Positions 1-64,000 of a DNA stretch of 64,000 nt are shown one piece after another. Both the position numbers and the translations under genes were made by a program. The stretch covers positions 166,446-230,445 of the IMG/VR virus record IMGVR_UViG_3300044974_001280; one strand, given 5' to 3'. Below the pieces are notes generated by a model. That model worked only from the letters and a program-made list of their open reading frames with translations, was not told the DNA's origin and searched no databases. Positions within the stretch are counted from its first letter, which is position 1, and each line of letters starts with the position of its first letter.

Positions 1-2347
1 GTGCAATTGACGGATGAGGAGTTATTCTTCGGACCGGTTCTGCATCTGGATCAAAATCCTCATCCTCATCTTCATCCTCACTGGGTGTAGGTTTAGGAGT
101 AGGCTTAGGCTGTGGTTTAGGCGTAGGTTTAGGCAGTGGTTTAGGCAGTGGTTTAGGCAAAGGAGCTGGTTTTCCCTTTTCCTCTTCTTTCTCCCTTTCT
201 GTTTCCGCCTCGTCTAATCTATCGCTAAATTCTGAAAAACTATTGATTCTTCTAGGACTTGTAGATTCGAACAAAGAAAAACTTTTGTGGATTTTTCTGA
301 GTCTAGATTCAGATAACTCTGAAATTTTCTTTCCGTTAATGACTAACTCATCTGCCAAGGAATCGTAATCAATTTTGAGGTTGGATCCTTCCTCAATCTC
401 TTCCTCGATTATAAAATTGGCTAGAGGGTCCTTGATATATTTCTCCACTGCTCTTCTAAGGGGTCTAGCCCCATATTCAGGGTCAAATCCGTGTTTAAGT
501 AACAACTTGTAAACCGAAGTTCCCCAAGTCAGATTAATGTCTTGGGTATTTTTAATCCTATCTGCCACCTTCTCGAGCTCTTTTTCTGCAATCTTTTTTA
601 TTGATTCTTGGTCTATTGACTGAAAAATAACAATATCATCTATTCTATTAATAAATTCGGGCGAAAACTCTTTTTTGATCGCTGCATCGACTCTTGCTTT
701 GATTTCCTCAGGTGATTCTGCTCCAGTCTGTTTTGTTTCATCTTCTGGTTCATCTTTAACCAAAAAACCAATCGCTTTTCTGGGTTCCTTTGATTTAACC
801 TTTTTAGATCCTGTTTTTGATCCCACATTAGAAGTCATGATAATAACACAGTTTGTAAAGTCAACCGTTCTCCCTTGCCCGTCCGTCATCCTTCCATCTT
901 CTAGCACCCCTAGCAGGGATTGTATAACTTGAGGGTTTGCTTTTTCGATCTCATCTAGCAAAATTACCGAATAAGGGTTTCTTCTGACTTGCTCTGTTAG
1001 TTTGCCTCCTTCCGAATAACCTACATAACCGGGAGGTGATCCAAACAATTTAGATCCTGTATGAGCCTCCGAATATTCATTCATATCAATCCTAATCAAT
1101 TTAGATTCCCTAGATCCAAAAAGCTCCTCAGCCAATTTTTTCACCAAATAGGTTTTACCTGTCCCAGTAGGGCCCACGAATAAAAATACCCCTTCAGGTC
1201 TATTAGGGTCTTTAAGACCCGACCTGTTTCTTTTAATTGTTCTAACAACGGTCTCTACCGCCTCGTCTTGACCGATAACTTTTGATTTCAGTCTGCTTGA
1301 CATTCCTTTTAGGATTGCCTTACTGCCCTTTTTCATCGTTTCAACAGGAATCCCTGTTTTATCTGCCACTAGTTTTTCCACCATTTCTTTAGTGACGGTA
1401 ATTTTAGGTCCCATTTGACCTTTCGCAGCCATTTTTTCAAGCCGACTCTCTATCTTTTCTTTTTCATCTGATAGATCTGCAGCAGCATCATAGTCACCTT
1501 CTGCCGTCTTTTGCCTGATCCGGTCTAGGAGTTCTAAATTTTTCTTTTCTAGATTCGCAACCTCCGCATCCGGGGCATTTTTAATGCGAATTCGTGCACC
1601 GGATTCGTCCATCAAGTCGATAGCTTTATCTGGCAAAAATCGGTCTTTAATATACTGCTTAGATAGTTTATAAAAGGATTCTAAGGCTTCTGGTGAATAA
1701 TTAACATGATGCCAATCCCCATATTTTTCTTGGATTTCTCTAAGTATTTCCATGCATTCCTCGTAGGTAGGCTCTTCAACTTTGATCGGTTGAAATCTTC
1801 TTTCCATGGCTCCGTCTTTCTCAATAGTTTGACCATATTCACTATAAGTGGAACCACCGATCATATGAAGTTTGGCTTTAGCCAAAAAGGGTTTGAGTTC
1901 ATCGTAACTTGCTTTAGGTAGAGAATGGAGTTCGTCCACAAAAATAATCAAGTTATCTTCCTCAATTTCACGGGCCAAAAGGGGTAAATAACCTCCATTA
2001 ACTATTTTTTTAAATGCCCAGGTCAAATCTATTAACTTTTTCCCCTTTAAAAAACCGGGACATTTATCGCTTGCCATTAAAAGAGCAAGCTTATCCACAA
2101 TAGCGGTTTTTCCAACGCCCGGCTCTCCAACCAAAACTGGATTATCCTTGGTTTTCCTGGCCAGAATGCGAAGCAACTGTTCCAATTCCTTATCCCTTCC
2201 AATTACTTCATTTATCTCTCCCTCCTTCGCTGCTTTGGTCATATCCTCACCGTATGCTTGCCAAAGCTTTTCATCATCTGGGACTTTTAGTTCTTCCTCA
2301 GATTCGAATAATCTTAATTTTTTGTAATTCTTGGATATTCTTTTCAT
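1..2347 (-). CDS. clpC: ClpC-type AAA+ unfoldase lacking the Clp N-domain, with a long C-terminal extension (partial; open at the window edge)
   Basis: Manual translation from ATG 2347: GEPGVGKT, IIFVDELH, MERRFQ, RFLPDKAIDLMDE, UVR-like GDYDAAADL, GPTGTGKT, GSPPGYVGY, LLDEIEKA, AIGF loop, FSPEFINRID, YGARPLRR; then a PKP repeat with no stop before position 1. Confidence 0.93.
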   Translation of the reverse strand, partial: MKRISKNYKKLRLFESEEELKVPDDEKLWQAYGEDMTKAAKEGEINEVIGRDKELEQLLRILARKTKDNPVLVGEPGVGKTAIVDKLALLMASDKCPGFLKGKKLIDLTWAFKKIVNGGYLPLLAREIEEDNLIIFVDELHSLPKASYDELKPFLAKAKLHMIGGSTYSEYGQTIEKDGAMERRFQPIKVEEPTYEECMEILREIQEKYGDWHHVNYSPEALESFYKLSKQYIKDRFLPDKAIDLMDESGARIRIKNAPDAEVANLEKKNLELLDRIRQKTAEGDYDAAADLSDEKEKIESRLEKMAAKGQMGPKITVTKEMVEKLVADKTGIPVETMKKGSKAILKGMSSRLKSKVIGQDEAVETVVRTIKRNRSGLKDPNRPEGVFLFVGPTGTGKTYLVKKLAEELFGSRESKLIRIDMNEYSEAHTGSKLFGSPPGYVGYSEGGKLTEQVRRNPYSVILLDEIEKANPQVIQSLLGVLEDGRMTDGQGRTVDFTNCVIIMTSNVGSKTGSKKVKSKEPRKAIGFLVKDEPEDETKQTGAESPEEIKARVDAAIKKEFSPEFINRIDDIVIFQSIDQESIKKIAEKELEKVADRIKNTQDINLTWGTSVYKLLLKHGFDPEYGARPLRRAVEKYIKDPLANFIIEEEIEEGSNLKIDYDSLADELVINGKKISELSESRLRKIHKSFSLFESTSPRRINSFSEFSDRLDEAETEREKEEEKGKPAPLPKPLPKPLPKPTPKPQPKPTPKPTPSEDEDEDEDFDPDAEPVRRITPHPSIA
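80..170 (-). repeat. PKP(L/T/Q) coding repeat (Pro/Lys hinge) in the ClpC extension
   Basis: Repeated ggtttagg units translate on the minus strand as PAPLPKPLPKPLPKPTPKPQPKPTPKPTPS, followed by EDEDEDED. Confidence 0.85.
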
Positions 2348-2368
2348 AAATTTTTTTTACATTTGCAC

Positions 2369-2445
2369 TATATATTCATTCTCGTAAACGGTTCCGTTCC
2401 ATCTCAGAGAAAAATTCGGGGTTTTTTAGAATGATGAAATATATA
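2369..2445. promoter_or_regulatory. Divergent AATATATA (putative late) promoters for clpC and tmRNA
   Basis: AATATATA on minus (2369-2376) and plus (2438-2445); (G/A)ATATATA also at 6167, 6805, 16763, 22436, 58459, 59534, 60304 and 60266 (minus), always shortly upstream of a gene. Confidence 0.6.
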
Positions 2446-2451
2446 AAAAAT

Positions 2452-2891
2452 GGGGCTGAAAGGAATCGACTGGAGGCATAAGTTCTTTGACATGATGCAG
2501 GCGGTGCTAGCTTTGGAAGCACCTAAATATCCTAAGTACTTCTTAAATGGCGAAAATCCATTTTTTGCTTTGGCTGGACTAGGTTCAGCGGAGCCGGTTG
2601 AAGTTGCCTTGGCAGCCTAAACCTCGGGGGGTGACACCCAGGAACAGAAAGTCACGAGGGTGGGAAAAAGGGTTAACAGTACCACACAATCCGTCGATCC
2701 TCAGTAACCCTGCGGGCTCCGGTCCAATACCCTTCAGATCGCTGTAGGGATCGATGATGTGGATTATCTCCTATCACAGTCAAAAACTAGGAGGTAAAGA
2801 TTTGTCTGTTTAGAAAAATGGACTAAGCCTGTGAACGAGTTTCATGGAATTACCTAGCAGGACGGCGGTTCGAATCCGCCCAGCTCCACCA
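2452..2891 (+). ncRNA. ssrA: tmRNA
   Basis: 5' GGGGCTGAAAGGAATCGAC pairs with 3' CAGCTCC-ACCA (G3.U70); T-arm GGCGG-TTCGAAT-CCGCC; tag ORF 2549-2620 GENPFFALAGLGSAEPVEVALAA*. Confidence 0.95.
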
Positions 2892-2921
2892 AAAGTTTGT
2901 CGTAAGACAAACTTTTTTTTT
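2891..2921 (+). terminator. Rho-independent terminator
   Basis: AAAAGTTTGTC-GTAA-GACAAACTTTT plus T run. Confidence 0.85.
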
Positions 2922-2954
2922 GAAACTTTTGTGTAATTTCTTATAGAAATTCGA

Positions 2955-3401
2955 AAGGCGTAGTTCTGCTTCAAAAAAAATTAAAAATTATGGCAATACT
3001 TTATTTTCTTTTAGGTGCGCTTACCGTGGTGGTCTTGGTCACCGTGGCGGGTGTGTTTAAGATGAATTCGGATTTAGACCGAAAAATCAGAACCAAAATC
3101 TCCGACCACATCGAATCGGTCATGAAAGAGATTGAAATTACAAGGAACAATTTACACTCCGATGATTCTTACATCCACAATCGGATCGATGAAGTTCTCG
3201 ACGAAATCAATAAACGAGAAGAAGTCGGAATCAGATCGGGAAGAGAACAATTTGAATCTCTACAAAAGCAGTTGGATTCCAGATGCGATAAGCTCTGGGC
3301 TCAGGTGAATGCAAATTACGAGTTGAGCCAAATGAGGTTCAACGATATTTCAAACAAAAAAAATTCCCAGACAGAGGGATAAAATCGCAGAACTACGCCT
3401 T
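2955..3401. repeat. Perfect 15-bp inverted repeat bracketing ORF 2990-3382
   Basis: AAGGCGTAGTTCTGC (2955-2969) and GCAGAACTACGCCTT (3387-3401). Confidence 0.9.
2990..3382 (+). CDS. Membrane-anchored coiled-coil hypothetical protein
   Basis: N-terminal hydrophobic helix followed by a charged helical region. Confidence 0.75.
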   Translation: MAILYFLLGALTVVVLVTVAGVFKMNSDLDRKIRTKISDHIESVMKEIEITRNNLHSDDSYIHNRIDEVLDEINKREEVGIRSGREQFESLQKQLDSRCDKLWAQVNANYELSQMRFNDISNKKNSQTEG

Positions 3402-3413
3402 GAATTATTTATT

Positions 3414-4394
3414 ATGAATTATCCATTTAAAAAAATTTTCATTATAAATTGTTTTCCTTCTAGTGACTACCATTTACAAATTCTGAAAGAATGTATTGTC
3501 AGACTCAAGGGGCTTGACTACAAACTGATGGTTGTTTCACATTTACCTCTGCCCCTTGATGTGCAGAAGGAAATAGACTATTTTATTTATGATTCAGAAA
3601 ATCCACTCTTAGGATCCCATTCATTCAGTTGGTTTGCTAATTCTTTTATTAAGGCAACTCTGTGGAACATAGGTCACATGCTTGCTATCTGTAAAAATAT
3701 GGACACTAGTATTTCTGCCGCCCACCGAATGGGCTATGAGTATTTCTATTTTTTGGAATGTGACAATTTAATTTCTGAAAAAGATCTTTCTACTTTTGAT
3801 AATTTTCTGCAAGAAATGATTCATGCCGAAAAAAAAATGATCTTTCATAGATACCAATTTAACGAGGGTTACAATTATCACACTCTCTTGTTTGGAGGAA
3901 ATGCTGAATATTTTGTGCAGAAAATCAAATTACCCACAAATTATGATGCCTATCATGCCTTTAATATCACTGGTATTCTCGAAAGAGATTTTTATGAGCA
4001 TTTGGGTGTAAATGAATCTGATTTTTTGATTAAGGAATGTTACGAAGATGGTGCTATGGAAGGATTTAGAACTAGCGAGATGAATAGAATTTCCGCTATT
4101 GGGATAGTGTGTGAAGTCCTCCCATCTCAAACTGGCTACTATCTTTTTTTAATGAACAACACCTCAAGAGAAATAATATATTACGTCGGAGAGAATCAAA
4201 TTGTTCTTACACTTGGGGGTTATTGGTACTGCCCAGCCTCTGAAAAAATGGAAGTTCGAATCGTGGATGGCAAATATTCCTTAGAAAAAAGATTCGAATT
4301 GACCGAAGAGAACGAAAAGTTTTACAGTGCCAAAGGATTTTTAGAACTGTATGAGTTTGCAGATTTAAACGGCGGATATGGTTCTATCTATTAA
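3414..4394 (+). CDS. Putative glycosyltransferase-like protein (paralog of 9477 and 13607)
   Basis: VSHLPLP..DYFIYDSENP, YFLECD; lies in the sugar-modification cluster. Confidence 0.5.
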   Translation: MNYPFKKIFIINCFPSSDYHLQILKECIVRLKGLDYKLMVVSHLPLPLDVQKEIDYFIYDSENPLLGSHSFSWFANSFIKATLWNIGHMLAICKNMDTSISAAHRMGYEYFYFLECDNLISEKDLSTFDNFLQEMIHAEKKMIFHRYQFNEGYNYHTLLFGGNAEYFVQKIKLPTNYDAYHAFNITGILERDFYEHLGVNESDFLIKECYEDGAMEGFRTSEMNRISAIGIVCEVLPSQTGYYLFLMNNTSREIIYYVGENQIVLTLGGYWYCPASEKMEVRIVDGKYSLEKRFELTEENEKFYSAKGFLELYEFADLNGGYGSIY

Positions 4395-4408
4395 TTTAAT
4401 ATCTCTTC

Positions 4409-4615
4409 TTACAGGCCATTCAATCTGGAGATCTCCTGTTTTAGCTGCGAAACCACCAAAGTGTGATGCTCTTCTAATTTTTCCAGCTCTTTATTTAGAT
4501 CTTCTACATGAGCTTTTAACCGACCGAGAATTTCACTCTTTTTCTCAGGGTCTTGGTTCAGCTCCAGATCTAGAATTAAATTCTTGATCCGATTGGTCCA
4601 CTTGTTAACTTCCAT
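4409..4615 (-). CDS. Hypothetical coiled-coil protein
   Basis: Fills the gap between plus-strand genes; A-rich leader. Confidence 0.6.
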   Translation of the reverse strand: MEVNKWTNRIKNLILDLELNQDPEKKSEILGRLKAHVEDLNKELEKLEEHHTLVVSQLKQEISRLNGL

Positions 4616-4703
4616 TGTTTTTTTTTACAAATTTAAGAAATAATTCGAAATCATTTCTTTCTTTTTCATAAAAGGTCCATATTTAATTTGACTGACAAAT
4701 CTC

Positions 4704-5090
4704 TTGGAACCACCTATTATATATCATGTACCCTCCTGCGATGAGTGCAACATCCCTAAAGGATGGGGTCATGAGGTTGTCTTCGAAAATAACGAACTGT
4801 ATTGTGGAAAACTTCTATGTTTTAAGGGAGGAGCCAAATTTTCAATGCACTATCATTTGATCAAAGATGAAACTTGGTACGTAAAGGAAGGCACTTTTAT
4901 TTATCGGTATATAGACACCCGCAACGCAGAAGTGGTTGAAAAAAATTTAATAGAAGGTGATTCGGTCAGACAAATGCCCGGCCAACCACATCAACTGGAA
5001 GCAATAACGGATGGGATAATCTTCGAGGTTTCCACCCAACACTTTGACGAGGATTCTTATCGTGTTTGGAAAGGTGATTCACAAAAATAG
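4704..5090 (+). CDS. Cupin-domain protein (sugar isomerase-like)
   Basis: KGWGHE, YCGKLL, SMHYHLIKDETWYV, PGQPHQL, EVSTQH. Confidence 0.85.
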   Translation: MEPPIIYHVPSCDECNIPKGWGHEVVFENNELYCGKLLCFKGGAKFSMHYHLIKDETWYVKEGTFIYRYIDTRNAEVVEKNLIEGDSVRQMPGQPHQLEAITDGIIFEVSTQHFDEDSYRVWKGDSQK

Positions 5091-5107
5091 AAATTGAGTA
5101 GAGAAAA

Positions 5108-5893
5108 ATGAGCTCCGTTACCGTCATAATTCCAAATTACAACTTCTCTGAATTTCTTGATACGACTCTTTTTTCCGTTTTTTCGCAGATCACCAATTTC
5201 GACGTGCAAGTATTAGTGGGGGATGATTCTTCTCAAGATCAGAGCGCTGGTATTTTAACACGGTTCAAAAAATTTTACGGGCAGGACAAATTCGACTTTT
5301 TTATCAACACAGAAAATAAGGGAGAAGTAGAAACAGTTAAAAGATTACTTTCTAAAGCTAAAGGAAATTATATAGCCTATCTTGATGGTGATGACTATTG
5401 GATAGATCCTTATAAATTACAGAAACAATTTGATTTTCTTGAGAGTAATCCAGAATTTTCCGCGTCTTCTACCGGTTATTTAACTTTAGAAGGAGAGTAT
5501 GGATTTTGTCCACATCCAGAAGGAGATTTATTTTTTGGAGTTCCCGAAGAATTTATGGATAAAAATTTCACCTCCCCTGAATTTATTTCTACCGGCAGGA
5601 ACTGTGTATATGCATCCTCCCGTTTTTTTAGAAATTATGAGGATCTTTTTCAGCCTTACTTTTTCGAATTTCCGTATTCAGATTGGCCCATGAATTATGA
5701 ATTAAGCTTAAGGGGTAAGATTAACTACGATCATTACCCTAGCTACATTTATAGGAAACATTCGAATTCTTTAACTCATCCTAAAGAAATAGAAAAAGTG
5801 GATGAAACAAGTGAAAAAGAATGGCTTGATCAAAAGTCCCTGATTTTTACCAGGAGAAAAGAAGAATTTCAGAAAAATCAGAATAAACAATAG
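5108..5893 (+). CDS. Glycosyltransferase family 2
   Basis: VIIPNYN, GDDSSQD, YLDGDDYW. Confidence 0.9.
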   Translation: MSSVTVIIPNYNFSEFLDTTLFSVFSQITNFDVQVLVGDDSSQDQSAGILTRFKKFYGQDKFDFFINTENKGEVETVKRLLSKAKGNYIAYLDGDDYWIDPYKLQKQFDFLESNPEFSASSTGYLTLEGEYGFCPHPEGDLFFGVPEEFMDKNFTSPEFISTGRNCVYASSRFFRNYEDLFQPYFFEFPYSDWPMNYELSLRGKINYDHYPSYIYRKHSNSLTHPKEIEKVDETSEKEWLDQKSLIFTRRKEEFQKNQNKQ

Positions 5894-5898
5894 AATCA

Positions 5899-6147
5899 AT
5901 GGAGACGAAAAATCACATTATTAATTCTCTCAAAAAAAGGCATCAGCTTTACACTGGATTACACGATGAGCAAATTAAGAAAGATCACCTCTGGGTGCTG
6001 AACCATCCCTTAAAAGGCTCGGTTAAAAAAGAATGGACTGATTTTGGGGTAAATTTAATTATGGCTGAAATGGGCTTGGATCAGAGATCCGCCGAGATTG
6101 AGATGTCTTTCTTGGAGCAAGAGTACGAATCTTTAGCCTCTAGATAG
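5899..6147 (+). CDS. Hypothetical protein
   Basis: ORF in a co-directional run. Confidence 0.65.
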   Translation: METKNHIINSLKKRHQLYTGLHDEQIKKDHLWVLNHPLKGSVKKEWTDFGVNLIMAEMGLDQRSAEIEMSFLEQEYESLASR

Positions 6148-6190
6148 GTTCACGACACCCAGATTGGATATATAAAGGAAAAAATATCCA

Positions 6191-6778
6191 ATGCTATCAA
6201 GAATTTTACTTTTTGTCCTTTTTTTTCCTTTTTGTACATATTCACAAAGAGCATCTGTAGCGGTTAATGCGGGGGAATACTCTCTCGTTTACTCTGAAAT
6301 ATATCAGCAACCTCTAGAATTATCATACTCGGTCAGATGTACTGCGGCAAAGGAGAGCAGACAAGGATTGGATTTTTACCGGGTTGATTCCATCATTACC
6401 TCTGATCATGCGGATTACGAAAAGAATATCTGGGACAAAGGGCACCTAGCCCCGGCGGCTACTTTCAGTTGTTCTAAGGAGTCACTAGTAAGAACTTTCT
6501 CCTACCTCAACTGTGCTCTCCAACACCAAGATTTAAATCGGGGGGTTTGGAGAATTTTAGAGGCCAAAGAGAGACAATTGGTAGCAGAATTTCATCAGGT
6601 CGACGTTCTCATTAAACTAGATTTTTCAGGGTCTCCTGAAAAATTAAGTACGGGAGCAACAGTTCCAACTGGTTTTTGGAAAATCCTAACCATCGACAAG
6701 AAAGAAAAAATAACTTATTATTTTCCAAATCGTAAGCCGGCCTTTACAGATCCTAAAAAATTTCAAATAGCAAATTAA
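6191..6778 (+). CDS. Secreted DNA/RNA non-specific endonuclease (NucA/Serratia-like)
   Basis: Signal peptide; WDKGHLAPA, TFSYLNC..Q..LNRGVW..LE, VPTGFWK. Confidence 0.9.
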   Translation: MLSRILLFVLFFPFCTYSQRASVAVNAGEYSLVYSEIYQQPLELSYSVRCTAAKESRQGLDFYRVDSIITSDHADYEKNIWDKGHLAPAATFSCSKESLVRTFSYLNCALQHQDLNRGVWRILEAKERQLVAEFHQVDVLIKLDFSGSPEKLSTGATVPTGFWKILTIDKKEKITYYFPNRKPAFTDPKKFQIAN

Positions 6779-6843
6779 AAAATTTGAAACCTTGTTGGTG
6801 ATTCAATATATAAAGAAAGTTAAAACAAAAAACAAAAAAAACA

Positions 6844-7005
6844 ATGACAAAATCCCTGCTTACGCTCGCTCTCATTTCCATCCTAAGCTCCTGCGGTCCT
6901 GTAGTAGAAACTACAACTGATGAACCGGCAGTAGTTGAAGAAACCACTCCAGTTGACACTACAACAGAAGCTACCGCCCCTGTTGATACAGTTTCAGCTC
7001 AATAA
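6844..7005 (+). CDS. Small Thr/Glu-rich lipoprotein (53 aa, not in the ORF track)
   Basis: MTKSLLTLALISILSSC-GPVVETTTDEPAVVEETTPVDTTTEATAPVDTVSAQ; own promoter motif and terminator. Confidence 0.8.
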   Translation: MTKSLLTLALISILSSCGPVVETTTDEPAVVEETTPVDTTTEATAPVDTVSAQ

Positions 7006-7020
7006 GATTTCTTCTCTTCA

Positions 7021-7043
7021 ACCCAGCTTCGGCTGGGTTTTTT
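7021..7043 (+). terminator. Rho-independent terminator
   Basis: ACCCAGC-TTCG-GCTGGGT plus T run. Confidence 0.9.
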
Positions 7044-7068
7044 GTGATTAATTTACAAATTTGAACTT

Positions 7069-7701
7069 ATGCATAGATCAGAAGTGATCAATCAGATTAT
7101 CAGTACCAAAAAATTTAGCACCTACTTGGAGATAGGAGTAAGATGGCCTGAGGATTGTTACGATTTAATTCAATGCGAAGAGAAATCTGGGGTCGATCCA
7201 GGTCTAGAAAATCCTGAAAATCCGGTCAAGTATCCGTTTACCTCTGATGAATTTTTTTCCAGGCTAGAAAATAATCTGTTGGATTTACCTCCTGATTATG
7301 AGTGGGATCTTATTTTTATCGACGGATTACACCTTTCTTACCAGGTAGAAAAAGACATCTTAAATTCTTTGAATCACTTGACAGAAGAGGGAGTTATAGT
7401 TCTTCATGATTGTGATCCTTTTATGTATGAAGTAAATTACATTCGGGTCATCGAAGATTATCTTGGAGTAGCATGGAATGGAACAGTTTGGAAAACTATC
7501 TATAAGTTAAAGGCAACCAGGCCAGATCTGAATATTTGTACTGTTAATACCGACGAAGGTGTTGGACTGATCAAAAGGGAAAGCCAAGAGCTCGTTCCTT
7601 TCGATAACCCATATTTTGAGTATAAAATTTTCCAGCAAAATAGAACCAGAGATTTGAATTTAATTTCCCCTGAAAAAATATCTTCCTGGATTTTAGATTG
7701 A
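7069..7701 (+). CDS. Class I SAM methyltransferase (Methyltransf_24-like)
   Basis: YLEIGV, DLIFIDGLH, GVIVLHD, WNGTVWK. Confidence 0.85.
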   Translation: MHRSEVINQIISTKKFSTYLEIGVRWPEDCYDLIQCEEKSGVDPGLENPENPVKYPFTSDEFFSRLENNLLDLPPDYEWDLIFIDGLHLSYQVEKDILNSLNHLTEEGVIVLHDCDPFMYEVNYIRVIEDYLGVAWNGTVWKTIYKLKATRPDLNICTVNTDEGVGLIKRESQELVPFDNPYFEYKIFQQNRTRDLNLISPEKISSWILD

Positions 7702-7761
7702 AACTTAAAATCCATCGAAAACTAATTCAGATTAGGCCGTATAATTTGAAAATTCATCCCA

Positions 7762-8538
7762 TTGAAAACATTTCAAAAGCCCTCACAAGCCATCAAGTGG
7801 GCTAAGGAAAAATTGATCGATCACGGATATGTCGTACAGACCGAGAGATGGCAGGGTATACCTTCCCCTGACGACATGTGGGAAACCTTAAATACTTCTT
7901 TCTCTATGTTTGTCCCCCACACACTCGAAGAACTACGTGATGAGGTCAGACCTAATCTTCCCTGGGCGGACGATCATTTTGAAGAAAGAATCGGGGGCCA
8001 GCCGCTGAATCCACCTCCTTCTAACGAATGGTGGCCTTTCAACCAAAAGAAGAATTCCCAATTCAAAACAGAGGAGAAATTTTCTCACACTTATCCAGAA
8101 AGACTCTGGCCTAAATTTGCATCAGAAGAACCCAATTCGACCATGTTTGGCATTAGGTACAACTACGGTGACTTTGGTGATGTGATTGATTTGTTGGCAA
8201 GAGAACCTTTCACTAGACAGGCTTTTCTGCCCCTGTGGTTCCCGGAAGACACTGGATCTGTCCACGGGGAACGAGTTCCTTGTACAATCGGCTATCATTT
8301 TATGAGAAGAGCGGATTATCTACACATCGTGTATTACATCAGGTCCTGTGACTATCTCCGCCACTTTAGAGACGATATCTATATGGCTTGTCGGAAAGTT
8401 TTTTGGGTTCTAGAAAAATTGAGGGAAAGAAATCCCGAATCCTGGGGCGAGGTTAAACCTGGATTTTTTACCATGCACATCACTTCTTTGCATTGTTTCA
8501 ATAAGGAGAAAGAAGTTCTAAGACAAAATAATAAATAA
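7762..8538 (+). CDS. Thymidylate-synthase-fold enzyme, probable pyrimidine (dCMP-type) modifying enzyme
   Basis: TRQA, catalytic VPCT, RSCDYLRHFRDD (Asp where ThyA has the PFN Asn), SLHCF. Confidence 0.8.
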   Translation: MKTFQKPSQAIKWAKEKLIDHGYVVQTERWQGIPSPDDMWETLNTSFSMFVPHTLEELRDEVRPNLPWADDHFEERIGGQPLNPPPSNEWWPFNQKKNSQFKTEEKFSHTYPERLWPKFASEEPNSTMFGIRYNYGDFGDVIDLLAREPFTRQAFLPLWFPEDTGSVHGERVPCTIGYHFMRRADYLHIVYYIRSCDYLRHFRDDIYMACRKVFWVLEKLRERNPESWGEVKPGFFTMHITSLHCFNKEKEVLRQNNK

Positions 8539-8545
8539 AAAAATT

Positions 8546-9475
8546 ATGATCTCTCTAAATCACATTTTACCGGATAGAAACGGGATAGACTTTACCAGTC
8601 ATTTTGACGAGGAAAGGGAAATTGTAATTAAGTTTATAGATTCTCACACAAGATTGTGTTATTGGGGTGACATAATTAATGTTTTTCCCAAATGTTCATA
8701 CTGGGTAGCATATAGCGGTAGAATCACAAAATTTATCACTTTTGTAGTAGAGGATTTGCAAACTGGAGAAATCCTACTCGAAGTTTGTGATTACTCAGAT
8801 ACTTTTAGGCATGATATAAGAAATTTGGACCCAAAGAACAGGTTGAAAAATATAGGAAGTAATCTTTCAAAAAAAGACTTAGTAACAGGGCTTGTACTTT
8901 GGGAGATTTTTTTAAGTGGGGAATACAACCACGAACATTGTAAAGTGGAACCTGGAGATGTTGTTGTTGATATTGGGGCAAACATCGGTTTCTTTTCCTT
9001 TTTTTCGATTACAAAAGGAGCTGCACAAGTTCACTCGTTTGAACCAGACCCCAAGCTATCAAGTTTTATTCAAACAAACTTCGGTGATTTGCCAATTCAT
9101 GTCCACAATTTAGCTGTGTGGTCGGAAAAAAAGGATTTGAAACTAAATATTCATGAGTCAAGTGTTTTGAATTCAGTTTCTGTTTCGTTCGATCACACCG
9201 ATGAAAGTGTTTTTTGTCAAGGAGTTGTCCTGGAAGAATGGGCAAAAGAAAATGAGGTAAAAATAGATTTTTTAAAAATAGACTGCGAGGGAGGTGAATG
9301 GGAAATTTTTCCAAACATGAGCTCTGAATTTTTAAAGTCTATACCAAAGATAGTTTTGGAATATCATATTCATCCTCCGGATCAATTATTGCTTATCTTT
9401 TCAGAAAATGGATTTCAAACACACCACACTGGAAATATGATCTGGGCTTGGCAGAATAAAAAGATCTTGTCTTAG
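8546..9475 (+). CDS. FkbM-family methyltransferase
   Basis: VVDIGANIGFFS, SFEP, LKIDCEGGE. Confidence 0.92.
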   Translation: MISLNHILPDRNGIDFTSHFDEEREIVIKFIDSHTRLCYWGDIINVFPKCSYWVAYSGRITKFITFVVEDLQTGEILLEVCDYSDTFRHDIRNLDPKNRLKNIGSNLSKKDLVTGLVLWEIFLSGEYNHEHCKVEPGDVVVDIGANIGFFSFFSITKGAAQVHSFEPDPKLSSFIQTNFGDLPIHVHNLAVWSEKKDLKLNIHESSVLNSVSVSFDHTDESVFCQGVVLEEWAKENEVKIDFLKIDCEGGEWEIFPNMSSEFLKSIPKIVLEYHIHPPDQLLLIFSENGFQTHHTGNMIWAWQNKKILS

Positions 9476-9476
9476 C

Positions 9477-10598
9477 ATGAATTCTGATAATTTAATAGGA
9501 GAAAAAATATCAGATAAAAAGTTCTGTGTCATCATAGATGCATATCCCCAAACCACGGAGGAACAAGAAATTCTTCTGGCCAATCTAAAAATTTTTCAAC
9601 AAAATGAGATAGACGTTCTTTTAACTAGCCACCATCCATGTACTCCCGAGATTATTGAAAACACTACTTATTTTATTTTTGAAAGGAAAAACAATTATCA
9701 TTTCCTTGATTCAGACATTCTAAATTACAATCTAGAGGGAATACAAAATCCAGTTTACCTGAAATACATTCAAATAGGAAATGAAATGTTTAGAGACCAT
9801 TTGGTTGTTACCGGTTGGTCGGTTTCCATTGTCTCCCAATTTGTTAATTCGATTAAATTTTTGTGGTCAAAGGGATATGAATTTGCCTTTTATTTTGTTG
9901 GAGATTTCAAATGTCCGGATAATATTCAACAAAAATTCTCTGAAATTTTTTCGAATTTAGGGGAGCACAAAAATTACTTTATAAAAAATAATCCAAATTT
10001 TAGTAGCTGGTATTGCCCACACCTTTTTGGGTTTACTTTGGACGAAAGTTTGATTCAAAAAATTCCAAATCTCGATTTTTCGGATAATTCCAATTTTCAA
10101 AAGATTTTTCCCAATTGTGGTCTTGAAGATGTGATGCTAAAACTTTTTGGCGGGGATAATAATCTAGTTGATGAACATTCCGAGATGGATAAATTTTTCG
10201 GATTCGGAAATTGGAATACAGTAAGTTCGATCATAAAACCTGGGCCAAGCGCTTTACATTTCACCACAACTTCTTCACTATTCTGGAAGGAAGATCTATC
10301 GGATTGTTATTTACTTTTAAATGTTGAACCAGGTTGCCCTTGTAATGAAGTCAGCTTCTCCATTAAGATTATTACTGAAAATTCAGAAGAAATTTTCCAT
10401 CGCGAAATAATTCTAGGAAAGGGAGGGTGGTACAAAGAAAAATTGAATGATTTGTTTGTAGATGGGGACTCTGTAGTTTTCACAAAAAAATTACATAATA
10501 TAGAAGATGAAACATGTCAATTCACAGATTCTATAAAAATTAAAAGAGAAAACTTGTCTAAATATGCTTTGGTAAAAAATTACTATAAAATCGAATGA
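9477..10598 (+). CDS. Putative glycosyltransferase-like protein (paralog of 3414)
   Basis: IIDAYP..LLTSHHP..YFIFERKN. Confidence 0.5.
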   Translation: MNSDNLIGEKISDKKFCVIIDAYPQTTEEQEILLANLKIFQQNEIDVLLTSHHPCTPEIIENTTYFIFERKNNYHFLDSDILNYNLEGIQNPVYLKYIQIGNEMFRDHLVVTGWSVSIVSQFVNSIKFLWSKGYEFAFYFVGDFKCPDNIQQKFSEIFSNLGEHKNYFIKNNPNFSSWYCPHLFGFTLDESLIQKIPNLDFSDNSNFQKIFPNCGLEDVMLKLFGGDNNLVDEHSEMDKFFGFGNWNTVSSIIKPGPSALHFTTTSSLFWKEDLSDCYLLLNVEPGCPCNEVSFSIKIITENSEEIFHREIILGKGGWYKEKLNDLFVDGDSVVFTKKLHNIEDETCQFTDSIKIKRENLSKYALVKNYYKIE

Positions 10599-11365
10599 AA
10601 AGAAAAGAAATAAGTGTTATAATGCCGGTCTACAATTATGCTTATTTTTTAGATCGTGCTTTTTTTTCCGTTTACGTGCAAAAAATCGACTGCAATATTC
10701 ATTTTATAGCCTGCGATGACTGTTCTACAGATCAAAGTCTGGCTATTTTACACAGATTAAAAAATTTTGAAAACGAAAATTTTAAAATTTCGATATTTTC
10801 CAATAAAGAAAACAAAGGATTTATAGAAACCGTTATTTTTCTTCTCAAAAATTGTTCAACTTCTTATGTTGCTTATATAGACCCAGATGATTATTGGATA
10901 GATCCATATAAACTAAAAAAACAATTTGATTTTTTAGAAAATAATCCTGATTTTTCTCTCGTTAGCACTGGATATTTGATTAGTGAAGGAAGAAAATTGG
11001 TTCCCTCGGCGGATGGGAGCTTTTGGATTGCTGCTATGACAGAGTATAACTCCGTTTTACATCCAATTAGTGACGGAGAAATTGACAAAAAACTTTTACA
11101 TCATAGTAACTTGTGCTACTCATCATCAAGATTTTTTAGAAATTTCACTGACATTGATTTAAGTTATGTTAAAAATAAGCATTTCATAGATTGGGCTACC
11201 AATTTTGAATTATCTCTTCGCGGTAGAATAGGATATCTTGATTATCCATCATTTGTTTATGAAAAAAAAGAAGATTCAATGTCATCTAAAGCTCAAACTG
11301 AAATAACAGAAAAAGATTTAGATGAAATTAAATCGATTTTCAATCAAAAATTTCATAATTTTTAA
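10595..11365 (+). CDS. Glycosyltransferase family 2 (paralog of 5108)
   Basis: VIMPVYN, DDCSTD, IDPDDYWIDPYKL, SSRFFRN. Confidence 0.9.
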   Translation: MKRKEISVIMPVYNYAYFLDRAFFSVYVQKIDCNIHFIACDDCSTDQSLAILHRLKNFENENFKISIFSNKENKGFIETVIFLLKNCSTSYVAYIDPDDYWIDPYKLKKQFDFLENNPDFSLVSTGYLISEGRKLVPSADGSFWIAAMTEYNSVLHPISDGEIDKKLLHHSNLCYSSSRFFRNFTDIDLSYVKNKHFIDWATNFELSLRGRIGYLDYPSFVYEKKEDSMSSKAQTEITEKDLDEIKSIFNQKFHNF

Positions 11366-11376
11366 ATTTTTTAAGA

Positions 11377-12537
11377 ATGAAAAATATTCAATTATTCAAA
11401 CCTAAGTTCAGAACATCAGAAATCTGGGAACATATGCAAGAGTGTATGGAAATAGGATGGACAGGTTTAGGTTTTAAAACTCAGCAGATTGAAGAAGAAT
11501 GGAAAAAATACACCGGATTTAAGCATGCGCATTTTCTAAATTCGAACACCTCTGGTTTGCATCTTGCCTTAAAAATTTTAAAAGACGCCAATAAATGGAA
11601 AGAAGGAGACGAGATTATCACGTCCCCCTTAACTTTTGTGTCTTCAAATCACGCAATAATGTACGAAAGACTGAGACCAATCTTTGCAGACGTAGATGAA
11701 TTTCTATGTCTGGATCCAAAATCAGTAGAATCAAAAATCACCAAAAAAACCAAAGCTGTTTTATTTGTGGGAATTGGGGGTAATGCCGGGAGGTTCGATG
11801 AAATAGTAAATTTTTGCCAACGCAAAGGCCTTAAAATTATTTTAGATGCCGCACATATGGCTGGAACCTGGATAAAAAACAAAACAGAGGTTGGTGTTGG
11901 TTACTCGAAAGATCATGTTGGTTTAGATGCTGATGTTTCTATTTTTAGTTTTCAGGCGGTCAAAAATCTTCCGACCGCAGATTCGGGAATGATCTGTTTC
12001 AAGAATGAAGATTATGACGTATTAGCCAGAAAATTATCTTGGCTTGGAATTTCTAAAGACACTTACCAAAGATCACACGACAAAGGAAGTTATAAATGGG
12101 AATATGATCTCGTTGATGTTGGTTTCAAATATCATGGTAATTCTATGATGGCTTCGATGGCTTTAGTTGGTTTGAAATATCTTGAAGAGGATAACACCAG
12201 AAGAAGAGAAATCTGCCAAATGTATGAAAAGTCATTTCAATCTGCAGGCATCCAGTCAGTTAAAGTTTCTCCGTACACAGAACTTTCTTCTAGGCATTTG
12301 TATCAAATTGTTGTGGAAGAAAGAAACAAAACTATGGAATTTTTAAATATTCGTGGGATATATCCAGGAGTTCATTATCGTGATAATACCCATTATGATA
12401 TGTACAAATCACAATTTGGGTTGAATCCGAATTCATTGAACCTGAGCGAGAAAATTATTAGTTTACCTTTACATTTATTTTTAACCGATGATGATATTGA
12501 ATTTGTGATTCAAAACGTTATCGAATCACAAAAATAA
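11377..12537 (+). CDS. DegT/DnrJ/EryC1/StrS PLP-dependent sugar aminotransferase
   Basis: NSNTSGLHLAL, SPLTFVS, LDAAH, FSFQAVKNL, ISLPLH. Confidence 0.95.
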   Translation: MKNIQLFKPKFRTSEIWEHMQECMEIGWTGLGFKTQQIEEEWKKYTGFKHAHFLNSNTSGLHLALKILKDANKWKEGDEIITSPLTFVSSNHAIMYERLRPIFADVDEFLCLDPKSVESKITKKTKAVLFVGIGGNAGRFDEIVNFCQRKGLKIILDAAHMAGTWIKNKTEVGVGYSKDHVGLDADVSIFSFQAVKNLPTADSGMICFKNEDYDVLARKLSWLGISKDTYQRSHDKGSYKWEYDLVDVGFKYHGNSMMASMALVGLKYLEEDNTRRREICQMYEKSFQSAGIQSVKVSPYTELSSRHLYQIVVEERNKTMEFLNIRGIYPGVHYRDNTHYDMYKSQFGLNPNSLNLSEKIISLPLHLFLTDDDIEFVIQNVIESQK

Positions 12538-12542
12538 CATTT

Positions 12543-12947
12543 ATGACCATTCGCGAATTTCAGAAGGGAGATGAAGCTGGATTACTGGAAATCTTGAAGG
12601 AGACCTGGTACATCACAGAAATACAAGAAAACGTTTTATCTGAATGGATGACAAATAATTACAATTTTGTTGCGGTTGAAGAACAAGAAATCATAGGAAC
12701 AATTACACTCCATCTCCAAAGAAAATTAATCCGAAATGGCGGGTTAGCAGGATTCATTGAAGATGTGGCGGTGAAAGAAAAATTTAGAGGTAATAAAATT
12801 GGTTTTTTATTGGTTCAAAAAGCTTTGGAAAAAGCCAGGGATCTTGGATGTTATAAGGTTATTCTATCCTGTTTCGATGAGAGAATTAATTTCTATGAAA
12901 GATGTGGATTTTTCAGGGAGTGCAATACTATGAGAGTGGATCTTTAA
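12543..12947 (+). CDS. GNAT acetyltransferase (glucosamine-6-P N-acetyltransferase-like)
   Basis: KLIRNGG..GFIEDVAV..RGNKIG, GCYKVILSC, FYERCGF. Confidence 0.9.
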   Translation: MTIREFQKGDEAGLLEILKETWYITEIQENVLSEWMTNNYNFVAVEEQEIIGTITLHLQRKLIRNGGLAGFIEDVAVKEKFRGNKIGFLLVQKALEKARDLGCYKVILSCFDERINFYERCGFFRECNTMRVDL

Positions 12948-12957
12948 AATAAAAAAA

Positions 12958-13599
12958 ATGAACAATTCATACAACTTAAATTTAGATGGTATCATGGATG
13001 GACATCTAAAAACTTTATATAGAGGAATTATAACTGAAAAATCCCCATTTGATTACGTAATGTATCAAATGATAATTAATGAAATAAGACCCGATTTGAT
13101 AATAGAAATAGGGACTAATTATGGAGGATCGTGTCTGTATTTGGGTGATATTTTAAATAATATAGGTAAAGGTATGGTTCATACTGTGGATATTCAGGAT
13201 GAAACTTTTTTATCAAATTCCGAAGAAAAGAGGGGTTTGATTAATCGACATCCAAGAATTCAGAGATTCTTGGGAGGTTATCAAGAATACAACTTGGATT
13301 ATGCATCCTCATTTAAAAAAATTATGTTGATTGAAGATGGGTCACACAACTATAACGATGTTTTGTCTGTGATGAATAAATTCAAAGATTTAATCAGCGA
13401 AGATTCCTATATGATCGTTGAAGACGGAACTGTGAATTGGATGGGCATCGAAAAAAACTATGACGGAGGTCCTCTTAGAGCGATAGAAGAATTTTTACCA
13501 CAAAATCCACAATTCGAAATAGATAGAAAATGGTGTGATTTTTATGGTTACAATGTCACTTTTAATCCAAATGGATATTTAAAAAAAATTAATTTTTAA
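12958..13599 (+). CDS. CmcI-family (cephalosporin hydroxylase-like) O-methyltransferase
   Basis: KSPFD..YQ..I..IRPDLIIEIGTNYGGS, EDGSH, YMIVED, NPNGYL. Confidence 0.9.
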   Translation: MNNSYNLNLDGIMDGHLKTLYRGIITEKSPFDYVMYQMIINEIRPDLIIEIGTNYGGSCLYLGDILNNIGKGMVHTVDIQDETFLSNSEEKRGLINRHPRIQRFLGGYQEYNLDYASSFKKIMLIEDGSHNYNDVLSVMNKFKDLISEDSYMIVEDGTVNWMGIEKNYDGGPLRAIEEFLPQNPQFEIDRKWCDFYGYNVTFNPNGYLKKINF

Positions 13600-13606
13600 A
13601 AGAATT

Positions 13607-14533
13607 ATGAAAAAATTAGTTTTAATTAGTTCTCATTGTGATTCAGAAGAAAAAAGAAAAGTTCTAAAAATTAATTTGGAACTTTTAAGGCAAATAGACA
13701 CATCTATTTTGCTTTATTCGTCTATTCATCTGGAAAGAGACATTCTAAACTTAGTTGATTTTTATTTTTTCAACCCAAATAACCCATTAAAAGAGGATTC
13801 TTCTAACCTTTTTTGGAAAGAAGAATTTTTTGGAGCGAAAAAAATTAAATTTTACAGATTTTGGAGAAATAACCGTTTTGCTGGGTTTTCTCAGGTTCTG
13901 AAATTAGTTCAACTTGCAAGGATTCTAAATTATGACATGAATTATTTTATGCTATATGATTTGGTCATCGATAATCAAATTTTAAATTTCATCAAATACA
14001 AAAACCAAGAATCTTTTTTTGCTTTTAGAACAACCGAAAATGGAAAAAAATTAATTAATGATTGTGCTTCCCAATTTTTTTCCGTCTCACAATCAAAATT
14101 AGAAAATCTAGAATCTGAATTTATTTGGGAAAGATGTTTGGAGTTTGATTGTGCGGAACACTTTTGGGCAGATCTTGCCCAAAAAATTAATGTTTCAATT
14201 AACAGGGATTTTATTATCGAAGATCATATTTACACTTTTCGTAATTGGCACGAAGATTTTTACAATTATTCTCCCTGGCAGGAATTCAAAATTTATTTCT
14301 CCAAAAATGTTGGCACCGCAGATCCCCAACACTGTTTGGTTTACGATGTGAAACAACCCTTGGAAATCTTTATAAGAAAGGATAACGATATCCAAAAGAT
14401 GACAATATCAGAGTTCCAACAATTTGAGATTGATCCTAGTTTACAAAAATTCGAGTTTTGGAGAAATGGTAAAATTTTTGACGTTTTGGATCAAGCCGAA
14501 AAGTTTCCAGGAGGAGGATGGGAATTTGTATGA
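13607..14533 (+). CDS. Putative glycosyltransferase-like protein (paralog of 3414)
   Basis: LISSHC..LLYSSIH..DFYFFNPNNP, MLYD. Confidence 0.5.
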   Translation: MKKLVLISSHCDSEEKRKVLKINLELLRQIDTSILLYSSIHLERDILNLVDFYFFNPNNPLKEDSSNLFWKEEFFGAKKIKFYRFWRNNRFAGFSQVLKLVQLARILNYDMNYFMLYDLVIDNQILNFIKYKNQESFFAFRTTENGKKLINDCASQFFSVSQSKLENLESEFIWERCLEFDCAEHFWADLAQKINVSINRDFIIEDHIYTFRNWHEDFYNYSPWQEFKIYFSKNVGTADPQHCLVYDVKQPLEIFIRKDNDIQKMTISEFQQFEIDPSLQKFEFWRNGKIFDVLDQAEKFPGGGWEFV

Positions 14534-15519
14534 AAAGAGCTTTTATTACACATGCCACTGAAAATTATCTAGACATAGCCAAAAATTTAGCTACAAGTAT
14601 AGAACTCTTCTCTAAATTTCCTATTATTGTTTGCGGTGTAAATTGCTCTCCTGATGCGTCCCTTTTCTTTAAAGGACTGGAAAAAGTTATCTTTAGAAAT
14701 TTAGATCTAGAACTGGATGAAGACTACCTAGATAATTTTACTCATCAAGCTAATGGTAATTTTTACGTTACCAGAGAAAATCCAAAAATTTATAAAATTT
14801 TATGTGCTAAGACTATGGCTATGCAGCTGGCTTTAGAAGAAGGTTTCGAAGAGCTCTGCTACTTAGATTCGGATTGTATAGCTTCTCCTATAATCGACGA
14901 AATGTTCGATTGGATGCCCATCGTAAAAGACTACCCAGTTTGCACGGAGGGCATTCATCAATATATGATCATAGTCGAGCCAAATGGGTTTGAAAGAGGA
15001 AATCCATTTGAAGGGTGCTGGCCAAAGGCCGATTTAACCAAAACCCTAGAATGGCCTTTAATGCAATTTTTAGAAATGCCTGCGGAATCTAGGGGAACCT
15101 ACAGAACAACCAACGTTATACTCTGTAATTCATCTTGTTTGAATTTTGTTAAAACATGGAGGGAATTCTGTTTTCTGCTTCCCAAATTGAAAATTAGTTT
15201 ATCTAGGGTTGCCGCTTTTCACGAAGAGACAATCTACAACGTTTTATCGTGGAAAAAAACCAACGAAGGATTTCCACTATGCTATATAAATTTAAGAGAT
15301 GGGATCAACACGGTTTGTCATTTTTATGAAGAGGGACATCCAGGATTTTCCACCTGGATGTCGGAGGAAAATAAGGACTATTCTCTTAATTTTTATAGAA
15401 TTCCTCCTTCTAAAAGGGACATCAAGGTTCTCCACGGCGAGAAAAGACCGGAAGAATTTCTGAAAATTTTAGATTATTTGAAACATCTCCAGCAATCTAA
15501 TTATTTTAACACTTTATAA
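14530..15519 (+). CDS. GT-A nucleotide-diphospho-sugar transferase
   Basis: FITHATENY, YLDSD, EETIYN, VLHGEK; ATGA overlap with the previous gene. Confidence 0.7.
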   Translation: MKRAFITHATENYLDIAKNLATSIELFSKFPIIVCGVNCSPDASLFFKGLEKVIFRNLDLELDEDYLDNFTHQANGNFYVTRENPKIYKILCAKTMAMQLALEEGFEELCYLDSDCIASPIIDEMFDWMPIVKDYPVCTEGIHQYMIIVEPNGFERGNPFEGCWPKADLTKTLEWPLMQFLEMPAESRGTYRTTNVILCNSSCLNFVKTWREFCFLLPKLKISLSRVAAFHEETIYNVLSWKKTNEGFPLCYINLRDGINTVCHFYEEGHPGFSTWMSEENKDYSLNFYRIPPSKRDIKVLHGEKRPEEFLKILDYLKHLQQSNYFNTL

Positions 15520-15520
15520 C

Positions 15521-16255
15521 ATGGATCTTTCTTTGGTTGTTCACACGTGTGATTCGTACCATCAGTTTTGGTTTGGTATGTTGTATTCCTTAGACCTGTA
15601 CTGGGATTTTGAAAAAATCCCTGTTTATTGGGCATCCGAAGAACGGAATGTCAAGGATTTTGAACTTTCGTGCAGGGGTCACCTCTTCAAGCCTAACTCC
15701 GCGATGCAAAGCATTTTGACCGGAAAGACGGATAAAAATGGATTTTCCACCAGAATGAAAAAAACCTTATCCGAAATTACCTCAAAATGGATCATTTATC
15801 TCCAGGAAGATATGTGGCTAAAATCTTCTTTTCCCTATCCCGTTTTAGAACAACTTTTGCTGTTCGCAGAAGTCCAAAAGGCGGAATCCATCAAGATTCA
15901 CACCAAATTACACTATTACGATGCCTACCGCCTAGATCCTACCCCTTACGTCATTAACAAGGTTAGGATCATGAAGCACAGTCAAGGAGAAAATTATCTC
16001 CACTCTCATAATGCAACTATCTGGAATAGAGAGTACTTAATCCAAAACATTGTTGATGGAGAAGATCCCTGGACAAACGAGGTTGAAGGGTCTAAAAGAA
16101 TGAGCAGCAAAGTTCACAATCATTATCACTATAACGTCCACTGGTATTCCCAGCCTGGAGTTTGTGATAAGGGCCAACCTTCAGCAGAGTATTACCTTAT
16201 GGGTCCTATTTTAGATGACCTAATGAGCATGAAATTATCGTCCGAAAAATTTTAA
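15521..16255 (+). CDS. Glycosyltransferase-like protein
   Basis: VVHTCDSY, YLQEDMWL, ATIWNREYL, DPWTNE. Confidence 0.65.
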   Translation: MDLSLVVHTCDSYHQFWFGMLYSLDLYWDFEKIPVYWASEERNVKDFELSCRGHLFKPNSAMQSILTGKTDKNGFSTRMKKTLSEITSKWIIYLQEDMWLKSSFPYPVLEQLLLFAEVQKAESIKIHTKLHYYDAYRLDPTPYVINKVRIMKHSQGENYLHSHNATIWNREYLIQNIVDGEDPWTNEVEGSKRMSSKVHNHYHYNVHWYSQPGVCDKGQPSAEYYLMGPILDDLMSMKLSSEKF

Positions 16256-16266
16256 AAATAAACAGC

Positions 16267-16548
16267 ATGCAAATCCCCCCTAAAAGAATCAGAAAGCCAG
16301 AGGATTCTCTGATGAAACATTATCAGGAACAATACGTCAGAAATCAAAACAAGTGGATTCGAAGATCCAAACTCTTGCCAGAACACTTAGATCAAGAATT
16401 TCTATTGGAAGGTGAAAAATACTGTCTTCGGGGTAGTACCAGTCCCGTTCAAGTTGTGGTTGAAAAAAAATCCACCTCCGAATACTTTATCATGTCCATT
16501 GATCCCGTTACAAAATCAATTTTAGGAGAGCCAGAAGTTGAAGATTAA
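16267..16548 (+). CDS. Hypothetical protein
   Basis: Co-directional ORF. Confidence 0.65.
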   Translation: MQIPPKRIRKPEDSLMKHYQEQYVRNQNKWIRRSKLLPEHLDQEFLLEGEKYCLRGSTSPVQVVVEKKSTSEYFIMSIDPVTKSILGEPEVED

Positions 16549-16744
16549 GATTCTTACCACCTCGCCCAGAACACATCTGGAAGTTTGTTCCCTTATTAAT
16601 CTTCATAAGGTTGAAATCTTAGAAAACAAATTTGATGAAGAAGGATTTTATAGTTTTTTTTTACTAGAAAGTCTACCTATCTACGTTGATGATTTTATTC
16701 TAATTCCCGACATAAAAGTTCACTGGAACAAGGAAATCCAGTAA
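16538..16744 (+). CDS. Hypothetical protein
   Basis: TTG start overlapping the previous ORF. Confidence 0.5.
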   Translation: MKIKILTTSPRTHLEVCSLINLHKVEILENKFDEEGFYSFFLLESLPIYVDDFILIPDIKVHWNKEIQ

Positions 16745-16779
16745 AAAATGAGTCCTGATGCAGATATATAATCTCAGTT

Positions 16780-17181
16780 ATGGAAACTCAAAAACCGATT
16801 TCAGAGATCATCAGGGAGGTTTTACAGGATGAATTAAACTCTATGAGGGAAAGATCTCCAGGCCACGATCTAAGGATCATCCAGATCAGCATGGAGGAAC
16901 TCAAAGCAGCTCAGTCTGAAATGAAAAAAGATCTCTCGGAGCTAAAGAAAAAACTTCTGGATCCAGATGATGGTGTGATCGTCAAAGTAAACGAAAACAC
17001 CAAATTCAGACTAGAACAACAGAGACAGAAGGAGAAAGATGAGGTTGAATACCGGAACCTCTTACTAGAACACTCTGACCTCATGAAGTGGAAAGGGGGG
17101 ATCACCAAAGCTATGTGGATCTTTTTCACCACTTTGGTTGGGATTTTAGCAAAAATCTTTTTCCTATCTGATACAAATTAA
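16780..17181 (+). CDS. Coiled-coil protein with a C-terminal transmembrane helix
   Basis: GATATATA upstream; C-terminal AMWIFFTTLVGILAKIFF. Confidence 0.7.
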   Translation: METQKPISEIIREVLQDELNSMRERSPGHDLRIIQISMEELKAAQSEMKKDLSELKKKLLDPDDGVIVKVNENTKFRLEQQRQKEKDEVEYRNLLLEHSDLMKWKGGITKAMWIFFTTLVGILAKIFFLSDTN

Positions 17182-17190
17182 AAAAACACC

Positions 17191-17376
17191 ATGTCAAATC
17201 CACAAACAGTTGCTCCAGACCCTAAACACACCACCGACGATAATTTCGTCAAGTGGTACGATCAAAGGGCTTACAGTTCGAAAGTTGGCTCTCTGGGTAT
17301 GAAGCAGGCCACGGTTGGTAAGCTCATGAAGTTTGAAGAGTTCAAAAAGACTTTCTCGAGCCTCCAATCTAAATAA
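17191..17376 (+). CDS. Hypothetical protein with KLMKFEEF motif
   Basis: Co-directional ORF. Confidence 0.6.
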   Translation: MSNPQTVAPDPKHTTDDNFVKWYDQRAYSSKVGSLGMKQATVGKLMKFEEFKKTFSSLQSK

Positions 17377-17468
17377 TTTTTCTTTACAATTTCTTTCAAT
17401 ACCCTTGAAAAATTGAAATTTTTTGAATTTTTGGGCTATAAACAGGAGTTCATTAAAACAAATTTAAC

Positions 17469-18521
17469 ATGAAATTAAAATTGGAGTATGTTTGGTTAGA
17501 TGGATATCAACCCGAACCAAATTTGAGATCAAAAGTAAAGATTTTCGATTATACCCCGTCAAATCTGAACACTCTTTCGCCCCAACACGCAAAACCTAGA
17601 CCAGAAGAACTTCCAGAATGGTCTTTTGATGGAAGTTCCACCCGGCAGGCTGAAGGTAATTTCTCAGATTTGATTCTAAAACCAGTGAGGGTTTATGCAG
17701 ATCCTCTCAGAATGGGCTTTTGCTATCTCGTAATGTGTGAGGTTCTAAATCCAGACCGCACCCCACATTCTTCCAATACTAGAGCCTTGATCGGAAAGGA
17801 TTCTCATGCTCTTTGGTTTGGGTTTGAGCAAGAGTATGTGCTCAGGTGGTTCAATAAAAATAGTAATCGGCCGGTAGGATTTGAAAATTTCAACCCACCC
17901 GAGTCTCAGGGCAAGTATTATTGTTCAGTCGGTCATCCTTATTCCGCTGGCAGAAATATTTCAGAGGAACATTTGGATGCCTGTCTTTCTTGTGGCATTC
18001 AGATCACAGGCACCAATGCCGAAGTGATGCTCGGTCAGTGGGAATATCAGGTTTTTGGCCAGGGAGAACAGACGGCCGCAGATGATCTTTGGATATCTAG
18101 ATTTTTGCTCATGAGAATTGCAGAAAATTACCAGATCAAAGTTGACTTTCACCCCAAGCCCATGGGAGCAGAGGAAGATTGGAACGGATCAGGAATGCAC
18201 ACCAATTTTTCAAATAATAGAATGAGAGAAACAGGAGGGGAAGAATTTTTTAACAGCATTTGTCAAGTGCTGGAAAAAACCCACGATGTTGCTATTTCCC
18301 TCTATGGATCGGACAATCATCTGAGACTTACCGGCAAGCACGAAACCCAAAGCATTTCGAAATTCAGTTGGGGTGTAAGTGATAGAGGAGCATCAATCAG
18401 AATACCCATTTCTACCTCTGATAAGTGGTTGGGTTATCTTGAAGACAGGAGACCAGGATCAAATGCGGATCCTTATAAAATCACCAAATATCTCTCCAAC
18501 TCTCTCGAGGAATTAGAATAA
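17469..18521 (+). CDS. glnA: Glutamine synthetase type II
   Basis: LEYVWLDG, WSFDGSST, WFGFEQEY, NAEVMLGQWEYQ, DWNGSGMHTNFS, DRGASIRIP, YLEDRRP. Confidence 0.97.
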   Translation: MKLKLEYVWLDGYQPEPNLRSKVKIFDYTPSNLNTLSPQHAKPRPEELPEWSFDGSSTRQAEGNFSDLILKPVRVYADPLRMGFCYLVMCEVLNPDRTPHSSNTRALIGKDSHALWFGFEQEYVLRWFNKNSNRPVGFENFNPPESQGKYYCSVGHPYSAGRNISEEHLDACLSCGIQITGTNAEVMLGQWEYQVFGQGEQTAADDLWISRFLLMRIAENYQIKVDFHPKPMGAEEDWNGSGMHTNFSNNRMRETGGEEFFNSICQVLEKTHDVAISLYGSDNHLRLTGKHETQSISKFSWGVSDRGASIRIPISTSDKWLGYLEDRRPGSNADPYKITKYLSNSLEELE

Positions 18522-18530
18522 ACTAAATTC

Positions 18531-18842
18531 ATGTACGATTCCCACCCGCCGTTCAAAGAAGCACTTCAGTTCAAAGATAAAGACAGATTTTGGGAACTCT
18601 TCCGTGAAAAGATTACCGAAGCTGTAGAACAAAGGTATAATTTCGCAGTTCTTTTTACGATGGGTCAAGATTTCAACACGGATGGTCCCAGCTATTCCGT
18701 AATCATTGAGAAAAAAGACTATGAAAAATTCCTTGTCAACTGCCAACTCTGGAACGAAAGGACTGAAAATTACGAGGCGTGTGGGCAAATAAAAAAAACT
18801 TTACAACTTCTAAAAAAATGGAAAACTCAGGATTTAGACTAA
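18531..18842 (+). CDS. Small protein with a UVR-like motif
   Basis: C-terminal ENYEACGQIKK. Confidence 0.6.
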   Translation: MYDSHPPFKEALQFKDKDRFWELFREKITEAVEQRYNFAVLFTMGQDFNTDGPSYSVIIEKKDYEKFLVNCQLWNERTENYEACGQIKKTLQLLKKWKTQDLD

Positions 18843-19042
18843 TCAGTTCACACTACTTGAACGATATGAGAATAGAAAAGGGTGACATCTTAAGAGAGAA
18901 ATCTTCCCAAAAAACTGTCAAGGTATTGAATGTACTTAAAAATAATGAAGGGAAAGTGGAGTTACTGGTGGAATATAATGCTCCAGGCTCTTTTGGAGTG
19001 CCCTTTCAAAAATCGCCGGATAGCTTTCAATTTCTGACCTAA
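18818..19042 (+). CDS. Hypothetical protein
   Basis: Co-directional ORF, ATG at 18818. Confidence 0.55.
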   Translation: MENSGFRLISSHYLNDMRIEKGDILREKSSQKTVKVLNVLKNNEGKVELLVEYNAPGSFGVPFQKSPDSFQFLT

Positions 19043-19137
19043 AAAATTCTGGCAAGAAAGATTGCTGTAAATTGTCTTTTGCACTTTAAACTCAGAAAAT
19101 TCATTCTGGTCAAAACATATATACTTCTGAATCAGAA

Positions 19138-19380
19138 ATGAAAAATCATCAGAATATAGACCGATTGAATAGGGCTTTAGAAGTCTATAGTGACATCGTA
19201 AAATTTGGCGAGAAAAGTCTTGCCTTTTCCCAGCGGGAAGAATGTATTAAAGTTTTAGAAGATTTCGAGGAATATGAAAAATGTATGGATCTTCATCAGA
19301 TCCACCCAGTAGAGCGCACCCAGTCTAAACTGAAAAAAAATGATTCAGAATTTGAAAACCGAACCGAGGATAGAGCGTAA
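19138..19380 (+). CDS. Small protein with a UVR-like motif
   Basis: LEDFEEYEKCMDL. Confidence 0.6.
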   Translation: MKNHQNIDRLNRALEVYSDIVKFGEKSLAFSQREECIKVLEDFEEYEKCMDLHQIHPVERTQSKLKKNDSEFENRTEDRA

Positions 19381-19612
19381 GGTGTACGAAAAAGCCTTAT
19401 CTAGAATGGAAAAAATGGGCAGCAGCGCCATTAACCATCCTCATCTTCTCGAAAAGAGAGAAGACATTAAAGCTAGTTTGTTGAGATACTATGAGTCGAC
19501 AGAGGAGTATGAAAAATGTCAGTACATCACAAACTTTTTCGCCAAGCTGGAGAAAGATATTCTACTCAGTCAAATTTTAACCTTGACCAAAGAATCAAAA
19601 ACCGAGAAATAA
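19340..19612 (+). CDS. Small protein with a UVR-like motif
   Basis: YYESTEEYEKCQYI. Confidence 0.6.
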   Translation: MIQNLKTEPRIERKVYEKALSRMEKMGSSAINHPHLLEKREDIKASLLRYYESTEEYEKCQYITNFFAKLEKDILLSQILTLTKESKTEK

Positions 19613-19666
19613 TTAGCCGGGATAGAAACAGTTTTAAGATTTACACTACAGTAAAAAAATTTATTC

Positions 19667-21202
19667 ATGAGTCAAATTTCACTCAAGGACCTAGCCGAAA
19701 AATTCTCAGAGGAAATCTGGTCTTTACACGGTCAAGGTTTTTCTCATACTGAGATAGCCAAAAAATTGGTTTCCGAAAAATTTCTAAATCTGGGCACTTC
19801 GGCCATTGATTCTTTTAGAAGAGCAATCTCTGCCAAGCTGTCAGAAGAATTACCGGAAGATGTTCTAAGACAATCGATCGAGGAAAAATTCAGGCAGGAG
19901 GAAATTCCTCCTTCTATGGAATTAGAAATCGACAAAGAGGAGGAAAAAATAGCCCGGTCTGCCTACAAAAAATACAAGCACAACACCAACTACTACTATG
20001 ATGAGGCAAAAGATCTCTATATAGTGTACATCAAGAACAAAGCCTATCGATTTACCGGCACCATCATTAGGGACATGAAATCCCGTTATTCTTCTCTGAC
20101 CGGCAGTGCAGAAACCATCAACGAAATCTGTCGGAATTTCGAAATACCTAGAAACATATTTACCGCCCTTAAATCTATTCTGGGCTGGACCCACGACTCC
20201 GAACCCTATACCGACGAAGAAATGTTCGTCCGAGACGAGGAAGAGATGGTTTCAGATGCTCTACAAAAAAGAAAATTTTCATTCTTCCAGAAATACACCC
20301 GGCAAGAGGAAAAAATGATCAAAGAGGCAGCCTCAAATTGGTGGGCTTTTAAGGGTCTGGTTATCAATCCTTTGGCCGAAAAATTATCCCAGGTTTTTGC
20401 CCAGTACGAGGTTCCTAAATTGACCCTGCCTCCCGGAGAACCTCATTCCCTCGTTATTTCTCCCTTTGATCTGCACTACGGGAAATATGCCTGGTCAGGA
20501 GAGGTGAGGGATGAATACAACCGTCAAATGGCCCGGGATTTATTACTCGGAAAAACTGCCTCCATCTTGTCCGATGTTGTTAAGTATCAGATTGAGAAAA
20601 TTATTATTCCTGTAGGATCCGATTTTTTTCATGTTGATACCCTCGGTGGAACCACGACCAAAGGCACACCTCAGGACTGCGATGGTACTTTTATCCAGAT
20701 CATGGTGGAGGGCCAGCAACTGATGGTAGAATTCATCGATATCCTGAGAGGGGTGGCTCCCGTTGAGATTTTATTAACTGCGGGCAATCACGACTTCAAA
20801 CTTTCTCATGTTCTTTTGGAGTATTTGGGAGCCTATTATAGGAGCTGTGAAGATGTAGAGGTGATTAAATGTCATAAATTCCGTCAGTACTACGAATACG
20901 GTGAAAATCTCATGGGATTCACGCACGGTGACGGAACCAAACTTTCAGAGCTTCCTTACCTTATGGCCAGAGAAGCTCCTGATTTTTGGTCCAGAACCAA
21001 ACACAGATTCTTCTTTACTGGACACCTGCATCATGAGATGGTGAAGGACTTCAATGGGGTGAAGGTTTATCAAATGCCGAGTCTGTCTGGTTCTGATAGA
21101 TGGCATCACCAACACGGGTTTGAAGGATCCAATAGAGCTCTTCAAGCCTATCTGATTCATCCCTCCGAAGGCATGAAAATAACTTTTGTTGCCTCAGTTT
21201 AA
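19667..21202 (+). CDS. Calcineurin-like metallophosphoesterase with an N-terminal HTH-like region
   Basis: DLHYGK, GSDFFH, GNHD, THGD, GHLHH. Confidence 0.85.
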   Translation: MSQISLKDLAEKFSEEIWSLHGQGFSHTEIAKKLVSEKFLNLGTSAIDSFRRAISAKLSEELPEDVLRQSIEEKFRQEEIPPSMELEIDKEEEKIARSAYKKYKHNTNYYYDEAKDLYIVYIKNKAYRFTGTIIRDMKSRYSSLTGSAETINEICRNFEIPRNIFTALKSILGWTHDSEPYTDEEMFVRDEEEMVSDALQKRKFSFFQKYTRQEEKMIKEAASNWWAFKGLVINPLAEKLSQVFAQYEVPKLTLPPGEPHSLVISPFDLHYGKYAWSGEVRDEYNRQMARDLLLGKTASILSDVVKYQIEKIIIPVGSDFFHVDTLGGTTTKGTPQDCDGTFIQIMVEGQQLMVEFIDILRGVAPVEILLTAGNHDFKLSHVLLEYLGAYYRSCEDVEVIKCHKFRQYYEYGENLMGFTHGDGTKLSELPYLMAREAPDFWSRTKHRFFFTGHLHHEMVKDFNGVKVYQMPSLSGSDRWHHQHGFEGSNRALQAYLIHPSEGMKITFVASV

Positions 21203-21216
21203 AAAAAAATAAACAA

Positions 21217-21618
21217 GTGGAAGAAACTGGAATTTATCATCTGGATCTGATCAGTACCTGTCAGGTCAACCCCGAATCTTTGGCGAGGTTCTTACAAAAA
21301 TTGAAAAAATTAGACATTCCCCCTGAGATGAAAGAAGCTGTTTCCGAGTCCTCTGTTATTGGTAAGTCTGGTAAATTGGAGATCTACATTGATGAAGGTG
21401 AAATCGAGATGTCCAATGCAGAGGAGTTTTTTGAGTGTGTCACAAAGGTGGAAAAAGAACTGTGCGAATTTGCAGACCATTCTAAAATCATTTGGACTTA
21501 CAATTTTCCATTCTATTCCAAAGGATGGAAAAAAAATAAATACGAATGGGAAATTCAATTTGAGGAGAAAGACGATTTCTACGAGGACATGGATCTGAAC
21601 ATTTGGACCGAGGATTAG
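21217..21618 (+). CDS. Hypothetical protein
   Basis: GTG start, co-directional. Confidence 0.6.
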   Translation: MEETGIYHLDLISTCQVNPESLARFLQKLKKLDIPPEMKEAVSESSVIGKSGKLEIYIDEGEIEMSNAEEFFECVTKVEKELCEFADHSKIIWTYNFPFYSKGWKKNKYEWEIQFEEKDDFYEDMDLNIWTED

Positions 21619-21668
21619 GCATGGACAATCCTCTTTCTTCAGGACCCTCCAAAGGGTATTTCAGAATC

Positions 21669-22406
21669 ATGTCCAATAAAAACAGGTTATCGGATCTACA
21701 AAAAATTCAAAACTCCCGTCTAAGTTCCCAAGAATTCAAGAAAAATCCCTGTCAATTCCCAACTTCAGTTTATGTGATCAACCTTGACAGAAGAGAGGAT
21801 AGATGGGAGAATTTCATGAAATTGAATCAGAACTCTTTGGCCAATTTTCAGATCACCAGATTTTCTGCCCTAGAAAAAAAATCCCCAGTAGATGGAATTT
21901 TTGCCTCCTTCTCAACTTGTCTGACTGAGCATCTAAAGGATGAAGAAACCATTATTATTATGGAAGATGATTCGTATCTCGTTGCAGGAGCTATGGATAA
22001 AATTCGTTTAGCTTTTGAAGACCTGCCTGAGGATTGGGATTGTCTTATCGGGAACCACTATTTTATAGGCAGGATCGAGATCTTAACAGACCATCTAGCA
22101 AAACCATTGGGCACAGCCTCGACCCTGAATTTTGGGATATTCAGAAGAACCATTGTTGACAAGATAGAAGCGAATATCGAGAAGAGGGACACAGTTGTTG
22201 GTATAAAAGATTTTGACCATTTCGTTACATCACCTGAAACAAATATTCACAATTACACCATTTGGCCCATGGTAACCCGGGAATTTCTGTCAATGTCGGA
22301 TCATCACCAGAAAGTTAGAAACATGGAAGCAAGAATTAGAGAAAATGCATTTCTTTACCAGTTCATTGATAGCGATACGTACTACCCCAGTCTAGAAAAC
22401 TGGTAG
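21669..22406 (+). CDS. Glycosyltransferase family 25-like
   Basis: VYVINLDRREDRW, IIMEDD, LPEDWD. Confidence 0.8.
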   Translation: MSNKNRLSDLQKIQNSRLSSQEFKKNPCQFPTSVYVINLDRREDRWENFMKLNQNSLANFQITRFSALEKKSPVDGIFASFSTCLTEHLKDEETIIIMEDDSYLVAGAMDKIRLAFEDLPEDWDCLIGNHYFIGRIEILTDHLAKPLGTASTLNFGIFRRTIVDKIEANIEKRDTVVGIKDFDHFVTSPETNIHNYTIWPMVTREFLSMSDHHQKVRNMEARIRENAFLYQFIDSDTYYPSLENW

Positions 22407-22510
22407 TCTACATGAAAAGTGTGCACTATCTTGTGGATATATAGACCGACCCCCTCGTTATACATTAAAACAAGGGCTTTCAACAGAAATCTCAAAGTTA
22501 GAACAAAAGA

Positions 22511-23428
22511 ATGAAAAAAATGAAATATCTCAAATCTTTTAGGGACTTGTATGAAAATACACCAAAATCGAACTCAGAGAGGGGGAAGGAATCTTTTGAC
22601 AAATGGATGGATTCCGAAATTAGAAGCTCTTTTGGATCCACCATCACTTCCGATTCGGGATTAGTTTCAGCTTCTAAAGCTTCTGATACTGAATCTCCTG
22701 TATCGGGAGAATTAATTCTGCCCAGTGCCCCTGCTAATCAAAAGCAGGCAATGCAAGAGCTCGTAGAAGCTCTCAATAAACACGGTCTCACAAACCCTTA
22801 CGTCCAAAGAGCGGTCTTGGGAGTTGTGAATAAAGAAAGCGGGTTCAACCCCAGCGTTGCTGAAATTTCTTATAGAAACACACCGGCTAGTAGGATTAGA
22901 GATGTTTTCGGACGGAGGGTCAAGGATCTAACAGATGCTCAGATTGAAGAATTAAGAAAGGATGATGCTAAATTCTGGGATAGAGTATACGGCGTAGATT
23001 GTCCAACTAGTACGGGTAAGGATCTAGGCAACGATCAGCCAGGTGACGGCTGGAAATATCGAGGTAGAGGATACAACGGGCTCACAGGGAAAGCAAACTA
23101 CCGAGTATACACAGACTTACTCAAAAAAGCTGGAACTAATGTTGATCTAGTAGCTAATCCTGAAACTTTAGAAAAGAATTCAAAAATTGCCGCCGAAGTA
23201 GCAGCCCTCTTCTTTAAGATCACTTTGAACAACCCAACTATCAAGGAGAAGTATTCCAACTCCAACGAGAACGATTTTCAAGATTTAAAAACTGCAGTTA
23301 GAGCAGTTAACAATGCCAATGCGGGTCCAGGAAATAATGTAGATGCCGGAATTATCGGAGAGGGTACCAGAAAAGCTCTAGATTTTGCCCAAAACATTGA
23401 GGTCAAAGACTTATCTACTACCGCCTAA
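22511..23428 (+). CDS. GH19-like lysozyme/chitinase, possibly virion-associated
   Basis: KESGF, LGNDQPGDGWKYRGRGYNGLTGKANY, DLVANPE; N-terminal MKYLKSFRDLYE. Confidence 0.85.
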   Translation: MKKMKYLKSFRDLYENTPKSNSERGKESFDKWMDSEIRSSFGSTITSDSGLVSASKASDTESPVSGELILPSAPANQKQAMQELVEALNKHGLTNPYVQRAVLGVVNKESGFNPSVAEISYRNTPASRIRDVFGRRVKDLTDAQIEELRKDDAKFWDRVYGVDCPTSTGKDLGNDQPGDGWKYRGRGYNGLTGKANYRVYTDLLKKAGTNVDLVANPETLEKNSKIAAEVAALFFKITLNNPTIKEKYSNSNENDFQDLKTAVRAVNNANAGPGNNVDAGIIGEGTRKALDFAQNIEVKDLSTTA

Positions 23429-23467
23429 TTTTTTTATTCGAAGTATCAACTATTGGAGGAATTTTTC

Positions 23468-23475
23468 TATATTTG
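23468..23475 (+). promoter_or_regulatory. Bacteroidota-type -7 promoter element TATATTTG
   Basis: Same element at 25229, 26399, 32440, 39667 and 62023; TATATTTA variants at 31510, 34552 and 48674; all just upstream of ORFs. Confidence 0.7.
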
Positions 23476-23495
23476 GGGTCTAAACCAAATTCTCC

Positions 23496-23921
23496 ATGCA
23501 ACTAATTACTCACAACTTCAGACGTAGAATGCAAAAATTGTCTATCTATTTGCTCAGGCGTCTAGACTCCACCAGCGACCGCAAAGAATCACCTTTGCCC
23601 CACGAGGCGCAGTGTGTCATGCTGTGTAAAAAGCTGGCTAAAATGTCAGACTCTATTCTCTTAATGACACCTTTGACCGACAAAAGATTTTTAAAAAACG
23701 AGAGGTTAAAGATTTATGTTATTATGGACTCCAACCAGGTCCAAATTATAGACAATATCCACAGCTACTCCGTTACCCTTCGGGAAAGAGCTTGGCAGAG
23801 ATTAATTCATTCTTATAATTTGGAAATTGAAGAAAGAAGGCATTCTCTAGAGGCTGACATCACCGCTAATATCCGTTATTCACTTAAAAATCTCCTTGAT
23901 GAAATCACCCAAAAACACTAA
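23496..23921 (+). CDS. Hypothetical phage protein
   Basis: Co-directional ORF after a promoter. Confidence 0.7.
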   Translation: MQLITHNFRRRMQKLSIYLLRRLDSTSDRKESPLPHEAQCVMLCKKLAKMSDSILLMTPLTDKRFLKNERLKIYVIMDSNQVQIIDNIHSYSVTLRERAWQRLIHSYNLEIEERRHSLEADITANIRYSLKNLLDEITQKH

Positions 23922-24216
23922 AAATCACAATTTTACCCTTTTTCTAAGCCTGGGTTTTTTGCTTTTCTTTATTTTTTGTTTCTTCAGCATTTATTTTATT
24001 TATAAAGTTGCCACCTCTGATTTTTTTAGATCCAGCTCCACACAGGATATAGAAGGAACAGTAATTCATGAAATAAAAAAGGAAGAACCCCCTATAAAAA
24101 CAACAGATACTATTTACATTACCAAATTGGTGACTGAAAAATGTGGAAAAATACATTGTCAGCACATGGACACAACAATAGAGAAAAGCTCAATCCAGGA
24201 TTCACTAAAACCATAA
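23899..24216 (+). CDS. Membrane-anchored protein
   Basis: N-terminal TM helix; DTI/DTT/DSL motifs. Confidence 0.65.
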   Translation: MKSPKNTKNHNFTLFLSLGFLLFFIFCFFSIYFIYKVATSDFFRSSSTQDIEGTVIHEIKKEEPPIKTTDTIYITKLVTEKCGKIHCQHMDTTIEKSSIQDSLKP

Positions 24217-24220
24217 ACTC

Positions 24221-24340
24221 ATGAAACTAAAACACAAAAAATTTTATTTGCTCCTCCTTTCTTCAGTAATTTCTTTCGTAACCTCCACGATTTTATTGAT
24301 AGGACTTGGAATTATCCTTTATGATTTGTTAACCAAATAG
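24221..24340 (+). CDS. Small membrane peptide (39 aa)
   Basis: MKLKHKKFYLLLLSSVISFVTSTILLIGLGIILYDLLTK fills the gap. Confidence 0.55.
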   Translation: MKLKHKKFYLLLLSSVISFVTSTILLIGLGIILYDLLTK

Positions 24341-24341
24341 T

Positions 24342-24998
24342 ATGAAAAAAAGTAAATTTGGTCCTTTTAAGGACAATCGCCCATTTAGTGCAAAAGCTAA
24401 AGACTTTGGACAATCTCTCCTATTTTGGAAGGGTAGAAAGAAAGGTATAGTACATACTCGTGATTTGGAGTGGGATGATATTCGTTATATTTTCTTTCCT
24501 AAAGATTTTTCTGAAAAGTATGGGTATTTAGGTTCTGTACCTGATTACAATAACTGTAATAAAGCTATGGTCCCATTAGTTTTGGCTATGGACTATGAAG
24601 CAAAACCTTGGTGGTGTCCTCGTTGGTTTCTTAGATTTCTCGATGTGTTTGGTAACGATAAATCTATTGTAAGGGTTCGTAATAGGGCACTACATAATTT
24701 ACATAGAAAACTAACCAAAGGAATTACATTTGTAGATTATAAAACAAAGTGGGAATGGTATGATTTAAGAATCTCAGTTGCTGCACCTCAATACATTCAG
24801 GACCTTGCTGATTCCATTGAAGATTATTACTATCGAAAAGGTTACAAAAAAGATTTAACCGAACAAATCAAAAAAATTGAACCGGATTTCAATAAGTGGA
24901 TGAGTAATGAGGATTTGGCAAAATATCTAGAAATTCATAAGATGAATAAAATAAAAAGAATTAATGACCAAATTAATGGAAGCACTGAACATTCCTGA
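24342..24998 (+). CDS. Hypothetical protein
   Basis: 218 aa ORF. Confidence 0.75.
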   Translation: MKKSKFGPFKDNRPFSAKAKDFGQSLLFWKGRKKGIVHTRDLEWDDIRYIFFPKDFSEKYGYLGSVPDYNNCNKAMVPLVLAMDYEAKPWWCPRWFLRFLDVFGNDKSIVRVRNRALHNLHRKLTKGITFVDYKTKWEWYDLRISVAAPQYIQDLADSIEDYYYRKGYKKDLTEQIKKIEPDFNKWMSNEDLAKYLEIHKMNKIKRINDQINGSTEHS

Positions 24999-25191
24999 GT
25001 TAGTTCCCGTGGGATTGGTTTCAAATTTCTTTGACGGCCAGTTGTTAGAGAAATGCGGGGAATCTCTTCAAATCCAATCGGTTTCTGGCCGGGATGTGGT
25101 TCTTGTGTCTGATTTGGAAAAAGTTTTGCCTTCTGAATATTTTCTGTCTTTTGTGGAGAAGATTCAGAGGGAAACTTTTTTTAATGGATAG
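24964..25191 (+). CDS. Hypothetical protein
   Basis: Co-directional ORF. Confidence 0.55.
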   Translation: MTKLMEALNIPELVPVGLVSNFFDGQLLEKCGESLQIQSVSGRDVVLVSDLEKVLPSEYFLSFVEKIQRETFFNG

Positions 25192-25240
25192 GTTCGATTT
25201 TTTGTGAATTAATTTTAGAATTTATTCTTATATTTGGGGA

Positions 25241-26317
25241 ATGAGAAACGTACTAGAAGATTATAAGGAAAGGGGCCTGCTCCACTCCCAGTCCCATCCT
25301 CGCTTTCCGCTGACAATTTGGAACTACAGCGAAAAGGTTCAATACGATGGATTATGGGACGATGTGACCCTTATGTGTAGAGGTCTTATTACCGATGATG
25401 TTACCGGCGGGATCCTTGTTAAACCCTTTCCAAAGTTTTTCAACTACGAAGAAATTGTGAACAAAGGACAAATTCCAACCCAAGGAGACTGTGTGTATGT
25501 GCAGGAAAAGGCGGATGGCTCTTTAGGCATACTGTTTTACTACGAGGGTGAATGGATTATGGCTACCCGGGGTTCTTTTACCTCAGACCAGGCAATAAAG
25601 GGATTAGAGATGGTTCAATCCAAATACAAGTTGGATAGTTGGATAAAAGAATACGCGTACTTGGTTGAGATCATCTACCCGGAAAATCGTATCGTTGTAA
25701 ATTACGGGGAAGAAAAAGTCATATTTTTATCTGCGGTCCCCAATAATTTTTACAAACAAACCAACGAAGAAGAATTACATTGGTCTATGGCCTGTGATGT
25801 CTTTAAGTTCAACGGTGTCTCTGATAAAGACATCACCCAAACAAAGCAGCATTTTAACTTTTCCGATCAGTTATACCGTAGTTTGAAGGCACAGAACGAT
25901 GTTAACAAGGAGGGTTTCGTTCTTAGATTTCAACCTGGTAACTTTCGGATGAAAATTAAATTTGAGGAGTATCTCAGGTTGCACAGAATAATGACAAATG
26001 TTACTTCCACTTCGATCTGGGAGGTCTTGTCTACCGGAGGTGACATGTCAGCCATCCTTGTCGACACCCCCGATGAGTTTTATGGAAAGGTGACAGGATA
26101 TGCCAACGAGCTGATAAGTCAATACCAGGAGGTAGAGAAGGAGTATTTGGCTATCTTCGACACCCTCAAGAGCATAAAAGATTTCAAGTGGAGAGCTAGT
26201 TTTGCCGAAGAAGCAAAAAAATACAAAAATCCTTCCCTTTTATTTAAAATGTACGATCGTAAGGAATACTCCTCATTAATTTGGAAAATAATAAAACCCC
26301 AATTTTATAAAATTTAA
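25241..26317 (+). CDS. rnlA: T4 Rnl1-family RNA ligase
   Basis: CRGL, PFPKFFN, motif I EKADGSL, ATRGSF, EIIYPENRIVV, EGFV, KIKFEEY. Confidence 0.92.
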   Translation: MRNVLEDYKERGLLHSQSHPRFPLTIWNYSEKVQYDGLWDDVTLMCRGLITDDVTGGILVKPFPKFFNYEEIVNKGQIPTQGDCVYVQEKADGSLGILFYYEGEWIMATRGSFTSDQAIKGLEMVQSKYKLDSWIKEYAYLVEIIYPENRIVVNYGEEKVIFLSAVPNNFYKQTNEEELHWSMACDVFKFNGVSDKDITQTKQHFNFSDQLYRSLKAQNDVNKEGFVLRFQPGNFRMKIKFEEYLRLHRIMTNVTSTSIWEVLSTGGDMSAILVDTPDEFYGKVTGYANELISQYQEVEKEYLAIFDTLKSIKDFKWRASFAEEAKKYKNPSLLFKMYDRKEYSSLIWKIIKPQFYKI

Positions 26318-26413
26318 TGAAAGTTATACTCTTAGATATTCAAAATAGTTGAGGTTGGTAATTTTTCTAAAAAATTTTGTTTTTAGTTACAAAATGTATA
26401 TATTTGCACCATT

Positions 26414-27130
26414 ATGATTTATTTACAAAAAGACAGCAACCGAGAGTTACCACATCACTTTGATGTTTCTTGTGCTATGTATGGTGCTATGGATACTGGA
26501 CAGGACTTTAGACTTATTACTTATGATGATTTAATTTCCGGCAAGTTTAATAAATTAGTAACATCTAACAATTTATTTGTTGGTTCTGTTGAGTTCATGA
26601 GAGTTGTGTTTCAAATCGCTGGTGTTGAAGATCCTAGACTACCTATGAATTCCGATAGAAAACACAGCATACAAACCTTAGGGGAAATTAAGAGATTAGC
26701 ACAACTAGGTCAAAAGTTTTTCATAAAACCATTTGACATAAAATTATTCACTGGTTTTGTGATTGATCAAATGCAGAACACATCAATTTCTAATGTTCCT
26801 GAAGAAACACGAGTTATGGTTTATGATGTTTTTGATCAACCAATTGAGAGTGAATGGAGATGCTATATCAACGATCACCGCATTGAATATCTAGCAAACT
26901 ACTCTGGTAATCTTTATGTTTCGATTGATAGTTCGTATTTAGAAAAAATAATCCAAAACAATAGAAATACTTTTCCATCGGCCTACACAATTGATATAGG
27001 TGTTTTGAGTGGGGGTCAGAACGTAGTTATTGAATACAATGATATGTGGGCTATCGGAAATTACGGACTATCCAATGATGTATATGTTAGAATGTTAAGA
27101 AAAAGATTTAAAGAATTACTTACAAAATAA
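26414..27130 (+). CDS. ATP-grasp protein (R2K/DUF4343-like)
   Basis: VGSVEF, FIKP..KLFTG, SEWRCYI, YTIDIG, IEYND.WAIGNYG. Confidence 0.8.
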   Translation: MIYLQKDSNRELPHHFDVSCAMYGAMDTGQDFRLITYDDLISGKFNKLVTSNNLFVGSVEFMRVVFQIAGVEDPRLPMNSDRKHSIQTLGEIKRLAQLGQKFFIKPFDIKLFTGFVIDQMQNTSISNVPEETRVMVYDVFDQPIESEWRCYINDHRIEYLANYSGNLYVSIDSSYLEKIIQNNRNTFPSAYTIDIGVLSGGQNVVIEYNDMWAIGNYGLSNDVYVRMLRKRFKELLTK

Positions 27131-27139
27131 ACCTTTGAT

Positions 27140-27787
27140 ATGAAAGTTATATTTTTAGATATTGATGGAGTTATGAACTCCCATATTTTTTACGAGAACC
27201 GACACAAAAAAAGGTGGTTGAAACCCAGGACTTACTACTACCTAATCAGAAAGTTTTTAGGTATTAAATCAAAACCTGTGAGTTTAGCAAATTACAAAAC
27301 ACCCGATAGCCATTACACTTATGAATACCAACTTAAAAGGTTGATTGAAGAGACTTGCCCCCAAAAATGGCAGTGGCTTTCTGATTTTTGTAATAGGACT
27401 GGAACTAAAATTTGTATTTCATCTGTTTGGAAACGCCATTTTGGAACGGAGAAAAACGTAATTCCCCAGTGGTGGGAACGCGCATTGGTTCATTTTGGAT
27501 TTAATGAGGGAACTTTTGTTGGTATCACAGGAGGTGGGTTTGGTATGAGAGGAGAAGAAATAAAGGAATGGCTAGATAAAAGACCTGAAGTTGAGGATTA
27601 TGCAATTTTAGATGATGACTCAGATATGCTTCCAGAACAAATGGATAAATTTTATCATTGCGATGGTTACTTTGGATTATCACCTAATCATTTGTATCGT
27701 ATTGGTAGAGCATTTGATGGTAAAACAAACTATGGAAAATTGAATAGAACTTTACAAAATATAAACTATGAAAAACATTTTAATTAA
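27140..27787 (+). CDS. HAD phosphatase (Swiss-army-knife RNA-repair HAD-like)
   Basis: IFLDIDGVMN, ISSVW, RGEEIKEWL, YAILDDDSDM. Confidence 0.85.
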   Translation: MKVIFLDIDGVMNSHIFYENRHKKRWLKPRTYYYLIRKFLGIKSKPVSLANYKTPDSHYTYEYQLKRLIEETCPQKWQWLSDFCNRTGTKICISSVWKRHFGTEKNVIPQWWERALVHFGFNEGTFVGITGGGFGMRGEEIKEWLDKRPEVEDYAILDDDSDMLPEQMDKFYHCDGYFGLSPNHLYRIGRAFDGKTNYGKLNRTLQNINYEKHFN

Positions 27788-27974
27788 AACATTCTCCTGC
27801 ATCCTACTTGGATTAGCATTTTCAGAACTAATGAAGTTTAGTTTCTCGTTAATGAATATGCCATCTACCATTGCTTTTTTCTTCGGAGTAATAACCTTAT
27901 TTATTGGTATTTATTTTTTATTTTTAACCTTACAATTCATTTTTAAACCAAAAACCACAACAAAACAAAACTAA
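27768..27974 (+). CDS. Two-TM membrane protein
   Basis: Two hydrophobic segments. Confidence 0.65.
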   Translation: MKNILIKTFSCILLGLAFSELMKFSFSLMNMPSTIAFFFGVITLFIGIYFLFLTLQFIFKPKTTTKQN

Positions 27975-27988
27975 AAAAACAAAAAACT

Positions 27989-28849
27989 ATGGAAAACCCT
28001 TTTAAAATTGTATCAGTAGCATTGCTAGCATTAGGATTAATCATTTTCAGTCTATCAAGTTGTGAACGCATTGATGCGGGTCACGTTGGTGTTAAAGTAA
28101 ATCTCTATGGAGATGGTAAAGGTGTAGATGATATTACTGAGGTAACTGGTTGGGTATTTTACAATCCATTTACCACAAAAATCATTGAGTTCCCAACATT
28201 TGTTCAGCACAAAGAATATAAAAACAATGGCGAAGATAATCCCGATGAATCATTTGTGGTAAACTCAAAAGATGGTTCAGAATTTCACGTTTCACCATTA
28301 TTAAACTATTCAGTTAAACGAGAACGAGTACCCTATATTTTTAGTAAATACCGAGTTACATTGGATGAGATTGAATCAGGTTTCTTAAAAACTGCGGTAT
28401 ATGATGCGTTTCGTGTGGTTGCTAACTCATATACTGCCGATGAACTTATTTCAAATCGTGAACAATTTGAAGTGAAAGTTAGAAAGGTATTAGAATCACA
28501 CTTACTACCTGAAGGATTCATGTTGGCTCAATTTACATCAAATCTTGTATATCCTGAAACATTTAAGAAAGCCATTGAAGCTAAAAATAACGCAGTTCAA
28601 TCCGCACTTACAGCCGAAAATAGGGTAAAGCAAGCTGAAGCTGAAGCCAAAATCAAAATCGCACAAGCTGAAGGTAATGCTCAAGCAATGCTAACATCAG
28701 CCAAAGCTGAAGCAGAAGCTAACAGGATGAAACAACAAACCTTAACACCATTACTATTACAACTTGAGTATATCAATAAATGGAATGGAGTTTTACCCAC
28801 TACTCAATTGGGTAGTGGAACTAATATGATGTATAATTTAGGAAAATAA
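27989..28849 (+). CDS. SPFH/band-7 domain protein
   Basis: RIDAGHVGVKV, AIEAK..A, AEAEA repeats, KWNGVLP. Confidence 0.92.
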   Translation: MENPFKIVSVALLALGLIIFSLSSCERIDAGHVGVKVNLYGDGKGVDDITEVTGWVFYNPFTTKIIEFPTFVQHKEYKNNGEDNPDESFVVNSKDGSEFHVSPLLNYSVKRERVPYIFSKYRVTLDEIESGFLKTAVYDAFRVVANSYTADELISNREQFEVKVRKVLESHLLPEGFMLAQFTSNLVYPETFKKAIEAKNNAVQSALTAENRVKQAEAEAKIKIAQAEGNAQAMLTSAKAEAEANRMKQQTLTPLLLQLEYINKWNGVLPTTQLGSGTNMMYNLGK

Positions 28850-28870
28850 TTATGAAAAAAGGATTTACTA

Positions 28871-29080
28871 ATGAAACGAGAAACATTTAACCTACACCCA
28901 AAGGATTTTGAAAAGTCTAATATATCGGTACTAAGTCCTGAAATACCAAAATGTGTGGGTGGGTATAGATTTGGCAATCAATCCACCCATTATGTACAAT
29001 TAAACTTAACTTATAGACCTAATTGGATTCATCGTACTTTTATGAAAGTATGTTTAGGAATGTATTGGTATGACCTTTAA
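28871..29080 (+). CDS. Hypothetical protein
   Basis: Co-directional ORF. Confidence 0.6.
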   Translation: MKRETFNLHPKDFEKSNISVLSPEIPKCVGGYRFGNQSTHYVQLNLTYRPNWIHRTFMKVCLGMYWYDL

Positions 29081-29089
29081 AACAAAAAA

Positions 29090-29308
29090 ATGATAGATAT
29101 TGCTAAATTGAAAATCGGAGACAAGGTTCATTACATACCATTCGAAGGATGTGATGACTGCGAAAACGGAATGGTAAAAGAAATCCCCGATCATACAAAT
29201 ACTGAAGTACGGGTTGTATATAGTTGTGGGGGAGATTGGGATAACTTTATGAATTACACATCTGCTTTAACTCCCATAAGCAAAATGAGAATGGGATGGA
29301 AACATTAA
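29090..29308 (+). CDS. Hypothetical protein
   Basis: Co-directional ORF. Confidence 0.65.
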   Translation: MIDIAKLKIGDKVHYIPFEGCDDCENGMVKEIPDHTNTEVRVVYSCGGDWDNFMNYTSALTPISKMRMGWKH

Positions 29309-29318
29309 TTTTACAGTT

Positions 29319-29672
29319 ATGAGAATGGCAAGAGCACCGCAGGAACATATTAATTGTTTAATGCATTGGATGAAATTCAACGATGAACTATGTACAATTG
29401 ATCCTACCAACAAAAACGAATGGAAATCTTTCAAATCTGATTGGGAAGGTGATGAAAAATTTATGGGGATTATAGAGCACTGCGAAGATACTGACAAGTT
29501 TAGCTGGGAATACTATATGGATTATTATCAAAAAAATATATCTCATATTCATATGCGAATAGTATTTGGATATGAGGTTTTGGTTGAAAATGTGTGTGAT
29601 ATGGAATTAGATTATTTAGATTTTAATAAAGAACTTAAAAAGTTAATGGAAGATAGCAAAAATACAATATGA
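29319..29672 (+). CDS. Hypothetical protein
   Basis: Co-directional ORF. Confidence 0.65.
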   Translation: MRMARAPQEHINCLMHWMKFNDELCTIDPTNKNEWKSFKSDWEGDEKFMGIIEHCEDTDKFSWEYYMDYYQKNISHIHMRIVFGYEVLVENVCDMELDYLDFNKELKKLMEDSKNTI

Positions 29673-29935
29673 TTAAATCAAACACATTAGAGACGCTGGG
29701 CACTCAACATAGAATTGTACAGTCATCCCATTTTAATAGAGATATGTGGGATAATTCAATTAAACCCTCATTATTCAATCTTCTTTCACACAGAGCAGAA
29801 GCGGCAAGATTAATTCTTAATCCTGAACTTACAACTGAAAGGCATAAAGAATTAGTTGATTATTTTGATTATTGTAATTATCAAATATTATTATTATTGG
29901 GATTAAAAACACATAAAAACTATGAACAAGATTGA
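29669..29935 (+). CDS. Hypothetical protein
   Basis: ATGA overlap. Confidence 0.65.
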   Translation: MIKSNTLETLGTQHRIVQSSHFNRDMWDNSIKPSLFNLLSHRAEAARLILNPELTTERHKELVDYFDYCNYQILLLLGLKTHKNYEQD

Positions 29936-30341
29936 AAGAGCAATTAGTGATATCAAATCACATATCAAATCACTTGATAGGGATATTTTAGTTTTAGAAA
30001 CTGAAAGAAAAGCATTCAAAAAGCAGTTGGATGCTCTTGAAACAATTCAATATGATAAATCTATTCCACACGATGAAAATATTCCAAATATCCCAACTTG
30101 GGACAAAAGTCATCCCGGTGGGTTCAGTATAAGTTTAACAAGTTCAGAACCTGATGAAGTTCCTTATGCAAGTATTTGCTCTTGTAATCCAAAAAATGGT
30201 GGAAGTGGTTTATGTGGTTGTATTATGGGTAATAAGATGGTCCCTAACCCAAAAAAATATGGAACTGGAGTAATCGGTACTACTACCACTAACACCGCTG
30301 TTGGTATGACTAATGGAGATATAAACTTTACTAACAAATGA
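29922..30341 (+). CDS. Hypothetical protein with CSCNPKNGGSGLCGC motif
   Basis: Coiled-coil N-terminus plus a Cys cluster. Confidence 0.65.
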   Translation: MNKIERAISDIKSHIKSLDRDILVLETERKAFKKQLDALETIQYDKSIPHDENIPNIPTWDKSHPGGFSISLTSSEPDEVPYASICSCNPKNGGSGLCGCIMGNKMVPNPKKYGTGVIGTTTTNTAVGMTNGDINFTNK

Positions 30342-31057
30342 AAACAATATTCATTGGAGATATCCACGGCCGTCCAATTTGGAAGGACATTGTAGCAAAA
30401 GAAAACGCAGATAGAATAATCTTTGTTGGAGATTACTTTGATTCTTTTGATATACCCGGTGTTGACCAAATACATAACTTTAAGGAGATATGTGAGTTTA
30501 AACGAAACTCCGACAAGGAAGTGATTCTATTGACAGGTAATCATGACCTACACTATATGCATATCAACGAAACTTATTCAGGTTTTCAACCCGCTCTTCA
30601 GTTTGATATCAGCCATGTTTTATCAGAGAATATGGACCTGTTGCAAATGGCATACTCATTTGATGATTTTCTTTGCACTCACGCAGGAGTAAGCCATTAT
30701 TGGGTTGTAGAAACTTTTGGTCGTTGTAATGTAGATACTTTGGTTGATGAAATCAATGAGCTATTTAAACACAGGCCTCATGCTTTTGCTTTTAATGGAT
30801 TTAATGCTTATGGGGATAATGTAACTCAAACTCCTGTGTGGATAAGACCTACTTCATTGTTAATGTCTAACAAACGAAGAAATGAAAACGCAATCAAAAA
30901 ACGTTTTATTCAAATATTTGGACATACTCAAATTAAAGAAATAGATTTGAATGGTATGAATAAACACATGGGTGGTAGATATTATATGATAGATGCTTTA
31001 CCATCAAAGCAATATTTGATTTATGATGGTGAACTTAAAGTTGGTAATATGTCATAA
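30338..31057 (+). CDS. Calcineurin-like metallophosphoesterase
   Basis: IGDIHG, GDYFD, GNHD, THAG, FGHT. Confidence 0.92.
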   Translation: MKTIFIGDIHGRPIWKDIVAKENADRIIFVGDYFDSFDIPGVDQIHNFKEICEFKRNSDKEVILLTGNHDLHYMHINETYSGFQPALQFDISHVLSENMDLLQMAYSFDDFLCTHAGVSHYWVVETFGRCNVDTLVDEINELFKHRPHAFAFNGFNAYGDNVTQTPVWIRPTSLLMSNKRRNENAIKKRFIQIFGHTQIKEIDLNGMNKHMGGRYYMIDALPSKQYLIYDGELKVGNMS

Positions 31058-31145
31058 CGTTTTGCAGATAAGCGAAGGCACAAATAGCGTGGGCATTGTG
31101 CTGTTGGATTTGGGCTTTTGCTTATGTGCTGTTATAACCAGTGCT
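31053..31145 (+). repeat. attC-like imperfect palindrome
   Basis: CATAAC..GCAGATAAGCGAAGG...CTTTTGCTTATGTGC.GTTATAA; starts at the upstream stop codon. Confidence 0.6.
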
Positions 31146-31177
31146 TTTACGAATTTTTAAACTTAAATAATACAAAT

Positions 31178-31465
31178 ATGGAATTTATGTCAAACATTAC
31201 AACCGAAATAAACAAAGGAAAACTAACCAAAGCAAATGGAAAATGGTTTGTTGATTACATTACTGAACCTGCTGGAGAAAACAACTGGCATCACTGCTTA
31301 CCAATTTATGAACTTGAAAAAGAAAGCGAGCAAATTGCAGATTTACTACTTGTCCAAAAATTCAACAAGCCTGTATGTGAACTTGAACAATTCGAAGTTG
31401 ATTGGAAGTATGTCGTAACTGATGGGGCAACTAATTTTGGCTATGAATATGCAGTGCTTGTTTAG
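31178..31465 (+). CDS. Hypothetical protein in a cassette-like unit
   Basis: ATG 31178; flanked by GTTATAACCAGTGCT / AGCATTGGTTATAAC. Confidence 0.65.
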   Translation: MEFMSNITTEINKGKLTKANGKWFVDYITEPAGENNWHHCLPIYELEKESEQIADLLLVQKFNKPVCELEQFEVDWKYVVTDGATNFGYEYAVLV

Positions 31466-31540
31466 CATTGGTTATAACTCCGTCATTTGGAGACACGAAA
31501 ATTCGTTCGTATATTTATACCATAAATAAAAATAAAAAAT

Positions 31541-31978
31541 ATGACACAAACAATTGGACAGTTGCTTAAATGGAACTTTGAAATAGATGGCGACTTGGTA
31601 ATTGAAACTAAAGACGGGCAGGTTGCTTATAGCGAAGATGCCACCGGTTATTGGGAAAGTAGTGAACGAGATGATAGAGGTAACCAAATTTATTGGGAAA
31701 ATTCAAAGAACCGTTGGGAACGATATGAATATGATTCTAATGATAATCGGATTAAAGAAACTACGTCAAATGGGTTTTGGGCAAGGTATGAATACAATTC
31801 TGAACGGGATATAACTTTGTATGAAGATTCGACAGGGTATTGGAAACAAACTACATATTCAAATAATGGTTGTCGAACAGAGGATTCCAATGGGATGTGG
31901 GAAAGAATAGAGTATAACTCCAAAGGATATGAAACTTACTATGAAAACTCAAAGGGTGAAGTCATAAACAAACTTTAA
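31541..31978 (+). CDS. Short-repeat (YD-like) protein
   Basis: About 22-aa repeats of Y.E.S.G.W...EY.S.G/N. Confidence 0.75.
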   Translation: MTQTIGQLLKWNFEIDGDLVIETKDGQVAYSEDATGYWESSERDDRGNQIYWENSKNRWERYEYDSNDNRIKETTSNGFWARYEYNSERDITLYEDSTGYWKQTTYSNNGCRTEDSNGMWERIEYNSKGYETYYENSKGEVINKL

Positions 31979-31979
31979 A

Positions 31980-32429
31980 ATGAAAAAACAAATTTACTTA
32001 GATGATGTTAGAACCCCCAAAGAAGATATTTGGGTGGTTGTGAGGAATTATGACGAGTTCGTGGAAGCGGTAACAAATATAGGATTAGAAAACATAGATG
32101 TAATTTCCTTGGATCACGATTTGGGTGATACAGCGATGAATGAATATTTCAATAACGTGAGTCCAAACTACAAATTGGATTACAATAACATCCTTGAAAA
32201 GACGGGAATGGATTGTGCTAAGTGGTTGGTCAATCACTATCTTGACAATTACCTTACTCAGAAAAGTAGGTCAGAAAAAAAATCATCTGGTATCGTTTTT
32301 CCACAAGTGTATACCCATTCGGCAAATCCAATCGGATCTGCCAACATTATGGGATACATTAATAATTTTTGGATGAATGAGGGTCAACCTCAATCTTGTG
32401 TTCGTGTGAACATTCCACACTTTGTTTGA
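31980..32429 (+). CDS. Cyclic-phosphate-processing receiver-like domain protein
   Basis: IYLDDVRTP, ISLDHDLG, KTGMDCAKWL, HSANPIG. Confidence 0.8.
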   Translation: MKKQIYLDDVRTPKEDIWVVVRNYDEFVEAVTNIGLENIDVISLDHDLGDTAMNEYFNNVSPNYKLDYNNILEKTGMDCAKWLVNHYLDNYLTQKSRSEKKSSGIVFPQVYTHSANPIGSANIMGYINNFWMNEGQPQSCVRVNIPHFV

Positions 32430-32458
32430 GATTTTTCCGTATATTTGTAAAAAAAATA

Positions 32459-33157
32459 ATGATTAGAGAAAATCCAAAATATCAAACGTTCATTGAATCC
32501 TGGTGTTCTAAGGATTCATATAGAACACAAATGTTGAAACCAACTTGTTTTGACGATGGATGGGTCTGCGCTACGGACACCTACAAATTAATTTGGACGT
32601 ACGATCCTGATTATAAAAATTTTGAAAACAGATACATTTATTCGGATACAGAGGGGATCAAGGCACTTCCAGTTGTTGAGAAATTCTCCGAATTTTACGA
32701 GGGTGTGCCTCGACCTATCGGTAGAATCAAAATCAAGGATTTTGAAGAAGTTTTTGAGAAAATCAAATTAATTCCAGAATTTTCGGAAAAATACATAGAA
32801 TGCTCTGAGTGTGATGGATTTGGAACTATAGAGTGTGACTGTTGTGGTTCAGAATCTGATTGTGAAAAATGTGATGGCGAAGGTGAAATACCCTCAGGCA
32901 CGGAGGAAACTGGACATTACCACTTACCAGAAAATCATTACTTTAATGTGGATGGAGTTTACTTGTCTATGAAGACTACAAGGGAATTGATTGATAATCT
33001 TTTGTTCGTTGGAATATCTGAATTGGAAATCTTTTCCACCAACGATTATAGGTGTTTTTTTGGAATACCCGGAGAAAAAACATTTTTGCTCGTTATGGGT
33101 TGTTATGTATCGGATGCACACGAAAGTCAGATATTTGAAGTTCAAATACATTCCTAA
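32459..33157 (+). CDS. Hypothetical protein with a DnaJ-type CxxCxGxG zinc finger
   Basis: CSECDGFG..CDCC..CEKCDGEG. Confidence 0.7.
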   Translation: MIRENPKYQTFIESWCSKDSYRTQMLKPTCFDDGWVCATDTYKLIWTYDPDYKNFENRYIYSDTEGIKALPVVEKFSEFYEGVPRPIGRIKIKDFEEVFEKIKLIPEFSEKYIECSECDGFGTIECDCCGSESDCEKCDGEGEIPSGTEETGHYHLPENHYFNVDGVYLSMKTTRELIDNLLFVGISELEIFSTNDYRCFFGIPGEKTFLLVMGCYVSDAHESQIFEVQIHS

Positions 33158-33168
33158 AGTTTAACACA

Positions 33169-33411
33169 ATGGACTACTCTCAAGCTAAAGAAAAATCACT
33201 CCTAGTCGAGTGGAAGATTGGCACTTGCTCTCAGGGAGAGCAATGTTGGTGCCGTACTATCAGTCCAGTTGAACCTATTTTATTTAAAGATGGAGACTTT
33301 CAAGAGGAATATCATATTCTAGTAGGTGGAGAGCTAAGCAAAGAAATAGTAGAGCATATTGTAGCACTACATAATCAAAATATTAAAAACCAAGCAAAAA
33401 ATGGACAGTAA
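33169..33411 (+). CDS. Hypothetical protein
   Basis: Co-directional ORF. Confidence 0.65.
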   Translation: MDYSQAKEKSLLVEWKIGTCSQGEQCWCRTISPVEPILFKDGDFQEEYHILVGGELSKEIVEHIVALHNQNIKNQAKNGQ

Positions 33412-33775
33412 CTTAGAGAAAATTTTAAAAGAATTTGAACTACTCAAGGGACAATTTGTGATTATATCATATAGCGAGATAGAAAGATTAGTTGCAATAG
33501 GAGACGATGGCGAAGATTACTACTATATTACTTTTAATGGTAGAGATTTTCGTTGGAGCACTTGTGTGGGTAGAGTAATGCCACTAAAAGGATATTTAAG
33601 AGACATGGACTACAATGAGTTAGTTCGTCTGGCCGAATTGAACCATTATGACAAAATGGATTTCGAGGCATTTACTAGAGCATTTGTAGATTGGAAAAAC
33701 TCTCTGTCGAGCACTAAAAGTTTTTTTCATACTGAATTTTGTTTCAGATTGGAAAGATCAAACCCAAAAACATAA
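33401..33775 (+). CDS. Hypothetical protein
   Basis: Co-directional ORF. Confidence 0.65.
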   Translation: MDSNLEKILKEFELLKGQFVIISYSEIERLVAIGDDGEDYYYITFNGRDFRWSTCVGRVMPLKGYLRDMDYNELVRLAELNHYDKMDFEAFTRAFVDWKNSLSSTKSFFHTEFCFRLERSNPKT

Positions 33776-33779
33776 ATCA

Positions 33780-34157
33780 ATGAACACACAAGATTTCGAT
33801 CATGTTTCTAGAGAACTCGTCAGATCTCTACAGACCGCCAAACAAGCGTTAATGTTAGAAAATTCCCATCACAAATGTCAACACACCTTATCTCGAGAAA
33901 TATTAGAACACTACCTATCACCAGATATCGATTGTATTATTCTCAAACAAATAACCCAACGATTGGCCGAGCAGATTGTAGGTAAGGTCAATAAACATTT
34001 ACAGGTAGAAGAACACCGAGATTCAAAAGTCTTCTCCCTAGAACTTCTAGTTTTTCCTTTGGAAGAATTCAAACATATCGTTGAATATTGTGTGAAAACA
34101 ATGCCTATAGAGGCTATTCTGAAAATCAGAAAGATTGAAACAGATGAAAAAATCTGA
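33780..34157 (+). CDS. Hypothetical protein
   Basis: Co-directional ORF. Confidence 0.65.
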   Translation: MNTQDFDHVSRELVRSLQTAKQALMLENSHHKCQHTLSREILEHYLSPDIDCIILKQITQRLAEQIVGKVNKHLQVEEHRDSKVFSLELLVFPLEEFKHIVEYCVKTMPIEAILKIRKIETDEKI

Positions 34158-34539
34158 TAGGATTAAAATTTTTGAGAAGTATGGTGGAAAATGTGCATAT
34201 TGTGGCTGTGATTTGACAAAAAGTTGGCACGCGGACCATATCCAGCCAATTGTCAGGGACAGTAAATGGGACAGAAAAAAAGGTAAGTTTGTAAATAGTG
34301 GAACATGTAGGTATCCAGAAAATGAGATTTTAGAAAACTATAATCCAGCTTGCTCTAGTTGTAATATTCAAAAAAATTCTTTCACGTTAGAACAATTTAG
34401 ATCCAATATTCAAGGTTTTTTAAATTCGCTCAACCAGTACAGTACACAATACAAATTCATAAAAAGATATGGGCTGATTGAAGAAACAGGAAGGGAGGTG
34501 AAATTTTTTTTCGAAAATTTTAAAATTGATGAAAAGTAA
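34144..34539 (+). CDS. HNH endonuclease
   Basis: GGKCAYCG, WHADHIQP, NYNPACSSCNIQK. Confidence 0.9.
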   Translation: MKKSDRIKIFEKYGGKCAYCGCDLTKSWHADHIQPIVRDSKWDRKKGKFVNSGTCRYPENEILENYNPACSSCNIQKNSFTLEQFRSNIQGFLNSLNQYSTQYKFIKRYGLIEETGREVKFFFENFKIDEK

Positions 34540-34578
34540 GAAAATTTCTAGTATATTTACGCTATAAAAATAAAAGTT

Positions 34579-34764
34579 ATGGAAAAGAAAACAAACAAGA
34601 GTTTAGGTATTGCAGGGATAATTTTTCTGATATTTTTAATTCTAAAACTATCAGATGCCGGGGTAGTTGCCAATTGGTCTTGGTGGTGGGTAACGTCTCC
34701 ACTTTGGATTCCTTTTTGTGTGGCTTTTACAATTGAATTTTTTTCAAGACTATTTAATAAATGA
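34579..34764 (+). CDS. Small membrane protein (WSWWWV..PLW family)
   Basis: LILKL....NWSWWWVTSPLW. Confidence 0.7.
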   Translation: MEKKTNKSLGIAGIIFLIFLILKLSDAGVVANWSWWWVTSPLWIPFCVAFTIEFFSRLFNK

Positions 34765-34864
34765 AAAATCTAAAATCGGAAGATAAATTCTATTATTTTA
34801 CGGTAGCATTTGCATTCATTGTTATATTATTTTGGATATCGTTTGGGATTTTAAAAATACTATT

Positions 34865-35101
34865 ATGAAAAAATTGCCTTCAAAATCTTTTTTAGGTTAC
34901 AAAACTATTAAATATAGAATTGTAGACGACAGCTATCATGGTTATGAATGTCAAGTATGGAGATGGTGGTGGCCTTTTTGGGCTCAAATGAACTTTAGGA
35001 ATGGGATAAACACTTTTAATACTTTAAAAGACGCAATTGATTTTGTTGAAAACGTCCATAGTGGAAATTTTCAAAATAAAATAATTTACGCAAAATCTTA
35101 A
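34865..35101 (+). CDS. Hypothetical protein
   Basis: Co-directional ORF. Confidence 0.6.
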   Translation: MKKLPSKSFLGYKTIKYRIVDDSYHGYECQVWRWWWPFWAQMNFRNGINTFNTLKDAIDFVENVHSGNFQNKIIYAKS

Positions 35102-35112
35102 AAATAAAAATT

Positions 35113-35676
35113 ATGGCAACATTAGAAGTTACAAACGAACAACTTAGACTAATTCAACAGGCGTTAGATATGTACTCCCGTATCGGTATCGGCCAATTAT
35201 GGGTAATTAAAGACCATCCAACATATTACAATGTTCTACGGGATAAACTCCGACCTAAAAAAGAAATAGAAGTTGGTGATAGTACCGAACGTGGTGAGGT
35301 GATAGAAATTGGAGATGGTTACATTAAAACCAAAGGTCATTGGGGTAATGGAGAAGAAATTCGTACTTGGACTGATGTTGGGGATGTAAAATTATCTATT
35401 GATTATGAAAAATACCACAGTATTAGAGATGAAGCAGATAAAATATTACATAATGCTGCTAACATGCTTTTACAAGAAAACTTTGCTAATGGCGGAAGTT
35501 TTGGTATTTACAATCCCGATGTAGTAGATGAAAGTGCAAGAGTAACTTATGATATTGTTCAAGTTATTCGCCATGAATTTTGGAAACAAGATGAAACCCG
35601 TTCTAATATGACTGTAGATAGTTCAGTTCATTTGGGAACAAAGGATTTTGATAAAATAAAATGTAAATTAGATTAA
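35113..35676 (+). CDS. Hypothetical protein
   Basis: 187 aa ORF. Confidence 0.75.
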   Translation: MATLEVTNEQLRLIQQALDMYSRIGIGQLWVIKDHPTYYNVLRDKLRPKKEIEVGDSTERGEVIEIGDGYIKTKGHWGNGEEIRTWTDVGDVKLSIDYEKYHSIRDEADKILHNAANMLLQENFANGGSFGIYNPDVVDESARVTYDIVQVIRHEFWKQDETRSNMTVDSSVHLGTKDFDKIKCKLD

Positions 35677-35681
35677 CAAAC

Positions 35682-35761
35682 AGTCAGGTGGAGTAAAAGT
35701 AACTCATGTGTGAGCATAAAAGCAAAAGAACAAGCAACAGGGGCAGTACCTGTCCTGACTA
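35682..35761 (+). ncRNA. tRNA-like RNA without an anticodon arm (copy 1)
   Basis: AGTCAGG/CCTGACT-A acceptor; D-stem GAGT/ACTC; ATGT-GTGA-GCAT hairpin; T-arm ACAGG-GGCAGTA-CCTGT. Confidence 0.7.
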
Positions 35762-35795
35762 CTAAAAATATAAAAACAATTTAAACCCAATCAAA

Positions 35796-36086
35796 ATGAA
35801 CGAAGAACAAACATTAAGAGTAGAACCTGTCGGAGAAATGCCACAGTGCTTTGAAAAGTCAACAGAGCAATGCGAAAGCAAAGAACAAGGAGAGCAACGC
35901 AGAAGGATTGAAAACCTTAAACGCTGGGAGATTGGCATTCACGCGCTAGACAGAGGATGTATCGTCAAGGTTGGATGTAAGAGTATTGCATTTACAAGCA
36001 TCGAGGCTGGATACAAAGAGATTGGTCGCTACTTGGAAAACCCACAGTTGGTAGCCACTCAACACGGCTTCGGGGAGCATTTTTAG
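35796..36086 (+). CDS. Hypothetical protein between the two tRNA-like elements
   Basis: 96 aa; LDRGCIVKVGCKSIAF. Confidence 0.7.
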   Translation: MNEEQTLRVEPVGEMPQCFEKSTEQCESKEQGEQRRRIENLKRWEIGIHALDRGCIVKVGCKSIAFTSIEAGYKEIGRYLENPQLVATQHGFGEHF

Positions 36087-36166
36087 AATATGCAGACGTT
36101 TTTACTTATAATTATAATAATAATTTTGGGCGGAATATATGAGGAGATAAAAGGCAGGTGAATTAT

Positions 36167-36298
36167 AGTCAGGTGGCGGAATGGTAGAAGCAAGTAAGCT
36201 AAAGCTGTGGGGGATGTTGCAGGAGAGACTCAAGAGACCGAAAGGTGTTATTCTCAAAGGACTCAACCCACGTACAGGTTCGAATCCTGTCCTGACTA
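36167..36298 (+). ncRNA. tRNA-like RNA with an expanded, non-canonical central region (copy 2)
   Basis: AGTCAGG-TGGCGGAATGGTAGAAGC...GTGGG..CCCAC..ACAGG-TTCGAAT-CCTGT-CCTGACT-A. Confidence 0.8.
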
Positions 36299-36328
36299 CA
36301 CAAGAATGCAAAAAATAGCTCACAAAAA

Positions 36329-36778
36329 ATGAAAAAAAGAATTTACTTAGATGATATTCGAACCCCAAACGATGAAAACTGGATAGTTGTTCGAAATTAC
36401 GAGCAGTTTGTAAAAGTTGTCACTGATATAGGATTAGAAAACATTGAGATCATTTCACTGGACCACGATCTGGGTGATACTGTCATGGAGGAATATTTCA
36501 ACAATGTTAAACCTAATTACGAGCTCAACTACTCAAACATCCTTGAAAAGACTGAGATGGACTGTGCAAAATGGTTGGTCGATTACTACCTGAATAAATA
36601 CGACACCCTCGAGGGCAGGGTAGGGAAAAAATCATCGGGCATTATTTTCCCCTTAGTTTACACCCATTCGGCCAATCCAATTGGCTCTGCTAACATCATG
36701 GGATACATCAACAATTTTTTGATGAATGAGGGACAGTCTCAATCCTGTGTTCGAGTTAACATCCCGCATAGCGTTTAG
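36329..36778 (+). CDS. Cyclic-phosphate-processing receiver-like domain protein (paralog of 31980)
   Basis: IYLDDIRTP, ISLDHDLG, HSANPIG; same length (149 aa). Confidence 0.8.
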   Translation: MKKRIYLDDIRTPNDENWIVVRNYEQFVKVVTDIGLENIEIISLDHDLGDTVMEEYFNNVKPNYELNYSNILEKTEMDCAKWLVDYYLNKYDTLEGRVGKKSSGIIFPLVYTHSANPIGSANIMGYINNFLMNEGQSQSCVRVNIPHSV

Positions 36779-36853
36779 AAAGAAAGGATCTGAAAGATTA
36801 TTCGGAACTTTTCTCCTTTCAAATCGTTTAGAAGAATAAAAAAAAATTGTCTT

Positions 36854-37048
36854 ATGAAAAAATGGTTTATCACTCCTCTAAAATCTTTATTTTCCCTCTA
36901 TTTAATTATTGGATTTATCAGATGGGATCTGATGATTTCAAATTGGAGTAACGACGACAGATTTGGACTGGTGCTTATTTCTCTTTTTGTGTGGATTTTG
37001 GCTTCTGCTCCTTCAGGAAGTGATTCTTCCGTTTCAACCGAGTCTTAA
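36854..37048 (+). CDS. Small membrane protein
   Basis: Two hydrophobic segments. Confidence 0.55.
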   Translation: MKKWFITPLKSLFSLYLIIGFIRWDLMISNWSNDDRFGLVLISLFVWILASAPSGSDSSVSTES

Positions 37049-37061
37049 TTGATTACATAAT

Positions 37062-38132
37062 ATGGAACAAACCAGAAAATTAGCTTCCATCAGATTGGTC
37101 AAGGAGATCAAGTCCATCAAAGGAGCAGACGCCATCGAATTGGCTGTTGTTGATGGGTGGCAGGTGGTAACCAAGAAAGGAGAGTTTAAACCTGGAGATA
37201 CCTGTGTTTATTTTGAGATTGATTCTTTTCTTCCGGTCCGGGATGAATTTGAGTTTCTCCGAAAATCATCTTTCAAGAAAATGGGAGATGTCGAGGGATT
37301 TAGACTCAAGACCATCCGTTTGAAAGGAGAATTATCCCAGGGATTGCTCATGCCCCTGAATGTGCTTCCCGTTAGGGGAAATGTATATCTTGGCATGGAT
37401 GTAACCGAAATTCTTGGGGTGATTAAATACGAACCACCCATTCCCGCCGAACTGGCTGGCAAAGTAAAAGGCTACTTTCCTTCTTTTCTCCGCCGAACCG
37501 ATGAGGAAAGGGTCCAAAATTTGTCTAGAGAATACGAAGAATGGAAGATCACCAGTAAACACCAGTTCTATGCAACCGAAAAGTTGGACGGCAGTTCCGC
37601 ATCATTTTATGTCAAAGACGGTGAATTTGGGGTTTGCTCTAGAAATCTCGAGTTGGCAGAACCAGGTGAATTTGTGTCAGGAACGGAACTGTGCGATGAT
37701 GGGATCGAACGGCCTAAGCGGGAAAACACTTTCTGGAAAGTGGCCCGTGAAATGGACATCAAGAAGAAGCTACTGGATACTGGTCTTAACCTTTGCATTC
37801 AGGGTGAATTGATCGGGGAAGGAATTCAGAAGAATCCTTACAAGCTCAAAGGTCATACCGTTCGTTTCTACAATGCTTTTGACATTGATAAACAGGAAAG
37901 ATTCAACCTCAGATCTTTTATCTCCCTTATGGAAGACTTAGGATTTGAGACCGTACCGATTCTCGGGACTGAGTTTCTTCTACCAGACACCATCGAAGAA
38001 CTCTTACAGCAGACTGAAGGGAAATCTGTTCTCAACCCCAATGCCGAGAGGGAAGGATTGGTCATTCGCAGCATGGACACAACTATTTCTTTCAAGGTCA
38101 TCAGCAACAGATTTTTACTTAAAAACGAATAG
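37062..38132 (+). CDS. RNA ligase, DRB0094/Rnl5 family
   Basis: RKLASI..I..I.GADAIE, YFEIDS, TDEERVQN, TEKLDGSS, QGELIG, REGLV, SFKVISN. Confidence 0.93.
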   Translation: MEQTRKLASIRLVKEIKSIKGADAIELAVVDGWQVVTKKGEFKPGDTCVYFEIDSFLPVRDEFEFLRKSSFKKMGDVEGFRLKTIRLKGELSQGLLMPLNVLPVRGNVYLGMDVTEILGVIKYEPPIPAELAGKVKGYFPSFLRRTDEERVQNLSREYEEWKITSKHQFYATEKLDGSSASFYVKDGEFGVCSRNLELAEPGEFVSGTELCDDGIERPKRENTFWKVAREMDIKKKLLDTGLNLCIQGELIGEGIQKNPYKLKGHTVRFYNAFDIDKQERFNLRSFISLMEDLGFETVPILGTEFLLPDTIEELLQQTEGKSVLNPNAEREGLVIRSMDTTISFKVISNRFLLKNE

Positions 38133-38135
38133 CTA

Positions 38136-38776
38136 GTGCAAGTCCATATCAATTTAGAAGAGCAGAAATTCTGGAATGATCCTGCAATTTGGGAAAATAA
38201 AAACGATCTTAAATACTGGTCAACTAATTTTTCTTCCCCTGAGCAGCTTTGGACTGATCTAATTTATCCTCTTTATGTTCCCCATCTGGGAAATAGAAAT
38301 TTAGAAATAGCGCCGGAGGTGGTAGAATCACAGAATTTTTCTTGAATCACTGTCCTTCCCTGAGTTTGGTTGAATACAACTCTGTTCCTCTTAAATTTTG
38401 TTTAGATAGATTTGGAGATAGAATCCACGGTTACCACATGAACGATGGAAAATCTTTGACCTGCTTCCCAAGTTCATCCTTCGATGCAATTGTTTCCTTC
38501 GATTCTTTTGTTCATATTCACTGGGATATTATTCGAGATTATCTGCCGGAAATGCATCGAGTTTTAAATATAGGGGGAAAGGCAACTTTGCATCACGCCT
38601 GGTTTGGAGGAGGTGAAGATCTGTCCTTTAAAAACAAGGGTGGCAGAGCAAATCTAGATCATGAAGAACTTAACAAAGAACTTCATCGACTTGGTTTTAA
38701 GATCGTTCAGCAGGTTCAGTGCAGTCCATCTCCACTTACAACAGATCTGGTTACCACATTTCAGAAAATAAATTAA
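38136..38776 (+). pseudogene. Class I SAM methyltransferase split by a 1-nt frameshift in motif I
   Basis: Adding one base near 38314 gives LEIAPGGGRITEFFLNHC, continuing into SFDSFVH..MHRVLNIGG. Confidence 0.75.
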
Positions 38777-38793
38777 GAAAGTTATCATAAAAA

Positions 38794-39189
38794 ATGACCT
38801 ACCAAAACTTCGACTTCAAAAGGATAACAGAGGAAATTTCAGACCACTTAAAAAATGTTTCCTACCCTAATGGTGAAGTGTCGGATTTAGGCAACGAGGT
38901 AGGCTTGGCTTTAGGTAAATCCCTGCCCCTAATTTCAAACCAGGAGATTGAAGAATTTATTAGGGGAGTGCATCACGGGATTGATTTGGCAACCTCCAAT
39001 TCACAAATATCAAGAATGGATTCTGCCTACCAAAAGTACTACAACGCCTGGATGTACACTCTGAACGATCCACTCACGAAATCCGACTTTATTGCTCGTT
39101 CAATATCAGACAAGGATTTTGCGAAAATATGGGGTGCAATTCCTCCTGATTCTTCATCAGATTCAATCAAAGAAAGAAACGATGATTAA
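38794..39189 (+). CDS. Hypothetical protein
   Basis: Co-directional ORF. Confidence 0.65.
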   Translation: MTYQNFDFKRITEEISDHLKNVSYPNGEVSDLGNEVGLALGKSLPLISNQEIEEFIRGVHHGIDLATSNSQISRMDSAYQKYYNAWMYTLNDPLTKSDFIARSISDKDFAKIWGAIPPDSSSDSIKERNDD

Positions 39190-39571
39190 AAATAAATATT
39201 TTGACTTCTCTGGTCGAATTGGCGGTACCACTTATTTTTTAAGGTCTATTCTTGCAAATATTTTGCAGTACCTAGCTGGGTTCACATGTGGTGTGGGATG
39301 GGAGTTAAATATAATAGTGTTACTATTAGGATGTGGTATGTTATTTTTAGTTTATTGGTATACCTTTGCGACCATTTATAAAAGAGCAAATGCTATTGAT
39401 TCTAAAAATGCTAATCTATGGACCGGGGTGAGTGTTGTAATCGGGTGTGTCCTGGTATTTGAAAATATCGGTGTTGGAGATGTATTTTTTAAATTATTAA
39501 ACTTCTTAATGTTAGTAATGCATCTTATATTTATTTTCAAAAACGCTGAGTCTCAAAAAGACCAAAACTAA
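39182..39571 (+). CDS. DUF805-like membrane protein
   Basis: YFDFSGRIG...Y, four hydrophobic segments, KR motif. Confidence 0.7.
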   Translation: MIKNKYFDFSGRIGGTTYFLRSILANILQYLAGFTCGVGWELNIIVLLLGCGMLFLVYWYTFATIYKRANAIDSKNANLWTGVSVVIGCVLVFENIGVGDVFFKLLNFLMLVMHLIFIFKNAESQKDQN

Positions 39572-39691
39572 AAATAAGACTCTTTAAGTAAATTCTGAAA
39601 TGGAATAATTTTTGCCGATCCAAATTTAAACCTTTTTTGGTTTTATTTTTTGTCGGATCTTTTTCGTATATTTGCTACAAATTACAACACC

Positions 39692-40342
39692 ATGATCGAC
39701 AACCTTCATCTAATAAAACCTCTGCTCAATTTTGAGAAAACTGGAGATTTTTACATGCTCTATGTGTTAAAGAGAAAAAAGGACCAGCCCGGAGAAGAAA
39801 GGGACAACCACCAATCGGTCAGAACAATCAAAACCTACTGTATCGAAAGTGTTGACCACTTAGACCGTAGATACGATGAAATTAAACAATTGTGCGAGCT
39901 GTTTAAAGCCCGTGCTTATATTCATGTTCAAAAGCAAAATCACCAAGATGTTTCTTTGAGCATGATGGTTGCCTTGGCAGAAAGAATTCGAAATGGTCAA
40001 GCGAACCAAAAAAATCTTTTCGATTCTGTTGTTGGCCAAATCCAAACCCACGAGAAAAGATGGATTGTGGATGTTGATGGGTCACAAACTCCAAGTCCTA
40101 TGATGATGTCCTATTTGGAGTATCGATGCCAACCCATCACCGTAGTCGACTTTGATGAAGCTGGGTTTCCTGTCGGCCACAAGGTGGGTCCGAAAATAGA
40201 GGCTATTATCCCCACCAAAAACGGCCACCATTTAATCACCAAAAAGTTTGACGTTATGGAATTTAGAAAAAAATATCCAGATGTCGACATTCAAAAGAAA
40301 AATCCCACACTTCTCTTTTTGCCTTTAAGTTTATCAAATTAA
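39692..40342 (+). CDS. Primpol/AEP-like protein of RNA-repair neighbourhoods
   Basis: RKKD, ARAYI, WIVDVD (DxD), IPTKNGHHLIT. Confidence 0.6.
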   Translation: MIDNLHLIKPLLNFEKTGDFYMLYVLKRKKDQPGEERDNHQSVRTIKTYCIESVDHLDRRYDEIKQLCELFKARAYIHVQKQNHQDVSLSMMVALAERIRNGQANQKNLFDSVVGQIQTHEKRWIVDVDGSQTPSPMMMSYLEYRCQPITVVDFDEAGFPVGHKVGPKIEAIIPTKNGHHLITKKFDVMEFRKKYPDVDIQKKNPTLLFLPLSLSN

Positions 40343-40349
40343 TAAAATC

Positions 40350-40805
40350 ATGAAAAAATTATCGGTTATTTTCGATCTGGATGGAACCCTGGCTCTGATC
40401 GAAAAAAGAAGATCCAAGGCTACTCTGCCAACTGGCAAATTGAACTGGAAAGAATTTTTTGCTCCTGAGAACATCCAATTGGATGAGCCCAATTTACCAG
40501 TTATCCGAACTTTTCAGTTTTTAAAGCAGGCAGGATTAAAGGTAGGGATTTTCTCGGGGAGAGATGAGATTTCCAGAAAAGAAACCGAGCAGTGGTTGGG
40601 TGATCAAGGGATCGTGCCTGATTTCCTCCAAATGAGATCACATCACGATTACACCCCGGACGAGGTCTTGAAGAAGGCATGGATGGATAAATTTATCTCG
40701 GAGGGAAATGAAATAATGTGCGTTTATGATGATAGAGATAAAGTAGTAAAAATGTGGAGGGACCAAGGTATTGCCTGTTTTCAAGTTAACTACGGAGCAT
40801 TCTAA
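40350..40805 (+). CDS. Polynucleotide 3'-phosphatase (PseT C-terminal-like HAD)
   Basis: FDLDGTLA, FSGR, MR..D..PDEVLK, YDDRDKVVKMWR. Confidence 0.9.
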   Translation: MKKLSVIFDLDGTLALIEKRRSKATLPTGKLNWKEFFAPENIQLDEPNLPVIRTFQFLKQAGLKVGIFSGRDEISRKETEQWLGDQGIVPDFLQMRSHHDYTPDEVLKKAWMDKFISEGNEIMCVYDDRDKVVKMWRDQGIACFQVNYGAF

Positions 40806-40823
40806 AACAAATTCGACAAAAGG

Positions 40824-41207
40824 ATGAAATCTTTATTTTTATTAAGAGGCTGCCCAGGGGCTGGAAAATCCACCCTAGCCAAAGCAATCGGGGGTTCTCA
40901 CGTCGAGGCTGATATGTTCTTCATGAAAGACAACGAATATAAATTTGATCCTCTTCTGCTCAAAGAAGCTCACGAGTGGTGCAAAAAAACTGCAGAAACT
41001 GCTATGAGTAGAGGAGAAGATAAGGTAGTCGTGTCCAACACTTTCACCAGAAAATGGGAAATGTCGGCCTATTATGAACTTGCAGAAAAATACGGATTCA
41101 CCGTTTTTTCATTGATTGTTGAAAACAGACACGGGGGAAAGAATGTCCACGGAGTACCTGACGAAAGAATCCTCCAAATGAAGGAAAGATTCGAAATTGT
41201 TCTGTGA
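40824..41207 (+). CDS. P-loop polynucleotide kinase-like (AAA_33)
   Basis: LRGCPGAGKSTLA, EADMFF, VSNTF, HGVP. Confidence 0.88.
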   Translation: MKSLFLLRGCPGAGKSTLAKAIGGSHVEADMFFMKDNEYKFDPLLLKEAHEWCKKTAETAMSRGEDKVVVSNTFTRKWEMSAYYELAEKYGFTVFSLIVENRHGGKNVHGVPDERILQMKERFEIVL

Positions 41208-41242
41208 GCTTGAAAATAAGCTCTTTAACTCAAAAAAATTCT

Positions 41243-41521
41243 ATGTCTAAATACAAACCAATCACAATTACACCAAAAGAAAAGGCACTTCAAATAGTCG
41301 GGTCGGTTGGATTTTCAACTAATAAAGTTTATGAAGTAACAACCGGTGAATACAAAAGTTTCTATTCAAATCCAAAATGGAAAGAATCAGCTCTTGCTGT
41401 TGTTGGTGAAATATTCCAGTTTATGAAAGATGATGACGAAGAATCGGAAACCTGTTATTGGGCAAACCATCCCAAAACAACATTCTGGGTGGAGGTAGAA
41501 AAAGAAATTAAAAATATGTAA
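41243..41521 (+). CDS. Hypothetical protein (TPKEKA family, cf. 46959)
   Basis: TPKEKA..SALAVVGEI..FWVEVEKEI. Confidence 0.6.
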   Translation: MSKYKPITITPKEKALQIVGSVGFSTNKVYEVTTGEYKSFYSNPKWKESALAVVGEIFQFMKDDDEESETCYWANHPKTTFWVEVEKEIKNM

Positions 41522-41525
41522 AACT

Positions 41526-41831
41526 ATGAATAAATTAATTAAAGATGGTAAAGTAGCAGTTCTTATTTCCCGTGGATACGGAGCTGGGTTCTACACTTGG
41601 GGAGCGCCCATTGAGGCAATATTTGATCCAAAGTTAGTAGAGTTGGTTGGATCAGAAGATTTTGATGGTGCAAACGAGTATGCTAGAAATACCTATATGG
41701 ACACGTACATCGGTGGGGTTGAAGATTTAGTCGTAGTGTGGGTAGATGAAGGAGAAGATTTTATTATCAATGAATATGATGGAAGTGAAAGTATCCAACT
41801 TAAAAGTAAAACAGAATGGATTACAGCATAA
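41526..41831 (+). CDS. Conserved phage hypothetical protein
   Basis: DGKVAVLISRGYGAG..W, INEYDGSESI. Confidence 0.75.
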   Translation: MNKLIKDGKVAVLISRGYGAGFYTWGAPIEAIFDPKLVELVGSEDFDGANEYARNTYMDTYIGGVEDLVVVWVDEGEDFIINEYDGSESIQLKSKTEWITA

Positions 41832-42193
41832 AACTAGAAGTGTTCAAAGAAATTGTTTCTAAACTTAAAGAACAACAAGAAAGCTTAGATAAAGCGTATA
41901 AATCAGGTGTTGACCTTATAAATTTTGTTGACCCATTAGAAAGTGCTATCTCTATGTTAATTGGTTCAATCTATGGCAAAGAAGGTAAAGAAACATTTGA
42001 TTGGTGGTGTTGGGAAAAAGAATGGGGAGAACGAATGGATTTGAAAATGACAGATAAAGATGGGGACGAATTATGTCGAACGGTAGAAGAACTACACCAA
42101 TACTTGGAAGAAAATCGAACTGATGATTATGAGTTACCCCGAGCAATGAGTGAGGAAGAACGAATGCAAATATTTAAACAGCTATATGGTTAA
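41816..42193 (+). CDS. Hypothetical protein
   Basis: Co-directional ORF. Confidence 0.65.
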   Translation: MDYSIKLEVFKEIVSKLKEQQESLDKAYKSGVDLINFVDPLESAISMLIGSIYGKEGKETFDWWCWEKEWGERMDLKMTDKDGDELCRTVEELHQYLEENRTDDYELPRAMSEEERMQIFKQLYG

Positions 42194-42683
42194 GTATTAC
42201 TATAACGATTTTATATACCCTATTAAAATGTGTATCAACTTCTTTAAGAACATTTGGATGTTCAGAAAACCCCTATATGAGTTTAAATGGTGGGATAATC
42301 ATAGTTTATTACATTTTATGAAAATAGGAATTAGTGATATGGCAAATGGTATAGAAACCAAAGGTTCGGAGGTTAATGAGACACGGCTTGTAAAAATTAC
42401 CAAAATGCGAAGGGCTATCCAAATTTTGTCTAATCACTTAGATGATTCTTATATTGAATTGGCCGAAAAAGAGTGTGGTAAATTAGTTCATAGAGAATTT
42501 AAGTTTGTTCCACTAACCGATAATTCTGAATTATTTACATTGAAAGATAACCTAACTAAAGAAGAGAGTGAACATAATTCTAAAGTATCTGAGTGTTCAC
42601 TTAAAATAGAAAACGATGAATGGGATGAACTATTTGAAATATTAAAGGATACAAACACTGGGTTGAAATCTTGGTGGGATTAA
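42186..42683 (+). CDS. Hypothetical protein
   Basis: Ends in SWWD. Confidence 0.7.
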   Translation: MVKYYYNDFIYPIKMCINFFKNIWMFRKPLYEFKWWDNHSLLHFMKIGISDMANGIETKGSEVNETRLVKITKMRRAIQILSNHLDDSYIELAEKECGKLVHREFKFVPLTDNSELFTLKDNLTKEESEHNSKVSECSLKIENDEWDELFEILKDTNTGLKSWWD

Positions 42684-42702
42684 TATTAAAAAAATAAAAA
42701 AA

Positions 42703-42915
42703 ATGAAAAAATTAGTTTATCTAGAGGATCTTTCCCTGACGGGAATCCCGATCACGAAGTTGATTTTCAAAGCCCTCCGAGAAATTCCGGACGACAAGAA
42801 AAATGAAATCCTGTCTATTTACAGGGAATTATACGAACAGACTTTATCAGATCTCCAAAAAGCCTACGAGATGGGTATTTCCGAAGGTCAAAAACAAGCC
42901 CTAAATCCCGAATAA
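42703..42915 (+). CDS. Hypothetical protein
   Basis: Co-directional ORF. Confidence 0.6.
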   Translation: MKKLVYLEDLSLTGIPITKLIFKALREIPDDKKNEILSIYRELYEQTLSDLQKAYEMGISEGQKQALNPE

Positions 42916-42917
42916 AC

Positions 42918-43169
42918 ATGCTAGAATCAACCCTCATCTCCCTGGGATTTGACAAAGATTACATGATCGATGACGAGACCGGGGAAACGTGCTGTCCCCA
43001 CTATGTGCTCAATTTTCCAGATTTTACCTTGCAGGGCCTGCCTTTCACAGACGATTCCAATTCCTGGTTTGTTATTTCTACTTTTTCTTCTCATTTAAGA
43101 ATTGAATTTGACGATGAATTGATCCAATTAGTTCATTTATTCAGAAAAAATTGCAGGACAGAGGACTAA
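42918..43169 (+). CDS. Hypothetical protein
   Basis: Co-directional ORF. Confidence 0.6.
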   Translation: MLESTLISLGFDKDYMIDDETGETCCPHYVLNFPDFTLQGLPFTDDSNSWFVISTFSSHLRIEFDDELIQLVHLFRKNCRTED

Positions 43170-43240
43170 GTAAGAAATAATCAGAATATTTCTCCTATAA
43201 GATAAATACCTTATTCAAATTCATAAAAAATAAATCCCAC

Positions 43241-43681
43241 GTGACAAATAAAAAAACAATTTACATTGGCTCGGATCATGCAGGCTATGAGCTCAAAAGT
43301 TTTATCATCGACAAGCTTCAAGAAAACGAATTCACGGTCAGAGATTTCGGTACCCATTCTGAAGAGTCAGTAGACTATCCAAACATCGCTCATTCACTGT
43401 CAGGAACCCTTTATAACAACATTGGAATTCTAATTTGTGGTTCGGGCAACGGAATGACCATGGCTGCTAATAAGTGGAATAGGTCCAGAGCAGCTTTGTG
43501 TTGGAACGAGGAAGTTTCTAGACTGGCCAGAAGCCACAACGACGCCAACATTTTATGTCTACCTGCCAGGTTTATCTCCTCCAGCGAGGCCTGGAAAATA
43601 GTAAAGACCTTCTTAGAAACTCCCTTCGAAGGGGGAAGACACGAACAAAGAGTTAATTTAATTCCTATTTTCAATGACTAA
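43241..43681 (+). CDS. rpiB: Ribose-5-phosphate isomerase B
   Basis: IGSDHAGYELK, SVDYP, GILICGSGNG, RSHNDANIL, FEGGRH..R. Confidence 0.96.
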   Translation: MTNKKTIYIGSDHAGYELKSFIIDKLQENEFTVRDFGTHSEESVDYPNIAHSLSGTLYNNIGILICGSGNGMTMAANKWNRSRAALCWNEEVSRLARSHNDANILCLPARFISSSEAWKIVKTFLETPFEGGRHEQRVNLIPIFND

Positions 43682-43958
43682 TCAGTTCAATCTCAACAAG
43701 ATCTACATTATCGGCAGATTGGTGGATCTGAAAGACGCTGCCGGATTTCCTTCTAATTTAAAGAAGATAAGGGTTGCAGAAATCACCAAGTGTTCTATTC
43801 TGTTAGAAGATCTAGATTCACCCCCGGAAACGAAAAAATTTCACAGATCACTTTTAGAAGAGATGAACAAAAATTGGAAAATAGTCGAGGTTGTGGAAGA
43901 TGCTCCGGCCCAAACTTATCCTGGTCAAGGACCCACCTACATTGCTCTAAATTCCTAA
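43674..43958 (+). CDS. Hypothetical protein
   Basis: Co-directional ORF. Confidence 0.6.
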   Translation: MTNQFNLNKIYIIGRLVDLKDAAGFPSNLKKIRVAEITKCSILLEDLDSPPETKKFHRSLLEEMNKNWKIVEVVEDAPAQTYPGQGPTYIALNS

Positions 43959-43959
43959 A

Positions 43960-44199
43960 GTGGAGAAAGAAGAAAACGTTAGATATCTTGATTTAGAAGA
44001 TGGAGTCATGGGAGAGATTCTAATTCTTACCGACACCTACCACAATTCTACCAGCACTCATTTTGAAAAAGAGTACAGGTGTTCTCTTTTAAGAGATGAT
44101 ATAAAAATTTACTTGACTTCTTTAAGTTCTTTGGAGGAATCTGAAAATTATTTAATACATTTGAAGAAAAATAAATTTATCCCTCCTGACAGTTTATAA
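43960..44199 (+). CDS. Hypothetical protein
   Basis: GTG start. Confidence 0.5.
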   Translation: MEKEENVRYLDLEDGVMGEILILTDTYHNSTSTHFEKEYRCSLLRDDIKIYLTSLSSLEESENYLIHLKKNKFIPPDSL

Positions 44200-44218
44200 C
44201 AAATTAAAACATTTTTTC

Positions 44219-44578
44219 ATGTCTCCTTTTCTGATAATTTTTATTGCTGCCGTGGTGATTACCCTACTCTGGGTAAAAGGCATAACCTACATGCACGAGA
44301 ACAACCCTGATTATAAAGGTCTAGATCTATTCAGTGAAGGTCTAGAAGTAGATCTATTAAATGACCACGAGCCCGTTACACCCTCCGAAAACCTGTATCA
44401 AGAGTATGTTCGCGTGGCCGGAGGGATGGAAGAGGTAGACTATTCACTCCACGTCGATGATCCAGTCAACAATTGCACTCGTCTGATGACCGAGCAAGAA
44501 TTCTGGGAGTGCGTTGCTAAAAATCCGGATTTCCTTTTGAAGGAGAAGATATGTCTATCACGGAGGAAAAAGATTTGA
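44219..44578 (+). CDS. Membrane-anchored hypothetical protein
   Basis: N-terminal TM; WVKGI.YM....PDYKG.DLF. Confidence 0.65.
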   Translation: MSPFLIIFIAAVVITLLWVKGITYMHENNPDYKGLDLFSEGLEVDLLNDHEPVTPSENLYQEYVRVAGGMEEVDYSLHVDDPVNNCTRLMTEQEFWECVAKNPDFLLKEKICLSRRKKI

Positions 44579-44643
44579 TAGATCTTGTCAAAGTACTGCG
44601 AATAATTTGGAAATCTTAACTACGTCCGGCATATCCAAAAAAA

Positions 44644-44925
44644 ATGATAAAATGGCTCTACAAACCCTCCGGTCAGTGTCCTATCCAGGCAGAGGGAGAA
44701 TTTTTAAACCACTATTTTTATTTTAGAGCAAGGTGGTCCACTGTTCTCATTGAATTTGCACCCTCTGAGAGACATTGGAATGACTCTGAAAACATCCACA
44801 CCTATTTTTTGTGGAAAACTGAATCCCCCATGGCCGGATGGGTACCCAAGTGGCAATGTTTGGTGCTTATTTACTGGGGATGTTTAAGATTTTTTTGGGA
44901 TCAAAAGATAAAACAAAATCTATGA
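44644..44925 (+). CDS. Hypothetical protein
   Basis: CPIQAEG...YFYFRARW. Confidence 0.7.
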   Translation: MIKWLYKPSGQCPIQAEGEFLNHYFYFRARWSTVLIEFAPSERHWNDSENIHTYFLWKTESPMAGWVPKWQCLVLIYWGCLRFFWDQKIKQNL

Positions 44926-45185
44926 AACTATACACAGAAGAACAAATGAGTATTGCAATTGCTCAAGCAAAAGCTAACCCTGAGCTAGCATATTTATTAA
45001 TGGTTACACTTAAACCCATCGAACTACCAAATGAGGATGAGATATATCACAATGCAAGTAATTGGGTATTTGATAAAAACTCAATGAAATGGTCAAACAA
45101 TGATGATACAGCAGGAGATAACCTTGGTAGTTTTATTGAGGGAGCGAAATGGATGCGTGATCAAATACAAGGAGGTAACAAATGA
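44922..45185 (+). CDS. Hypothetical protein, MKLYT..PIELP family
   Basis: ATG 44922; FIEGAKWMRDQI. Confidence 0.7.
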   Translation: MKLYTEEQMSIAIAQAKANPELAYLLMVTLKPIELPNEDEIYHNASNWVFDKNSMKWSNNDDTAGDNLGSFIEGAKWMRDQIQGGNK

Positions 45186-45421
45186 GGGTTGATTCGGAAA
45201 GTGCATTGATAAAATTCATCAATCAATTAAAGTCGGCTGGAATTGATATTCCGGAAAATTTAACATTTGAATTTGATAGCCAAGAGTTACAAATTTTTTT
45301 CAACGAATTAGCTAATCATTATTTACAACCACCATTTGACGGTGTGAATATATTTAGTCCCGATAATAACATAACGGAATTTATTTATTTCGGGCATAAA
45401 ATGAAATTAAAACAACAATGA
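45182..45421 (+). CDS. Hypothetical protein
   Basis: ATGA overlap. Confidence 0.6.
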   Translation: MRVDSESALIKFINQLKSAGIDIPENLTFEFDSQELQIFFNELANHYLQPPFDGVNIFSPDNNITEFIYFGHKMKLKQQ

Positions 45422-45651
45422 ACAACACCAAACAAAGTAGTATTTTATGGTTACAACAGGCATTAGAGACCATATTAACACACCAGCAAATCATGCAAAC
45501 AATTGGGATATTTGTACAGTCCCATGAGATGCACAAAGAGGAACACGCTGAAACTTGGAACAGCGCTATTGATGCAGTTCAAAAAGAAAAATGGGAATCC
45601 TACGAGCAATATTACAACGAAACTTTTAATTGTATAGCAAATGAAATTTGA
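45418..45651 (+). CDS. Hypothetical protein, KQSS..W / NETFN family
   Basis: Shares both ends with 47198. Confidence 0.65.
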   Translation: MNNTKQSSILWLQQALETILTHQQIMQTIGIFVQSHEMHKEEHAETWNSAIDAVQKEKWESYEQYYNETFNCIANEI

Positions 45652-45805
45652 ATTAATGCAGTATAGATGGTATCGTAAATGGAAAGGTGGGACTTATTAT
45701 CTTATTTACAATTGGGTTACTTTACCATTTTGGTGTGATAAAATGATTACATCCTGTGGTGGAAGAGCAATTAAAATAGAAAAATTTAACACAAAATTAA
45801 TATAG
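45641..45805 (+). CDS. Hypothetical protein (54 aa, not in the ORF track)
   Basis: MKFELMQYRWYRKWKGG...EKFNTKLI. Confidence 0.55.
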   Translation: MKFELMQYRWYRKWKGGTYYLIYNWVTLPFWCDKMITSCGGRAIKIEKFNTKLI

Positions 45806-45856
45806 AAAGTTTGGGTGGAATTAAAAAATAACTTATCTTTACTTTGTAATTAAAAA

Positions 45857-46495
45857 ATGAGAGTTATGTATTATCAAATTAAAGAAACCCTAACTAAAGA
45901 AGAAAATTTGGAATTGTCTAAAGCTTATGAAGATAAAGCTAAGGAATATCTAAATCAATTCAACGAACTATTGAAGAACGCTAATAAAGAATTTCCGGGC
46001 CGTACCTTTGGTTTAAGTAAAGCTAAGTTGGAAAAGTTGAAAACTCCAAATGAGGTTTATGACCGTCTGCAATCAGCGGCTCGTTCCTACTACAACACCA
46101 AATCCACTTACGAAATGCGTGAGAGAATGGTGAAAGAAAAGGAAGAGAAAGAGAAACAAGCAGAGCTCCTAAAACAACGAGAAGCTGAAAAATCTAATTT
46201 GGTCAATGAAGCTATCGCCTTTTGTTTGGTCAATGGACGAACCTTTGGTGATGGTCTTTCGGTAGAAACTGCAATCTCAATCGCCAACGATATTGCATTC
46301 CAAAAAGAAGTTGAGAAACGTAAAGTTGAAATCGGCGATGGTTACATTGGCTTTTCAGGTCAGAACTGTGAAGATGAATGTGATGGTTGGAATCCACAAT
46401 ACCACCGGTGCCAATGTGGCAATCGTAGAGTAAGTTGGACTGATGGTTATTATTCAGACTTTCGAAATATGGAAATCTACGCTGAAGCTTACTAA
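45857..46495 (+). CDS. Coiled-coil protein with a C-terminal Cys cluster
   Basis: NCEDECDGW....RCQCGNRRV. Confidence 0.75.
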   Translation: MRVMYYQIKETLTKEENLELSKAYEDKAKEYLNQFNELLKNANKEFPGRTFGLSKAKLEKLKTPNEVYDRLQSAARSYYNTKSTYEMRERMVKEKEEKEKQAELLKQREAEKSNLVNEAIAFCLVNGRTFGDGLSVETAISIANDIAFQKEVEKRKVEIGDGYIGFSGQNCEDECDGWNPQYHRCQCGNRRVSWTDGYYSDFRNMEIYAEAY

Positions 46496-46514
46496 ATTTT
46501 AACACCAAATAGAA

Positions 46515-46706
46515 ATGACACAAGAACAAAAAGAGTGGATTGATTCTGCTAACTATGAACAACTTCTTAGCACATATAGATTTGCTTCAGCTGGAGACCC
46601 TATGTTTATGGGAGAATGTGGAAAATACTATCTCGAAGTGATGCGTGAAAAGAAGCATAAACACCCCAATCCCAGCGAAGTTAGCAAACTAATAGGATGG
46701 GGATAA
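46515..46706 (+). CDS. Hypothetical protein
   Basis: Between two junction motifs. Confidence 0.7.
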   Translation: MTQEQKEWIDSANYEQLLSTYRFASAGDPMFMGECGKYYLEVMREKKHKHPNPSEVSKLIGWG

Positions 46707-46731
46707 ATCAAACCTTTAACACCAAATAAAC

Positions 46732-46962
46732 ATGAAAGAATATCTTATTACTCAAGAACAAATAGAAAAACTTGAACACTTCAAGAAAATGTTTGAATTC
46801 AATGCCCAATTAGTTCTAGACTTATGTAGTGGTGAAAGGGACGATATTGTATATGGGTTTGAACTTGGACGAATGTATTCACATCTAAGACAATGTTTTA
46901 TTGATATGATGAAACTTGAGTCTGAAATCAGAAATCAACCATTTAACACCAAAGAGAAATGA
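46732..46962 (+). CDS. Hypothetical protein
   Basis: Between two junction motifs; ends FNTKEK. Confidence 0.7.
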   Translation: MKEYLITQEQIEKLEHFKKMFEFNAQLVLDLCSGERDDIVYGFELGRMYSHLRQCFIDMMKLESEIRNQPFNTKEK

Positions 46963-47201
46963 CACCTAAAGAAAAATCAGAAGAACTTTACTACAAATAT
47001 TATCAGCTGGTCGCAGATGGACCATATCCCGAAGATAATGCTAAAAAATGTTCATTAATTGCAATTGATGAGATGATGGAGGTATATGCTTCAGCACTTC
47101 ACTCTATGGGTATTGCAAAAGATATTGCCGAATTAACACTAAGCCCATATCTTATGCAAGTAAAGCACGAAATTGAAAATCTTAAAATTGACAGTAAATG
47201 A
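46959..47201 (+). CDS. Hypothetical protein (MTPKEK family)
   Basis: AKKCSLIAIDE..VKHEI. Confidence 0.7.
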   Translation: MTPKEKSEELYYKYYQLVADGPYPEDNAKKCSLIAIDEMMEVYASALHSMGIAKDIAELTLSPYLMQVKHEIENLKIDSK

Positions 47202-47482
47202 AACAAAGTAGTATAGAGTGGTATGAACGCCAAGTCTGGGACCTGCTAATTCGATTTGAAAACAAGGAAATAACACTTGGCCAATATGGTGTTACCCGTG
47301 TTGACTTATTTAATCAAGCAAAAGAGATGCATAATAATGAGATGAATGTTAAAATCCAAAAAGCAATTGACAAATTTGAAGAAGCAAAAACCAATTCATC
47401 ATCTTTTAGAGACATAATCTACTTGGATGGTGTCTTAGCAGTTTTAGACACAATAAAAAACGAAACCTTTAACACCAAATAA
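47198..47482 (+). CDS. Hypothetical protein (MKQSS..W / NETFNTK family)
   Basis: ATGA overlap. Confidence 0.7.
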   Translation: MKQSSIEWYERQVWDLLIRFENKEITLGQYGVTRVDLFNQAKEMHNNEMNVKIQKAIDKFEEAKTNSSSFRDIIYLDGVLAVLDTIKNETFNTK

Positions 47483-47484
47483 AA

Positions 47485-47712
47485 ATGAAAATACCAACAG
47501 CAGAAGAAACATACACTAAAGTAACAGGTTGTATTATCAATCATAAAGATGTTAAAACAGCAATGATTGAATTTGCCAAACTTCATGTTGAAGCCGCTTT
47601 AAAAGCTTCTCTTGAAAGTATACCCTGTTTAGGTTCTAGTACTGATATTGCAACTTATGATGAAGTTGAAGAGGCCGTTTTAAACGCTTATCCATTAACA
47701 AATATAAAATGA
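47485..47712 (+). CDS. Hypothetical protein
   Basis: AMIEFAKLHVEAALK..AYPLTNIK. Confidence 0.7.
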   Translation: MKIPTAEETYTKVTGCIINHKDVKTAMIEFAKLHVEAALKASLESIPCLGSSTDIATYDEVEEAVLNAYPLTNIK

Positions 47713-48074
47713 ACACGCCAGTAAGTTTTGAGATAGCAAAGTTGCTAAAAGAAAAGGGATATAAATTAGATTTTGGCGATAATCAAAAATTTTATTTCCC
47801 AGACACAAGAGAATTGACTGAAAATCATAGAGGTAATAATTATCCAGCACCAACCATTGTAGAAGTAGTGATGTGGTTGTATGAGAAGCATGGGATTTGG
47901 ATTAATGGAGGATTGTATTCACATTTAGGTAATGTTTCAAAATTTCAATTTACAATCCAAAGTCAAAAATCCAGATCAACAAATTCAATAGTACAACTCA
48001 ATATCAATCCATTTAATTCACCAGCAGAAGCATACGAAGCAGCTATTGAATACACTTTAAAAAACTTGTTATGA
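47709..48074 (+). CDS. MNTPVSFE-family paralog 1
   Basis: Conserved N, middle (APTI.EVVMWLYEKHGIW) and C (EAYEAAIEYTL) blocks. Confidence 0.8.
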   Translation: MNTPVSFEIAKLLKEKGYKLDFGDNQKFYFPDTRELTENHRGNNYPAPTIVEVVMWLYEKHGIWINGGLYSHLGNVSKFQFTIQSQKSRSTNSIVQLNINPFNSPAEAYEAAIEYTLKNLL

Positions 48075-48658
48075 ACACATTAAAAAAAGAATTTGTCCCC
48101 TACGAAGAAGCATTAGCACTTAAAGAACTTGGGTTTGATGAACCTTGTTTTGGTAGTTATGATATGGAAACATTAAAATTATGGATTGGGTATTTGAATG
48201 ATGGAGAACAATTCAATAGAGAATATTATTACCCCGCACCAACATTCTCACAAGCATTTAGGTGGATTAGAGAGAAGTATAAAATAAATTCTCATGTCGG
48301 ATTTAAAGATGACGAAGACAAAGAGTTTGCATTCTATTATTACCAAATAAATTGGACAAAAGGTTTTGGTTTCCAAAGTCACGAAGAAGCAGAACTTGCT
48401 TGTCTTAGGAAGTTAATTGAAATTGTAAAAGAGAAACAAATATTAACGATAGAAGTAATCATACCCTCCGAACCATTTTATCAAAAATTTGAGCATGAGT
48501 TCAAAGTACTTCCTTCAATTTCCCTTAAAGAACGTATTTTGGGTGTTTTAGAGAACCAATCTATCGAAAGGAATGAATTTGATTATAAAATAATTGAGGA
48601 AAGAGATTGGGATGGATTAACAGAAAATTTGATAAGTTGTTTCAAACAATTTGGATGA
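48071..48658 (+). CDS. Distant relative of the MNTPVSFE family with a C-terminal extension
   Basis: FVPYEEALALKELGFDEPC, APTFSQAFRW, EEAELACL. Confidence 0.75.
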   Translation: MNTLKKEFVPYEEALALKELGFDEPCFGSYDMETLKLWIGYLNDGEQFNREYYYPAPTFSQAFRWIREKYKINSHVGFKDDEDKEFAFYYYQINWTKGFGFQSHEEAELACLRKLIEIVKEKQILTIEVIIPSEPFYQKFEHEFKVLPSISLKERILGVLENQSIERNEFDYKIIEERDWDGLTENLISCFKQFG

Positions 48659-48706
48659 TTGAAATAATTTTCGTATATTTACATCATAAATAAAAAAATA
48701 AAAGTT

Positions 48707-49447
48707 ATGCCACACAACCTAATTCACACAAAAGACTACCTGTTGGTGGTTGATGATTCAGAGATTAAAGAGGGTGATTGGTGTTTTCTTGGTGAGACTT
48801 CTCTGTTTAATGCTAAAATCGGTAGAGTCAACAAAAATGTAATCTCAGATAATGGGAAAAATGGACTTAATTTCAAAAAAATCATTGCTCATCTACCACT
48901 TAATGACTTTCCAATCCTTGAAGGTGTGGATTTGCTACCACCGCTTGAAGATGAAGTTGAAGAGTTAGCGGAAAGAGAATACAGCGAGCAGAGTCAATCA
49001 TGTGATGATGATCCAAACGAATTTTTTAATTATACTGGTTACTTAAAGGCTGGCTTTATAAATGGCTACAACAAGGCCAAAGAGAAGTACAAGTACACCA
49101 ATGAGGATATGCTTACAATTAGAAACAATTTAGTTACTCTACTTCCAACAGGAGATGTTACGGCGTGGGATATGATTCAAGCTATTTCAAAATATACTAA
49201 GTGGTTTGATAATTATGTTGAATCTTTATCACAACCCGAATTACCTACTGCGTTTGAATGTGAGATACAATATTTTTATATGTCAAGTGAATATTATTAT
49301 GGCACAGAAGCCGGTTGGGTTAAGTTTGATGAGTCTCAATATGAATCTATCAGAAAAGAAATACCTACCTGTCCTTTGAAAAAAGTACATAAGGAAACAA
49401 CAACCCCCGAAGGTCATACCCAATGGGTAGGGAAATACATTTACTAA
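48707..49447 (+). CDS. Hypothetical protein
   Basis: YLLVVDDSEIKEGDW, KKIIAHLPL. Confidence 0.75.
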   Translation: MPHNLIHTKDYLLVVDDSEIKEGDWCFLGETSLFNAKIGRVNKNVISDNGKNGLNFKKIIAHLPLNDFPILEGVDLLPPLEDEVEELAEREYSEQSQSCDDDPNEFFNYTGYLKAGFINGYNKAKEKYKYTNEDMLTIRNNLVTLLPTGDVTAWDMIQAISKYTKWFDNYVESLSQPELPTAFECEIQYFYMSSEYYYGTEAGWVKFDESQYESIRKEIPTCPLKKVHKETTTPEGHTQWVGKYIY

Positions 49448-49460
49448 ACCAAACTAAACC

Positions 49461-49721
49461 ATGAATCACCATCAATTAAACCACGCAAGAGAGCTTATGG
49501 ATAAGCTCAACAGGGCTGTCGCTGATTACGAATCCTTTGCTGCAGGAGTAAACCAACAATACACTACTCCTCAAATTACGCTTTATAACCATGGAACGAA
49601 AATTTATGAATTTAAAATCTCAAGAGAGCAAGCGTCTGCAATTATCGTGGATGAAAAAAACCGATTGAAAGAAAAAATGGAAAAAGCAAAAAAGGACTTT
49701 GAAGATTACATGCCAACCTAA
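49461..49721 (+). CDS. Hypothetical protein
   Basis: Preceded by TAAACCAAACTAA. Confidence 0.65.
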   Translation: MNHHQLNHARELMDKLNRAVADYESFAAGVNQQYTTPQITLYNHGTKIYEFKISREQASAIIVDEKNRLKEKMEKAKKDFEDYMPT

Positions 49722-50110
49722 ACCAAACTAACCTATGAAACTATACACAAAAGAATTGGATTGGGATTTTGCAATGCTCTGGGAAGCCAAAGCAAACGAA
49801 AAAAAGGAAATACACAATGAACCAAAATGGAAATGGGACTGTGGATTTAAATTGGACTTTGATGGCTCCTTGCTGTCAATTAGCAGCAGGTTTTATCCAC
49901 CACATAAAAACATTGGTAATTTTTGGGAAGGAACAGTCCAAGTGTATTTCCTTGATGATGAAATTTTGAGGAAAGAGTTTAAAACCGATACTCTTGACGA
50001 ATTAAAAGTTGAAGTCGAAAAATTTGTCAAACATTATGCAGGTGCGATTAAGGGTAGAATCGTGTAACCCAACCTAAACCAAACCAAACTATGAAACTAT
50101 ACACAAAAGA
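49714..50110 (+). repeat. ~40-nt direct repeats flanking ORF 49735
   Basis: CAACCTAAACCAAAC(T/C)AA(C/A)CTATGAAACTATACACAAAAGA at ~49714 and ~50070; partial copies at ~49445 and ~44920. Confidence 0.85.
49735..50067 (+). CDS. Hypothetical protein (MKLYTKE start)
   Basis: Flanked by direct repeats. Confidence 0.7.
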   Translation: MKLYTKELDWDFAMLWEAKANEKKEIHNEPKWKWDCGFKLDFDGSLLSISSRFYPPHKNIGNFWEGTVQVYFLDDEILRKEFKTDTLDELKVEVEKFVKHYAGAIKGRIV

Positions 50111-50465
50111 GATGTTTTTAACTGCCGCTGAAAAATGCGAGGTGTCAATGATAGACGCAAAACACATCATGCAATACATTGACGAGTATGTAACCCCTAT
50201 TGAATTGCCCACTATGAGCAATAACGAAACACACCCAGACGATTTTATTCATGGCAAATTAACCAAGCGCGAGTACTTTGCTTCTATTATGCCGGTGGAT
50301 GATTATACCTATGACACGGTTAGGCCGTTAATGGATTCAGATATTCCGCGTTCTCCTGATTTAGAAAGAATGAAATGGTGGATGCTTGTAGAGGCAAAAA
50401 TTAAAGTAATGAAAGCGGATGCACTAATTAAAGCACTAACCAATGAACACGCCAGTAAGTTTTGA
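50091..50465 (+). CDS. Chimeric hypothetical protein (MKLYT..PIELP + LTKREYFA..ADALI modules)
   Basis: N-terminal module shared with 44922. Confidence 0.7.
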   Translation: MKLYTKEMFLTAAEKCEVSMIDAKHIMQYIDEYVTPIELPTMSNNETHPDDFIHGKLTKREYFASIMPVDDYTYDTVRPLMDSDIPRSPDLERMKWWMLVEAKIKVMKADALIKALTNEHASKF

Positions 50466-50829
50466 GATAGCAAAGTTGCTAAAAGAGAAAGGGTTTGATA
50501 TACCATGTTGGAGTTATTATTCATCTTTAAATCTTTATACTTTTGAACTTGGAGATTGGAATAATCATACTATTGGAGATACATCTATGCATAAAAGAAA
50601 TGCTGGATATTACTCAGCACCAACCATTGCAGAAGTTGTGATGTGGTTGTATGAGAAACATGGGATTTGGACTGTAGTGAATGTGAACATTATGGGGTCT
50701 TGGTATTTTGAACATTTTGATTTGAAAAAGAAAAGGAATGCTGAATTTAAACCTACAGATACACACTATAATTCACCAACAGAAGCACACGAAGCGGCTA
50801 TTGAATACACGCTAAATAATTTAATATGA
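50443..50829 (+). CDS. MNTPVSFE-family paralog 2
   Basis: First 44 nt identical to 47709. Confidence 0.8.
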   Translation: MNTPVSFEIAKLLKEKGFDIPCWSYYSSLNLYTFELGDWNNHTIGDTSMHKRNAGYYSAPTIAEVVMWLYEKHGIWTVVNVNIMGSWYFEHFDLKKKRNAEFKPTDTHYNSPTEAHEAAIEYTLNNLI

Positions 50830-51260
50830 ACACTGAAGTAAATTTTGAAATTGCAAAACTCCTAAAAGAAAAAGGATTTTCTTGGGAATGTCGTCACTTT
50901 TATCGCAAAAGTAAGTACGATAAAGAATTTTATTTAACAACAGGTACAGAATATGAATCCGATAAAGATTGTATTTGGGATTGGAACTTGAATGGTGGTA
51001 AATCAGGTATGCTTTTAAAAAAAATTCCATACCCGAATGATGATAATGCAATCTACTACTCAGCACCAACCATTGCAGAAGTTGTGATGTGGTTGTATGA
51101 GAAACATGGGATTTGGATTTATGCACATAGGATAGACCAAAAAGAATTTTATTGGTCTATTGATACTGATAAAAAAGAGTTTACATCAGGAGAAAATTTC
51201 AAAACACCAACAGAAGCATACGAAGCAGCTATTGAGTACACGCTAAATAATTTAATATGA
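50826..51260 (+). CDS. MNTPVSFE-family paralog 3
   Basis: 51057-51117 identical to 50611-50671. Confidence 0.8.
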   Translation: MNTEVNFEIAKLLKEKGFSWECRHFYRKSKYDKEFYLTTGTEYESDKDCIWDWNLNGGKSGMLLKKIPYPNDDNAIYYSAPTIAEVVMWLYEKHGIWIYAHRIDQKEFYWSIDTDKKEFTSGENFKTPTEAYEAAIEYTLNNLI

Positions 51261-51529
51261 ACACACCAGTAAAATTTGAAATTGCTGAAATTCTGTTTAA
51301 AAAACATGGAGTATTATTGTCAACTATATCAGACGTAGTAATGTGGTTGTATGAGAAGCATGGGATTTGGACTGTAGTGAATGTGAACATTATGGGGTCT
51401 TGGTATTTTGAGCATTTTAATTTGAAAGAGAAGAGGAATGCTGAATTTAAACCTACAGACACACACTATGATTCACCAACAGAAGCATATGAAGCAGCTA
51501 TTGAATATACTTTAAAAAACTTGTTATGA
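51257..51529 (+). CDS. MNTPVSFE-family paralog 4
   Basis: Second variable region nearly identical to paralog 2; C-terminus matches paralog 1. Confidence 0.8.
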   Translation: MNTPVKFEIAEILFKKHGVLLSTISDVVMWLYEKHGIWTVVNVNIMGSWYFEHFNLKEKRNAEFKPTDTHYDSPTEAYEAAIEYTLKNLL

Positions 51530-51567
51530 CACACAAACTAATTCACACACAAGACTACCTATTTTGA
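51526..51567 (+). pseudogene. 5' remnant of a 48707-family gene
   Basis: MTHKLIHTQDYLF* versus MPHNLIHTKDYLL. Confidence 0.6.
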
Positions 51568-51585
51568 AAACCAAAATTAAACTCA

Positions 51586-51804
51586 ATGTTAAATTACGAA
51601 TTAGTAGAACATAGTTATAAAATTACCACCACACATGGTGGAAAATTGATAGGTTATTTTGTGCCTGATATTGATGGATTTTACTATTTTAGACCCGAAG
51701 ATGAAAAAGGGTATTGGAACGAACATGCTCTTTTAGAGTTGGGAAATAAACTCAAAGAGTTAAATCAAGATTTATACGATGAATTAAAAAAATTTGAAAA
51801 ATAA
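51586..51804 (+). CDS. Hypothetical protein
   Basis: Co-directional ORF. Confidence 0.65.
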   Translation: MLNYELVEHSYKITTTHGGKLIGYFVPDIDGFYYFRPEDEKGYWNEHALLELGNKLKELNQDLYDELKKFEK

Positions 51805-51807
51805 GTT

Positions 51808-52569
51808 ATGGAACAACAAAATTACACATTAGAACAGGCCGCCGAAAAATTTGGAAAACCGCATAAAATATTTGATATTCAAATAGGAGATAGACTTTAT
51901 CCAGTTTACTCAATTGATGGATATGAACACAATTTAGGTAAATGGAATGGGTGTCCTGATACATGGTGGTTAGACTACTCAGTTTATCATTCGGATAATG
52001 ATGATGAAGTACCAACCATGAGAGAGCTTATCCCATACATCGATACGGGTGTTCATAGAGTTTGCTGGGAAATAAATTATAGACAATTTAATTCAACCAA
52101 ATATAAGTGGGATGAGTGGAGCATCAGAAATGGTGGGATATGTACAATTAAAGCAAATGGTAAGGAAGTTTATAAATTTCATTGGAGAGATTTAGGAGGG
52201 GCATTGGCTGAAGCACATTCTTTGATAAGTAAAATATCAGAACATCCTTTTAATTTCATAAACCCAGAAAAAGAGATTGGAAGAAAAATATGGTATTATG
52301 GATTACCGGCCACAATCTTATTGGGATATGAACCCGGAGAAATTAGGATTAATCCCGATTTGAGTTATATGACATCGGATGAATGGTGGAATGAGTTGGA
52401 AAAAAGAAAATCAAATGTGAAACCACCAAACTCAACACAAAACGAAGATGATTTGCTGGATGCTGAACATTTTGCAGAACATAAAGATTATGGTTCGATA
52501 AATCATGGTAGTGTTTTTTATGATGGAATGATTAATTGGTTTAGACATGAAAAAAAAGATGATGAATAA
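51808..52569 (+). CDS. Hypothetical protein
   Basis: 253 aa ORF. Confidence 0.75.
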   Translation: MEQQNYTLEQAAEKFGKPHKIFDIQIGDRLYPVYSIDGYEHNLGKWNGCPDTWWLDYSVYHSDNDDEVPTMRELIPYIDTGVHRVCWEINYRQFNSTKYKWDEWSIRNGGICTIKANGKEVYKFHWRDLGGALAEAHSLISKISEHPFNFINPEKEIGRKIWYYGLPATILLGYEPGEIRINPDLSYMTSDEWWNELEKRKSNVKPPNSTQNEDDLLDAEHFAEHKDYGSINHGSVFYDGMINWFRHEKKDDE

Positions 52570-52672
52570 AGAAGAAATACAACACTGGATTAATCGTTGG
52601 TCAAAACTAAAAGGCCCAAGAGCAGAAGCGGTAGTAAACATTTGGAAAAAACATCTAAAACACTAGAAAGTT

Positions 52673-53128
52673 ATGAACGACAAACACAAAATGCTATATT
52701 CAGCAAACAAATTAAGAGATGTGTTATCATCAATTGAAGATATTCTCGAAGGGTATGAAGGGATAGAAGGTAATAAAAATTATGTGAAGTATTGCTATAA
52801 CAAAGCAAAAGAAGCTCACTCTGTTGATGATGAATTAGTTAAAATGACTGAAGACACTTATGCTATTGATTTATCACAACGTAGAGGTATTAATATTGCA
52901 ACATTAACACATAAACTTGAATTTATGTTTAAGTTGTTAGATGATATCGACACGGCAAGTGATATGTTTAAACCTAAATGGTGTAAAATATCTAGCGTTG
53001 TATCTCACCTTCAACAACTCAGATGGATTTATTGTACCGTTGAAACTGAAAAAAATGAAAGTGGCGATATGATAATAAATGGGGAATGTTTTAAAAAAGA
53101 AGATAGAATTTTACTCCAGTTATCTTAA
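52673..53128 (+). CDS. Hypothetical protein
   Basis: LLDDIDTASDMFKP. Confidence 0.7.
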   Translation: MNDKHKMLYSANKLRDVLSSIEDILEGYEGIEGNKNYVKYCYNKAKEAHSVDDELVKMTEDTYAIDLSQRRGINIATLTHKLEFMFKLLDDIDTASDMFKPKWCKISSVVSHLQQLRWIYCTVETEKNESGDMIINGECFKKEDRILLQLS

Positions 53129-53155
53129 CATACAACAACAAAACTATAGAAAGTC

Positions 53156-53449
53156 ATGAATAAAATAGAAATAACACCTGTACCTGAAATTGTTGCAAAT
53201 ACACAACGAGTATGTGAAATCAGATTTGATTGTTTGGTTACAATGCATGATGTGGCATACAGAAAATATGAAGGATTTTTAGGCGAAGAAAAATGGTCTA
53301 AAACACCACAATGGTTTAAAGCCAACCATAGAATAACATTAGAAGGTGTTAAGCATGCCGACCCATATGAACTTGGGATGAGAATTAAACAAATGTTCCA
53401 TCAGATGGAAGATACAATTAACAAATATGAAAATGGAATAAATTATTAA
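53156..53449 (+). CDS. Hypothetical protein
   Basis: Co-directional ORF. Confidence 0.65.
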   Translation: MNKIEITPVPEIVANTQRVCEIRFDCLVTMHDVAYRKYEGFLGEEKWSKTPQWFKANHRITLEGVKHADPYELGMRIKQMFHQMEDTINKYENGINY

Positions 53450-53453
53450 ATAT

Positions 53454-53642
53454 ATGAATAACACAAAATTTAAAGTAGGAGATAAAGCGTGGAAACCGAA
53501 AGGATATAAATTTCCTTGCACAATTGTATCCGTATTCACAACAATAAAAGGTGAAATTAGATTAGTAGCCGAAATGGATGAATATGGATTATTACACATT
53601 TTTAACGAACAACAATTAGAACATTATGAACAACCTCGATAA
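53454..53642 (+). CDS. Small SH3-like hypothetical protein
   Basis: KFKVGD...KGY.F...[15 protein letters not shown]. Confidence 0.65.
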
Positions 53643-53943
53643 ACAGTATCAATCACTACTCCAAGATATATTAGATAATGGAGTGGAAAAGAAAGATAGA
53701 ACAGGTACTGGTACTATTTCAGTATTTGGTAGACAAATCCGTCATAAAATGAGTGAAGGGTTTTCACTTCTTACAACCAAGAAAATGGCGTGGAAGTCAA
53801 TATGTACAGAATTACTTTGGTTTTTAAGAGGCGATACATCAATAGAGTATCTTCTTAAAAATGACTGTAACATTTGGACGGGGGATGCTTATCAAGCATA
53901 CCTAAAAGAATGTGAGAAGTTAAAGAAAGATGAGGAAAAATAA
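53626..53943 (+). CDS. thyA: Thymidylate synthase, N-terminal fragment
   Basis: [35 protein letters not shown]. Confidence 0.92.
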
Positions 53944-53952
53944 TGACTTTTG

Positions 53953-53986
53953 TTGGTTTTTAGATATTTATTATAAAAGAAACCAA
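53953..53986 (+). promoter_or_regulatory. Hairpin occluding the endonuclease start, with an ATATTTAT promoter-like motif in the loop
   Basis: TTGGTTT (53953-59) pairs with AAACCAA (53980-86); ATG at 53988. Confidence 0.5.
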
Positions 53987-53987
53987 A

Positions 53988-54959
53988 ATGTGTCTAAAAA
54001 CTAAAATTGAAACAACCTTGTGTGTTATAAAAAATAATGAGTATAAAATATTGTCTCAAAAATTAAGAGTAATTGAATCATCACTTAAACAGGATATTAT
54101 TGATAGTACTCAATATCTAACTATTTACAATCCTAAATTGGTTGATAGGATAAGGTATATCTTGAAAGATAGAAACTCCGTTAATACTTGCTTCCATTGT
54201 GGTAACCCAATTATTGATTTGAATAGAAAATTTTGTTCTGCAAAGTGTAATAACAATTCGGAACTAACTAAAAATAAATTTAGAGAAAGATATAATAGTT
54301 TATCGGAAACAGATAAAATCATAAGAAATAATAAAAGACGTAAAACTGTTAATGAAAAATACGGTGGTTATACTTTACAAAGTCCTGAACTAAAAAAGAA
54401 AATTAAATCAACTATGATTAAAAAATATGGTGTTGAACATTCTTTTCATAGTGATGCAATAAAACAAAAAGCGTTAAATACTTGGATTAAAAAGTATGGT
54501 GTTGACAACCCGTTTAAATCTCACAGTATAAAAGAGAAAATAAAGCAAGTATTAAAAGATAAATACGGGGTTAATAATTCCGCTAATATTAACTCGGAAA
54601 ATAGAATTGGTAATGGTATTAAAACAAAAATCGAAAGAGGATGGATAATACCTGATGAGTTTTTGTCGGATTACCAAATTTATAGAAAAAAAGTTAAACG
54701 ATTAACTGAAACAACATATAAAATGTATAAAAACATTATAAACCCAAATAATTTAGAAAGAGTAACAAATGGAAAAATTGGGTTCCAATTAGACCACAAA
54801 TACTCAATAATTGAAGGATTTTTGAATAATGTAGAACCTGAAATTATTAGTCATCACTGTAATCTACAAATGATAGAATGGAGTAGTAATAGAACTAAAA
54901 GTAAAAGATGTGATATTGATTTAGAACAATTAAAAAATGAAATAAAAAGTTATGAATAA
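53988..54959 (+). mobile_element. Free-standing HNH-type homing endonuclease inserted in thyA
   Basis: CxxC..FCS..C, KYG repeats (KYGGY, KYGVEH, KYGVDN, KYGVNN), LDHKYSI...NLQMI...N..K. Confidence 0.8.
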
Positions 54960-55752
54960 AGAACACTTACACCCAGATGGAAGACCATACACCCAAGAAG
55001 AATTCATCAACAAAATCAAAACAGATGATGAGTTTGCTAAGAAGTGGGGTGATTTGGGACCAATTTATGGTAAACAGTGGAGAAAATGGAAAACCGAAGT
55101 TGCTATTCCAACAACATTAAAAATTGATGATGGTGATGATATTGAACCCTTATATGTAAAAGGAACACAGTATATTGACCAAATCCAAAACCTAATCAAC
55201 GACCTTAAAACAAATCCTGATAGTAGGAGATTAATGGTTTCGGCTTGGAATGTAGGTGAATTAGACCAAATGGTTCTCCCACCTTGTCATTATGGATTTC
55301 AAGTTTATACAAGAGAGTTAAGTTATGAAGAACGGTGTAATATATTTCAATCAACAGAAAGATTTAAAATGGAAACCCGAGAACATATTAAAGAGTTAAA
55401 TATTAAAATAATGAATGAAGCCGAAGTTCCAACCAGAGCAATCTCTCTAATGTGGAATCAACGCTCAGTAGATACATTCTTGGGTTTACCATTCAACATT
55501 GCTTCTTATGGATTATTATTGGAAATGATTGCAGATGAAGTACAAATGATACCTGATGAATTGATTGGTAATTTAGGAGATACACATTTGTATTTAAATC
55601 ATATTGAACAAGCAAAAGAGCAAATAAAAAGAGAACCATTTAGACTACCAAATGTTCACGTTAGAGATGGTATCGAATCATTTATGCCAGGAGATATTAT
55701 TTTAGAAAATTATGTATCACATCCAACAATTAAAGCGCCCCTGTCCAATTGA
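54952..55752 (+). CDS. thyA: Thymidylate synthase, C-terminal fragment
   Basis: GDLGPIYGKQWR, PDSRRLMVSAWN, LPPCH, QRSVDTFLGLPFNIASY, GDTHLYLNH. Confidence 0.95.
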   Translation: MNKEHLHPDGRPYTQEEFINKIKTDDEFAKKWGDLGPIYGKQWRKWKTEVAIPTTLKIDDGDDIEPLYVKGTQYIDQIQNLINDLKTNPDSRRLMVSAWNVGELDQMVLPPCHYGFQVYTRELSYEERCNIFQSTERFKMETREHIKELNIKIMNEAEVPTRAISLMWNQRSVDTFLGLPFNIASYGLLLEMIADEVQMIPDELIGNLGDTHLYLNHIEQAKEQIKREPFRLPNVHVRDGIESFMPGDIILENYVSHPTIKAPLSN

Positions 55753-55823
55753 CATGAAAAATAACCTACAATTAAAACACCTTTTTCACAACTTTCATAT
55801 ATTTATACCAAAAGAAATAATAT

Positions 55824-56481
55824 ATGGCAGTTGTTTATTTACACAAAAAGAAAAATACTAATGAAGTTTTTTATGTTGGGATTGGCCTTTATGAAGAAAG
55901 AGCTTATTCTTATAGAAATAGAAACATACATTGGAAAAACGTTGTTGCTAAATATGGATATGATGTTGAAATTATTGAATCGGATATTGAATGGGAAGGT
56001 GCATGTGACACTGAAAAATATTTAATTCAAAAATATGGTAGAGATATGTTGACAAATATGACAGATGGGGGTGAGGGGTTATTCAATCCATCAGATGAAG
56101 TTAGAGAAAAGTTAAGATACGCAAGAACAGAAGAGCAAAAACAAAAATTAAGAGAATATCAAATTGGGGTAACGCAATCCGAAGAAACAATACAAAAAAG
56201 AATATCACATGGATTTCATAAATCTGATGAGTATAGATATAAAATGAGCATTGCATTATCAGGTGATAATAATCCAATGAAAAAAGGAGAGAATAGAGAA
56301 AAATTAAGGAAACCAAAACCACCAAGAACAAAAGAACATAGTAACAAAATAAGTGAAACCAAAAAAGGGAAAACCTACATGGAACAAAGGTAAAACTTTA
56401 GAAAAATTTGTTTGTGATATTTGTAGCAAACAAATTGGTGGGTATGGTAATCTAGTACAACACAAAAAGAAACATTTATGA
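55824..56481 (+). mobile_element. GIY-YIG/NUMOD3 homing endonuclease with a 1-nt frameshift near 56365
   Basis: VYLH..FYVGIG..RA, LTNMTDGGEG, NUMOD3 repeats; the +1 frame continues GKPTWNKGK..CDIC..HKKKHL*. Confidence 0.8.
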
Positions 56482-56498
56482 AATTAAAAATATAATTT

Positions 56499-57062
56499 AT
56501 GAAATCAAATTTAACAGAAAAACTACTATCAATCTGCGGAAGTGCAGATAAAACTTATGGTTATAATGATATTGAATCGATAACTAAACTATCAGAAGAA
56601 CAACGTATTCAAGTAGAAGCAGAACTAATTAAACATTTTGAGTTTGATAAGATTATATGGATGGAATTACCTTCAGGTCTTACTGAAGACAAGACAACTC
56701 CCATTGTTGCGAAATCTATTAAAATATCAGATTCCGAAAATCCAACTTATAAACATAAAGTAGGATATGTTTATACTATATCATTTACTCCAAAAATATA
56801 CGAACCAGAAGAGATGTATAAGCCAGTAAAAGATGGGTGTGTGTTTGCACCTATAACATTTAACCCAGAAACCTTTGAACCAAAACAAAGTATAACATTA
56901 ACTTGGTCACCTGAGTTTCCTCAAGATATTGACGCGCCTAAAAGAACATATGAAGATGATAAACAAATGATTCGTAATATGTTAGAAAGAGTATTAGATA
57001 ATCCTGAAGAGTATAGACCTATGGGATATACTGGGTGTACATTACGATATGCGGTACTATAA
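56499..57062 (+). CDS. Hypothetical protein
   Basis: 187 aa ORF. Confidence 0.7.
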   Translation: MKSNLTEKLLSICGSADKTYGYNDIESITKLSEEQRIQVEAELIKHFEFDKIIWMELPSGLTEDKTTPIVAKSIKISDSENPTYKHKVGYVYTISFTPKIYEPEEMYKPVKDGCVFAPITFNPETFEPKQSITLTWSPEFPQDIDAPKRTYEDDKQMIRNMLERVLDNPEEYRPMGYTGCTLRYAVL

Positions 57063-57092
57063 TCACATCCAGCAATTAAAAAAATATAAGTT

Positions 57093-57662
57093 ATGAGCAC
57101 AACATCACACGCAAAATTTGAATTAGAATTAGCAGGCTTCTTTGGAGAAGATTCTGACTATGGAGGAGCCATCGGAGAGGCAGTTATGGAACTAATGGAG
57201 GTATTTGAAAAACAAGGACACTCAGGTGGTTCAGCACCGATTGTAGCCTCTTTATTTCACAAATTAGCTAACTACAAACCACTGGGGCCTATTACAGGTA
57301 AAGATGAAGAGTGGGGAAATGTTAGTGATTTAGCAGGTAAACCTTGGTATCAAAACAAAAGAGAGGGTGGATTGTTTAAGGATAAGGATGGTAGGGTTAC
57401 ATATAATGACGCTATTATCAAAAGATGTCCTAATGGAACAACTTGGTCAGGACCTATTTACATGACTCGAGAGGATGCTATCAACAATACAAACCGATTT
57501 CATAGTTCTTTGGAAATTAAAGGATTTCCATTTACACCAAAAACATTTTACATTGATGTGTTGGAGGAAGAAATTAAAAAAGATGATTGGATTATGTGGG
57601 TAAAAGACCCAAAACAATTGGATGAAGTATGGGAGTATTACAAAAAACCTGATTTTTTATGA
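57093..57662 (+). CDS. Conserved phage hypothetical protein
   Basis: FEKQGHSGGSA, PLGPITG.DEEW, YQNKR. Confidence 0.8.
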   Translation: MSTTSHAKFELELAGFFGEDSDYGGAIGEAVMELMEVFEKQGHSGGSAPIVASLFHKLANYKPLGPITGKDEEWGNVSDLAGKPWYQNKREGGLFKDKDGRVTYNDAIIKRCPNGTTWSGPIYMTREDAINNTNRFHSSLEIKGFPFTPKTFYIDVLEEEIKKDDWIMWVKDPKQLDEVWEYYKKPDFL

Positions 57663-57916
57663 GCAACTACAAAATATTTAAAAGTGTGTATGTAGATGAG
57701 TATGGTAAAGAAGGTACACCATTTTTTTGGATTAAAAAAAGGAAAACCTTTATAGGAATACCTTATTGGAAGTCTATAAGACATTATGATGGTGGGGAAT
57801 ATACCGGCCTTACTAGATTTTATAATTATGATGATGCTCTTAATTTCATTCAAAATGTGTTAGAAAAAGGGATAAAACTCGATGATATAAATACTGAACT
57901 TGTACATATTTATTAG
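57659..57916 (+). CDS. Hypothetical protein
   Basis: ATGA overlap. Confidence 0.65.
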   Translation: MSNYKIFKSVYVDEYGKEGTPFFWIKKRKTFIGIPYWKSIRHYDGGEYTGLTRFYNYDDALNFIQNVLEKGIKLDDINTELVHIY

Positions 57917-58000
57917 ATAATGAAAAACAATATTTAAAGCAGATTTATAAGAAAGATATTAAAAAATAACAATACCTTTATCAAATTAAAAATTTAAATT

Positions 58001-58174
58001 ATGAAAAATTTACAAATTAAAATTACAATCACAGATGGTGAAAAAGAAGCTAAAGCAATAATTAGTGTAAATGAATACCAATCAATAAAAGAAATACATG
58101 GTATAAGTATGTTAGATGAACAAGTAGATTTTTTATTAGAAGAGATTAAAAAATCAATCACACCCAACAATTAA
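58001..58174 (+). CDS. Hypothetical protein (57 aa, not in the ORF track)
   Basis: MKNLQIKITITDGEKEAK... Confidence 0.55.
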   Translation: MKNLQIKITITDGEKEAKAIISVNEYQSIKEIHGISMLDEQVDFLLEEIKKSITPNN

Positions 58175-58186
58175 ATCTTTTGAATT

Positions 58187-58423
58187 TTGAAAACTAAAAT
58201 CCACGTCAACCAACATCACATTCGTTCCAACAAAACAAAAGGAACGGATTTACCAGTTATTACAGTGAAACAAGGTAAAAAAAATACCTACTGTAATGAG
58301 GTTGAGATTTTAGGGCCAAGTAAGATTACCTACTGCGGATCGGGCACCGAGACCAAGCCCCTCATTTCTTGTGGGGCCAGAGTCGTCATAGAAACCGACT
58401 CGGAGGTGAAAATAGTTTCATGA
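58187..58423 (+). CDS. Conserved phage hypothetical protein
   Basis: IHVNQH.IR.N, PVITVK, SCGARVVIET. Confidence 0.8.
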   Translation: MKTKIHVNQHHIRSNKTKGTDLPVITVKQGKKNTYCNEVEILGPSKITYCGSGTETKPLISCGARVVIETDSEVKIVS

Positions 58424-58481
58424 ACTGCCAAAAAATCCGAAACTTCTTTTTAAAAATAAATATATAAAAAAAAACATAAGA

Positions 58482-58745
58482 ATGAAGCATTCTTCCGCCA
58501 AAGGCACTCCCCTCATCAACTACGAAGGAGATAATTTAAGAATTGTTAAATCTCCAGGCACTAAGAATTATTTCGACGTGTACGATCAGTGGGATGAAAA
58601 ATGTTATACGCTTACCCCCACCGCATTAGGAGAATGGCTAGAAGGAAATTTTGCTATCATAGATAGTCGAGGAAAATCCTGGTTCTTCCCAGAGGAATCG
58701 GGAAGAGCAAAGATGTCAGACATCTTAGAATACATCACTTCTTAA
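58482..58745 (+). CDS. Hypothetical protein
   Basis: AATATATA upstream. Confidence 0.65.
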   Translation: MKHSSAKGTPLINYEGDNLRIVKSPGTKNYFDVYDQWDEKCYTLTPTALGEWLEGNFAIIDSRGKSWFFPEESGRAKMSDILEYITS

Positions 58746-58757
58746 TTCCACAATCAT

Positions 58758-58958
58758 ATGAAACCAGAAAAAGATCTTGTCTTAGCCGAATGCAAAGAAA
58801 TTATCAACAACTCCCCTCTGTTCGGACCCGGTGACTTTATTCAGGTAGCCCAAAAGTTAACCTCTAGCTGTCCCAACTACTATGAATTAGGGGAGATCCT
58901 TGTGACTTTATTGAATCAAGTCCAAAAAGAGCAGACCCAAAAATCATCTGACAACTAG
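58758..58958 (+). CDS. Hypothetical protein
   Basis: Co-directional ORF. Confidence 0.55.
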   Translation: MKPEKDLVLAECKEIINNSPLFGPGDFIQVAQKLTSSCPNYYELGEILVTLLNQVQKEQTQKSSDN

Positions 58959-59256
58959 TGTCTCTTGATTCTCTTCCACCTCTACAGAACGGACCCCAAA
59001 AATCATCTTCTGCTGACTCTCACCAGCAGCAGTCAGAAGTTTCCGCTATCCCTTTAAAAACAGACCTTTTTGAATCCGAAACGGAATACTTTCTGGACTA
59101 CACGGACACCGATGGTGCTTTTTCTTTCTACGAGGACTAGAGATCTAAACCCAAAAACTCTTACAAGGGATCTTGTATTTTAAACACGGGATTTCTTCTT
59201 AACTTATCCACTCACATTCATCCGAAATTACAAAAAATTAACCCACCTCTCCTCAA

Positions 59257-59514
59257 ATGGCAGAATTTAGCAAGCAATACGAAGAAGCATTTAACTTTGA
59301 TTGGCATGATTTCGACTACGCAGAAATCTGGGAAAAACTTCAGCCGAATGAATTCTATCCTTTGATCTGCGAGGGTCTAGGCACCCTGGGAGTGGGTAGA
59401 TCAGAATCTGGAGAGATGCTGTTGGGTATCCAGGACGACCAGGATCCATCTATGATGATCTTTAAAACTCTGGACCAGGTGATTTCACTGGTGGAATCAC
59501 AGGGGAGGGAATAA
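59257..59514 (+). CDS. Hypothetical protein
   Basis: MAEFSKQY..ICEG.G. Confidence 0.7.
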   Translation: MAEFSKQYEEAFNFDWHDFDYAEIWEKLQPNEFYPLICEGLGTLGVGRSESGEMLLGIQDDQDPSMMIFKTLDQVISLVESQGRE

Positions 59515-59557
59515 AAAACCAGAGTTGATGAAAGATATATAAGCCAATTCAAGGCCT

Positions 59558-59761
59558 ATGTATTCAAATCCAGAATATTTAAAACAGATTGTTTCCAAAT
59601 TGGAAAGACTCAATCTGGCCTCCACCGGCAGTCCAAATGCCACTCCCAATTCAGGATTTCATTCCGGATCCGTGAAGGGCGAGCCCAAGCTAGAAGATCC
59701 CTTACAGTGGATGGGCAGAGCAGCACAACAATATCTTTCCTCCAAACATGAAAAATCTTAA
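59558..59761 (+). CDS. Hypothetical protein
   Basis: GATATATA upstream. Confidence 0.55.
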   Translation: MYSNPEYLKQIVSKLERLNLASTGSPNATPNSGFHSGSVKGEPKLEDPLQWMGRAAQQYLSSKHEKS

Positions 59762-59945
59762 AGAAAATTTCCCAGCCTATGCTCTGGGTTTTTTTGTGTG
59801 GCTTCTGTGCCTCATCTTTTTGCCAAAAATCTGGGCAATAGTGACTTTATTACTAGGGGTTGGGCAGCTTTTTAGCTGTAGTAATCTGAAAAGGGATTTA
59901 GCCCGCCTTTGGTGGAAAAAGCAGGAAGTCAAAAACCGAATTTAA
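59748..59945 (+). CDS. Small membrane protein
   Basis: Two hydrophobic segments. Confidence 0.55.
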   Translation: MKNLKENFPAYALGFFVWLLCLIFLPKIWAIVTLLLGVGQLFSCSNLKRDLARLWWKKQEVKNRI

Positions 59946-60250
59946 AAACTAGTCAATTCTGTTCTCAACCAGGTAGAACCTGCAACACAGACATAAAGAT
60001 ACCCTCCGGTAGAACTACCAGTGAAAGCCATTTGTCCAGTTGCTCCAGTAGATCCTCCGGTGGCAGGAGCCCCAGCAGGACCAGCTACAATCGAGTTCCA
60101 ATAAGGTAAAGATGTCCAGGTTGAAACCCCGTTGCCTAATTTAAGATTATAAGTGTTGGTTTCAAACCCAAATTCTCCACTCAACAGAGTTGGGTTATTG
60201 GAGGTCCAGTTGGTTGAGGTGTCCTGACGGAGAACTATACGGTAAGCCAT
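59942..60250 (-). CDS. Short fibre/decoration protein with an Mtd-N/hyaluronidase-N-like domain
   Basis: RIVLRQDT..NW...NP.L..GE.GFET.T..LKLGNG...W..LPY; short GXY stretch; GATATATA upstream. Confidence 0.8.
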   Translation of the reverse strand: MAYRIVLRQDTSTNWTSNNPTLLSGEFGFETNTYNLKLGNGVSTWTSLPYWNSIVAGPAGAPATGGSTGATGQMAFTGSSTGGYLYVCVAGSTWLRTELTSF

Positions 60251-60324
60251 GAAATTTTTTTTCTTTATATATCGTTTTTTTCCCAGCGTTGAGACGAATT
60301 TCTGATATATAAAGTAAAAACTCT

Positions 60325-61167
60325 ATGTTACTAAAAATTGGGTCCAAAGGAGAGGACGTGAAAAAACTCCAGTCTAAATTGGGATTAAGTCCCGACGGTG
60401 TCTTTGGACCTGGAACGGAAGCCAAAGTCAAAGAATGGCAAAAGGCCAACGGTCTTGGGACGGATGGCATAGTGGGTCCGGGGACTTGGAACAAGATGTT
60501 CGTCACCTTAGCTCCTGTCTCTGAATCTGTCAAGTCCCAAACTACTACGGGATCCCAGTCTAGTCCCGCCTTGAAATTGGACAAACTGAAAGGACACGTA
60601 CCAGACTCTGTTATTGCAGAAATCCCCGATACGGCAGCTAAATTTGGCATCACCACCCCTCTGAGACTTGCTCACCTATTAGCTCAGGCATCGCACGAGT
60701 CGGGCCATTTCAAATCAGTGACAGAGAATTTGAATTATTCCGCTGATGGTTTGAAAAAAATATTCCCTAAGTACTTTCCTGGGAATTTAAATGAGTCTTA
60801 TGCAAGAAACCCACAAAAGATAGCAAACAAAGTTTATTCTTCGAGAATGGGGAATGGCGATGAGGCTTCAGGCGATGGATTCCGATATAGGGGAAGGGGT
60901 TTCTTGCAAACCACTGGCAAATCTAACTATGCAGAATTCAATAAAATAGTTGATGATGACGTAATAGCAAATCCGGATCTGGTAGCAACTAAATATGCTC
61001 TTGCCTCTGCCGCCTTCTTTTTCCAAAAAAATAACTTGTGGTCTATCTGTGACAGAGGTGCTTCAGATGAGATAGTTACATTAGTTAGTAAAAGAGTAAA
61101 CGGAGGTACAATTGGACTTAGCGAACGTTTATCAGAGTTTAAAAAATTTTATGCACTTCTCAATTAA
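60325..61167 (+). CDS. Endolysin: peptidoglycan-binding domain plus GH19
   Basis: LKIGSKGEDVKKLQ..DGVFGPGT; LAQASHESG, ENLNYS, GDGFRYRGRG, VNGGTIGL. Confidence 0.93.
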   Translation: MLLKIGSKGEDVKKLQSKLGLSPDGVFGPGTEAKVKEWQKANGLGTDGIVGPGTWNKMFVTLAPVSESVKSQTTTGSQSSPALKLDKLKGHVPDSVIAEIPDTAAKFGITTPLRLAHLLAQASHESGHFKSVTENLNYSADGLKKIFPKYFPGNLNESYARNPQKIANKVYSSRMGNGDEASGDGFRYRGRGFLQTTGKSNYAEFNKIVDDDVIANPDLVATKYALASAAFFFQKNNLWSICDRGASDEIVTLVSKRVNGGTIGLSERLSEFKKFYALLN

Positions 61168-61188
61168 AATAGAGATCTGAAACAATAT

Positions 61189-61220
61189 GGCCTAGGTTTT
61201 TTTAACCTAGGCCTTTTTTT
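61189..61220 (+). terminator. Rho-independent terminator
   Basis: GGCCTAGGTT-N5-AACCTAGGCC plus T7. Confidence 0.85.
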
Positions 61221-61246
61221 AGTATGAAAAAATCATCCATTCACCT

Positions 61247-61849
61247 ATGACTTACACCTCCGAACAAATTAGAAAGGCTCTATTGGCCAAGGGGTATGTC
61301 TGGTTTTCAGACTCACAGAACAAAGGTTTTGATCTAAACATTGTCGGCATCCGTAATTCAGAACCCGGGGATAAAGTGACCAACCTGTTCGATGACTGGA
61401 TAACAGTCTCGTATCTGGAGAAGGAAAAGCCAAAATTCTACAGCTGGGCGGCCACGACGGACCCAGGCACGAAAGGGGTTCTGGAGCACAGAAATCCCGA
61501 CGGAGTGGCCAGATTGGTGCCCGGTCAGTATCGAGGTTCTCACACTTTGGGCCTGCACCAGGGTAAATATGAAGCTTTGAGACAGCAAAAACCCATGAGG
61601 GTTTATCGGGATTCCGACAAAAACCTAATCTTCGAGGAAAGTAGAATTCAGACTGGTATTTTTGGCATCAACATCCACAAGGCAGGCAGACATTCAACTT
61701 GGGTTGAAAACTGGTCTGAAGGATGTCAGGTGTTTCAGAAAACACAGGACTTTGATGAGTTTATGAAAATCTGCCGGCAAGCAGCTAGAATTCACGGTCC
61801 TTCTTTTACCTATACCCTGTTGGAGAGCAAAGACATTAAATCTTCTTGA
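61247..61849 (+). CDS. L,D-transpeptidase/YkuD-like cysteine hydrolase
   Basis: ATTDPG, GINIHKAG....WSEGCQV. Confidence 0.65.
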   Translation: MTYTSEQIRKALLAKGYVWFSDSQNKGFDLNIVGIRNSEPGDKVTNLFDDWITVSYLEKEKPKFYSWAATTDPGTKGVLEHRNPDGVARLVPGQYRGSHTLGLHQGKYEALRQQKPMRVYRDSDKNLIFEESRIQTGIFGINIHKAGRHSTWVENWSEGCQVFQKTQDFDEFMKICRQAARIHGPSFTYTLLESKDIKSS

Positions 61850-62049
61850 CGGTGCATTTTCCTGAAACATCCGTCACCTCTAAATTCAAATTCCTATTCA
61901 CTGTGAATTTGTAGGTCATTGGCCCCTCAATAGTTTTTTCAGTTCTTCACTTTGTAGTGGCTTCGTTCAGAAAAATTATAGGATTTTTCTCTGTATATCA
62001 TTAATGTCTGAAGGCTTTCTCTTATATTTGGGGGGGCAAAACCATCTTG

Positions 62050-62667
62050 ATGAAAAAAATACTTCTTTTATCTTTAGTCATCATCATGTCTTGTTCCTCC
62101 TACGAGGGTAAAATCCAGGGACCTTCCTTTCTGGTCAAGCCTTCGATCGAAATAATTCCCGTCGGAAACATCAGCAAATCAAGGATTGAATTTGTTAAAA
62201 AAAATCTTCTTGAAACCTATCAAGTGGAGGTAACTGTCGGGAAAGGACTACCTTTAGATACTATTTCTTTTGCTAGATCCTCCACTAGACAGGGTTACAC
62301 AGGCATTAAGATTCTTCAAAGATTCTCTTCCATTAATTCGGCCAGAAAGACCCTACTGCTTATTGAAGGTCAGGTCTACACCAGAAGAACTCTAAATGGA
62401 GTAACCTATCCAGAATGGTCAATTTTAGGATTAGCCTATCGAAATGTTTGTTTGGTGGTGCCTATTCGTAGTAAATCTAGACTGCAAAAGGTTGCTATTC
62501 ATGAAGTGGGCCACACTCTGGGCCTGCCTCACTGTGAGGATAGAGGGTGTCTCATGACAGATGCCAAAGGTAATGCAAAGAACATAGACAGGGCACAGAC
62601 AGAATTTTGTCACAATTGCATCCAAAAAATGCGAAAAAATTACTTTCTATTTAAAAATATTAAATAG
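62050..62667 (+). CDS. Archaemetzincin-like (M54) zinc protease, lipoprotein
   Basis: MKKILLLSLVIIMSC; HEVGHTLGLPHC....CLM...FC..C. Confidence 0.85.
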   Translation: MKKILLLSLVIIMSCSSYEGKIQGPSFLVKPSIEIIPVGNISKSRIEFVKKNLLETYQVEVTVGKGLPLDTISFARSSTRQGYTGIKILQRFSSINSARKTLLLIEGQVYTRRTLNGVTYPEWSILGLAYRNVCLVVPIRSKSRLQKVAIHEVGHTLGLPHCEDRGCLMTDAKGNAKNIDRAQTEFCHNCIQKMRKNYFLFKNIK

Positions 62668-63952
62668 AGAACCTGATAATTTATTTTTGACCAATGAGTA
62701 TAAATTTTTTCCGATCTCCTTTCCTTCTTTTTCGATGCTGATGAGCATCTTTTGGAACGAACTAGTTGATAAAATTAAAGGCACTAAAGGCACTAGGTCT
62801 TTATCATCACCAACATCCGGTAAAATAATAACGTAACTAGGTTTAATTTCACCCATTTTTACTAAAAATTCTCGGTCCACATTTAAACAACCTGCCCCTA
62901 CTCTGCCTTTATCGGAAGCTTTATTTTCACCCCCAAAAGAAATGGGGACAAAGTTTTTTTTCAAATCCCCTGCTACTTCTTGCCTAGTTTGATTTGCGTG
63001 TCCGTGAACAGCCATCGGAATCATCTCATTGGTATCTAAGGTATATAACCGGAAAATGTTACCAGTAGGGATCTTACCCTGAGGATCTGAACTTCCTCCT
63101 GTCAGGTAATTTTCTTGCCCCCCTGTATTTGATACTCTAAAAACTCCCGGTCTTGTAGTTCCCCCTTCAGAGGGGTAAATAAAAGGAATGCGAGCTTCCG
63201 GATTTTTTTTTCGAAACTCATTGTTCTTTTTTTCAGCATCTTCGTAACTACATTCTAGATTACAACCTATTTTTTTCAAAAAATCTACAAATCTTTTGCT
63301 TTGAGGATCATTTGGTTTCTCTCTGGAGAATTTTACAGAAGCTGAGTACCAATCAGGATATGTTTTAGGTTTTCCTATACCTAAATCCTTTATTTTACCC
63401 GATGCGAAGAAAGAATTGATAACAAATTTATAGCCGGGAGCAAAAAGACTAATTGTTCCCGCTTTTTTGTTTGCAATTAGGAAAGATTCATTTTTCAATT
63501 TATTTTCTTTTTGCAGACGTAGAATAAAATTGAAAGATCTATTGGACATCTTCCCAGCTTTTTTCTCCCACCATTCAAAGACAGCTTTTGTTCTCTCCGT
63601 TGAATCGACCCTAGTACTTTCGGAAGGGGGATTGTAATAGGGGGGGCTTTATCTGTGACAGTGTTTGGGAAGACGAAGTCTTTGAAGCAGGACTTCCTCC
63701 TGATTTCTGGTATTTTTCAAGAGCACTGGCGGTTAATTCTCCGAAATATCCAGTGGGAATACCGCTTTTTGTTTTTAAAAATCCTTCATCTATTAGAATC
63801 TGCTGTAATTTCTTCACGTCTGGGACCTCTTTTGGATTTTTGGTTCCACCAGAGCCTAATTTTAAACCTTTAGGGTTGATGTTGGGTTTGGGGTCAGATC
63901 CTGATTTTTCCTCGTTAAGGATCTGTAAAAATTGGTTGAAATTGTGAACCAT
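62647..63952 (-). CDS. Peptidoglycan-binding plus L,D-transpeptidase-like protein, broken by a +1 frameshift in a C7 run (ORFs 63611-63952 and 62647-63549)
   Basis: DVKKLQQIL...TGYFGELT..AL; AVHG...GAGCLNV; removing one G at 63640-63646 fuses both ORFs. Confidence 0.7.
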
Positions 63953-64000
63953 AACTTGCTTTTAAATTTTTCTAAATATCCGTTTTTTTGAACCTGGTGT

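What the first reader, a model, noticed from the sequence alone, without database searches (positions are those of the whole stretch)
1..2347. Remodelled ClpC: no N-domain, lost D1 pore loop, C-terminal fusion after a PKP hinge
Seen: the protein enters the D1 domain after ~30 aa. The usual AG.KYRGEFEER loop is replaced by LTWAFKKIVNGGYLPLL, while the D2 GYVG loop is intact. After D2 the frame continues through a Pro/Lys hinge and an acidic stretch past the window edge. Inference: substrate selection has moved to a fused C-terminal domain.
Basis: partly seen in the sequence, partly recalled or inferred. Interest (0 to 1): 0.6.

Follow-up and report, generated by a model that had tools for sequence, protein, structure and literature searches.

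The report
Phage ClpC unfoldase with gripless first ring
A lake-water giant phage carries a stripped-down ClpC protein-unfolding motor that has lost its N-domain and both substrate-gripping loops of its first ring and instead has a long floppy tail, not a fused domain, whose end is predicted to clip onto the protein made by the next gene.

Summary
The sequence observations are correct, but the "fused C-terminal domain" is not there. The ORF (minus strand, window 2347 to 1) stops 39 codons beyond the window edge, giving 821 aa. It matches ClpC from D1 to D2-small (E 1e-150).

- **Missing:** Clp_N and both D1 pore loops (two deletions of about 8 aa).
- **Retained:** all ATPase motifs of both rings, the D2 GYVG loop and the ClpP-docking IGF loop.
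- **Tail:** residues 661-821 model as a hairpin, two helices, about 75 disordered Pro/Lys-acidic residues encoded by tandem repeats, and a terminal helix.

The window lies in a 230-kb viral contig. Lack of an N-domain is common in viral ClpC-like proteins. The loop deletions plus the tail define a small, metagenome-only clade of about 19 clusters. In that clade the gene is always followed by two unknown genes (338 and 92 aa), which are a split form of one protein of other large phages. A complex prediction places the terminal helix in the conserved groove of the 338-aa protein (score 0.64, best control 0.39).

Best reading: a ClpP-coupled, D2-driven unfoldase that reaches its adaptor or client through a C-terminal tether. 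This is a new variant of a known kind. A tmRNA gene that ARAGORN missed lies just upstream.

The parts
1..2347 (-). ClpC-like double-ring AAA+ gene. The complete ORF is 821 aa (P0002) and runs 118 nt beyond the window's left edge (L001:1382-3847, minus strand; G000 166327-168792).
   Evidence: ORF lists and translation. Pfam: AAA_lid_9 at 195-294, AAA_2 at 383-572, ClpB_D2-small at 579-659. PDB: B. subtilis ClpC residues 166-797 match query 32-662 at E 8.6e-151. PHROG 4871 'ATP-dependent protease', E 4e-196.
2255..2347 (-). N-terminal peptide (residues 1-31) that stands in place of the Clp_N domain. It begins MKR, followed by a basic then an acidic stretch.
   Evidence: MKR start and an acidic position are conserved in all 16 clade rows. 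AF2 confidence is low (pLDDT 39-48). An in-frame stop lies 3 codons upstream of the ATG.
2105..2128 (-). D1 Walker A, GEPGVGKT (residues 74-81).
   Evidence: G74, E75, G77-T81 are invariant in alignment A1.
1958..2029 (-). Remnant of the D1 pore-1 loop (residues 107-130). The KYRGEFE-type segment of cellular ClpC is deleted and no conserved aromatic residue remains.
   Evidence: Gaps in the alignment to ClpC. An 8-column deletion is shared by the whole clade. Walker A to Walker B spacing is 58-60 only in this clade, against 65-68 in about 250 other Clp/Hsp100 proteins and 75 other viral loci. The Tyr of GGY is not conserved in relatives.
1925..1948 (-). D1 Walker B, IIFVDELH (residues 134-141).
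   Evidence: F136, D138, E139 and H141 are invariant.
1898..1924 (-). Site of the second deletion, the D1 pore-2 loop (residues 142-150, SLPKASYDE). It is 8-9 residues shorter than in ClpC.
   Evidence: 8-residue gap against ClpC. Walker B to LKP spacing is 9-12 in the clade and 17-18 elsewhere.
1424..1567 (-). ClpC-length middle (M) domain: a helical hairpin, residues about 261-308.
   Evidence: Aligns to ClpC in one stretch but to ClpB in two stretches. AF2 helices at 261-282 and 286-308. Pfam UVR is not detected in the clade.
1019..1030 (-). D2 pore-1 loop, GYVG (residues 440-443).
   Evidence: G440, V442 and G443 are invariant and Y441 nearly so.
722..811 (-). Flexible D2 surface loop (residues 513-542) carrying the ClpP-docking tripeptide, AIGF at residues 525-528 (window 764-775).
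   Evidence: G527 and F528 are invariant in all 22 rows including cellular ClpC, aligned to the VGF of B. subtilis ClpC. The loop is disordered in the model.
176..367 (-). Structured start of the C-terminal extension (residues 661-724): a beta hairpin with L(V/I)ING...SE, then two helices carrying the conserved (L/I)FE and F..F motifs.
   Evidence: AF2 strands at 656-675, helices at 678-694 and 704-724, pLDDT about 57-75. Motifs kept in at least 80% of clade members.
1..175 (-). Disordered Pro/Lys and acidic spacer (residues 725-797, running off the window). It is encoded by 12/36-nt and 6-nt tandem repeats (window 87-159 and 56-80). The conserved terminal helix, residues 800-817, lies outside the window at L001:1397-1450 (minus strand).
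   Evidence: pLDDT below 50 over 723-797. Tandem repeats. Spacer length and sequence vary between relatives while the flanking motifs are kept. Short-read contigs break at window position 119.
2452..2891 (+). tmRNA gene, divergent from and directly upstream of the ClpC-like gene. Its tag frame ends in ...AEPVEVALAA followed by a stop.
   Evidence: Rfam RF00023, 72.1 bits (gathering score 47), E 5.4e-28, full-length model match. Tag frame. Missed by ARAGORN. Terminator-like hairpin at 2891-2916 right after its 3' CCA.

Best explanation
The gene encodes a phage ClpC-type double-ring AAA+ unfoldase of a derived viral lineage.

Shown:
- It keeps both nucleotide sites, a ClpC-length M-domain, the D2 GYVG pore loop and the (I/V)GF loop that Clp ATPases use to dock on ClpP.
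- It has no N-domain.
- Both pore loops of ring D1 are deleted.
- It ends in a 160-residue extension that is mostly a variable disordered spacer between conserved short motifs.

Inferred:
- D1 still binds and hydrolyses ATP, so it serves assembly or regulation, but it can no longer grip polypeptide.
- D2 alone pulls the substrate, and the hexamer feeds a ClpP peptidase. In this phage that would be the host's; some relatives encode their own.
- The N-domain and the D1 loops normally start substrate engagement. Without them, selection is handed to a partner held on a leash: the terminal amphipathic helix (residues 800-817), at the end of a roughly 75-residue flexible linker, binds the conserved groove of the 338-aa protein encoded immediately downstream.
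- That 338-aa protein works together with the next 92-aa protein. The pair acts as the adaptor, or is itself the dedicated client.
For: **Family and motifs.** ClpC at E 1e-150, aligned from D1 to D2-small. Invariant in A1: Walker A/B, sensor-1 T167, Arg fingers R183/R184, and in D2 GPTGxGKT, D465/E466, N507, R568, R628 and G527/F528.

**Deletions are a clade signature.** Spacing is 58-60 and 9-12 residues in the clade against 65-68 and 17-18 in all other Clp/Hsp100 proteins examined. The clade is monophyletic (support 100), sister to forms that lost the Tyr but not the loop length, and nested among N-domain-less viral ClpC-like proteins.

**Tail.** AF2 shows no globular domain. Motifs are conserved at 45% overall identity while the spacer varies and is repeat-encoded.

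**Synteny.** The order ClpC-like, about 320-350 aa, about 90 aa is seen in all 7 loci examined: own, L002, L004, L005, L006, L086, L087.

**Split gene.** The 92-aa protein equals an insert inside long relatives of the 338-aa protein (40% identity, E 4e-18).

**Docking prediction.** Verdict 'supports binding'. Score 0.64 against a best of 3 controls of 0.39. That mark was reached by 58 of 80 solved complexes and 2 of 110 mismatched pairs. The counts hold only roughly, because my own alignment and three chains were used. Runs agree in at least 21% of contacts and the partner's pLDDT is at least 37. The interface is tail residues 800-817 against partner residues 185-237, which include the family-invariant G191, P192, M222 and F233.

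**ClpP context.** ClpP genes lie 2.5-6.6 kb from the clade gene in L087 and L002, and about 1.2-1.5 kb downstream of ordinary viral ClpC-like genes in many loci.

**Role of D1 loops.** In ClpA, D1 pore loops initiate direct substrate engagement and D2 loops do the unfolding (PMC8666677).
Against: - No ClpP gene is found in this 230-kb record (CheckV 85% complete) or in two related viral records. Use of host ClpP is assumed and the host is unknown.
- One of the three complex runs scored 0.02 and one control reached 0.39. The partner chain is mostly disordered, and the job differs from the tool's calibration.
- The groove of the 338-aa protein is equally conserved in long relatives from phages whose ClpC-like protein has no tail. 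Its original ligand is therefore something else.
- The 338-aa protein has no recognisable fold or family, so 'adaptor' is only a role assigned by position.
- No biochemical data exist. ATPase activity of D1 is inferred from motifs only.
Confidence: 0.42

Rival explanations
1. ClpP-independent remodelling chaperone. The hexamer threads or pulls on phage proteins, for example during virion or replication-complex assembly, without degrading them. The tail recruits it to an assembly that contains the 338-aa protein.
For: No ClpP in 230 kb of this genome or in two related records. Jumbo-phage ClpA/ClpX homologues have been proposed as translocases or assembly aids (PMC7824862). Relatives of the 338-aa protein are widespread core-like genes of large phages.
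Against: The G-F of the ClpP-docking loop is invariant throughout the clade, on a long flexible loop as in ClpC. ClpB-type disaggregases lack this loop (established knowledge). Clade members in L002 and L087 do have ClpP nearby.
Confidence: 0.2
2. The 338-aa/92-aa pair is the substrate or a regulator rather than an adaptor. The tail captures it for unfolding or timed destruction, or the tail is an autoinhibitory or autodegradation element that folds back on the ring.
For: The same docking prediction is equally compatible with a client. A tethered helix on a long linker can reach the ring's own entrance. Conserved LFE and F..F motifs near the ring have no assigned partner.
Against: Strict co-linearity of the three genes across the whole clade, including the split-gene arrangement, suggests stoichiometric co-function rather than enzyme and prey. 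Nothing tested here separates the two readings.
Confidence: 0.2
3. One reading: a globular substrate-selection domain is fused to the C-terminus and continues beyond the window.
For: The frame does continue past the edge through a hinge-like Pro/Lys run.
Against: The ORF ends 39 codons later. No family hit is found on residues 655-821. AF2 gives only helices and about 75 disordered residues. Relatives have shorter tails with the same terminal motif.
Confidence: 0.02
4. A decaying or artefactual gene: D1 is degenerating, or the tail arises from misassembly or a frameshift across the tandem repeats.
For: Short-read contigs break at the repeat (window 119). The D1 loops were lost stepwise in the lineage.
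Against: Every catalytic residue of D1 is invariant across a clade that is only 45% identical. Two IMG/VR contigs give the identical 821-aa product. The terminal motif is kept in frame in 16 further clusters. The phage recurs in about 19 lake and freshwater runs.
Confidence: 0.03

Closest known systems
ClpC of Firmicutes and Actinobacteria (B. subtilis ClpC/MecB, S. aureus ClpC, M. tuberculosis ClpC1)
   Same: Order D1, short M-domain, D2, D2-small. About 42-46% identity over residues 32-662. All ATPase motifs, the D2 GYVG loop and the ClpP-docking (V/I)GF loop are present.
   Different: No Clp_N domain, which is the site of MecA, McsB and phospho-arginine binding (established knowledge). Both D1 pore loops are deleted. 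It has a 160-aa C-terminal extension. It falls below the NCBIfam equivalog cut-offs. It is encoded by a phage.
N-domain-less ClpC-like proteins of large phages (PHROG 4871 'ATP-dependent protease'; about 650-710 aa, often with a ClpP gene next door)
   Same: Viral origin, no N-domain, IGF loop, same core. The clade nests among them in the tree.
   Different: They keep KYRG(Q/E)FEER and the normal spacing (67 residues), and they end 46-77 residues after GARPLRR. Only the clade described here has the double deletion, the long tail and the two partner genes directly downstream.
Type II AAA+ machines with one ring that does not grip substrate (p97/Cdc48 D1, NSF D2, Pex1/Pex6 D1)
   Same: Division of labour: one ring keeps nucleotide binding for assembly or regulation while the other ring does the pulling. 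This is an analogy drawn from established knowledge.
   Different: Different AAA+ clades with no specific sequence relation. In Clp/Hsp100 proteins D1 normally has functional pore loops. In ClpA they start substrate engagement (PMC8666677).
SspB-ClpX tethering (an adaptor with a long flexible linker and a C-terminal docking peptide)
   Same: Logic of a short docking peptide on a long disordered leash joining an unfoldase and a delivery factor. This is an analogy drawn from established knowledge.
   Different: The polarity is reversed: here the leash and peptide belong to the unfoldase. The partner has no sequence or fold similarity to SspB or MecA.

Membership tests
Clp/Hsp100 class I, ClpC type | Two AAA+ modules, each with Walker A, Walker B, sensor and Arg-finger residues | tested here: met
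   Pfam AAA_lid_9, AAA_2 and ClpB_D2-small. Invariant in A1: K80, D138/E139, T167, R183/R184, K398, D465/E466, N507, R568, R628.
Clp/Hsp100 class I, ClpC type | N-terminal double-repeat Clp_N domain (PF02861) | tested here: not met
   No Pfam hit. The clade's precomputed Pfam lists lack PF02861 while cellular hits have it. Only 31 residues precede D1, and a stop lies 3 codons upstream of the ATG.
Clp/Hsp100 class I, ClpC type | D1 pore-1 loop with conserved aromatic residue (KYRG-E/Q-FE) | tested here: not met
   Deleted: gaps against ClpC, an 8-column deletion in the clade, and spacing of 58-60 against 65-68.
Clp/Hsp100 class I, ClpC type | Short ClpC-length M-domain between D1 and D2 | tested here: met
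   One continuous alignment to ClpC but split alignments to ClpB and Hsp104. AF2 helical hairpin at 261-308. The Pfam UVR model itself does not hit.
Clp/Hsp100 class I, ClpC type | D2 GYVG pore loop | tested here: met
   Residues 440-443. G440, V442 and G443 are invariant.
Clp/Hsp100 class I, ClpC type | ClpP-docking (I/L/V)-G-(F/L) tripeptide on a flexible D2 loop | tested here: met
   AIGF at 525-528, aligned to the VGF of B. subtilis ClpC. G527 and F528 are invariant. The loop is disordered in the model.
Clp/Hsp100 class I, ClpC type | Score above the curated equivalog cut-offs (NCBIfam ClpA, ClpB, ClpV, ClpK, ClpG) | tested here: not met
   ClpB 620 bits against 1232; ClpA 559 against 993; the others are also below their cut-offs.
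Clp/Hsp100 class I, ClpC type | ATP-dependent unfolding and activation of ClpP | not testable with these tools
   Needs biochemistry. No ClpP gene is found in the 230-kb record.
PHROG 4871 (viral 'ATP-dependent protease' ATPase) | Profile match over the family length | tested here: met
   E 4e-196; residues 15-667 match profile positions 161-753 of 764. The first 160 profile positions (the N-domain) are unmatched.
Known Clp adaptors (MecA, SspB, ClpS) as identity of the 338-aa/92-aa partner | Sequence or fold similarity to an adaptor family | tested here: not met
   No Pfam or PHROG family. No PDB or ESM-Atlas fold match. No ClpS in the genome. The adaptor role is proposed by position and predicted docking only.

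The most novel reading that the evidence does not exclude
The ClpC-like motor, its tethered 338-aa/92-aa partner and the adjacent phage tmRNA form one phage-specified tagging-and-destruction pathway.

- The phage tmRNA adds an unusually long tag of about 24 residues ending in ALAA to stalled chains.
- The tethered partner recognises tagged or other chosen proteins, as SspB does.
- A long degron threads through a D1 ring that has deliberately lost its grip, so that only delivered substrates reach the D2 motor and ClpP. The result would be a private protease that ignores the host's normal ClpC clients and adaptors.

Hints: the tmRNA sits 105 nt upstream of the gene, and a clade relative has ClpP and SmpB side by side 2.5 kb from its copy.

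Against: the tmRNA adjacency is not conserved in the other loci checked, and no SmpB is found in this record.
Probability: 0.07. Interest if true: 0.8.

Novelty: new variant of a known kind. Interest (0 to 1): 0.55.

Why it matters
**A natural pore-loop experiment.** How the two rings of double-ring unfoldases share work is an active question. In ClpA it has been studied with engineered pore-loop mutants (PMC8666677). This clade is a natural version of that experiment. Evolution removed both D1 pore loops while keeping every D1 catalytic residue, with intermediate forms still extant. At the same time it added a C-terminal leash and moved a partner gene next door. It is therefore a ready-made system for asking what a gripless but ATP-competent D1 ring is for, and how substrates can be handed directly to D2.

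**Phage biology.** The protein points to a phage-controlled proteolysis or remodelling module in abundant freshwater large phages. It has none of the docking sites (N-domain) through which host adaptors control ClpC. The two partner proteins belong to an uncharacterised family widespread in very large phages.

**Scope of the claim.** Phage Clp ATPases and ClpP as such are already known (PMC7824862). The novelty is the variant, not the presence of a Clp gene.

Tried and rejected
- **ClpP partner in the same genome.** The Pfam PF00574 search and a search with a relative's phage ClpP both found nothing in the 230-kb record. Related viral records G001 and G002 also had none. The record is 85% complete, so absence is not proven.
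- **Other Clp-related genes.** No SmpB, ClpS or second Clp ATPase, and no tRNA.
- **ARAGORN for tRNA/tmRNA.** It found nothing in the window or the genome. Rfam then found the tmRNA.
- **Function of the 338-aa and 92-aa proteins.** No Pfam or PHROG family. ESM-Atlas feature hits of 0.87 or less are leads only (LPD1/LPD23, a putative metalloprotease). Foldseek against the PDB gave no match at E <= 0.001. Atlas shape search gave TM <= 0.28.
- **GenBank phages.** No member of the clade. All hits are below 45% identity and do not cover the tail, and many are short unannotated contigs.
- **Other copies of the tail motifs in the genome.** None found.
- **Conservation of the tmRNA adjacency.** No tmRNA at the gathering score in the flanks of six related loci.
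- **Host identification.** An exact scan of genomes with the 32-nt tmRNA 3' end gave two unrelated hits, Thiomicrospira and a Bacteroidales MAG. This is not informative. Lack of Shine-Dalgarno motifs is only a lead towards Bacteroidota.
- **Expression.** One freshwater metatranscriptome holds small contigs inside the gene. These are assembled contigs from a library that may contain DNA, so transcription is not shown.
- **Literature.** Searches found no description of a Clp/Hsp100 protein with deleted D1 pore loops or of this phage clade. The library is incomplete.
- **Hexamer or ClpP-complex modelling.** Not possible within the size limits.
Full report
**Where the window lies**

The window is the last 64 kb of a 230,445-bp linear viral (IMG/VR) record that CheckV rates 85% complete. 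A simple ORF call places 256 of 277 ORFs on the plus strand. The gene in question heads one of the few minus-strand blocks, four genes at G000 164702-168792. The same DNA is present almost word for word in about 19 lake-water and freshwater metagenome runs. Contigs from independent runs are identical over window 119-2885.

**The observation**

The ORF starts at ATG 2347 on the minus strand and runs off the window. With 1.5 kb of extra flank (L001), the frame ends 39 codons beyond the edge, giving 821 aa (P0002).

Pfam finds AAA_lid_9 (195-294), AAA_2 (383-572) and ClpB_D2-small (579-659), and no Clp_N. The best solved relative is B. subtilis ClpC: residues 166-797 align to query 32-662 in one stretch, E 8.6e-151. 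Alignments to ClpB and Hsp104 split in two at the M-domain, so the M-domain is ClpC-length.

That alignment shows gaps at two places in D1. One is around residues 107-130, where ClpC has its pore-1 loop. The other is an 8-residue gap right after Walker B, where ClpC has its pore-2 loop. The D2 GYVG loop (440-443) and the ClpP-docking tripeptide (AIGF, 525-528, aligned to the ClpC VGF) are intact.

The open frame extends only 3 codons upstream of the ATG, and the upstream DNA is occupied by another gene (see below). The missing N-domain is therefore real.

**How unusual the features are**

A search of 5.8 billion clustered proteins gave a tight group of 16 clusters. They are 45-92% identical, 755-826 aa long, cover 96-100% of the query (87% for the closest), and have no Clp_N. 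The score then drops from 687 to 564 bits for ordinary cellular ClpC. An exhaustive search of 1.84 billion representatives found 57,918 relatives, but only about three representatives of this group.

In the alignment (A1) all group members share:

- the short MKR-initiated N-peptide;
- the 8-column deletion of pore loop 1 and the 8-9-column deletion of pore loop 2;
- the C-terminal extension.

Meanwhile Walker A/B, sensor-1 T167, Arg fingers R183/R184 and all D2 motifs are invariant.

Measured over about 270 Clp/Hsp100 hits, the Walker A to Walker B distance is 58-60 only in this group and 65-68 in all others with a recognisable Walker B. The distance from Walker B to LKP is 9-12 against 17-18.

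Among 79 ClpC-like loci from IMG/VR, most (about 65) also lack the N-domain, at 650-710 aa. So that feature is ordinary for phages. But those proteins keep KYRG(Q/E)FEER, the 67-residue spacing and a short C-terminus. Only L002, L004, L005 and L006 have the deletions and the long tail. L007 and L008 are intermediate, with the Tyr lost and spacing of 64.

A FastTree phylogeny of 113 rows (local support values only) makes the group one clade (support 100). It is sister to the intermediate forms (99) and sits inside the N-domain-less viral radiation. GenBank phage records contain no member.

**The tail**

No family model matches residues 655-821 apart from low-complexity noise. AlphaFold2 with A1 (mean pLDDT 73.6) models the tail as follows:

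- strands 656-675 that extend D2-small;
- helices at 678-694 and 704-724 (pLDDT about 57-75);
- a disordered stretch over 723-797;
- a terminal helix at 803-817 (pLDDT about 75).

Across the clade, four short motifs are conserved:

- L(V/I)ING...SE;
- (L/I)FE;
- F..F;
- the terminal I..PS...P.A..K..E.DV..R motif.

The spacer between them varies in length and composition. In this phage the spacer is encoded by 12/36-nt and 6-nt tandem repeats, which also break short-read contigs at window position 119. Even so, the tail is clearly under selection as a set of linear motifs on a leash.

**Neighbours**

In all seven loci examined, the gene is followed within a few bases by two further genes. The loci are this genome, L005 (the same phage in another assembly), L004, L006, L002, L086 and L087. 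The first neighbour is a protein of about 320-350 aa (here P0123, L001:364-1377, minus strand). The second is a protein of about 90 aa (here P0127, L001:77-352, minus strand).

Neither has a Pfam or PHROG family or a recognisable fold (model pLDDT 75.6).

The family alignment (A2) shows that longer relatives (453-540 aa), from contigs of up to about 400 kb, carry an insert homologous to the 92-aa protein (40% identity, E 4e-18). In this clade one ancestral protein is therefore split into two adjacent genes, which argues that the two act together. Weaker relatives of the core (residues about 136-266) lie about 6 kb from ordinary ClpC-like genes in many other viral loci and occur in 630-640-kb phages.

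**Predicted docking**

One complex prediction was run with the 338-aa protein (using A2), the 92-aa protein, and tail residues 676-821 as the partner. Its verdict was that the model supports binding but does not show it.

- Score 0.64, best of 3 controls 0.39.
- The mark was reached by 58 of 80 solved complexes and 2 of 110 mismatched pairs.
- These counts hold only roughly, because my own alignment and three chains were used.
- Runs agree in at least 21% of contacts, and the partner's pLDDT is at least 37.
- One of the three runs scored 0.02.

The confident interface is tail residues 800-817 against partner residues 185-237, which include the family-invariant G191, P192, M222 and F233. The motif occurs nowhere else in the genome.

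**ClpP**

No ClpP gene is found in this record, or in related records of 150 kb and 102 kb. Clade members in L002 and L087 do have a ClpP gene 6.6 and 2.5 kb away. Many ordinary viral ClpC-like genes have one about 1.2-1.5 kb downstream. The invariant G-F on a disordered loop argues that ClpP coupling is retained. In this phage the peptidase would be the host's, or it would be encoded in the missing 15% of the genome.

**Interpretation**

In ClpA, D1 pore loops initiate direct substrate engagement and D2 loops drive unfolding (PMC8666677). A ClpC-type motor without an N-domain and without D1 loops has lost both usual entry points, yet keeps an ATP-competent D1, a full D2 motor and the ClpP loop.

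The most economical reading has four parts:

- D1 is an assembly or regulatory ring;
- D2 is the sole gripping ring;
- the output is ClpP;
- selection is by a partner captured through the C-terminal leash.

Whether the partner pair is an adaptor or the client cannot be decided here. A ClpP-independent chaperone role is the main rival. Phage Clp ATPases, ClpP and ClpS have been noted before in jumbo phages (PMC7824862). I found no description of this variant.

**Seen in passing**

- The 640-nt 'gap' upstream of the gene holds a full-length tmRNA (window 2452-2891, plus strand; Rfam 72.1 bits against a gathering score of 47). ARAGORN missed it.
- Its tag frame reads about GENPFFALAGLGSAEPVEVALAA followed by a stop.
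- A terminator-like hairpin follows at 2891-2916.
- The record has no SmpB and no tRNA.
- The adjacency is not conserved in six related loci. One clade relative has ClpP and SmpB side by side near its copy, plus a roughly 20-tRNA array.
- tmRNA and SmpB in huge phages are known (PMC7162821).
- Genes in this genome lack Shine-Dalgarno motifs and have A-rich, G-poor leaders. This is a lead towards a Bacteroidota-type host and nothing more.

**Verdict**

The 'fused domain' is refuted. The protein is a new variant of a known kind: a viral ClpC-type unfoldase with a gripless D1 ring and a C-terminal tether. Its mechanism is plausible but untested.

Noticed in passing
window 2452-2891 (+): Full-length tmRNA gene in the supposed intergenic gap, divergent from the ClpC-like gene (Rfam RF00023, 72.1 bits, E 5.4e-28). 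ARAGORN misses it. The tag frame reads about GENPFFALAGLGSAEPVEVALAA, which is unusually long and ends in the canonical ALAA. The 230-kb record has no SmpB and no tRNA.
   Followed up: partly
window 2891-2916 (+): Strong terminator-like hairpin (11-bp stem followed by a T run) directly after the tmRNA 3' CCA.
   Followed up: no
L001:364-1377 (-) and L001:77-352 (-), just left of the window: The two genes after the ClpC-like gene (338 aa and 92 aa) are a split version of one protein. In 453-540-aa relatives from very large phages, the 92-aa sequence is an insert inside the 338-aa one (40% identity, E 4e-18). The family has invariant D144, H150, E151, K154 and G155, and no known fold or family.
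   Followed up: yes
whole genome G000 (start-codon leaders of 220 ORFs): No use of Shine-Dalgarno motifs (8.6% of genes against 12% background). Leaders are about 50% A and about 10% G. This pattern is typical of Bacteroidota and their phages (from general knowledge), so it is only a lead to the host. The phage is found in about 19 lake and freshwater metagenome runs.
   Followed up: partly
window 5108-13599 (+): Cluster of sugar or base-modification genes: two family-2 glycosyltransferases (5108-5893, 10595-11365), a thymidylate-synthase-like protein (7762-8538), an FkbM methyltransferase (8546-9475), a DegT/EryC1 aminotransferase (11377-12537), a GNAT acetyltransferase (12543-12947) and a CmcI-type O-methyltransferase (12958-13599). 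It could serve DNA hypermodification or glycan synthesis.
   Followed up: no
window 6191-6778 (+) and 17469-18521 (+): A non-specific DNA/RNA endonuclease (Endonuclease_NS, E 7e-22) and a glutamine-synthetase-like protein (Gln-synt_C and Gln-synt_N) are encoded by the phage.
   Followed up: no
L087:6806-7921 and L087:15958-20620 (relative's contig, ENA k141_839866): A clade-B relative carries ClpP and SmpB as adjacent genes 2.5 kb upstream of its tailed ClpC-like gene, and an array of about 20 tRNA genes 3.7 kb downstream. Its ClpP is 70-75% identical to the ClpPs next to ordinary viral ClpC-like genes.
   Followed up: partly
window 56-159 (-): The Pro/Lys and acidic linker is encoded by tandem repeats of 6, 12 and 36 nt. 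Logan short-read contigs of several runs end at position 119, and the reads tool skipped positions 1-118 as repeat. Linker length may vary between genomes.
   Followed up: partly
G000 99591-110927 (+), outside the window: A single 3,778-codon ORF, the longest in the genome. Several others exceed 1,200 codons. None was examined.
   Followed up: no

What the first reader, a model, noticed from the sequence alone, without database searches (positions are those of the whole stretch)
3414..16255. Candidate novel hypermodification pathway: TS-fold enzyme embedded in an amino-/acetyl-/methyl-sugar transfer cluster
Seen: two GT2 paralogs, two further GT-A-like proteins, three unannotated paralogs, a cupin, adjacent DegT aminotransferase, GNAT and CmcI genes, and FkbM and Methyltransf_24 methylases, all around the TS-like gene. 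Established: DegT plus GNAT build N-acetylated amino sugars, and CmcI/FkbM enzymes O-methylate. Inference: either DNA cytosines carry an elaborate sugar (anti-restriction/anti-CRISPR), or the cluster glycosylates virion or host-surface proteins and the TS-like gene is a bystander. Sequence alone cannot separate these.
Basis: inference. Interest (0 to 1): 0.72.

Follow-up and report, generated by a model that had tools for sequence, protein, structure and literature searches.

The report
Phage glycan island beside cytosine-modifying enzyme
A lake-water jumbo phage carries a real, portable block of sugar-building and sugar-transfer genes that most likely decorates its own virion proteins, while the thymidylate-synthase-like gene inside the block is a separate, conserved enzyme that probably modifies cytosine nucleotides, not a proven partner of the sugar genes.

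Summary
The gene cluster is real. The TS-like protein belongs to an uncharacterised clade with the cytosine signature: Asp205 at ThyA N177, Thr175 at H147, Asp197 kept, and an invariant Arg171 at L143. It probably makes a C5-modified dCMP. Linkage to the sugar genes is weak. About 70 related loci carry the TS-like gene without sugar genes. It is GC-typical backbone, whereas the sugar genes are AT-rich cargo. The same sugar genes occur, in the same order or fused, in unrelated viral contigs with no TS-like gene, once between giant collagen-like fibre genes. In other viruses they are joined to GT4/GT9 genes, which in this phage sit in a second glyco-locus (with sulfotransferase and APS kinase) between a virion repeat protein and the head-closure/terminase genes. 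Best reading (about 0.55): a modular cytoplasmic glycan pathway for virion proteins, with the TS-like gene a neighbour by one ancestral insertion. DNA sugar hypermodification is not excluded (about 0.25). Only mass spectrometry or native long reads can decide.

The parts
3414..4394 (+). A326: unannotated protein, weak N-terminal paralog of B373 and P308 (probable GT-A-type transferase). AT-rich cargo (GC 0.344).
   Evidence: No Pfam or PHROG hit. BLASTP to P308 3e-4 and to B373 0.005. A 30%-identical homolog lies in the TS-less island L121. GC.
4704..5090 (+). Cupin_2 protein. Possible sugar isomerase/epimerase or small oxygenase; subfamily unresolved.
   Evidence: PF07883 7.5e-7. No NCBIfam hit and no clear PDB match. 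Conserved at 72-85% in every island-bearing relative.
5108..5893 (+). GT2a: soluble family-2 (GT-A) glycosyltransferase, paralog of GT2b.
   Evidence: PF00535 4e-19. 42% identical to GT2b. PDB sequence hits include chondroitin synthase, SpsA and TarP. No TM segment. Appears split in population variant L087.
5899..6147 (+). s82: small conserved protein of unknown function that travels with the cupin.
   Evidence: No family hit. Homologs in L004, L006, L017/18, L093, L095, L101.
6191..6778 (+). Endonuclease_NS (Serratia-type beta-beta-alpha-Me nuclease) with a signal-peptide-like N-terminus. It is the most conserved neighbour of the TS-like gene across the clade and is not a sugar gene.
   Evidence: PF01223 7e-22. 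DKGH motif aligned to the Serratia nuclease DRGH. N-terminus MLSRILLFVLFFPFCTYSQ. Adjacent to the TS-like gene in L009/10, L017/18, L019, L021/22/25/77 and the P0044 context.
7020..7039 (+). Intrinsic-terminator-like hairpin (8-bp stem, 5 GC pairs, T-run) separating the upstream unit (A326..EndoNS) from the MT24..s93 unit.
   Evidence: Consensus scan only; not verified by transcript data.
7069..7701 (+). Methyltransf_24 class-I SAM methyltransferase (probable sugar O-methyltransferase).
   Evidence: PF13578 8e-8. Weak PHROG 'DNA methyltransferase' 2.7e-10. The same family occurs in TS-less sugar islands L102, L110, L112, L115.
7762..8538 (+). TS-fold enzyme (P0001, 258 aa) of an uncharacterised phage clade: Cys174 nucleophile, Thr175, Arg171, Asp197, Asp205. 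Predicted cytosine-specific C5-modifying dCMP enzyme. Backbone gene (GC 0.432).
   Evidence: Residue rules from PMC13326640 and PMC8670742.
8546..9475 (+). FkbM-family methyltransferase.
   Evidence: PF05050 6e-13. TIGR01444 6.5e-24.
9477..10598 (+). B373: virus-specific GT-A glycosyltransferase with a C-terminal beta-sandwich domain.
   Evidence: 44 homologs, none with a Pfam domain except one GT92 fusion. AF2 pLDDT 88.6. GT-A matches at Z about 12, including the PBCV-1 capsid glycosyltransferase A64R; XT1 by Foldseek at 1e-5. Homologs in TS-less islands L114 and L115.
10595..11365 (+). GT2b: soluble family-2 glycosyltransferase. Most AT-rich gene of the island (GC 0.288).
   Evidence: PF00535 8e-20.
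11377..12537 (+). DegT-family PLP sugar aminotransferase, closest to UDP-sugar 4-aminotransferases (ArnB, PseC) but below their equivalog cut-offs.
   Evidence: PF01041 8e-73. NCBIfam ArnB 5e-58 and PseC 6e-57. PDB ArnB 3e-43. 68-74% identical copies in TS-less loci L114, L115, L121-L126.
12543..12947 (+). GNAT N-acetyltransferase, presumed partner of DegT.
   Evidence: PF00583 5e-20. The DegT-GNAT pair is contiguous in L121/L122.
12958..13599 (+). CmcI / rhamnosyl-O-methyltransferase-like methyltransferase.
   Evidence: PF04989 3e-32. NF045824 3e-26, below cut-off. 98% identical in L006, where the TS-like gene is 93%, which shows mosaic exchange.
13607..14533 (+). P308: unannotated, weak N-terminal paralog of A326 and B373.
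14518..15519 (+). P333: GT-A (GT8/Nucleotid_trans-like) transferase with an invariant DxD motif. In other viruses it is the N-terminal domain of ~1030-aa P333-GT4-GT9 fusion proteins.
15521..16255 (+). P244: virus-specific protein of unknown function that travels with P333.
   Evidence: Homologs at 51-64% in L004, L006, L114, L115.
16267..16548 (+). s93: first backbone gene downstream. It marks the right edge of the variable interval (TS-like to s93) into which the cargo is inserted.
   Evidence: Directly follows the TS-like gene in L007, L011, L012, L014, L019.

Best explanation
The island (window 3414-16255, minus the TS-like and nuclease genes) is a portable module of soluble cytoplasmic enzymes. 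It tailors a nucleotide-activated sugar: a host-supplied 4-keto sugar is aminated by DegT, N-acetylated by GNAT, possibly isomerised by the cupin, and O-methylated by CmcI, FkbM or MT24. Up to about seven GT-A-type transferases (GT2a, GT2b, B373, P333, probably A326 and P308, possibly P244) then assemble a methylated N-acetyl-amino-sugar oligosaccharide. The acceptor is most likely protein: the phage's own repeat-rich virion components. The island would work together with a second glyco-locus (GT4, FkbM, sulfotransferase, APS kinase, GT4, GT9) that lies in the structural/packaging module. The TS-like gene is a separate backbone gene. It is a cytosine-specific TS-fold enzyme that most likely converts dCMP to a C5-modified dCMP (5-hydroxymethyl- or 5-methyl-dCMP) for the phage's DNA. 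It sits inside the island because one ancestral insertion landed in the variable interval next to it and has since diversified in place. SHOWN: domain identities, folds, the active-site signature, the distribution across loci, the fusions and neighbourhoods, and the composition. INFERRED: the sugar chemistry, the protein acceptor, the product of the TS-like enzyme, and the single-insertion history.
For: (1) The TS-like gene occurs without sugar genes. Of 77 related IMG/VR loci, only about 8 (W/L002/L003, L004/5, L006, L017/18) have sugar genes within 10 kb. The jumbo relatives L007-L016, L019 and L020 keep TS-like-s93-f11-h133 with a Metallophos gene upstream. About 48 small-phage loci place it among P-loop kinases, dCMP deaminase, dUTPase and PolA/PolB. 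(2) The sugar genes occur without a TS-like gene. L114 (254-kb contig) has B373 49%, DegT 74%, P333 55% and P244 51% in the window's order, with no TS HMM hit and no other shared genes. L115 has P244 61%, DegT 68%, B373 47% and P333 48%. L102-104 have GT9, MT24, GT2, DegT, PglD-type acetyltransferase, a P333-GT4-GT9 fusion and FkbM. L121-126 have DegT at 69-70%. No TS-like gene was found in any of these loci or in the held records. (3) A fusion and neighbourhood link to structural genes. P333 is fused to GT4 and GT9 domains whose homologs (32-40%) in this phage are G000 10610-11674 and 11671-12855. In L121/L122 the GT9 gene directly abuts DegT-GNAT. That second locus lies between a 1384-aa virion structural/tail-spike repeat protein (PHROG about 1e-200) and the head-closure and large-terminase genes, and it adds a sulfotransferase and an APS kinase. 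In L096/L110 the MT24-GT34 and P333-GT4-GT9 genes lie between 1204-, 1442- and 2466-2733-aa proteins, the last a collagen-repeat protein. (4) Candidate acceptors exist: a 3778-aa protein with a TNTQTP mucin-like repeat, tail-fibre-like proteins with G-X-Y runs, and a Gly-Ser/Thr repeat at the contig start. (5) Composition: TS-like GC 0.432 versus 0.288-0.362 for the sugar genes. (6) No island protein has a TM segment, and no Wzx/Wzy/Gtr-type genes are present. (7) B373 is a generic GT-A whose matches include the PBCV-1 capsid glycosyltransferase; it is not T4 beta-GT-like. (8) Precedent: phage virion glycosylation by GTs encoded far from the structural genes (Freeman et al. 2023, as cited in PMC11256854).
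Against: There is no direct evidence for any acceptor. The window island itself is 55-60 kb from the fibre genes and about 160 kb from the second glyco-locus. Within this clade, every island variant lies immediately beside the TS-like gene, apparently in one transcription unit with it. ThyS-adjacent GT-A clusters are a documented signature of DNA glycosylation (bioRxiv 10.1101/2023.12.21.572611). The TS-less contigs are fragments (6-49% complete), or are records I could not search whole, so a distant TS-like gene in those genomes is not excluded. The fusion argument links P333 to GT4/GT9, not every island gene. The GT4/GT9 locus's own acceptor is inferred only from its position.
Confidence: 0.55

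Rival explanations
1. DNA sugar hypermodification. The TS-like enzyme makes 5-hydroxymethyl-dCMP, which is phosphorylated and incorporated into phage DNA. The island's GT-A enzymes then glycosylate 5hmC after replication with an N-acetylated, O-methylated amino sugar (mono- to oligosaccharide), which protects the DNA from restriction enzymes and CRISPR.
For: The TS-like enzyme has the cytosine signature: Asp205 = N177D, Thr175 at H147, and a non-hydrophobic Arg171 at L143, which would not exclude water. Its closest folds are MilA CMP hydroxymethylase and a phage dCMP hydroxylase (rules). All six or so island variants in the clade flank the TS-like gene directly, and the minimal one is cupin-s82-TSl-P333. 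MT24..P244 appears co-transcribed with it. Documented precedents are ThyS-associated GT-A/GT8-like clusters that add hexose, HexNAc or heptose mono- to trisaccharides to 5hmC, and the RB69/DLP3 clusters that combine a TS homolog, sugar-nucleotide synthesis and GTs. The phage has a dCMP deaminase and a P-loop NTPase of the family that flanks the TS-like gene in L023-L030. Rapid diversification of the island would also suit an arms race with modification-dependent nucleases.
Against: The linkage is restricted to one clade and is explicable by a single insertion into a variable interval that holds unrelated cargo elsewhere, such as an OmpA-like gene in L009/10. The same sugar genes occur in TS-less contexts, next to fibre and collagen genes, and fused or adjacent to GT4/GT9 genes of the structural-module locus. 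No MazG/PRA-PH-type dCTPase was found in the 230-kb record. About seven transferases plus three methylases exceeds any documented DNA glycan. All candidate GTs are acidic (net -6 to -19), which is weak evidence. The sugar genes differ compositionally from the TS-like gene. The product of this TS clade is unknown and could be 5-methyl-dCMP, which offers no hydroxyl group.
Confidence: 0.25
2. Host-envelope or other non-virion glycan remodelling. The island is an auxiliary 'moron' that alters host LPS, capsule, teichoic-acid-like polymers or a secreted product during infection, for example for superinfection exclusion, in the way prophage TarP or cyanophage LPS genes are interpreted.
For: The GT2s resemble polysaccharide and teichuronic/teichoic-acid enzymes (TuaG, EpsE, TarP). 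DegT, acetyltransferase and O-methyltransferase are classic O-antigen/capsule tailoring genes. The island is accessory, AT-rich and highly variable, like surface-glycan loci. Neighbouring genes encode exported or membrane proteins: the EndoNS signal peptide and the hydrophobic N-terminus of hyp130. Large GT repertoires in cyanomyoviruses are read this way (PMC12801897).
Against: There is no initiating phosphoglycosyltransferase, flippase, polymerase, Gtr-type membrane component or any TM protein among the island enzymes. No nucleotidyltransferase or 4,6-dehydratase is present either. The comparative signals point to virion fibre and structural genes rather than envelope genes.
Confidence: 0.12

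Closest known systems
ThyS-associated DNA glycosylation gene clusters (T4 gp42 + alpha/beta-GT; RB69/DLP3 5hoC arabinosylation, PMC13326640; phage GT-A/GT-B clusters of Pyle et al., bioRxiv 10.1101/2023.12.21.572611)
   Same: A TS-fold enzyme with the N177D cytosine signature lies directly next to GT-A glycosyltransferases (GT2- and GT8-like) and sugar-tailoring genes on one strand.
   Different: The TS-like protein belongs to a different clade (Arg at L143, Asp169 kept). No dCTPase was found. The GTs and the TS-like gene are not co-inherited outside one clade. The island has far more transferases and methylases than any characterised DNA pathway, and it recurs without a TS homolog next to fibre genes.
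Mycobacteriophage virion glycosylation (Che8, Rita; Freeman et al. 2023, Cell Host Microbe 31:1216, as cited in PMC11256854)
   Same: Phage-encoded soluble glycosyltransferases, with methyltransferases by my recollection, are encoded away from the structural genes and glycosylate capsid and tail proteins in the cytoplasm.
   Different: No sequence relationship was tested. This is a lake jumbo phage with two loci, amino-sugar tailoring and a sulfotransferase/APS kinase pair, and no glycoprotein has been demonstrated.
Giant-virus autonomous glycosylation machineries (PBCV-1 A64R capsid glycosyltransferase; Mimivirus fibril glycans with N-acetylated, O-methylated amino-dideoxy sugars, the latter from my own knowledge)
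   Same: Virus-encoded GT-A enzymes plus aminotransferase, N-acetyltransferase and methyltransferase genes build unusual sugars for virion surface proteins. B373 matches A64R (2p6w, Z 12.2) and Mimivirus R699 (Z 10.7) among many GT-A folds.
   Different: The fold match is generic GT-A and does not mark a specific relationship. The host here is bacterial, and the upstream sugar-nucleotide enzymes are absent from the phage.
MilA CMP hydroxymethylase / T4 dCMP hydroxymethylase / phage HY126 dCMP hydroxylase (cytosine-specific TS-fold enzymes)
   Same: TS fold, catalytic Cys followed by Thr, and Asp at the N177 position.
   Different: Arg rather than Asp/Glu at L143. It lacks the D169N change of the flavin-dependent hydroxylases. 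Sequence identity is only 12-15%. The product has not been determined.

Membership tests
Canonical thymidylate synthase ThyA (dUMP to dTMP) | TS fold with a catalytic Cys (E. coli C146) | tested here: met
   AF2 model pLDDT 81.9. Foldseek E 1e-10 to 1e-12 to TS-fold enzymes. Cys174 is invariant in 63 sequences.
Canonical thymidylate synthase ThyA (dUMP to dTMP) | Asn at position 177 (reads uracil O4/N3) and His147; score above the Pfam PF00303 gathering threshold | tested here: not met
   Asp205 is invariant and aligns to the Asp of MilA, 9iqu and the L. casei N229D mutant. Thr175 replaces His147. PF00303 scores 18.8 bits against a 24.3 cut-off.
T4-type dCMP hydroxymethylase system | N177D substitution | tested here: met
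   Asp205; rule from PMC13326640 and PMC8670742.
T4-type dCMP hydroxymethylase system | Acidic residue (Asp/Glu) at the L143 position | tested here: not met
   Arg171 is invariant and aligns with the MilA Asp. It is hydrophilic, so hydroxymethylation is not excluded, but the signature differs.
T4-type dCMP hydroxymethylase system | Accompanying dCTPase and dNMP kinase | tested here: inconclusive
   No MazG or PRA-PH family hit in the 230-kb record, which is 85% complete. A P-loop NTPase (G000 60248-60790) of the family that flanks the TS-like gene in L023-L030 is present, and so is a dCMP deaminase. Activities are unknown.
5-hydroxy-dCMP synthase (RB69 gp48 / DLP3 gp80 / HY126 AfhB) | D169N substitution, diagnostic per PMC13326640 | tested here: not met
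   Asp197 is invariant in the RSCD motif.
ThyS-associated DNA glycosylation cluster | Cytosine- or hydroxymethyl-type TS homolog adjacent to glycosyltransferases | tested here: met
ThyS-associated DNA glycosylation cluster | Co-inheritance of the TS homolog and the GTs across relatives | tested here: not met
   About 70 loci have the TS-like gene without the GTs. At least 20 loci have the GTs or DegT without a TS-like gene. The caveat is that many of those contigs are fragments.
ThyS-associated DNA glycosylation cluster | GTs specifically related to known DNA glycosyltransferases (T4 alpha/beta-GT, JGT-like GT-A) | tested here: inconclusive
   B373 is a generic GT-A and shows no T4 beta-GT match. 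GT2a hits TarP only weakly, at 9e-6.
ThyS-associated DNA glycosylation cluster | Glycosylated base present in virion DNA | not testable with these tools
   Only short-read assemblies were listed for this phage, and no nanopore run was listed.
Virus-encoded virion protein glycosylation system | Soluble GTs plus sugar-tailoring enzymes, without membrane export or polymerisation components | tested here: met
   No TM segments; no Wzx, Wzy, Gtr or PGT genes.
Virus-encoded virion protein glycosylation system | Genomic association of the GT families with structural or fibre genes | tested here: met
   This holds for homologs and fusion partners: L096/L110 lie between giant collagen-like genes, and the own second locus lies between a virion repeat protein and the head-closure/terminase genes. 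It does not hold for the window island's own position.
Virus-encoded virion protein glycosylation system | Glycan demonstrated on a virion protein | not testable with these tools
   This needs virions and glycoproteomics.

The most novel reading that the evidence does not exclude
The phage replaces or decorates cytosine through a previously uncharacterised TS-fold clade (Asp205/Arg171). The island then builds, on that base, a methylated N-acetyl-amino-sugar glycan. That would be the first amino-, acetyl- and methyl-tailored, multi-residue sugar hypermodification of DNA. The glycan 'serotype' would diversify rapidly between sister phages, as the variants W, L004, L006, L017 and L095 suggest.
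Probability: 0.22. Interest if true: 0.88.

Novelty: new variant of a known kind. Interest (0 to 1): 0.5.

Why it matters
Sugar-gene islands in large environmental phages are often read by default as DNA glucosylation or as host LPS modification. This case shows with comparative evidence that such an island can be a portable module linked to fibre and structural genes, even when it happens to enclose a nucleotide-modifying enzyme. If the virion-glycan reading is right, freshwater jumbo phages carry two-locus machinery for methylated, N-acetylated and possibly sulfated glycans on their particles. That would bear on host recognition, particle stability and grazing or immune evasion. Separately, the TS-like clade (Asp at N177, Arg at L143) is widespread in cultured Gordonia, Serratia, Yersinia, Streptomyces and Clostridium phages, where it is annotated as 'thymidylate synthase'. 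Its product is unknown and easy to test, and it may reveal cytosine modification in many well-studied phages.

Tried and rejected
- Megablast of the island against 50,697 phage records found no match.
- There are no tRNAs in the window.
- tblastn with the ClpB-like protein, to find cultured relatives or a host, returned only cellular-like ClpB hits and was uninformative.
- Sequencing runs: at least 19 lake-water metagenome runs hold the phage, but all are short-read assemblies, and no nanopore run was listed. I therefore did not use read laying, because contigs cannot show base modification.
- Searches of the own genome for MazG, PRA-PH, NTP_transferase and GDP_Man_Dehyd-type dehydratase all found nothing. 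The phage must draw its activated keto-sugar from the host, and a dCTPase, if present, is of an unrecognised type.
- A single-protein probe of IMG/VR with P333 or B373 returned only the same phage. Alignment-based and DegT probes were needed to reach further.
- Whole-record searches of the 254-kb and 259-kb metagenome contigs behind L114 and L112 were not possible, because the records are not held.
- The paper on Yersinia phage P744 contains nothing on DNA modification, and I found no paper characterising DNA of any phage in this TS-like clade.
- Sigma-70 promoter-like sites are not enriched (46 found versus 49 expected), so I make no promoter claims.
- I considered and dropped the idea that the adjacent nuclease degrades cytoplasmic host DNA while modified phage DNA is spared, because the protein has a signal-peptide-like N-terminus.
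- The XT1 (protein Ser-xylosyltransferase) match of B373 is too weak (TM about 0.3) to use as evidence for a Gly-Ser acceptor.
- Complex prediction was not used, because no specific protein pair was claimed to bind.

Full report
**Context.** The window is the last 64 kb of a 230,445-bp IMG/VR virus record (linear, CheckV 85% complete). The phage recurs in at least 19 lake-water metagenome runs. Genome GC is 0.398. Genes are packed on one strand. The window also encodes a ClpB-like ATPase, a glutamine-synthetase-like protein, two RNA ligases, an R2K ATP-grasp enzyme and a HAD RNA-repair domain. The rest of the genome has a split PolB, ribonucleotide reductase, topoisomerase II, a large terminase, tail-fibre-like genes and several giant proteins. 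It is a jumbo tailed phage of unknown host. Megablast finds no near relative among deposited phages.

**The observation.**
- The two GT2 proteins are 42% identical.
- P333 has an invariant DxD motif and GT8/Nucleotid_trans-like features.
- B373 folds confidently (pLDDT 88.6) into a GT-A domain plus a C-terminal beta-sandwich. Its matches at Z about 12 include the PBCV-1 capsid glycosyltransferase, glycogenin and TarP. It does not resemble T4 beta-GT.
- The 'three paralogs' are at best A326, B373 and P308, which share weak N-terminal similarity. P244 stays unknown.
It separates A326..EndoNS from a tightly packed run MT24-TSl-FkbM-B373-GT2b-DegT-GNAT-CmcI-P308-P333-P244-s93, with gaps of -16 to 60 nt.
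- None of the island proteins has a transmembrane segment.

**The TS-like enzyme.** It is not a canonical thymidylate synthase, scoring 18.8 bits against Pfam's 24.3 cut-off. Its model has a TS fold, and the best matches are MilA CMP hydroxymethylase and the phage HY126 dCMP hydroxylase. Canonical TSs and T4 dCMP hydroxymethylase score about the same.

It belongs to a tight family: 63 distinct sequences from 77 IMG/VR loci, plus 122 deposited phage records of Gordonia, Clostridium, Mycobacterium, Serratia, Pseudomonas, Streptomyces, Brevundimonas and Yersinia phages at 40-47% identity.

Profile alignment to solved structures fixes the active-site equivalences:

| E. coli ThyA position | Query residue | Conservation in the family |
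|---|---|---|
| C146 (nucleophile) | Cys174 | invariant |
| H147 | Thr175 | Thr or Ser |
| L143 | Arg171 | invariant |
| D169 | Asp197 | invariant |
| N177 | Asp205 | invariant |

I read these against the rules summarised in PMC13326640 and PMC8670742. N177D means dCMP rather than dUMP. D169 retained means it is not a flavin-type 5-hydroxy-dCMP synthase. A non-hydrophobic residue at L143 does not exclude water, but it is not the Asp/Glu of T4-type hydroxymethylases. I therefore predict a cytosine-specific C5 one-carbon transferase whose product (5hm-dCMP or 5m-dCMP) is undetermined. I found no experimental work on this clade.

**Linkage test, forward direction.** I mapped all window genes onto the 77 TS-like loci.
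- Sugar genes accompany the TS-like gene only in the nearest relatives: identical copies L002/L003; L006 (a variant with a PglD-type acetyltransferase, a PhyH dioxygenase and an extra GT2); L004/L005 (a variant with a HAD-nucleotidyltransferase fusion, extra FkbM/TylF/Methyltransf_11 methylases and an ATP-grasp enzyme); and L017/L018 (cupin, s82, nuclease, TSl, an FkbM-GT34 fusion, P333).
- Later probes added L095 (cupin-s82-TSl-P333) and one more variant without DNA.
- Jumbo relatives at 66-77% TS identity (L007-L016, L019, L020) keep the backbone TSl-s93-f11-h133, usually with a calcineurin-like phosphoesterase upstream, and have no sugar gene within 10 kb.
- The interval between the TS-like gene and s93 holds unrelated cargo elsewhere, for example an OmpA-like gene in L009/10.
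- In about 48 small-phage loci the gene sits in a nucleotide/replication row: P-loop kinases, a second divergent gene annotated 'pyrimidine hmase' in Yersinia phage P744, dCMP deaminase, dUTPase, UDG-PolA or PolB, and a PD-(D/E)XK nuclease.
- The most conserved neighbour in the jumbo clade is the nuclease, not a transferase.

**Linkage test, reverse direction.**
- P333 homologs (38-41%) occur in nine further viral contigs. There they form the N-terminal third of ~1030-aa P333-GT4-GT9 fusion proteins.
- L102-L104 carry a functionally equivalent island: GT9, Methyltransf_24, GT2, a DegT-like gene, a PglD-type acetyltransferase, the fusion GT and FkbM.
- In L096/L110/L111 an MT24-GT34 gene and the fusion GT lie between proteins of 1204, 1442 and 2466-2733 aa. 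The last is a collagen-repeat protein whose length varies between samples.
- B373 homologs lead to L114. This is a 254-kb contig with B373, DegT (74%), an acetyltransferase, a GT2, P333 (55%) and P244 (51%) in the window's order, and nothing else shared with this phage. They also lead to L115, a 17-gene sugar island.
- DegT homologs (69-70%) lead to L121-L126.
- The TS-family HMM hits none of these loci, and none of the 14 IMG/VR records that could be searched whole. Those records are only 6-49% complete.

**A second glyco-locus and the bridge to it.** The GT4 and GT9 domains fused to P333 elsewhere have homologs in this phage at G000 10610-11674 and 11671-12855 (32-40% identity). They belong to a locus of GT4, FkbM, sulfotransferase, APS kinase, GT4 and GT9. 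That locus is flanked upstream by a 1384-aa repeat protein matching virion structural/tail-spike families at about 1e-200, and downstream by head-closure and large-terminase genes. Its GT9 gene is conserved at 44-49% in the complete relatives G003 and G004, which lack P333. In L121/L122 the homologous GT9 gene directly abuts the DegT-GNAT pair, with GT4, FkbM and an A326-like gene nearby. So in other viruses the window island and the structural-module locus form one contiguous pathway. Plausible protein acceptors exist: a 3778-aa protein with a TNTQTP/TNTPTP mucin-like repeat, two tail-fibre-like proteins with G-X-Y runs, and a Gly-Ser/Thr repeat at the contig start.

**Composition.** The TS-like gene (GC 0.432) resembles the backbone (GlnS 0.425, h511 0.432; gene mean 0.398, sd 0.046). 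MT24, FkbM, B373, GT2b, DegT, GNAT, CmcI, P308, A326 and GT2a range from 0.288 to 0.362. The cupin, s82, the nuclease and P244 are backbone-like, as are the second locus and a clade-wide 414-aa GT2 gene. CmcI is 98% identical between this phage and L006, where the TS-like gene is only 93% identical and A326 only 47%, which indicates mosaic exchange.

**Sugar chemistry (inferred).** DegT is closest to the UDP-4-keto-sugar aminotransferases ArnB and PseC, but below their equivalog thresholds. GNAT would N-acetylate the amine. CmcI is rhamnosyl-O-methyltransferase-like. FkbM and MT24 add further methylation capacity. The cupin's role is open. The 230-kb record has no nucleotidyltransferase and no 4,6-dehydratase, so the keto-sugar nucleotide must come from the host. 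The sister island in L004 supplies its own HAD-nucleotidyltransferase.

**Weighing.** The DNA reading has real support: a cytosine-type TS homolog, immediate adjacency in every island variant of this clade, apparent co-transcription, and published ThyS-GT-A precedents. But the variants share cupin, s82, B373, P333 and P244, so their adjacency to the TS-like gene is best counted as one ancestral insertion that diversified in place, not six independent associations. Against the DNA reading stand several points:
- the two-way lack of co-inheritance;
- the compositional break;
- the fusion and neighbourhood links to fibre and structural genes;
- a transferase and methylase count well beyond any known DNA glycan;
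- no recognised dCTPase.

I put the virion-protein (non-DNA) glycan pathway at about 0.55, DNA sugar hypermodification at about 0.25, host-envelope or other glycan remodelling at about 0.12, and the remainder unassigned. A separate clade-wide 414-aa GT2 protein lies between ribonucleotide reductase and topoisomerase genes. On position alone it is a better candidate for a DNA glycosyltransferase than anything in the island, but it was not tested.

**Verdict.** The cluster is real and interesting, but as posed (a novel DNA hypermodification pathway) it is more likely a coincidence of neighbourhood. The most valuable concrete leads are these:
- the uncharacterised Asp205/Arg171 TS-fold clade, which is testable in cultured phages;
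- the two-locus virion-glycan machinery, possibly including sulfation;
- the portable island, which diversifies rapidly between sister phages.

Noticed in passing
L116:4943-12855 (= G000 4943-12855, outside the window): A second glyco-locus lies in the structural/packaging module: a weak GT2, GT4, FkbM, a sulfotransferase (PF13469 2.6e-15), an unknown 339-aa protein, APS kinase (PF01583 2e-21), GT4 and GT9. It is flanked by a virion repeat protein and by head-closure and terminase genes. A phage-encoded sulfotransferase plus APS kinase suggests sulfated glycans or proteins.
   Followed up: partly
L089:9297-10541 (= G000 143296-144540): A 414-aa protein with an N-terminal GT2 domain is conserved across the clade (417-445 aa in 8 relatives). 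It lies between ribonucleotide reductase and topoisomerase II/UvdE in the DNA-metabolism module, which makes it a positional candidate for a DNA glycosyltransferase.
   Followed up: partly
L117:4592-15928 (= G000 99591-110927): A 3778-aa protein carries a long TNTQTP/TNTPTP Thr/Pro tandem repeat (53% Ser/Thr in a 60-aa window), which is mucin-like. It is followed by two tail-fibre-like proteins with short collagen G-X-Y runs.
   Followed up: partly
window:6191-6778: The Serratia-type non-specific nuclease next to the TS-like gene has a signal-peptide-like N-terminus and an intact DKGH motif. The nuclease/TS-like pairing is conserved in many relatives, sometimes on opposite strands. Its role is unknown; possibilities include scavenging of extracellular or periplasmic DNA, or superinfection exclusion.
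   Followed up: partly
G000 60248-62195 (outside the window); L029/L030 about 8100-10800: A P-loop NTPase (f32) and an asparagine-synthase-like amidotransferase (f48; PF00733 4.5e-37) lie immediately upstream of the TS-like gene in L029/L030/L071. In this phage they occur as a pair 112 kb away from it. This may be a further step of nucleotide or base modification.
   Followed up: no
L032:8798-9592 and homologs (family f9/f30); L079:6214-7047: In the small phages a second ~250-280-aa gene with no Pfam hit sits directly upstream of the TS-like gene. It is annotated 'pyrimidine hmase synthase' in Yersinia phage P744 and contains a Pro-Cys motif, so it may be a second divergent TS-fold protein.
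   Followed up: no
L087:7443-8132: One population variant of this phage appears to have GT2a split into 177-aa and 31-aa pieces, which suggests the transferase set is not under uniform constraint.
   Followed up: no
L096:13104-20504; L110:13107-21308; L111:10651-18636: The collagen-repeat giant protein next to the TS-less GT pair varies in length between samples (2466, 2733 and 2661 aa), which indicates repeat-number polymorphism.
   Followed up: no
L102:13807-16545: A 912-aa protein made of Hint/intein and AXH modules lies directly after the FkbM gene of a TS-less sugar island.
   Followed up: no
window:17469-18521, 25241-28849, 37062-38132: The window also encodes a glutamine-synthetase-like protein conserved with the backbone, and an RNA-repair-like set: T4 Rnl1-type ligase, R2K ATP-grasp, a HAD 'Swiss-army-knife' domain, an SPFH/Band-7 protein, and a second RNA ligase with a PHA02142 OB domain.
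   Followed up: no
G003/G004/G001/G002, about 10 kb downstream of their TS-like genes (e.g. G004 170815-171645): Relatives that lack the island carry a ~780-aa GT9-containing protein about 10 kb downstream of the TS-like gene. The region around the TS-like gene is therefore a general accessory, glyco-gene-rich zone.
   Followed up: no

What the first reader, a model, noticed from the sequence alone, without database searches (positions are those of the whole stretch)
7762..8538. Second thymidylate-synthase-fold enzyme with a cytosine-type specificity residue
Seen: RSCDYLRHFRDDI aligns with ThyA RSVDTFLGLPFNI and puts Asp at the Asn position; the catalytic PC is retained. The window already encodes a canonical ThyA. 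Established: Asn-to-Asp at this position gives dCMP specificity, as in T4 gp42 dCMP hydroxymethylase. Inference: the enzyme makes a modified cytosine nucleotide for genome-wide substitution.
Basis: partly seen in the sequence, partly recalled or inferred. Interest (0 to 1): 0.75.

Follow-up and report, generated by a model that had tools for sequence, protein, structure and literature searches.

The report
Uncharacterised cytosine-type thymidylate-synthase-fold phage enzyme
A lake-water jumbo phage encodes, besides an ordinary (but split) thymidylate synthase, a second enzyme of the same fold from a large virus-only clade whose active site is built for cytosine nucleotides yet fits none of the four known chemistries of this superfamily, so it probably makes a modified cytosine building block whose identity is still unknown.

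Summary
ORF 7762-8538 (+, 258 aa, TTG start) has the thymidylate-synthase (TS) fold: AlphaFold pLDDT 95.9, and Foldseek finds only TS-fold enzymes. It keeps the catalytic Pro-Cys (Cys174) and the RSxD phosphate and ring motif. Four independent alignments put Asp205 at E. coli Asn177. The window also encodes a canonical ThyA, but it is split into two ORFs by a DUF7487 gene.

The protein belongs to a monophyletic clade seen here only on phage and viral contigs (more than 4,800 sequences). Its profile is cytosine-type (N177D, H147T/S). It fails the signature of every characterised clade:
- not ThyA or an Xp12-type methylase (Glu58 is Asn/Asp; folate-site Leu172-Gly173 is Arg-His)
- not a hydroxymethylase (Cys-3 is an invariant Arg, not Asp/Glu)
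- not a 5-hydroxy-dCMP synthase (Asp169 is kept)

In small phages the family sits in a module of kinase, dCTPase, a second TS-fold "partner", the TS-like gene, dCMP deaminase and PolA. This matches the neighbourhood that MetaGPA studies associated with predicted cytosine-modified contigs. The window's phage has no such module and no confident dCTPase, so genome-wide substitution is unproven. The product is unknown.

The parts
7762..8538 (+). TS-fold enzyme of the uncharacterised Arg143/His173/Asp177 clade (258 aa, TTG start)
   Evidence: ORF. phrog_160 9e-26. PF00303 only 18.8 bits, below the 24.3 cut-off. AF2 pLDDT 95.9. Foldseek finds only TS-fold enzymes. The clade is monophyletic with SH-aLRT 99.
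8269..8286 (+). Active-site loop E170-R171-V172-P173-C174-T175. Cys174 is the catalytic nucleophile (E. coli C146). Arg171 is at position L143. Thr175 is at position H147.
   Evidence: Translation. Column counts: R 87/88, C 86/88, T/S 86/88. An intein in relative P0121 is inserted exactly before this Cys.
8341..8379 (+). RSCDYLRHFRDDI. Arg194, Ser195 and Asp197 correspond to R166, S167 and D169. Arg200-His201 replace folate-site L172-G173. Asp205 is at position N177.
   Evidence: Translation. Column counts: R 88/88, S 83/88, D 84/88, R 75/88, H 79/88, D 86/88. PDB profile alignment.
7948..7992 (+). Family-specific motif RPNLPWADDHFEERI. Asn65 occupies the position of the general-acid Glu58 (E. 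coli) or Glu60 (T4). W68 and R76 are invariant; H72 and E75 are nearly invariant.
   Evidence: Translation. HHalign against T4 gp42, RB69 gp48 and E. coli ThyA. Column counts: N 54 and D 23 of 91. Invariants.
8092..8094 (+). Tyr111, which corresponds to E. coli Tyr94 (the C5 proton-abstraction base). It lies in the motif FSHTYPER, so the residue at Tyr-2 is His109, not Ser.
   Evidence: Y in 87/88 members. H109 in 84/91.
53626..53943 (+). Canonical ThyA, N-terminal part (Pfam TS positions 1-90)
   Evidence: 103.6 bits. Translation.
53988..54959 (+). DUF7487 ORF that interrupts ThyA (323 aa); a possible free-standing mobile-element gene
   Evidence: PF24308 6e-16. No Rfam intron match in 53000-56500.
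54952..55752 (+). Canonical ThyA, C-terminal part (Pfam TS positions 76-265). It has PPCH, QRSVDTFLGLPFNIASY and Asn at position 177.
   Evidence: 210.1 bits. Translation.

Best explanation
The ORF encodes a stand-alone pyrimidine-nucleotide C5-modifying enzyme of the TS fold that acts on a cytosine nucleotide, most probably dCMP.

Inferred mechanism, by analogy with the superfamily. Arg194, Ser195 and Arg152 of the partner subunit clamp the 5'-phosphate. Asp205 reads and protonates N3/N4 of cytosine. The Cys174 thiolate adds to C6, which makes C5 nucleophilic. A group is transferred to C5. Tyr111 removes the C5 proton and the thiol leaves. The modified dCMP would then be phosphorylated; the phage has an adenylate/UMP-CMP-kinase-family NMP kinase. 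It would be incorporated into phage DNA during replication.

Shown here:
- the fold
- retention of the covalent-catalysis and phosphate-binding residues
- the cytosine-type residues
- membership of a distinct clade seen only on phage and viral contigs
- the clade's association with dCTPase, deaminase, kinase and polymerase genes in small phages

Inferred, not shown: the substrate, any activity, and incorporation into DNA.

The transferred group cannot be read from the sequence, because the cofactor side of the pocket is rebuilt. Glu58 is Asn/Asp, Leu143 is an invariant Arg, and Leu172-Gly173 is Arg-His. There are also new invariant residues His72, Glu75, Arg76, His109, Glu113 and Arg114.

My split for the product is:
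- 5-methyl-dCMP, about 0.30 (an Xp12-like pathway logic)
- a C5 group not yet described for this superfamily, about 0.25
- 5-hydroxy-dCMP by a flavin route, about 0.15
- 5-hydroxymethyl-dCMP, about 0.10
- dTMP, about 0.08
- something else, about 0.12
For: Fold and catalytic core. AF2 pLDDT is 95.9. Foldseek top hits are cytosine-specific TS-fold enzymes, MilA and the HY126 dCMP hydroxylase, at TM about 0.7. C146, R166, S167, D169, R126', Y94, W80 and H207 are conserved in at least 83 of 88 members.

Cytosine specificity. N177D is present in 86/88 and H147T/S in 86/88 members. These are the two positions most associated with cytosine-modified contigs (PMC8670742). The best PDB sequence hit is the N229D dCMP-specific TS mutant.

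Distinct clade. It is monophyletic (SH-aLRT 99) and separate from ThyA, Xp12/PaMx74, T4 gp42 with RB69 gp48, and the hmU synthases. HHalign scores to all references are similar. There are more than 4,875 homologs and 674 clusters at 50% identity. The ESM Atlas lists its neighbours as virus-dominated clusters (63-100% viral).

Functional context in relatives. The order kinase, dCTPase (MazG, PRA-PH or dUTPase_2), partner, TS-like gene, dCMP deaminase, PolA is seen in GTE2, Zuko, Strzyga, Serbin, P744 and CPAS-15. In large phages the gene sits among RecA-like, DnaB, RNase HII, GMP-reductase-like and Metallophos genes.

The site matters. An intein is inserted exactly before the catalytic Cys in a 62%-identical relative.

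Own genome. It has both RNR subunits, an ADK-family NMP kinase and a dCMP deaminase.
Against: No activity, substrate or product was measured for any member, and no paper in the searchable library characterises the clade.

The general-acid Glu, which PMC6400193 describes as conserved in all TS, CH and dCH enzymes, is missing. Folate-dependent one-carbon transfer may therefore be impaired.

The window's phage lacks the module seen in small phages. It has no partner gene and no confident dCTPase. Its deaminase is distant. It also keeps a canonical ThyA.

The immediate neighbours are methyltransferases and sugar-modifying genes, not replication genes. I could not inspect the model coordinates, so the placement of Arg171, Arg200 and His201 in the pocket rests on alignment to ThyA positions. 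PMC13326640 lists L143 and G173 among the residues within 6 A of C5.
Confidence: 0.55

Rival explanations
1. It is what GenBank annotators call it: a very divergent but genuine thymidylate synthase (dUMP to dTMP). In this reading, the small-phage module of dCTPase, deaminase, TS and thymidylate kinase is simply a dCTP-to-dTTP salvage line.
For: Over 130 phage records annotate homologs as thymidylate synthase. [quoted passage not shown] Serbin and P744 have no other PF00303 gene.
Against: Asp replaces Asn177 in 86/88 members. This change switches TS from dUMP to dCMP (Liu and Santi 1992 and Hardy and Nalivaika 1992, as cited in PMC8670742 and PMC13326640). Glu58, Leu143 and Leu172-Gly173 are all replaced. 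The window's phage already has a canonical ThyA, so a second dTMP synthase would be redundant. The Pfam TS score is below the cut-off.
Confidence: 0.08
2. It supplies a hydroxyl-bearing cytosine (5-hydroxy- or 5-hydroxymethyl-dCMP). After replication, the surrounding island of glycosyltransferases and sugar-tailoring enzymes decorates that base. This would be a glycosylated-cytosine DNA hypermodification cluster like those of RB69, DLP3 and RL38JI.
For: The gene lies inside a block with a cupin, two GT2 genes, a DegT aminotransferase, a GNAT and methyltransferases of the CmcI, FkbM and Methyltransf_24 types. In RB69 and DLP3 the TS homolog is clustered with NDP-sugar synthesis genes and DNA glycosyltransferases (PMC13326640). 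The family shares three features with RB69 gp48: loss of Glu58, Y209F, and an AED-aromatic motif. HY126 AfhB is among the top fold hits. A 77%-identical relative has GT1 and GT9 genes 6-8 kb downstream.
Against: The diagnostic D169N of 5-hydroxy-dCMP synthases is absent, with D kept in 84/88 members. The Asp/Glu at Cys-3 required for hydroxymethylation is Arg. In 93-96%-identical relatives, the GT2, DegT and GNAT genes are missing or swapped while the TS-like gene stays. In most other family members the neighbours are replication genes. Such islands of sugar genes are usually read as cell-surface modification genes (my own knowledge, not tested here).
Confidence: 0.15
3. It acts on a substrate not destined for DNA. 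One option is a ribonucleotide (CMP) or free nucleoside for a small molecule, as with MilA in mildiomycin synthesis, followed by O-methylation by the neighbouring methyltransferases. Another option is RNA.
For: MilA (CMP hydroxymethylase) is the top structural match and the third-best profile hit. Tyr209, which contacts the deoxyribose 3'-OH in ThyA (my own knowledge), is Phe in 77/88 members. Three methyltransferase genes flank the gene here and in L036.
Against: In almost all other contexts the gene sits with DNA replication genes, dCTPase, dCMP deaminase and DNA polymerase genes. RB69 gp48, a proven dCMP enzyme, also has Phe at position 209. MilA similarity is only 12-14% identity, and the Foldseek E-values of the MilA and ThyA hits lie within about two orders of magnitude.
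Confidence: 0.1
4. It uses the Cys-C6 adduct for chemistry at C4 rather than C5 (hydrolytic deamination or amine exchange on cytosine), or it is a non-catalytic nucleotide-binding or regulatory subunit.
For: Loss of Glu58 and a bulky His at Gly173 argue against canonical folate binding. Saturating the 5,6 bond is known to activate C4 of cytosine (established chemistry of C5-methyltransferases; my own knowledge).
Against: Tyr94, the base that removes the C5 proton, is invariant. So are W80 and D169, which line the cofactor site. The modules already contain a zinc deaminase. The near-complete conservation of about 45 positions and the intein at the catalytic Cys argue for an active enzyme.
Confidence: 0.05

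Closest known systems
T4 gp42 deoxycytidylate hydroxymethylase (PDB 1B5E, 6A9A)
   Same: TS fold, short C-terminus, catalytic Cys, RSxD motif, Asp at position N177, Thr at position H147, Tyr94 equivalent.
   Different: The Asp145 equivalent (Cys-3) is Arg. The Ser94 equivalent (Tyr-2) is His. The Glu60 equivalent is Asn. Gly at position 173 is His. HHalign score is only 54, and the two do not group specifically in the tree. The signature rules come from PMC6400193.
RB69 gp48 and HY126 AfhB, flavin-dependent 5-hydroxy-dCMP synthases (PDB 9IQU, 9IQC)
   Same: N177D, H147T, Y209F, loss of the Glu58 general acid, a non-Gly residue at position 173, and a shared AED-aromatic motif after the W/Y of helix 3. 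AfhB is among the top Foldseek hits.
   Different: The diagnostic D169N is absent. Position 143 is Arg, not Glu. It is a separate clade on a long stem. Flavin binding is untested.
Xp12 and PaMx74 dCMP methyltransferases (5-methyl-dCMP synthases)
   Same: N177D. In small phages the family shares the same neighbourhood logic of pyrophosphatase, TS homolog, deaminase and PolA (bioRxiv 10.1101/2024.12.05.627091).
   Different: The Xp12 and PaMx74 enzymes score 138-145 bits on Pfam TS, against 18.8 bits for the target and 28.5-29.7 bits for its Serbin and P744 homologs. They keep Glu58 and the SDxFVGLP folate motif, have Asn at Cys-3 by direct counting, and branch near ThyA.
MilA, the CMP hydroxymethylase of mildiomycin biosynthesis (PDB 5JNH)
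   Same: Best structural match (TM 0.70-0.72) and Asp at position 177.
   Different: 12-14% identity. MilA keeps the general-acid Glu68 (PMC6400193) and has Asp at the L143 position (PMC13326640). It is a cellular antibiotic-pathway enzyme.
Canonical ThyA (E. coli; also encoded in split form at 53626-55752)
   Same: Fold, dimer-type phosphate clamp, Cys, Tyr94, Trp80, His207.
   Different: N177D, H147T, E58N, L143R, L172R, G173H and Q165I. It lacks the C-terminal 40 residues that close over folate. It is below the Pfam gathering score.

Membership tests
Canonical thymidylate synthase ThyA (PF00303, EC 2.1.1.45) | Reaches the Pfam gathering score | tested here: not met
   18.8 bits against a cut-off of 24.3, and only residues 138-198 match.
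Canonical thymidylate synthase ThyA (PF00303, EC 2.1.1.45) | Catalytic Cys146 plus the phosphate-binding residues R166, S167 and R126' | tested here: met
   C174, R194, S195 and R152; each is conserved in at least 83/88 members.
Canonical thymidylate synthase ThyA (PF00303, EC 2.1.1.45) | Asn177 (uracil specificity) | tested here: not met
   Asp205; D in 86/88 members.
Canonical thymidylate synthase ThyA (PF00303, EC 2.1.1.45) | Glu58 general acid and the folate-site residues Leu143, Leu172 and Gly173 | tested here: not met
   Asn65, Arg171, Arg200 and His201.
dCMP/dUMP hydroxymethylases (T4 gp42, SPO1 gp29 type) | Asp or Glu three residues before the catalytic Cys (the water activator; D145N is inactive) | tested here: not met
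   Arg in 87/88 members. All five reference hydroxymethylases and hydroxylases have D or E there. The rule is from PMC6400193 and PMC13326640.
dCMP/dUMP hydroxymethylases (T4 gp42, SPO1 gp29 type) | Ser or Thr two residues before the catalytic-base Tyr | tested here: not met
   His109 in the motif FSHTY; H in 84/91 members.
dCMP/dUMP hydroxymethylases (T4 gp42, SPO1 gp29 type) | Asp at position N177 (for the dCMP-specific members) | tested here: met
   Asp205.
5-hydroxy-dCMP synthases (RB69 gp48, DLP3 gp80, HY126 AfhB) | D169N, the diagnostic substitution | tested here: not met
   Asp197 is retained; D in 84/88 members. The rule is from PMC13326640.
5-hydroxy-dCMP synthases (RB69 gp48, DLP3 gp80, HY126 AfhB) | Bound flavin cofactor and O2-dependent hydroxylation | not testable with these tools
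   This needs purified protein. Only indirect similarities were seen: Glu58 lost, Y209F, and a non-Gly residue at position 173.
Xp12-type dCMP methyltransferases | Branches with Xp12 and PaMx74 and has a strong Pfam TS match with a canonical folate site | tested here: not met
   It is a separate clade. Pfam scores are 18.8 bits for the target (28.5-29.7 for the Serbin and P744 homologs) against 138-145 bits. The folate motif is replaced.
Uncharacterised virus clade (part of phrog_160; signature Arg143, Thr/Ser147, His173, Asp177, PWAxxHFxER) | All signature residues present, and the protein falls inside the monophyletic clade | tested here: met
   R171, T175, H201, D205 and the motif at 7948-7992. 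SH-aLRT is 99. The signature persists down to 28% identity in Clostridium phage CPAS-15.
T4-paradigm genome-wide cytosine replacement pathway | Phage dCTPase that removes dCTP and supplies dCMP | tested here: inconclusive
   No MazG, PRA-PH or trimeric dUTPase was found. One 160-aa ORF scores 21.1 bits on dUTPase_2, against a cut-off of 22.9. The genome is about 85% complete.
T4-paradigm genome-wide cytosine replacement pathway | Phage dNMP kinase that accepts the modified nucleotide | tested here: inconclusive
   An ADK/UMP-CMP-kinase-family NMP kinase lies at genome positions 141865-142497 (PF00406, 1.9e-36). Its specificity is unknown.
T4-paradigm genome-wide cytosine replacement pathway | Modified base actually present in virion DNA | not testable with these tools
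   All 19 DNA runs that hold the phage are kept only as assembled contigs.

The most novel reading that the evidence does not exclude
The clade catalyses a C5 (or other ring) chemistry on dCMP that is new for the thymidylate-synthase superfamily. The product would be neither methyl, hydroxymethyl nor hydroxyl. The reaction would use a pocket rebuilt around Arg143, Arg172 and His173, with no Glu58, and hence a non-folate or differently bound co-substrate. In small phages it would work together with a second, tandem cytosine-type TS-fold enzyme. The product would be a so far undescribed cytosine derivative in the DNA of thousands of phages, including many cultured Gordonia, Streptomyces, Serratia and Clostridium phages.
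Probability: 0.25. Interest if true: 0.85.

Novelty: new variant of a known kind. Interest (0 to 1): 0.62.

Why it matters
[quoted passage not shown] Each newly characterised clade has so far revealed a new base or pathway; the latest is 5-hydroxycytosine in 2025-26. This clade is large and appears to be virus-only. It is mostly invisible to Pfam-threshold screens and is routinely annotated as plain thymidylate synthase. Its first-shell residues fit none of the published predictive rules.

If it makes a modified dCMP, several things follow. Many cultured phages, including easy SEA-PHAGES isolates, would carry unrecognised modified DNA. That would affect restriction and CRISPR evasion, sequencing, and phage-therapy work. 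The rules now used to predict products from sequence (N177, L143, D169) would need another class. The clade is directly testable with an existing in vivo assay.

Tried and rejected
1. Nucleotide search of phage records with 4 kb around the gene found no match. The phage has no close cultured relative, and PHROGs recognise almost none of its large proteins.
2. ThyX is absent from the genome.
3. No group I intron was found in the split ThyA: Rfam gave no hit at E<=0.1. Intron or free-standing insertion remains undecided.
4. I searched the window's genome for the small-phage "partner" gene, by protein and by HMM over all ORFs, and found none.
5. Sequence-profile proof that the partner is TS-like failed: HHalign was not significant. 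Only conserved-residue spacing and a fold search with a low-confidence model (pLDDT 56) support it.
6. Cluster 21, a 279-aa gene directly downstream in 18 loci, is not partner-like.
7. Read-level evidence for base modification was not obtainable. All runs are held as contigs.
8. Seven literature searches and targeted reading found no characterised member.
9. Assignment to the archaeal short TS family (TIGR03283) is rejected: 28.9 bits against a cut-off of 174.6.
10. Gordonia phage Phendrix gp180 looked like a distant member, but it has Thr143 and Gly173, so it belongs to another N177D clade.
Full report
**What is there.** The window is positions 166446-230445 of a 230-kb IMG/VR viral contig that is about 85% complete. 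The phage occurs in at least 19 lake-water metagenome runs and is very distant from cultured phages. ORF 7762-8538 (+, 258 aa, TTG start) exists as described. Homologs of identical length match it end to end. The motif RSCDYLRHFRDDI is at 8341-8379 and ERVPCT at 8269-8286.

**Is it a TS-fold enzyme?** Yes, but a remote one. It scores below the Pfam TS gathering threshold (18.8 against 24.3 bits). It matches phrog_160 at 9e-26 and the archaeal short TS model only weakly. An AlphaFold model built on 91 diverse homologs is very confident (pLDDT 95.9, pTM 0.93). Foldseek against the PDB returns only TS-fold enzymes. The top hits are MilA CMP hydroxymethylase and the phage HY126 dCMP hydroxylase AfhB (TM about 0.7, 12-15% identity).

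**Is the Asp really at the Asn position?** Yes. Four alignments agree:
- MAFFT with E. coli ThyA, RB69 Td, T4 gp42, RB69 gp48, SPO1 gp29 and the M6 and ViI enzymes
- a family profile against PDB, where the best hit is the L. casei N229D mutant
- HHalign against each reference
- ungapped counting from the conserved Arg

Across 88 representatives that share at most about 50% identity, the column is Asp in 86.

**The canonical ThyA.** The window does encode one, with PPCH and QRSVDTFLGLPFNIASY. It is in two ORFs, 53626-53943 and 54952-55752, separated by a DUF7487 ORF. Rfam finds no intron.

**What family is it?** The deep searches find more than 4,875 homologs and 674 clusters at 50% identity. 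Every source seen here is a phage record or a viral or metagenomic contig, and the ESM Atlas lists its neighbours as virus-dominated clusters (63-100% viral). In phage GenBank records there is a sharp cluster of 138 records at E<=1e-3. Of these, 112 are near full-length matches at 38-47% identity, mainly Gordonia phages plus Streptomyces, Mycobacterium, Serratia, Yersinia, Brevundimonas and Stutzerimonas phages. Clostridium phages follow at 28% identity, and below that the hits are noise.

A maximum-likelihood tree makes the family one clade (SH-aLRT 99) on a long stem. It forms an unresolved trichotomy with the T4 gp42 plus RB69 gp48 pair and the dUMP hydroxymethylases. Xp12 and PaMx74 (5-methyl-dCMP synthases) branch nearer ThyA. 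HHalign scores to all references are similar, 39-77.

**Active-site signature (E. coli numbering).**
- Kept: W80, Y94, R126', C146, R166, S167, D169, H207.
- Cytosine-type: N177D, and H147T/S as in gp42 and gp48.
- Unique and nearly invariant: L143R (87/88), L172R (75/88), G173H (79/88), Q165 hydrophobic, R127Q and Y209F.
- The general-acid Glu58 is Asn (54/91) or Asp (23/91).
- New invariant polar residues sit in the rebuilt segment PNLPWAxxHFxER (7948-7992): H72, E75 and R76. H109, E113 and R114 lie around Tyr111.

PMC13326640 lists 12 residues within 6 A of C5 of dUMP in E. coli ThyA. At four of them this family carries a fixed substitution relative to ThyA: L143R, H147T/S, G173H and N177D.

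**Applying the published rules.**
- N177D implies a dCMP substrate (PMC8670742, PMC13326640).
- Asp/Glu at Cys-3 plus Ser at Tyr-2 implies hydroxymethylation, and D145N is inactive in T4 (PMC6400193). Here the residues are Arg and His.
- D169N implies 5-hydroxy-dCMP (PMC13326640). Here it is Asp.
- The Xp12-type methylases keep Glu58 and the SDxFVGLP folate motif. Here both are replaced.

The protein is therefore not a member of any characterised clade, although it most probably works like them up to the Cys-C6 adduct. The signature persists at 28% identity in Clostridium phage CPAS-15. Gordonia phage Phendrix gp180 (Thr143, Gly173) belongs to a different N177D clade.

**Genomic company.** There are three contexts.

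(i) Small siphophages of Actinobacteria, Proteobacteria and Firmicutes carry a conserved module. Its order is nucleotide kinase, dCTP pyrophosphatase (dUTPase_2, PRA-PH or MazG), a 250-350-aa "partner", the TS-like gene, dCMP deaminase and DNA polymerase I. The deaminase was not annotated in the fetched Strzyga and CPAS-15 regions. This module resembles the neighbourhood that MetaGPA work linked to contigs predicted to carry modified cytosine. In that work, adjacent deaminases were proposed to turn 5-methyl-dC nucleotides into thymidine nucleotides (PMC8670742; bioRxiv 10.1101/2024.12.05.627091).

The partner has no Pfam match. It does have an invariant Cys, Arg and Asp, with the Arg-to-Asp spacing of R166 to N177 and a Glu at the D169 position. 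A low-confidence model (pLDDT 56) hits only TS-fold enzymes, with AfhB first. These phages therefore probably carry two tandem cytosine-type TS-fold genes.

(ii) In large and jumbo aquatic phages (55-77% identity to the target), the gene lies among replication and nucleotide-metabolism genes: split PolB, RecA-like, DnaB, RNase HII, a GMP-reductase-like gene and a Metallophos gene. The last two are often directly upstream.

(iii) In the window's own lineage the gene sits inside an island of a cupin, GT2, DegT, GNAT and several methyltransferases. In 93-96%-identical relatives, the GT2, DegT and GNAT genes are missing or exchanged while the TS-like gene stays. A functional link to glycosylation is therefore weak.

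**Does this phage replace all its cytosine?** This is unproven. Its genome has a dCMP deaminase about 148 kb away. It also has a nucleotide cluster with both RNR subunits and an ADK/UMP-CMP-kinase-family NMP kinase. There is no MazG, PRA-PH or trimeric dUTPase. The only candidate pyrophosphatase scores just under the dUTPase_2 cut-off. The partner gene is absent. No raw reads were available to look for modification signals.

**Verdict.** The best explanation (confidence 0.55) is a dCMP-directed enzyme that uses covalent Cys catalysis. It belongs to an uncharacterised virus clade that feeds a modified cytosine nucleotide into phage DNA synthesis. The product is unknown, and the cofactor site is visibly rebuilt.

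An intein inserted exactly before the catalytic Cys in a relative, together with about 45 near-invariant positions, argues that the enzyme is active and important. No paper in the searchable library characterises the clade.

Noticed in passing
window 53626-55752: The canonical ThyA is split into two ORFs, 53626-53943 and 54952-55752, by a 323-aa DUF7487 ORF (53988-54959). The break falls in the variable surface loop between the Trp80 region and Tyr94. Rfam finds no group I intron. It could be an unrecognised intron or a gene split by a free-standing mobile gene.
   Followed up: partly
protein P0121 (62% identical relative); also P0221 and P0233: P0121 (636 aa) carries an intein inserted exactly between ...RVP and the catalytic Cys, which serves as the +1 residue. 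P0221 and P0233 carry LAGLIDADG-domain insertions. Mobile elements have therefore invaded this gene family more than once.
   Followed up: partly
L005:5192-5998, L004:5214-6044, L033:3958-4848, L034:3886-4944, L035:4141-4977, L131:3208-3954; IMG/VR loci L112, L117-L126: A conserved "partner" gene lies directly upstream of the TS-like gene in small phages. It has no Pfam domain. It has an invariant Cys, Arg and Asp with ThyA-like spacing, and a fold search hits only TS-fold enzymes, though the model is weak. This is probably a second cytosine-type TS-fold protein, giving a tandem pair. In CPAS-15 it is mis-annotated as a colanic acid glycosyltransferase. It is absent from the window's genome.
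   Followed up: partly
window 4704-16255: A variable island of sugar-tailoring genes surrounds the TS-like gene: a cupin, two GT2 genes, DegT aminotransferase, GNAT, and CmcI-, FkbM- and Methyltransf_24-type methyltransferases. Its gene content differs even among 93-96%-identical relatives.
   Followed up: partly
window 6191-6778: A DNA/RNA non-specific endonuclease (PF01223, 7e-22) with a hydrophobic, signal-peptide-like N-terminus. It is present in some relatives and absent in others. An Endonuclease_NS gene also lies near the TS-like gene in a 373-kb relative (L022).
   Followed up: no
window 25241-27787 and 37062-38132: An RNA-repair-like gene set: a T4 Rnl1-type RNA ligase, an R2K ATP-grasp protein, a HAD_SAK_2 phosphatase and a second RNA ligase with a PHA02142 OB domain. 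This suggests a counter to host tRNA- or RNA-cleaving defences.
   Followed up: no
window 17469-18521: A glutamine-synthetase-like protein (Gln-synt_N plus Gln-synt_C, 350 aa). It is conserved in the 96%-identical relative L036. Its role is unknown.
   Followed up: no
G000:C1:138285-144540 and 26124-27336 (outside the window): The phage's nucleotide-metabolism cluster holds a borderline dimeric-dUTPase-like ORF, an RNR small subunit with an ATP cone, an RNR large subunit, an ADK-family NMP kinase and a GT2-TPR protein. The dCMP deaminase sits elsewhere, next to a sigma-70-like factor.
   Followed up: partly
window 7740-7764: A perfect TATAAT hexamer at 7740-7745 lies 16 nt upstream of the TTG start (7762). 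There is no obvious Shine-Dalgarno sequence between them.
   Followed up: no
L132:3755-4636 (Gordonia phage Phendrix gp180): This is another N177D TS-like protein (Thr143, Gly173). It lies next to a thymidylate kinase, a dCMP deaminase and a DNA polymerase, but outside the clade studied here. Cytosine-type TS homologs have therefore diversified into several uncharacterised lineages.
   Followed up: no
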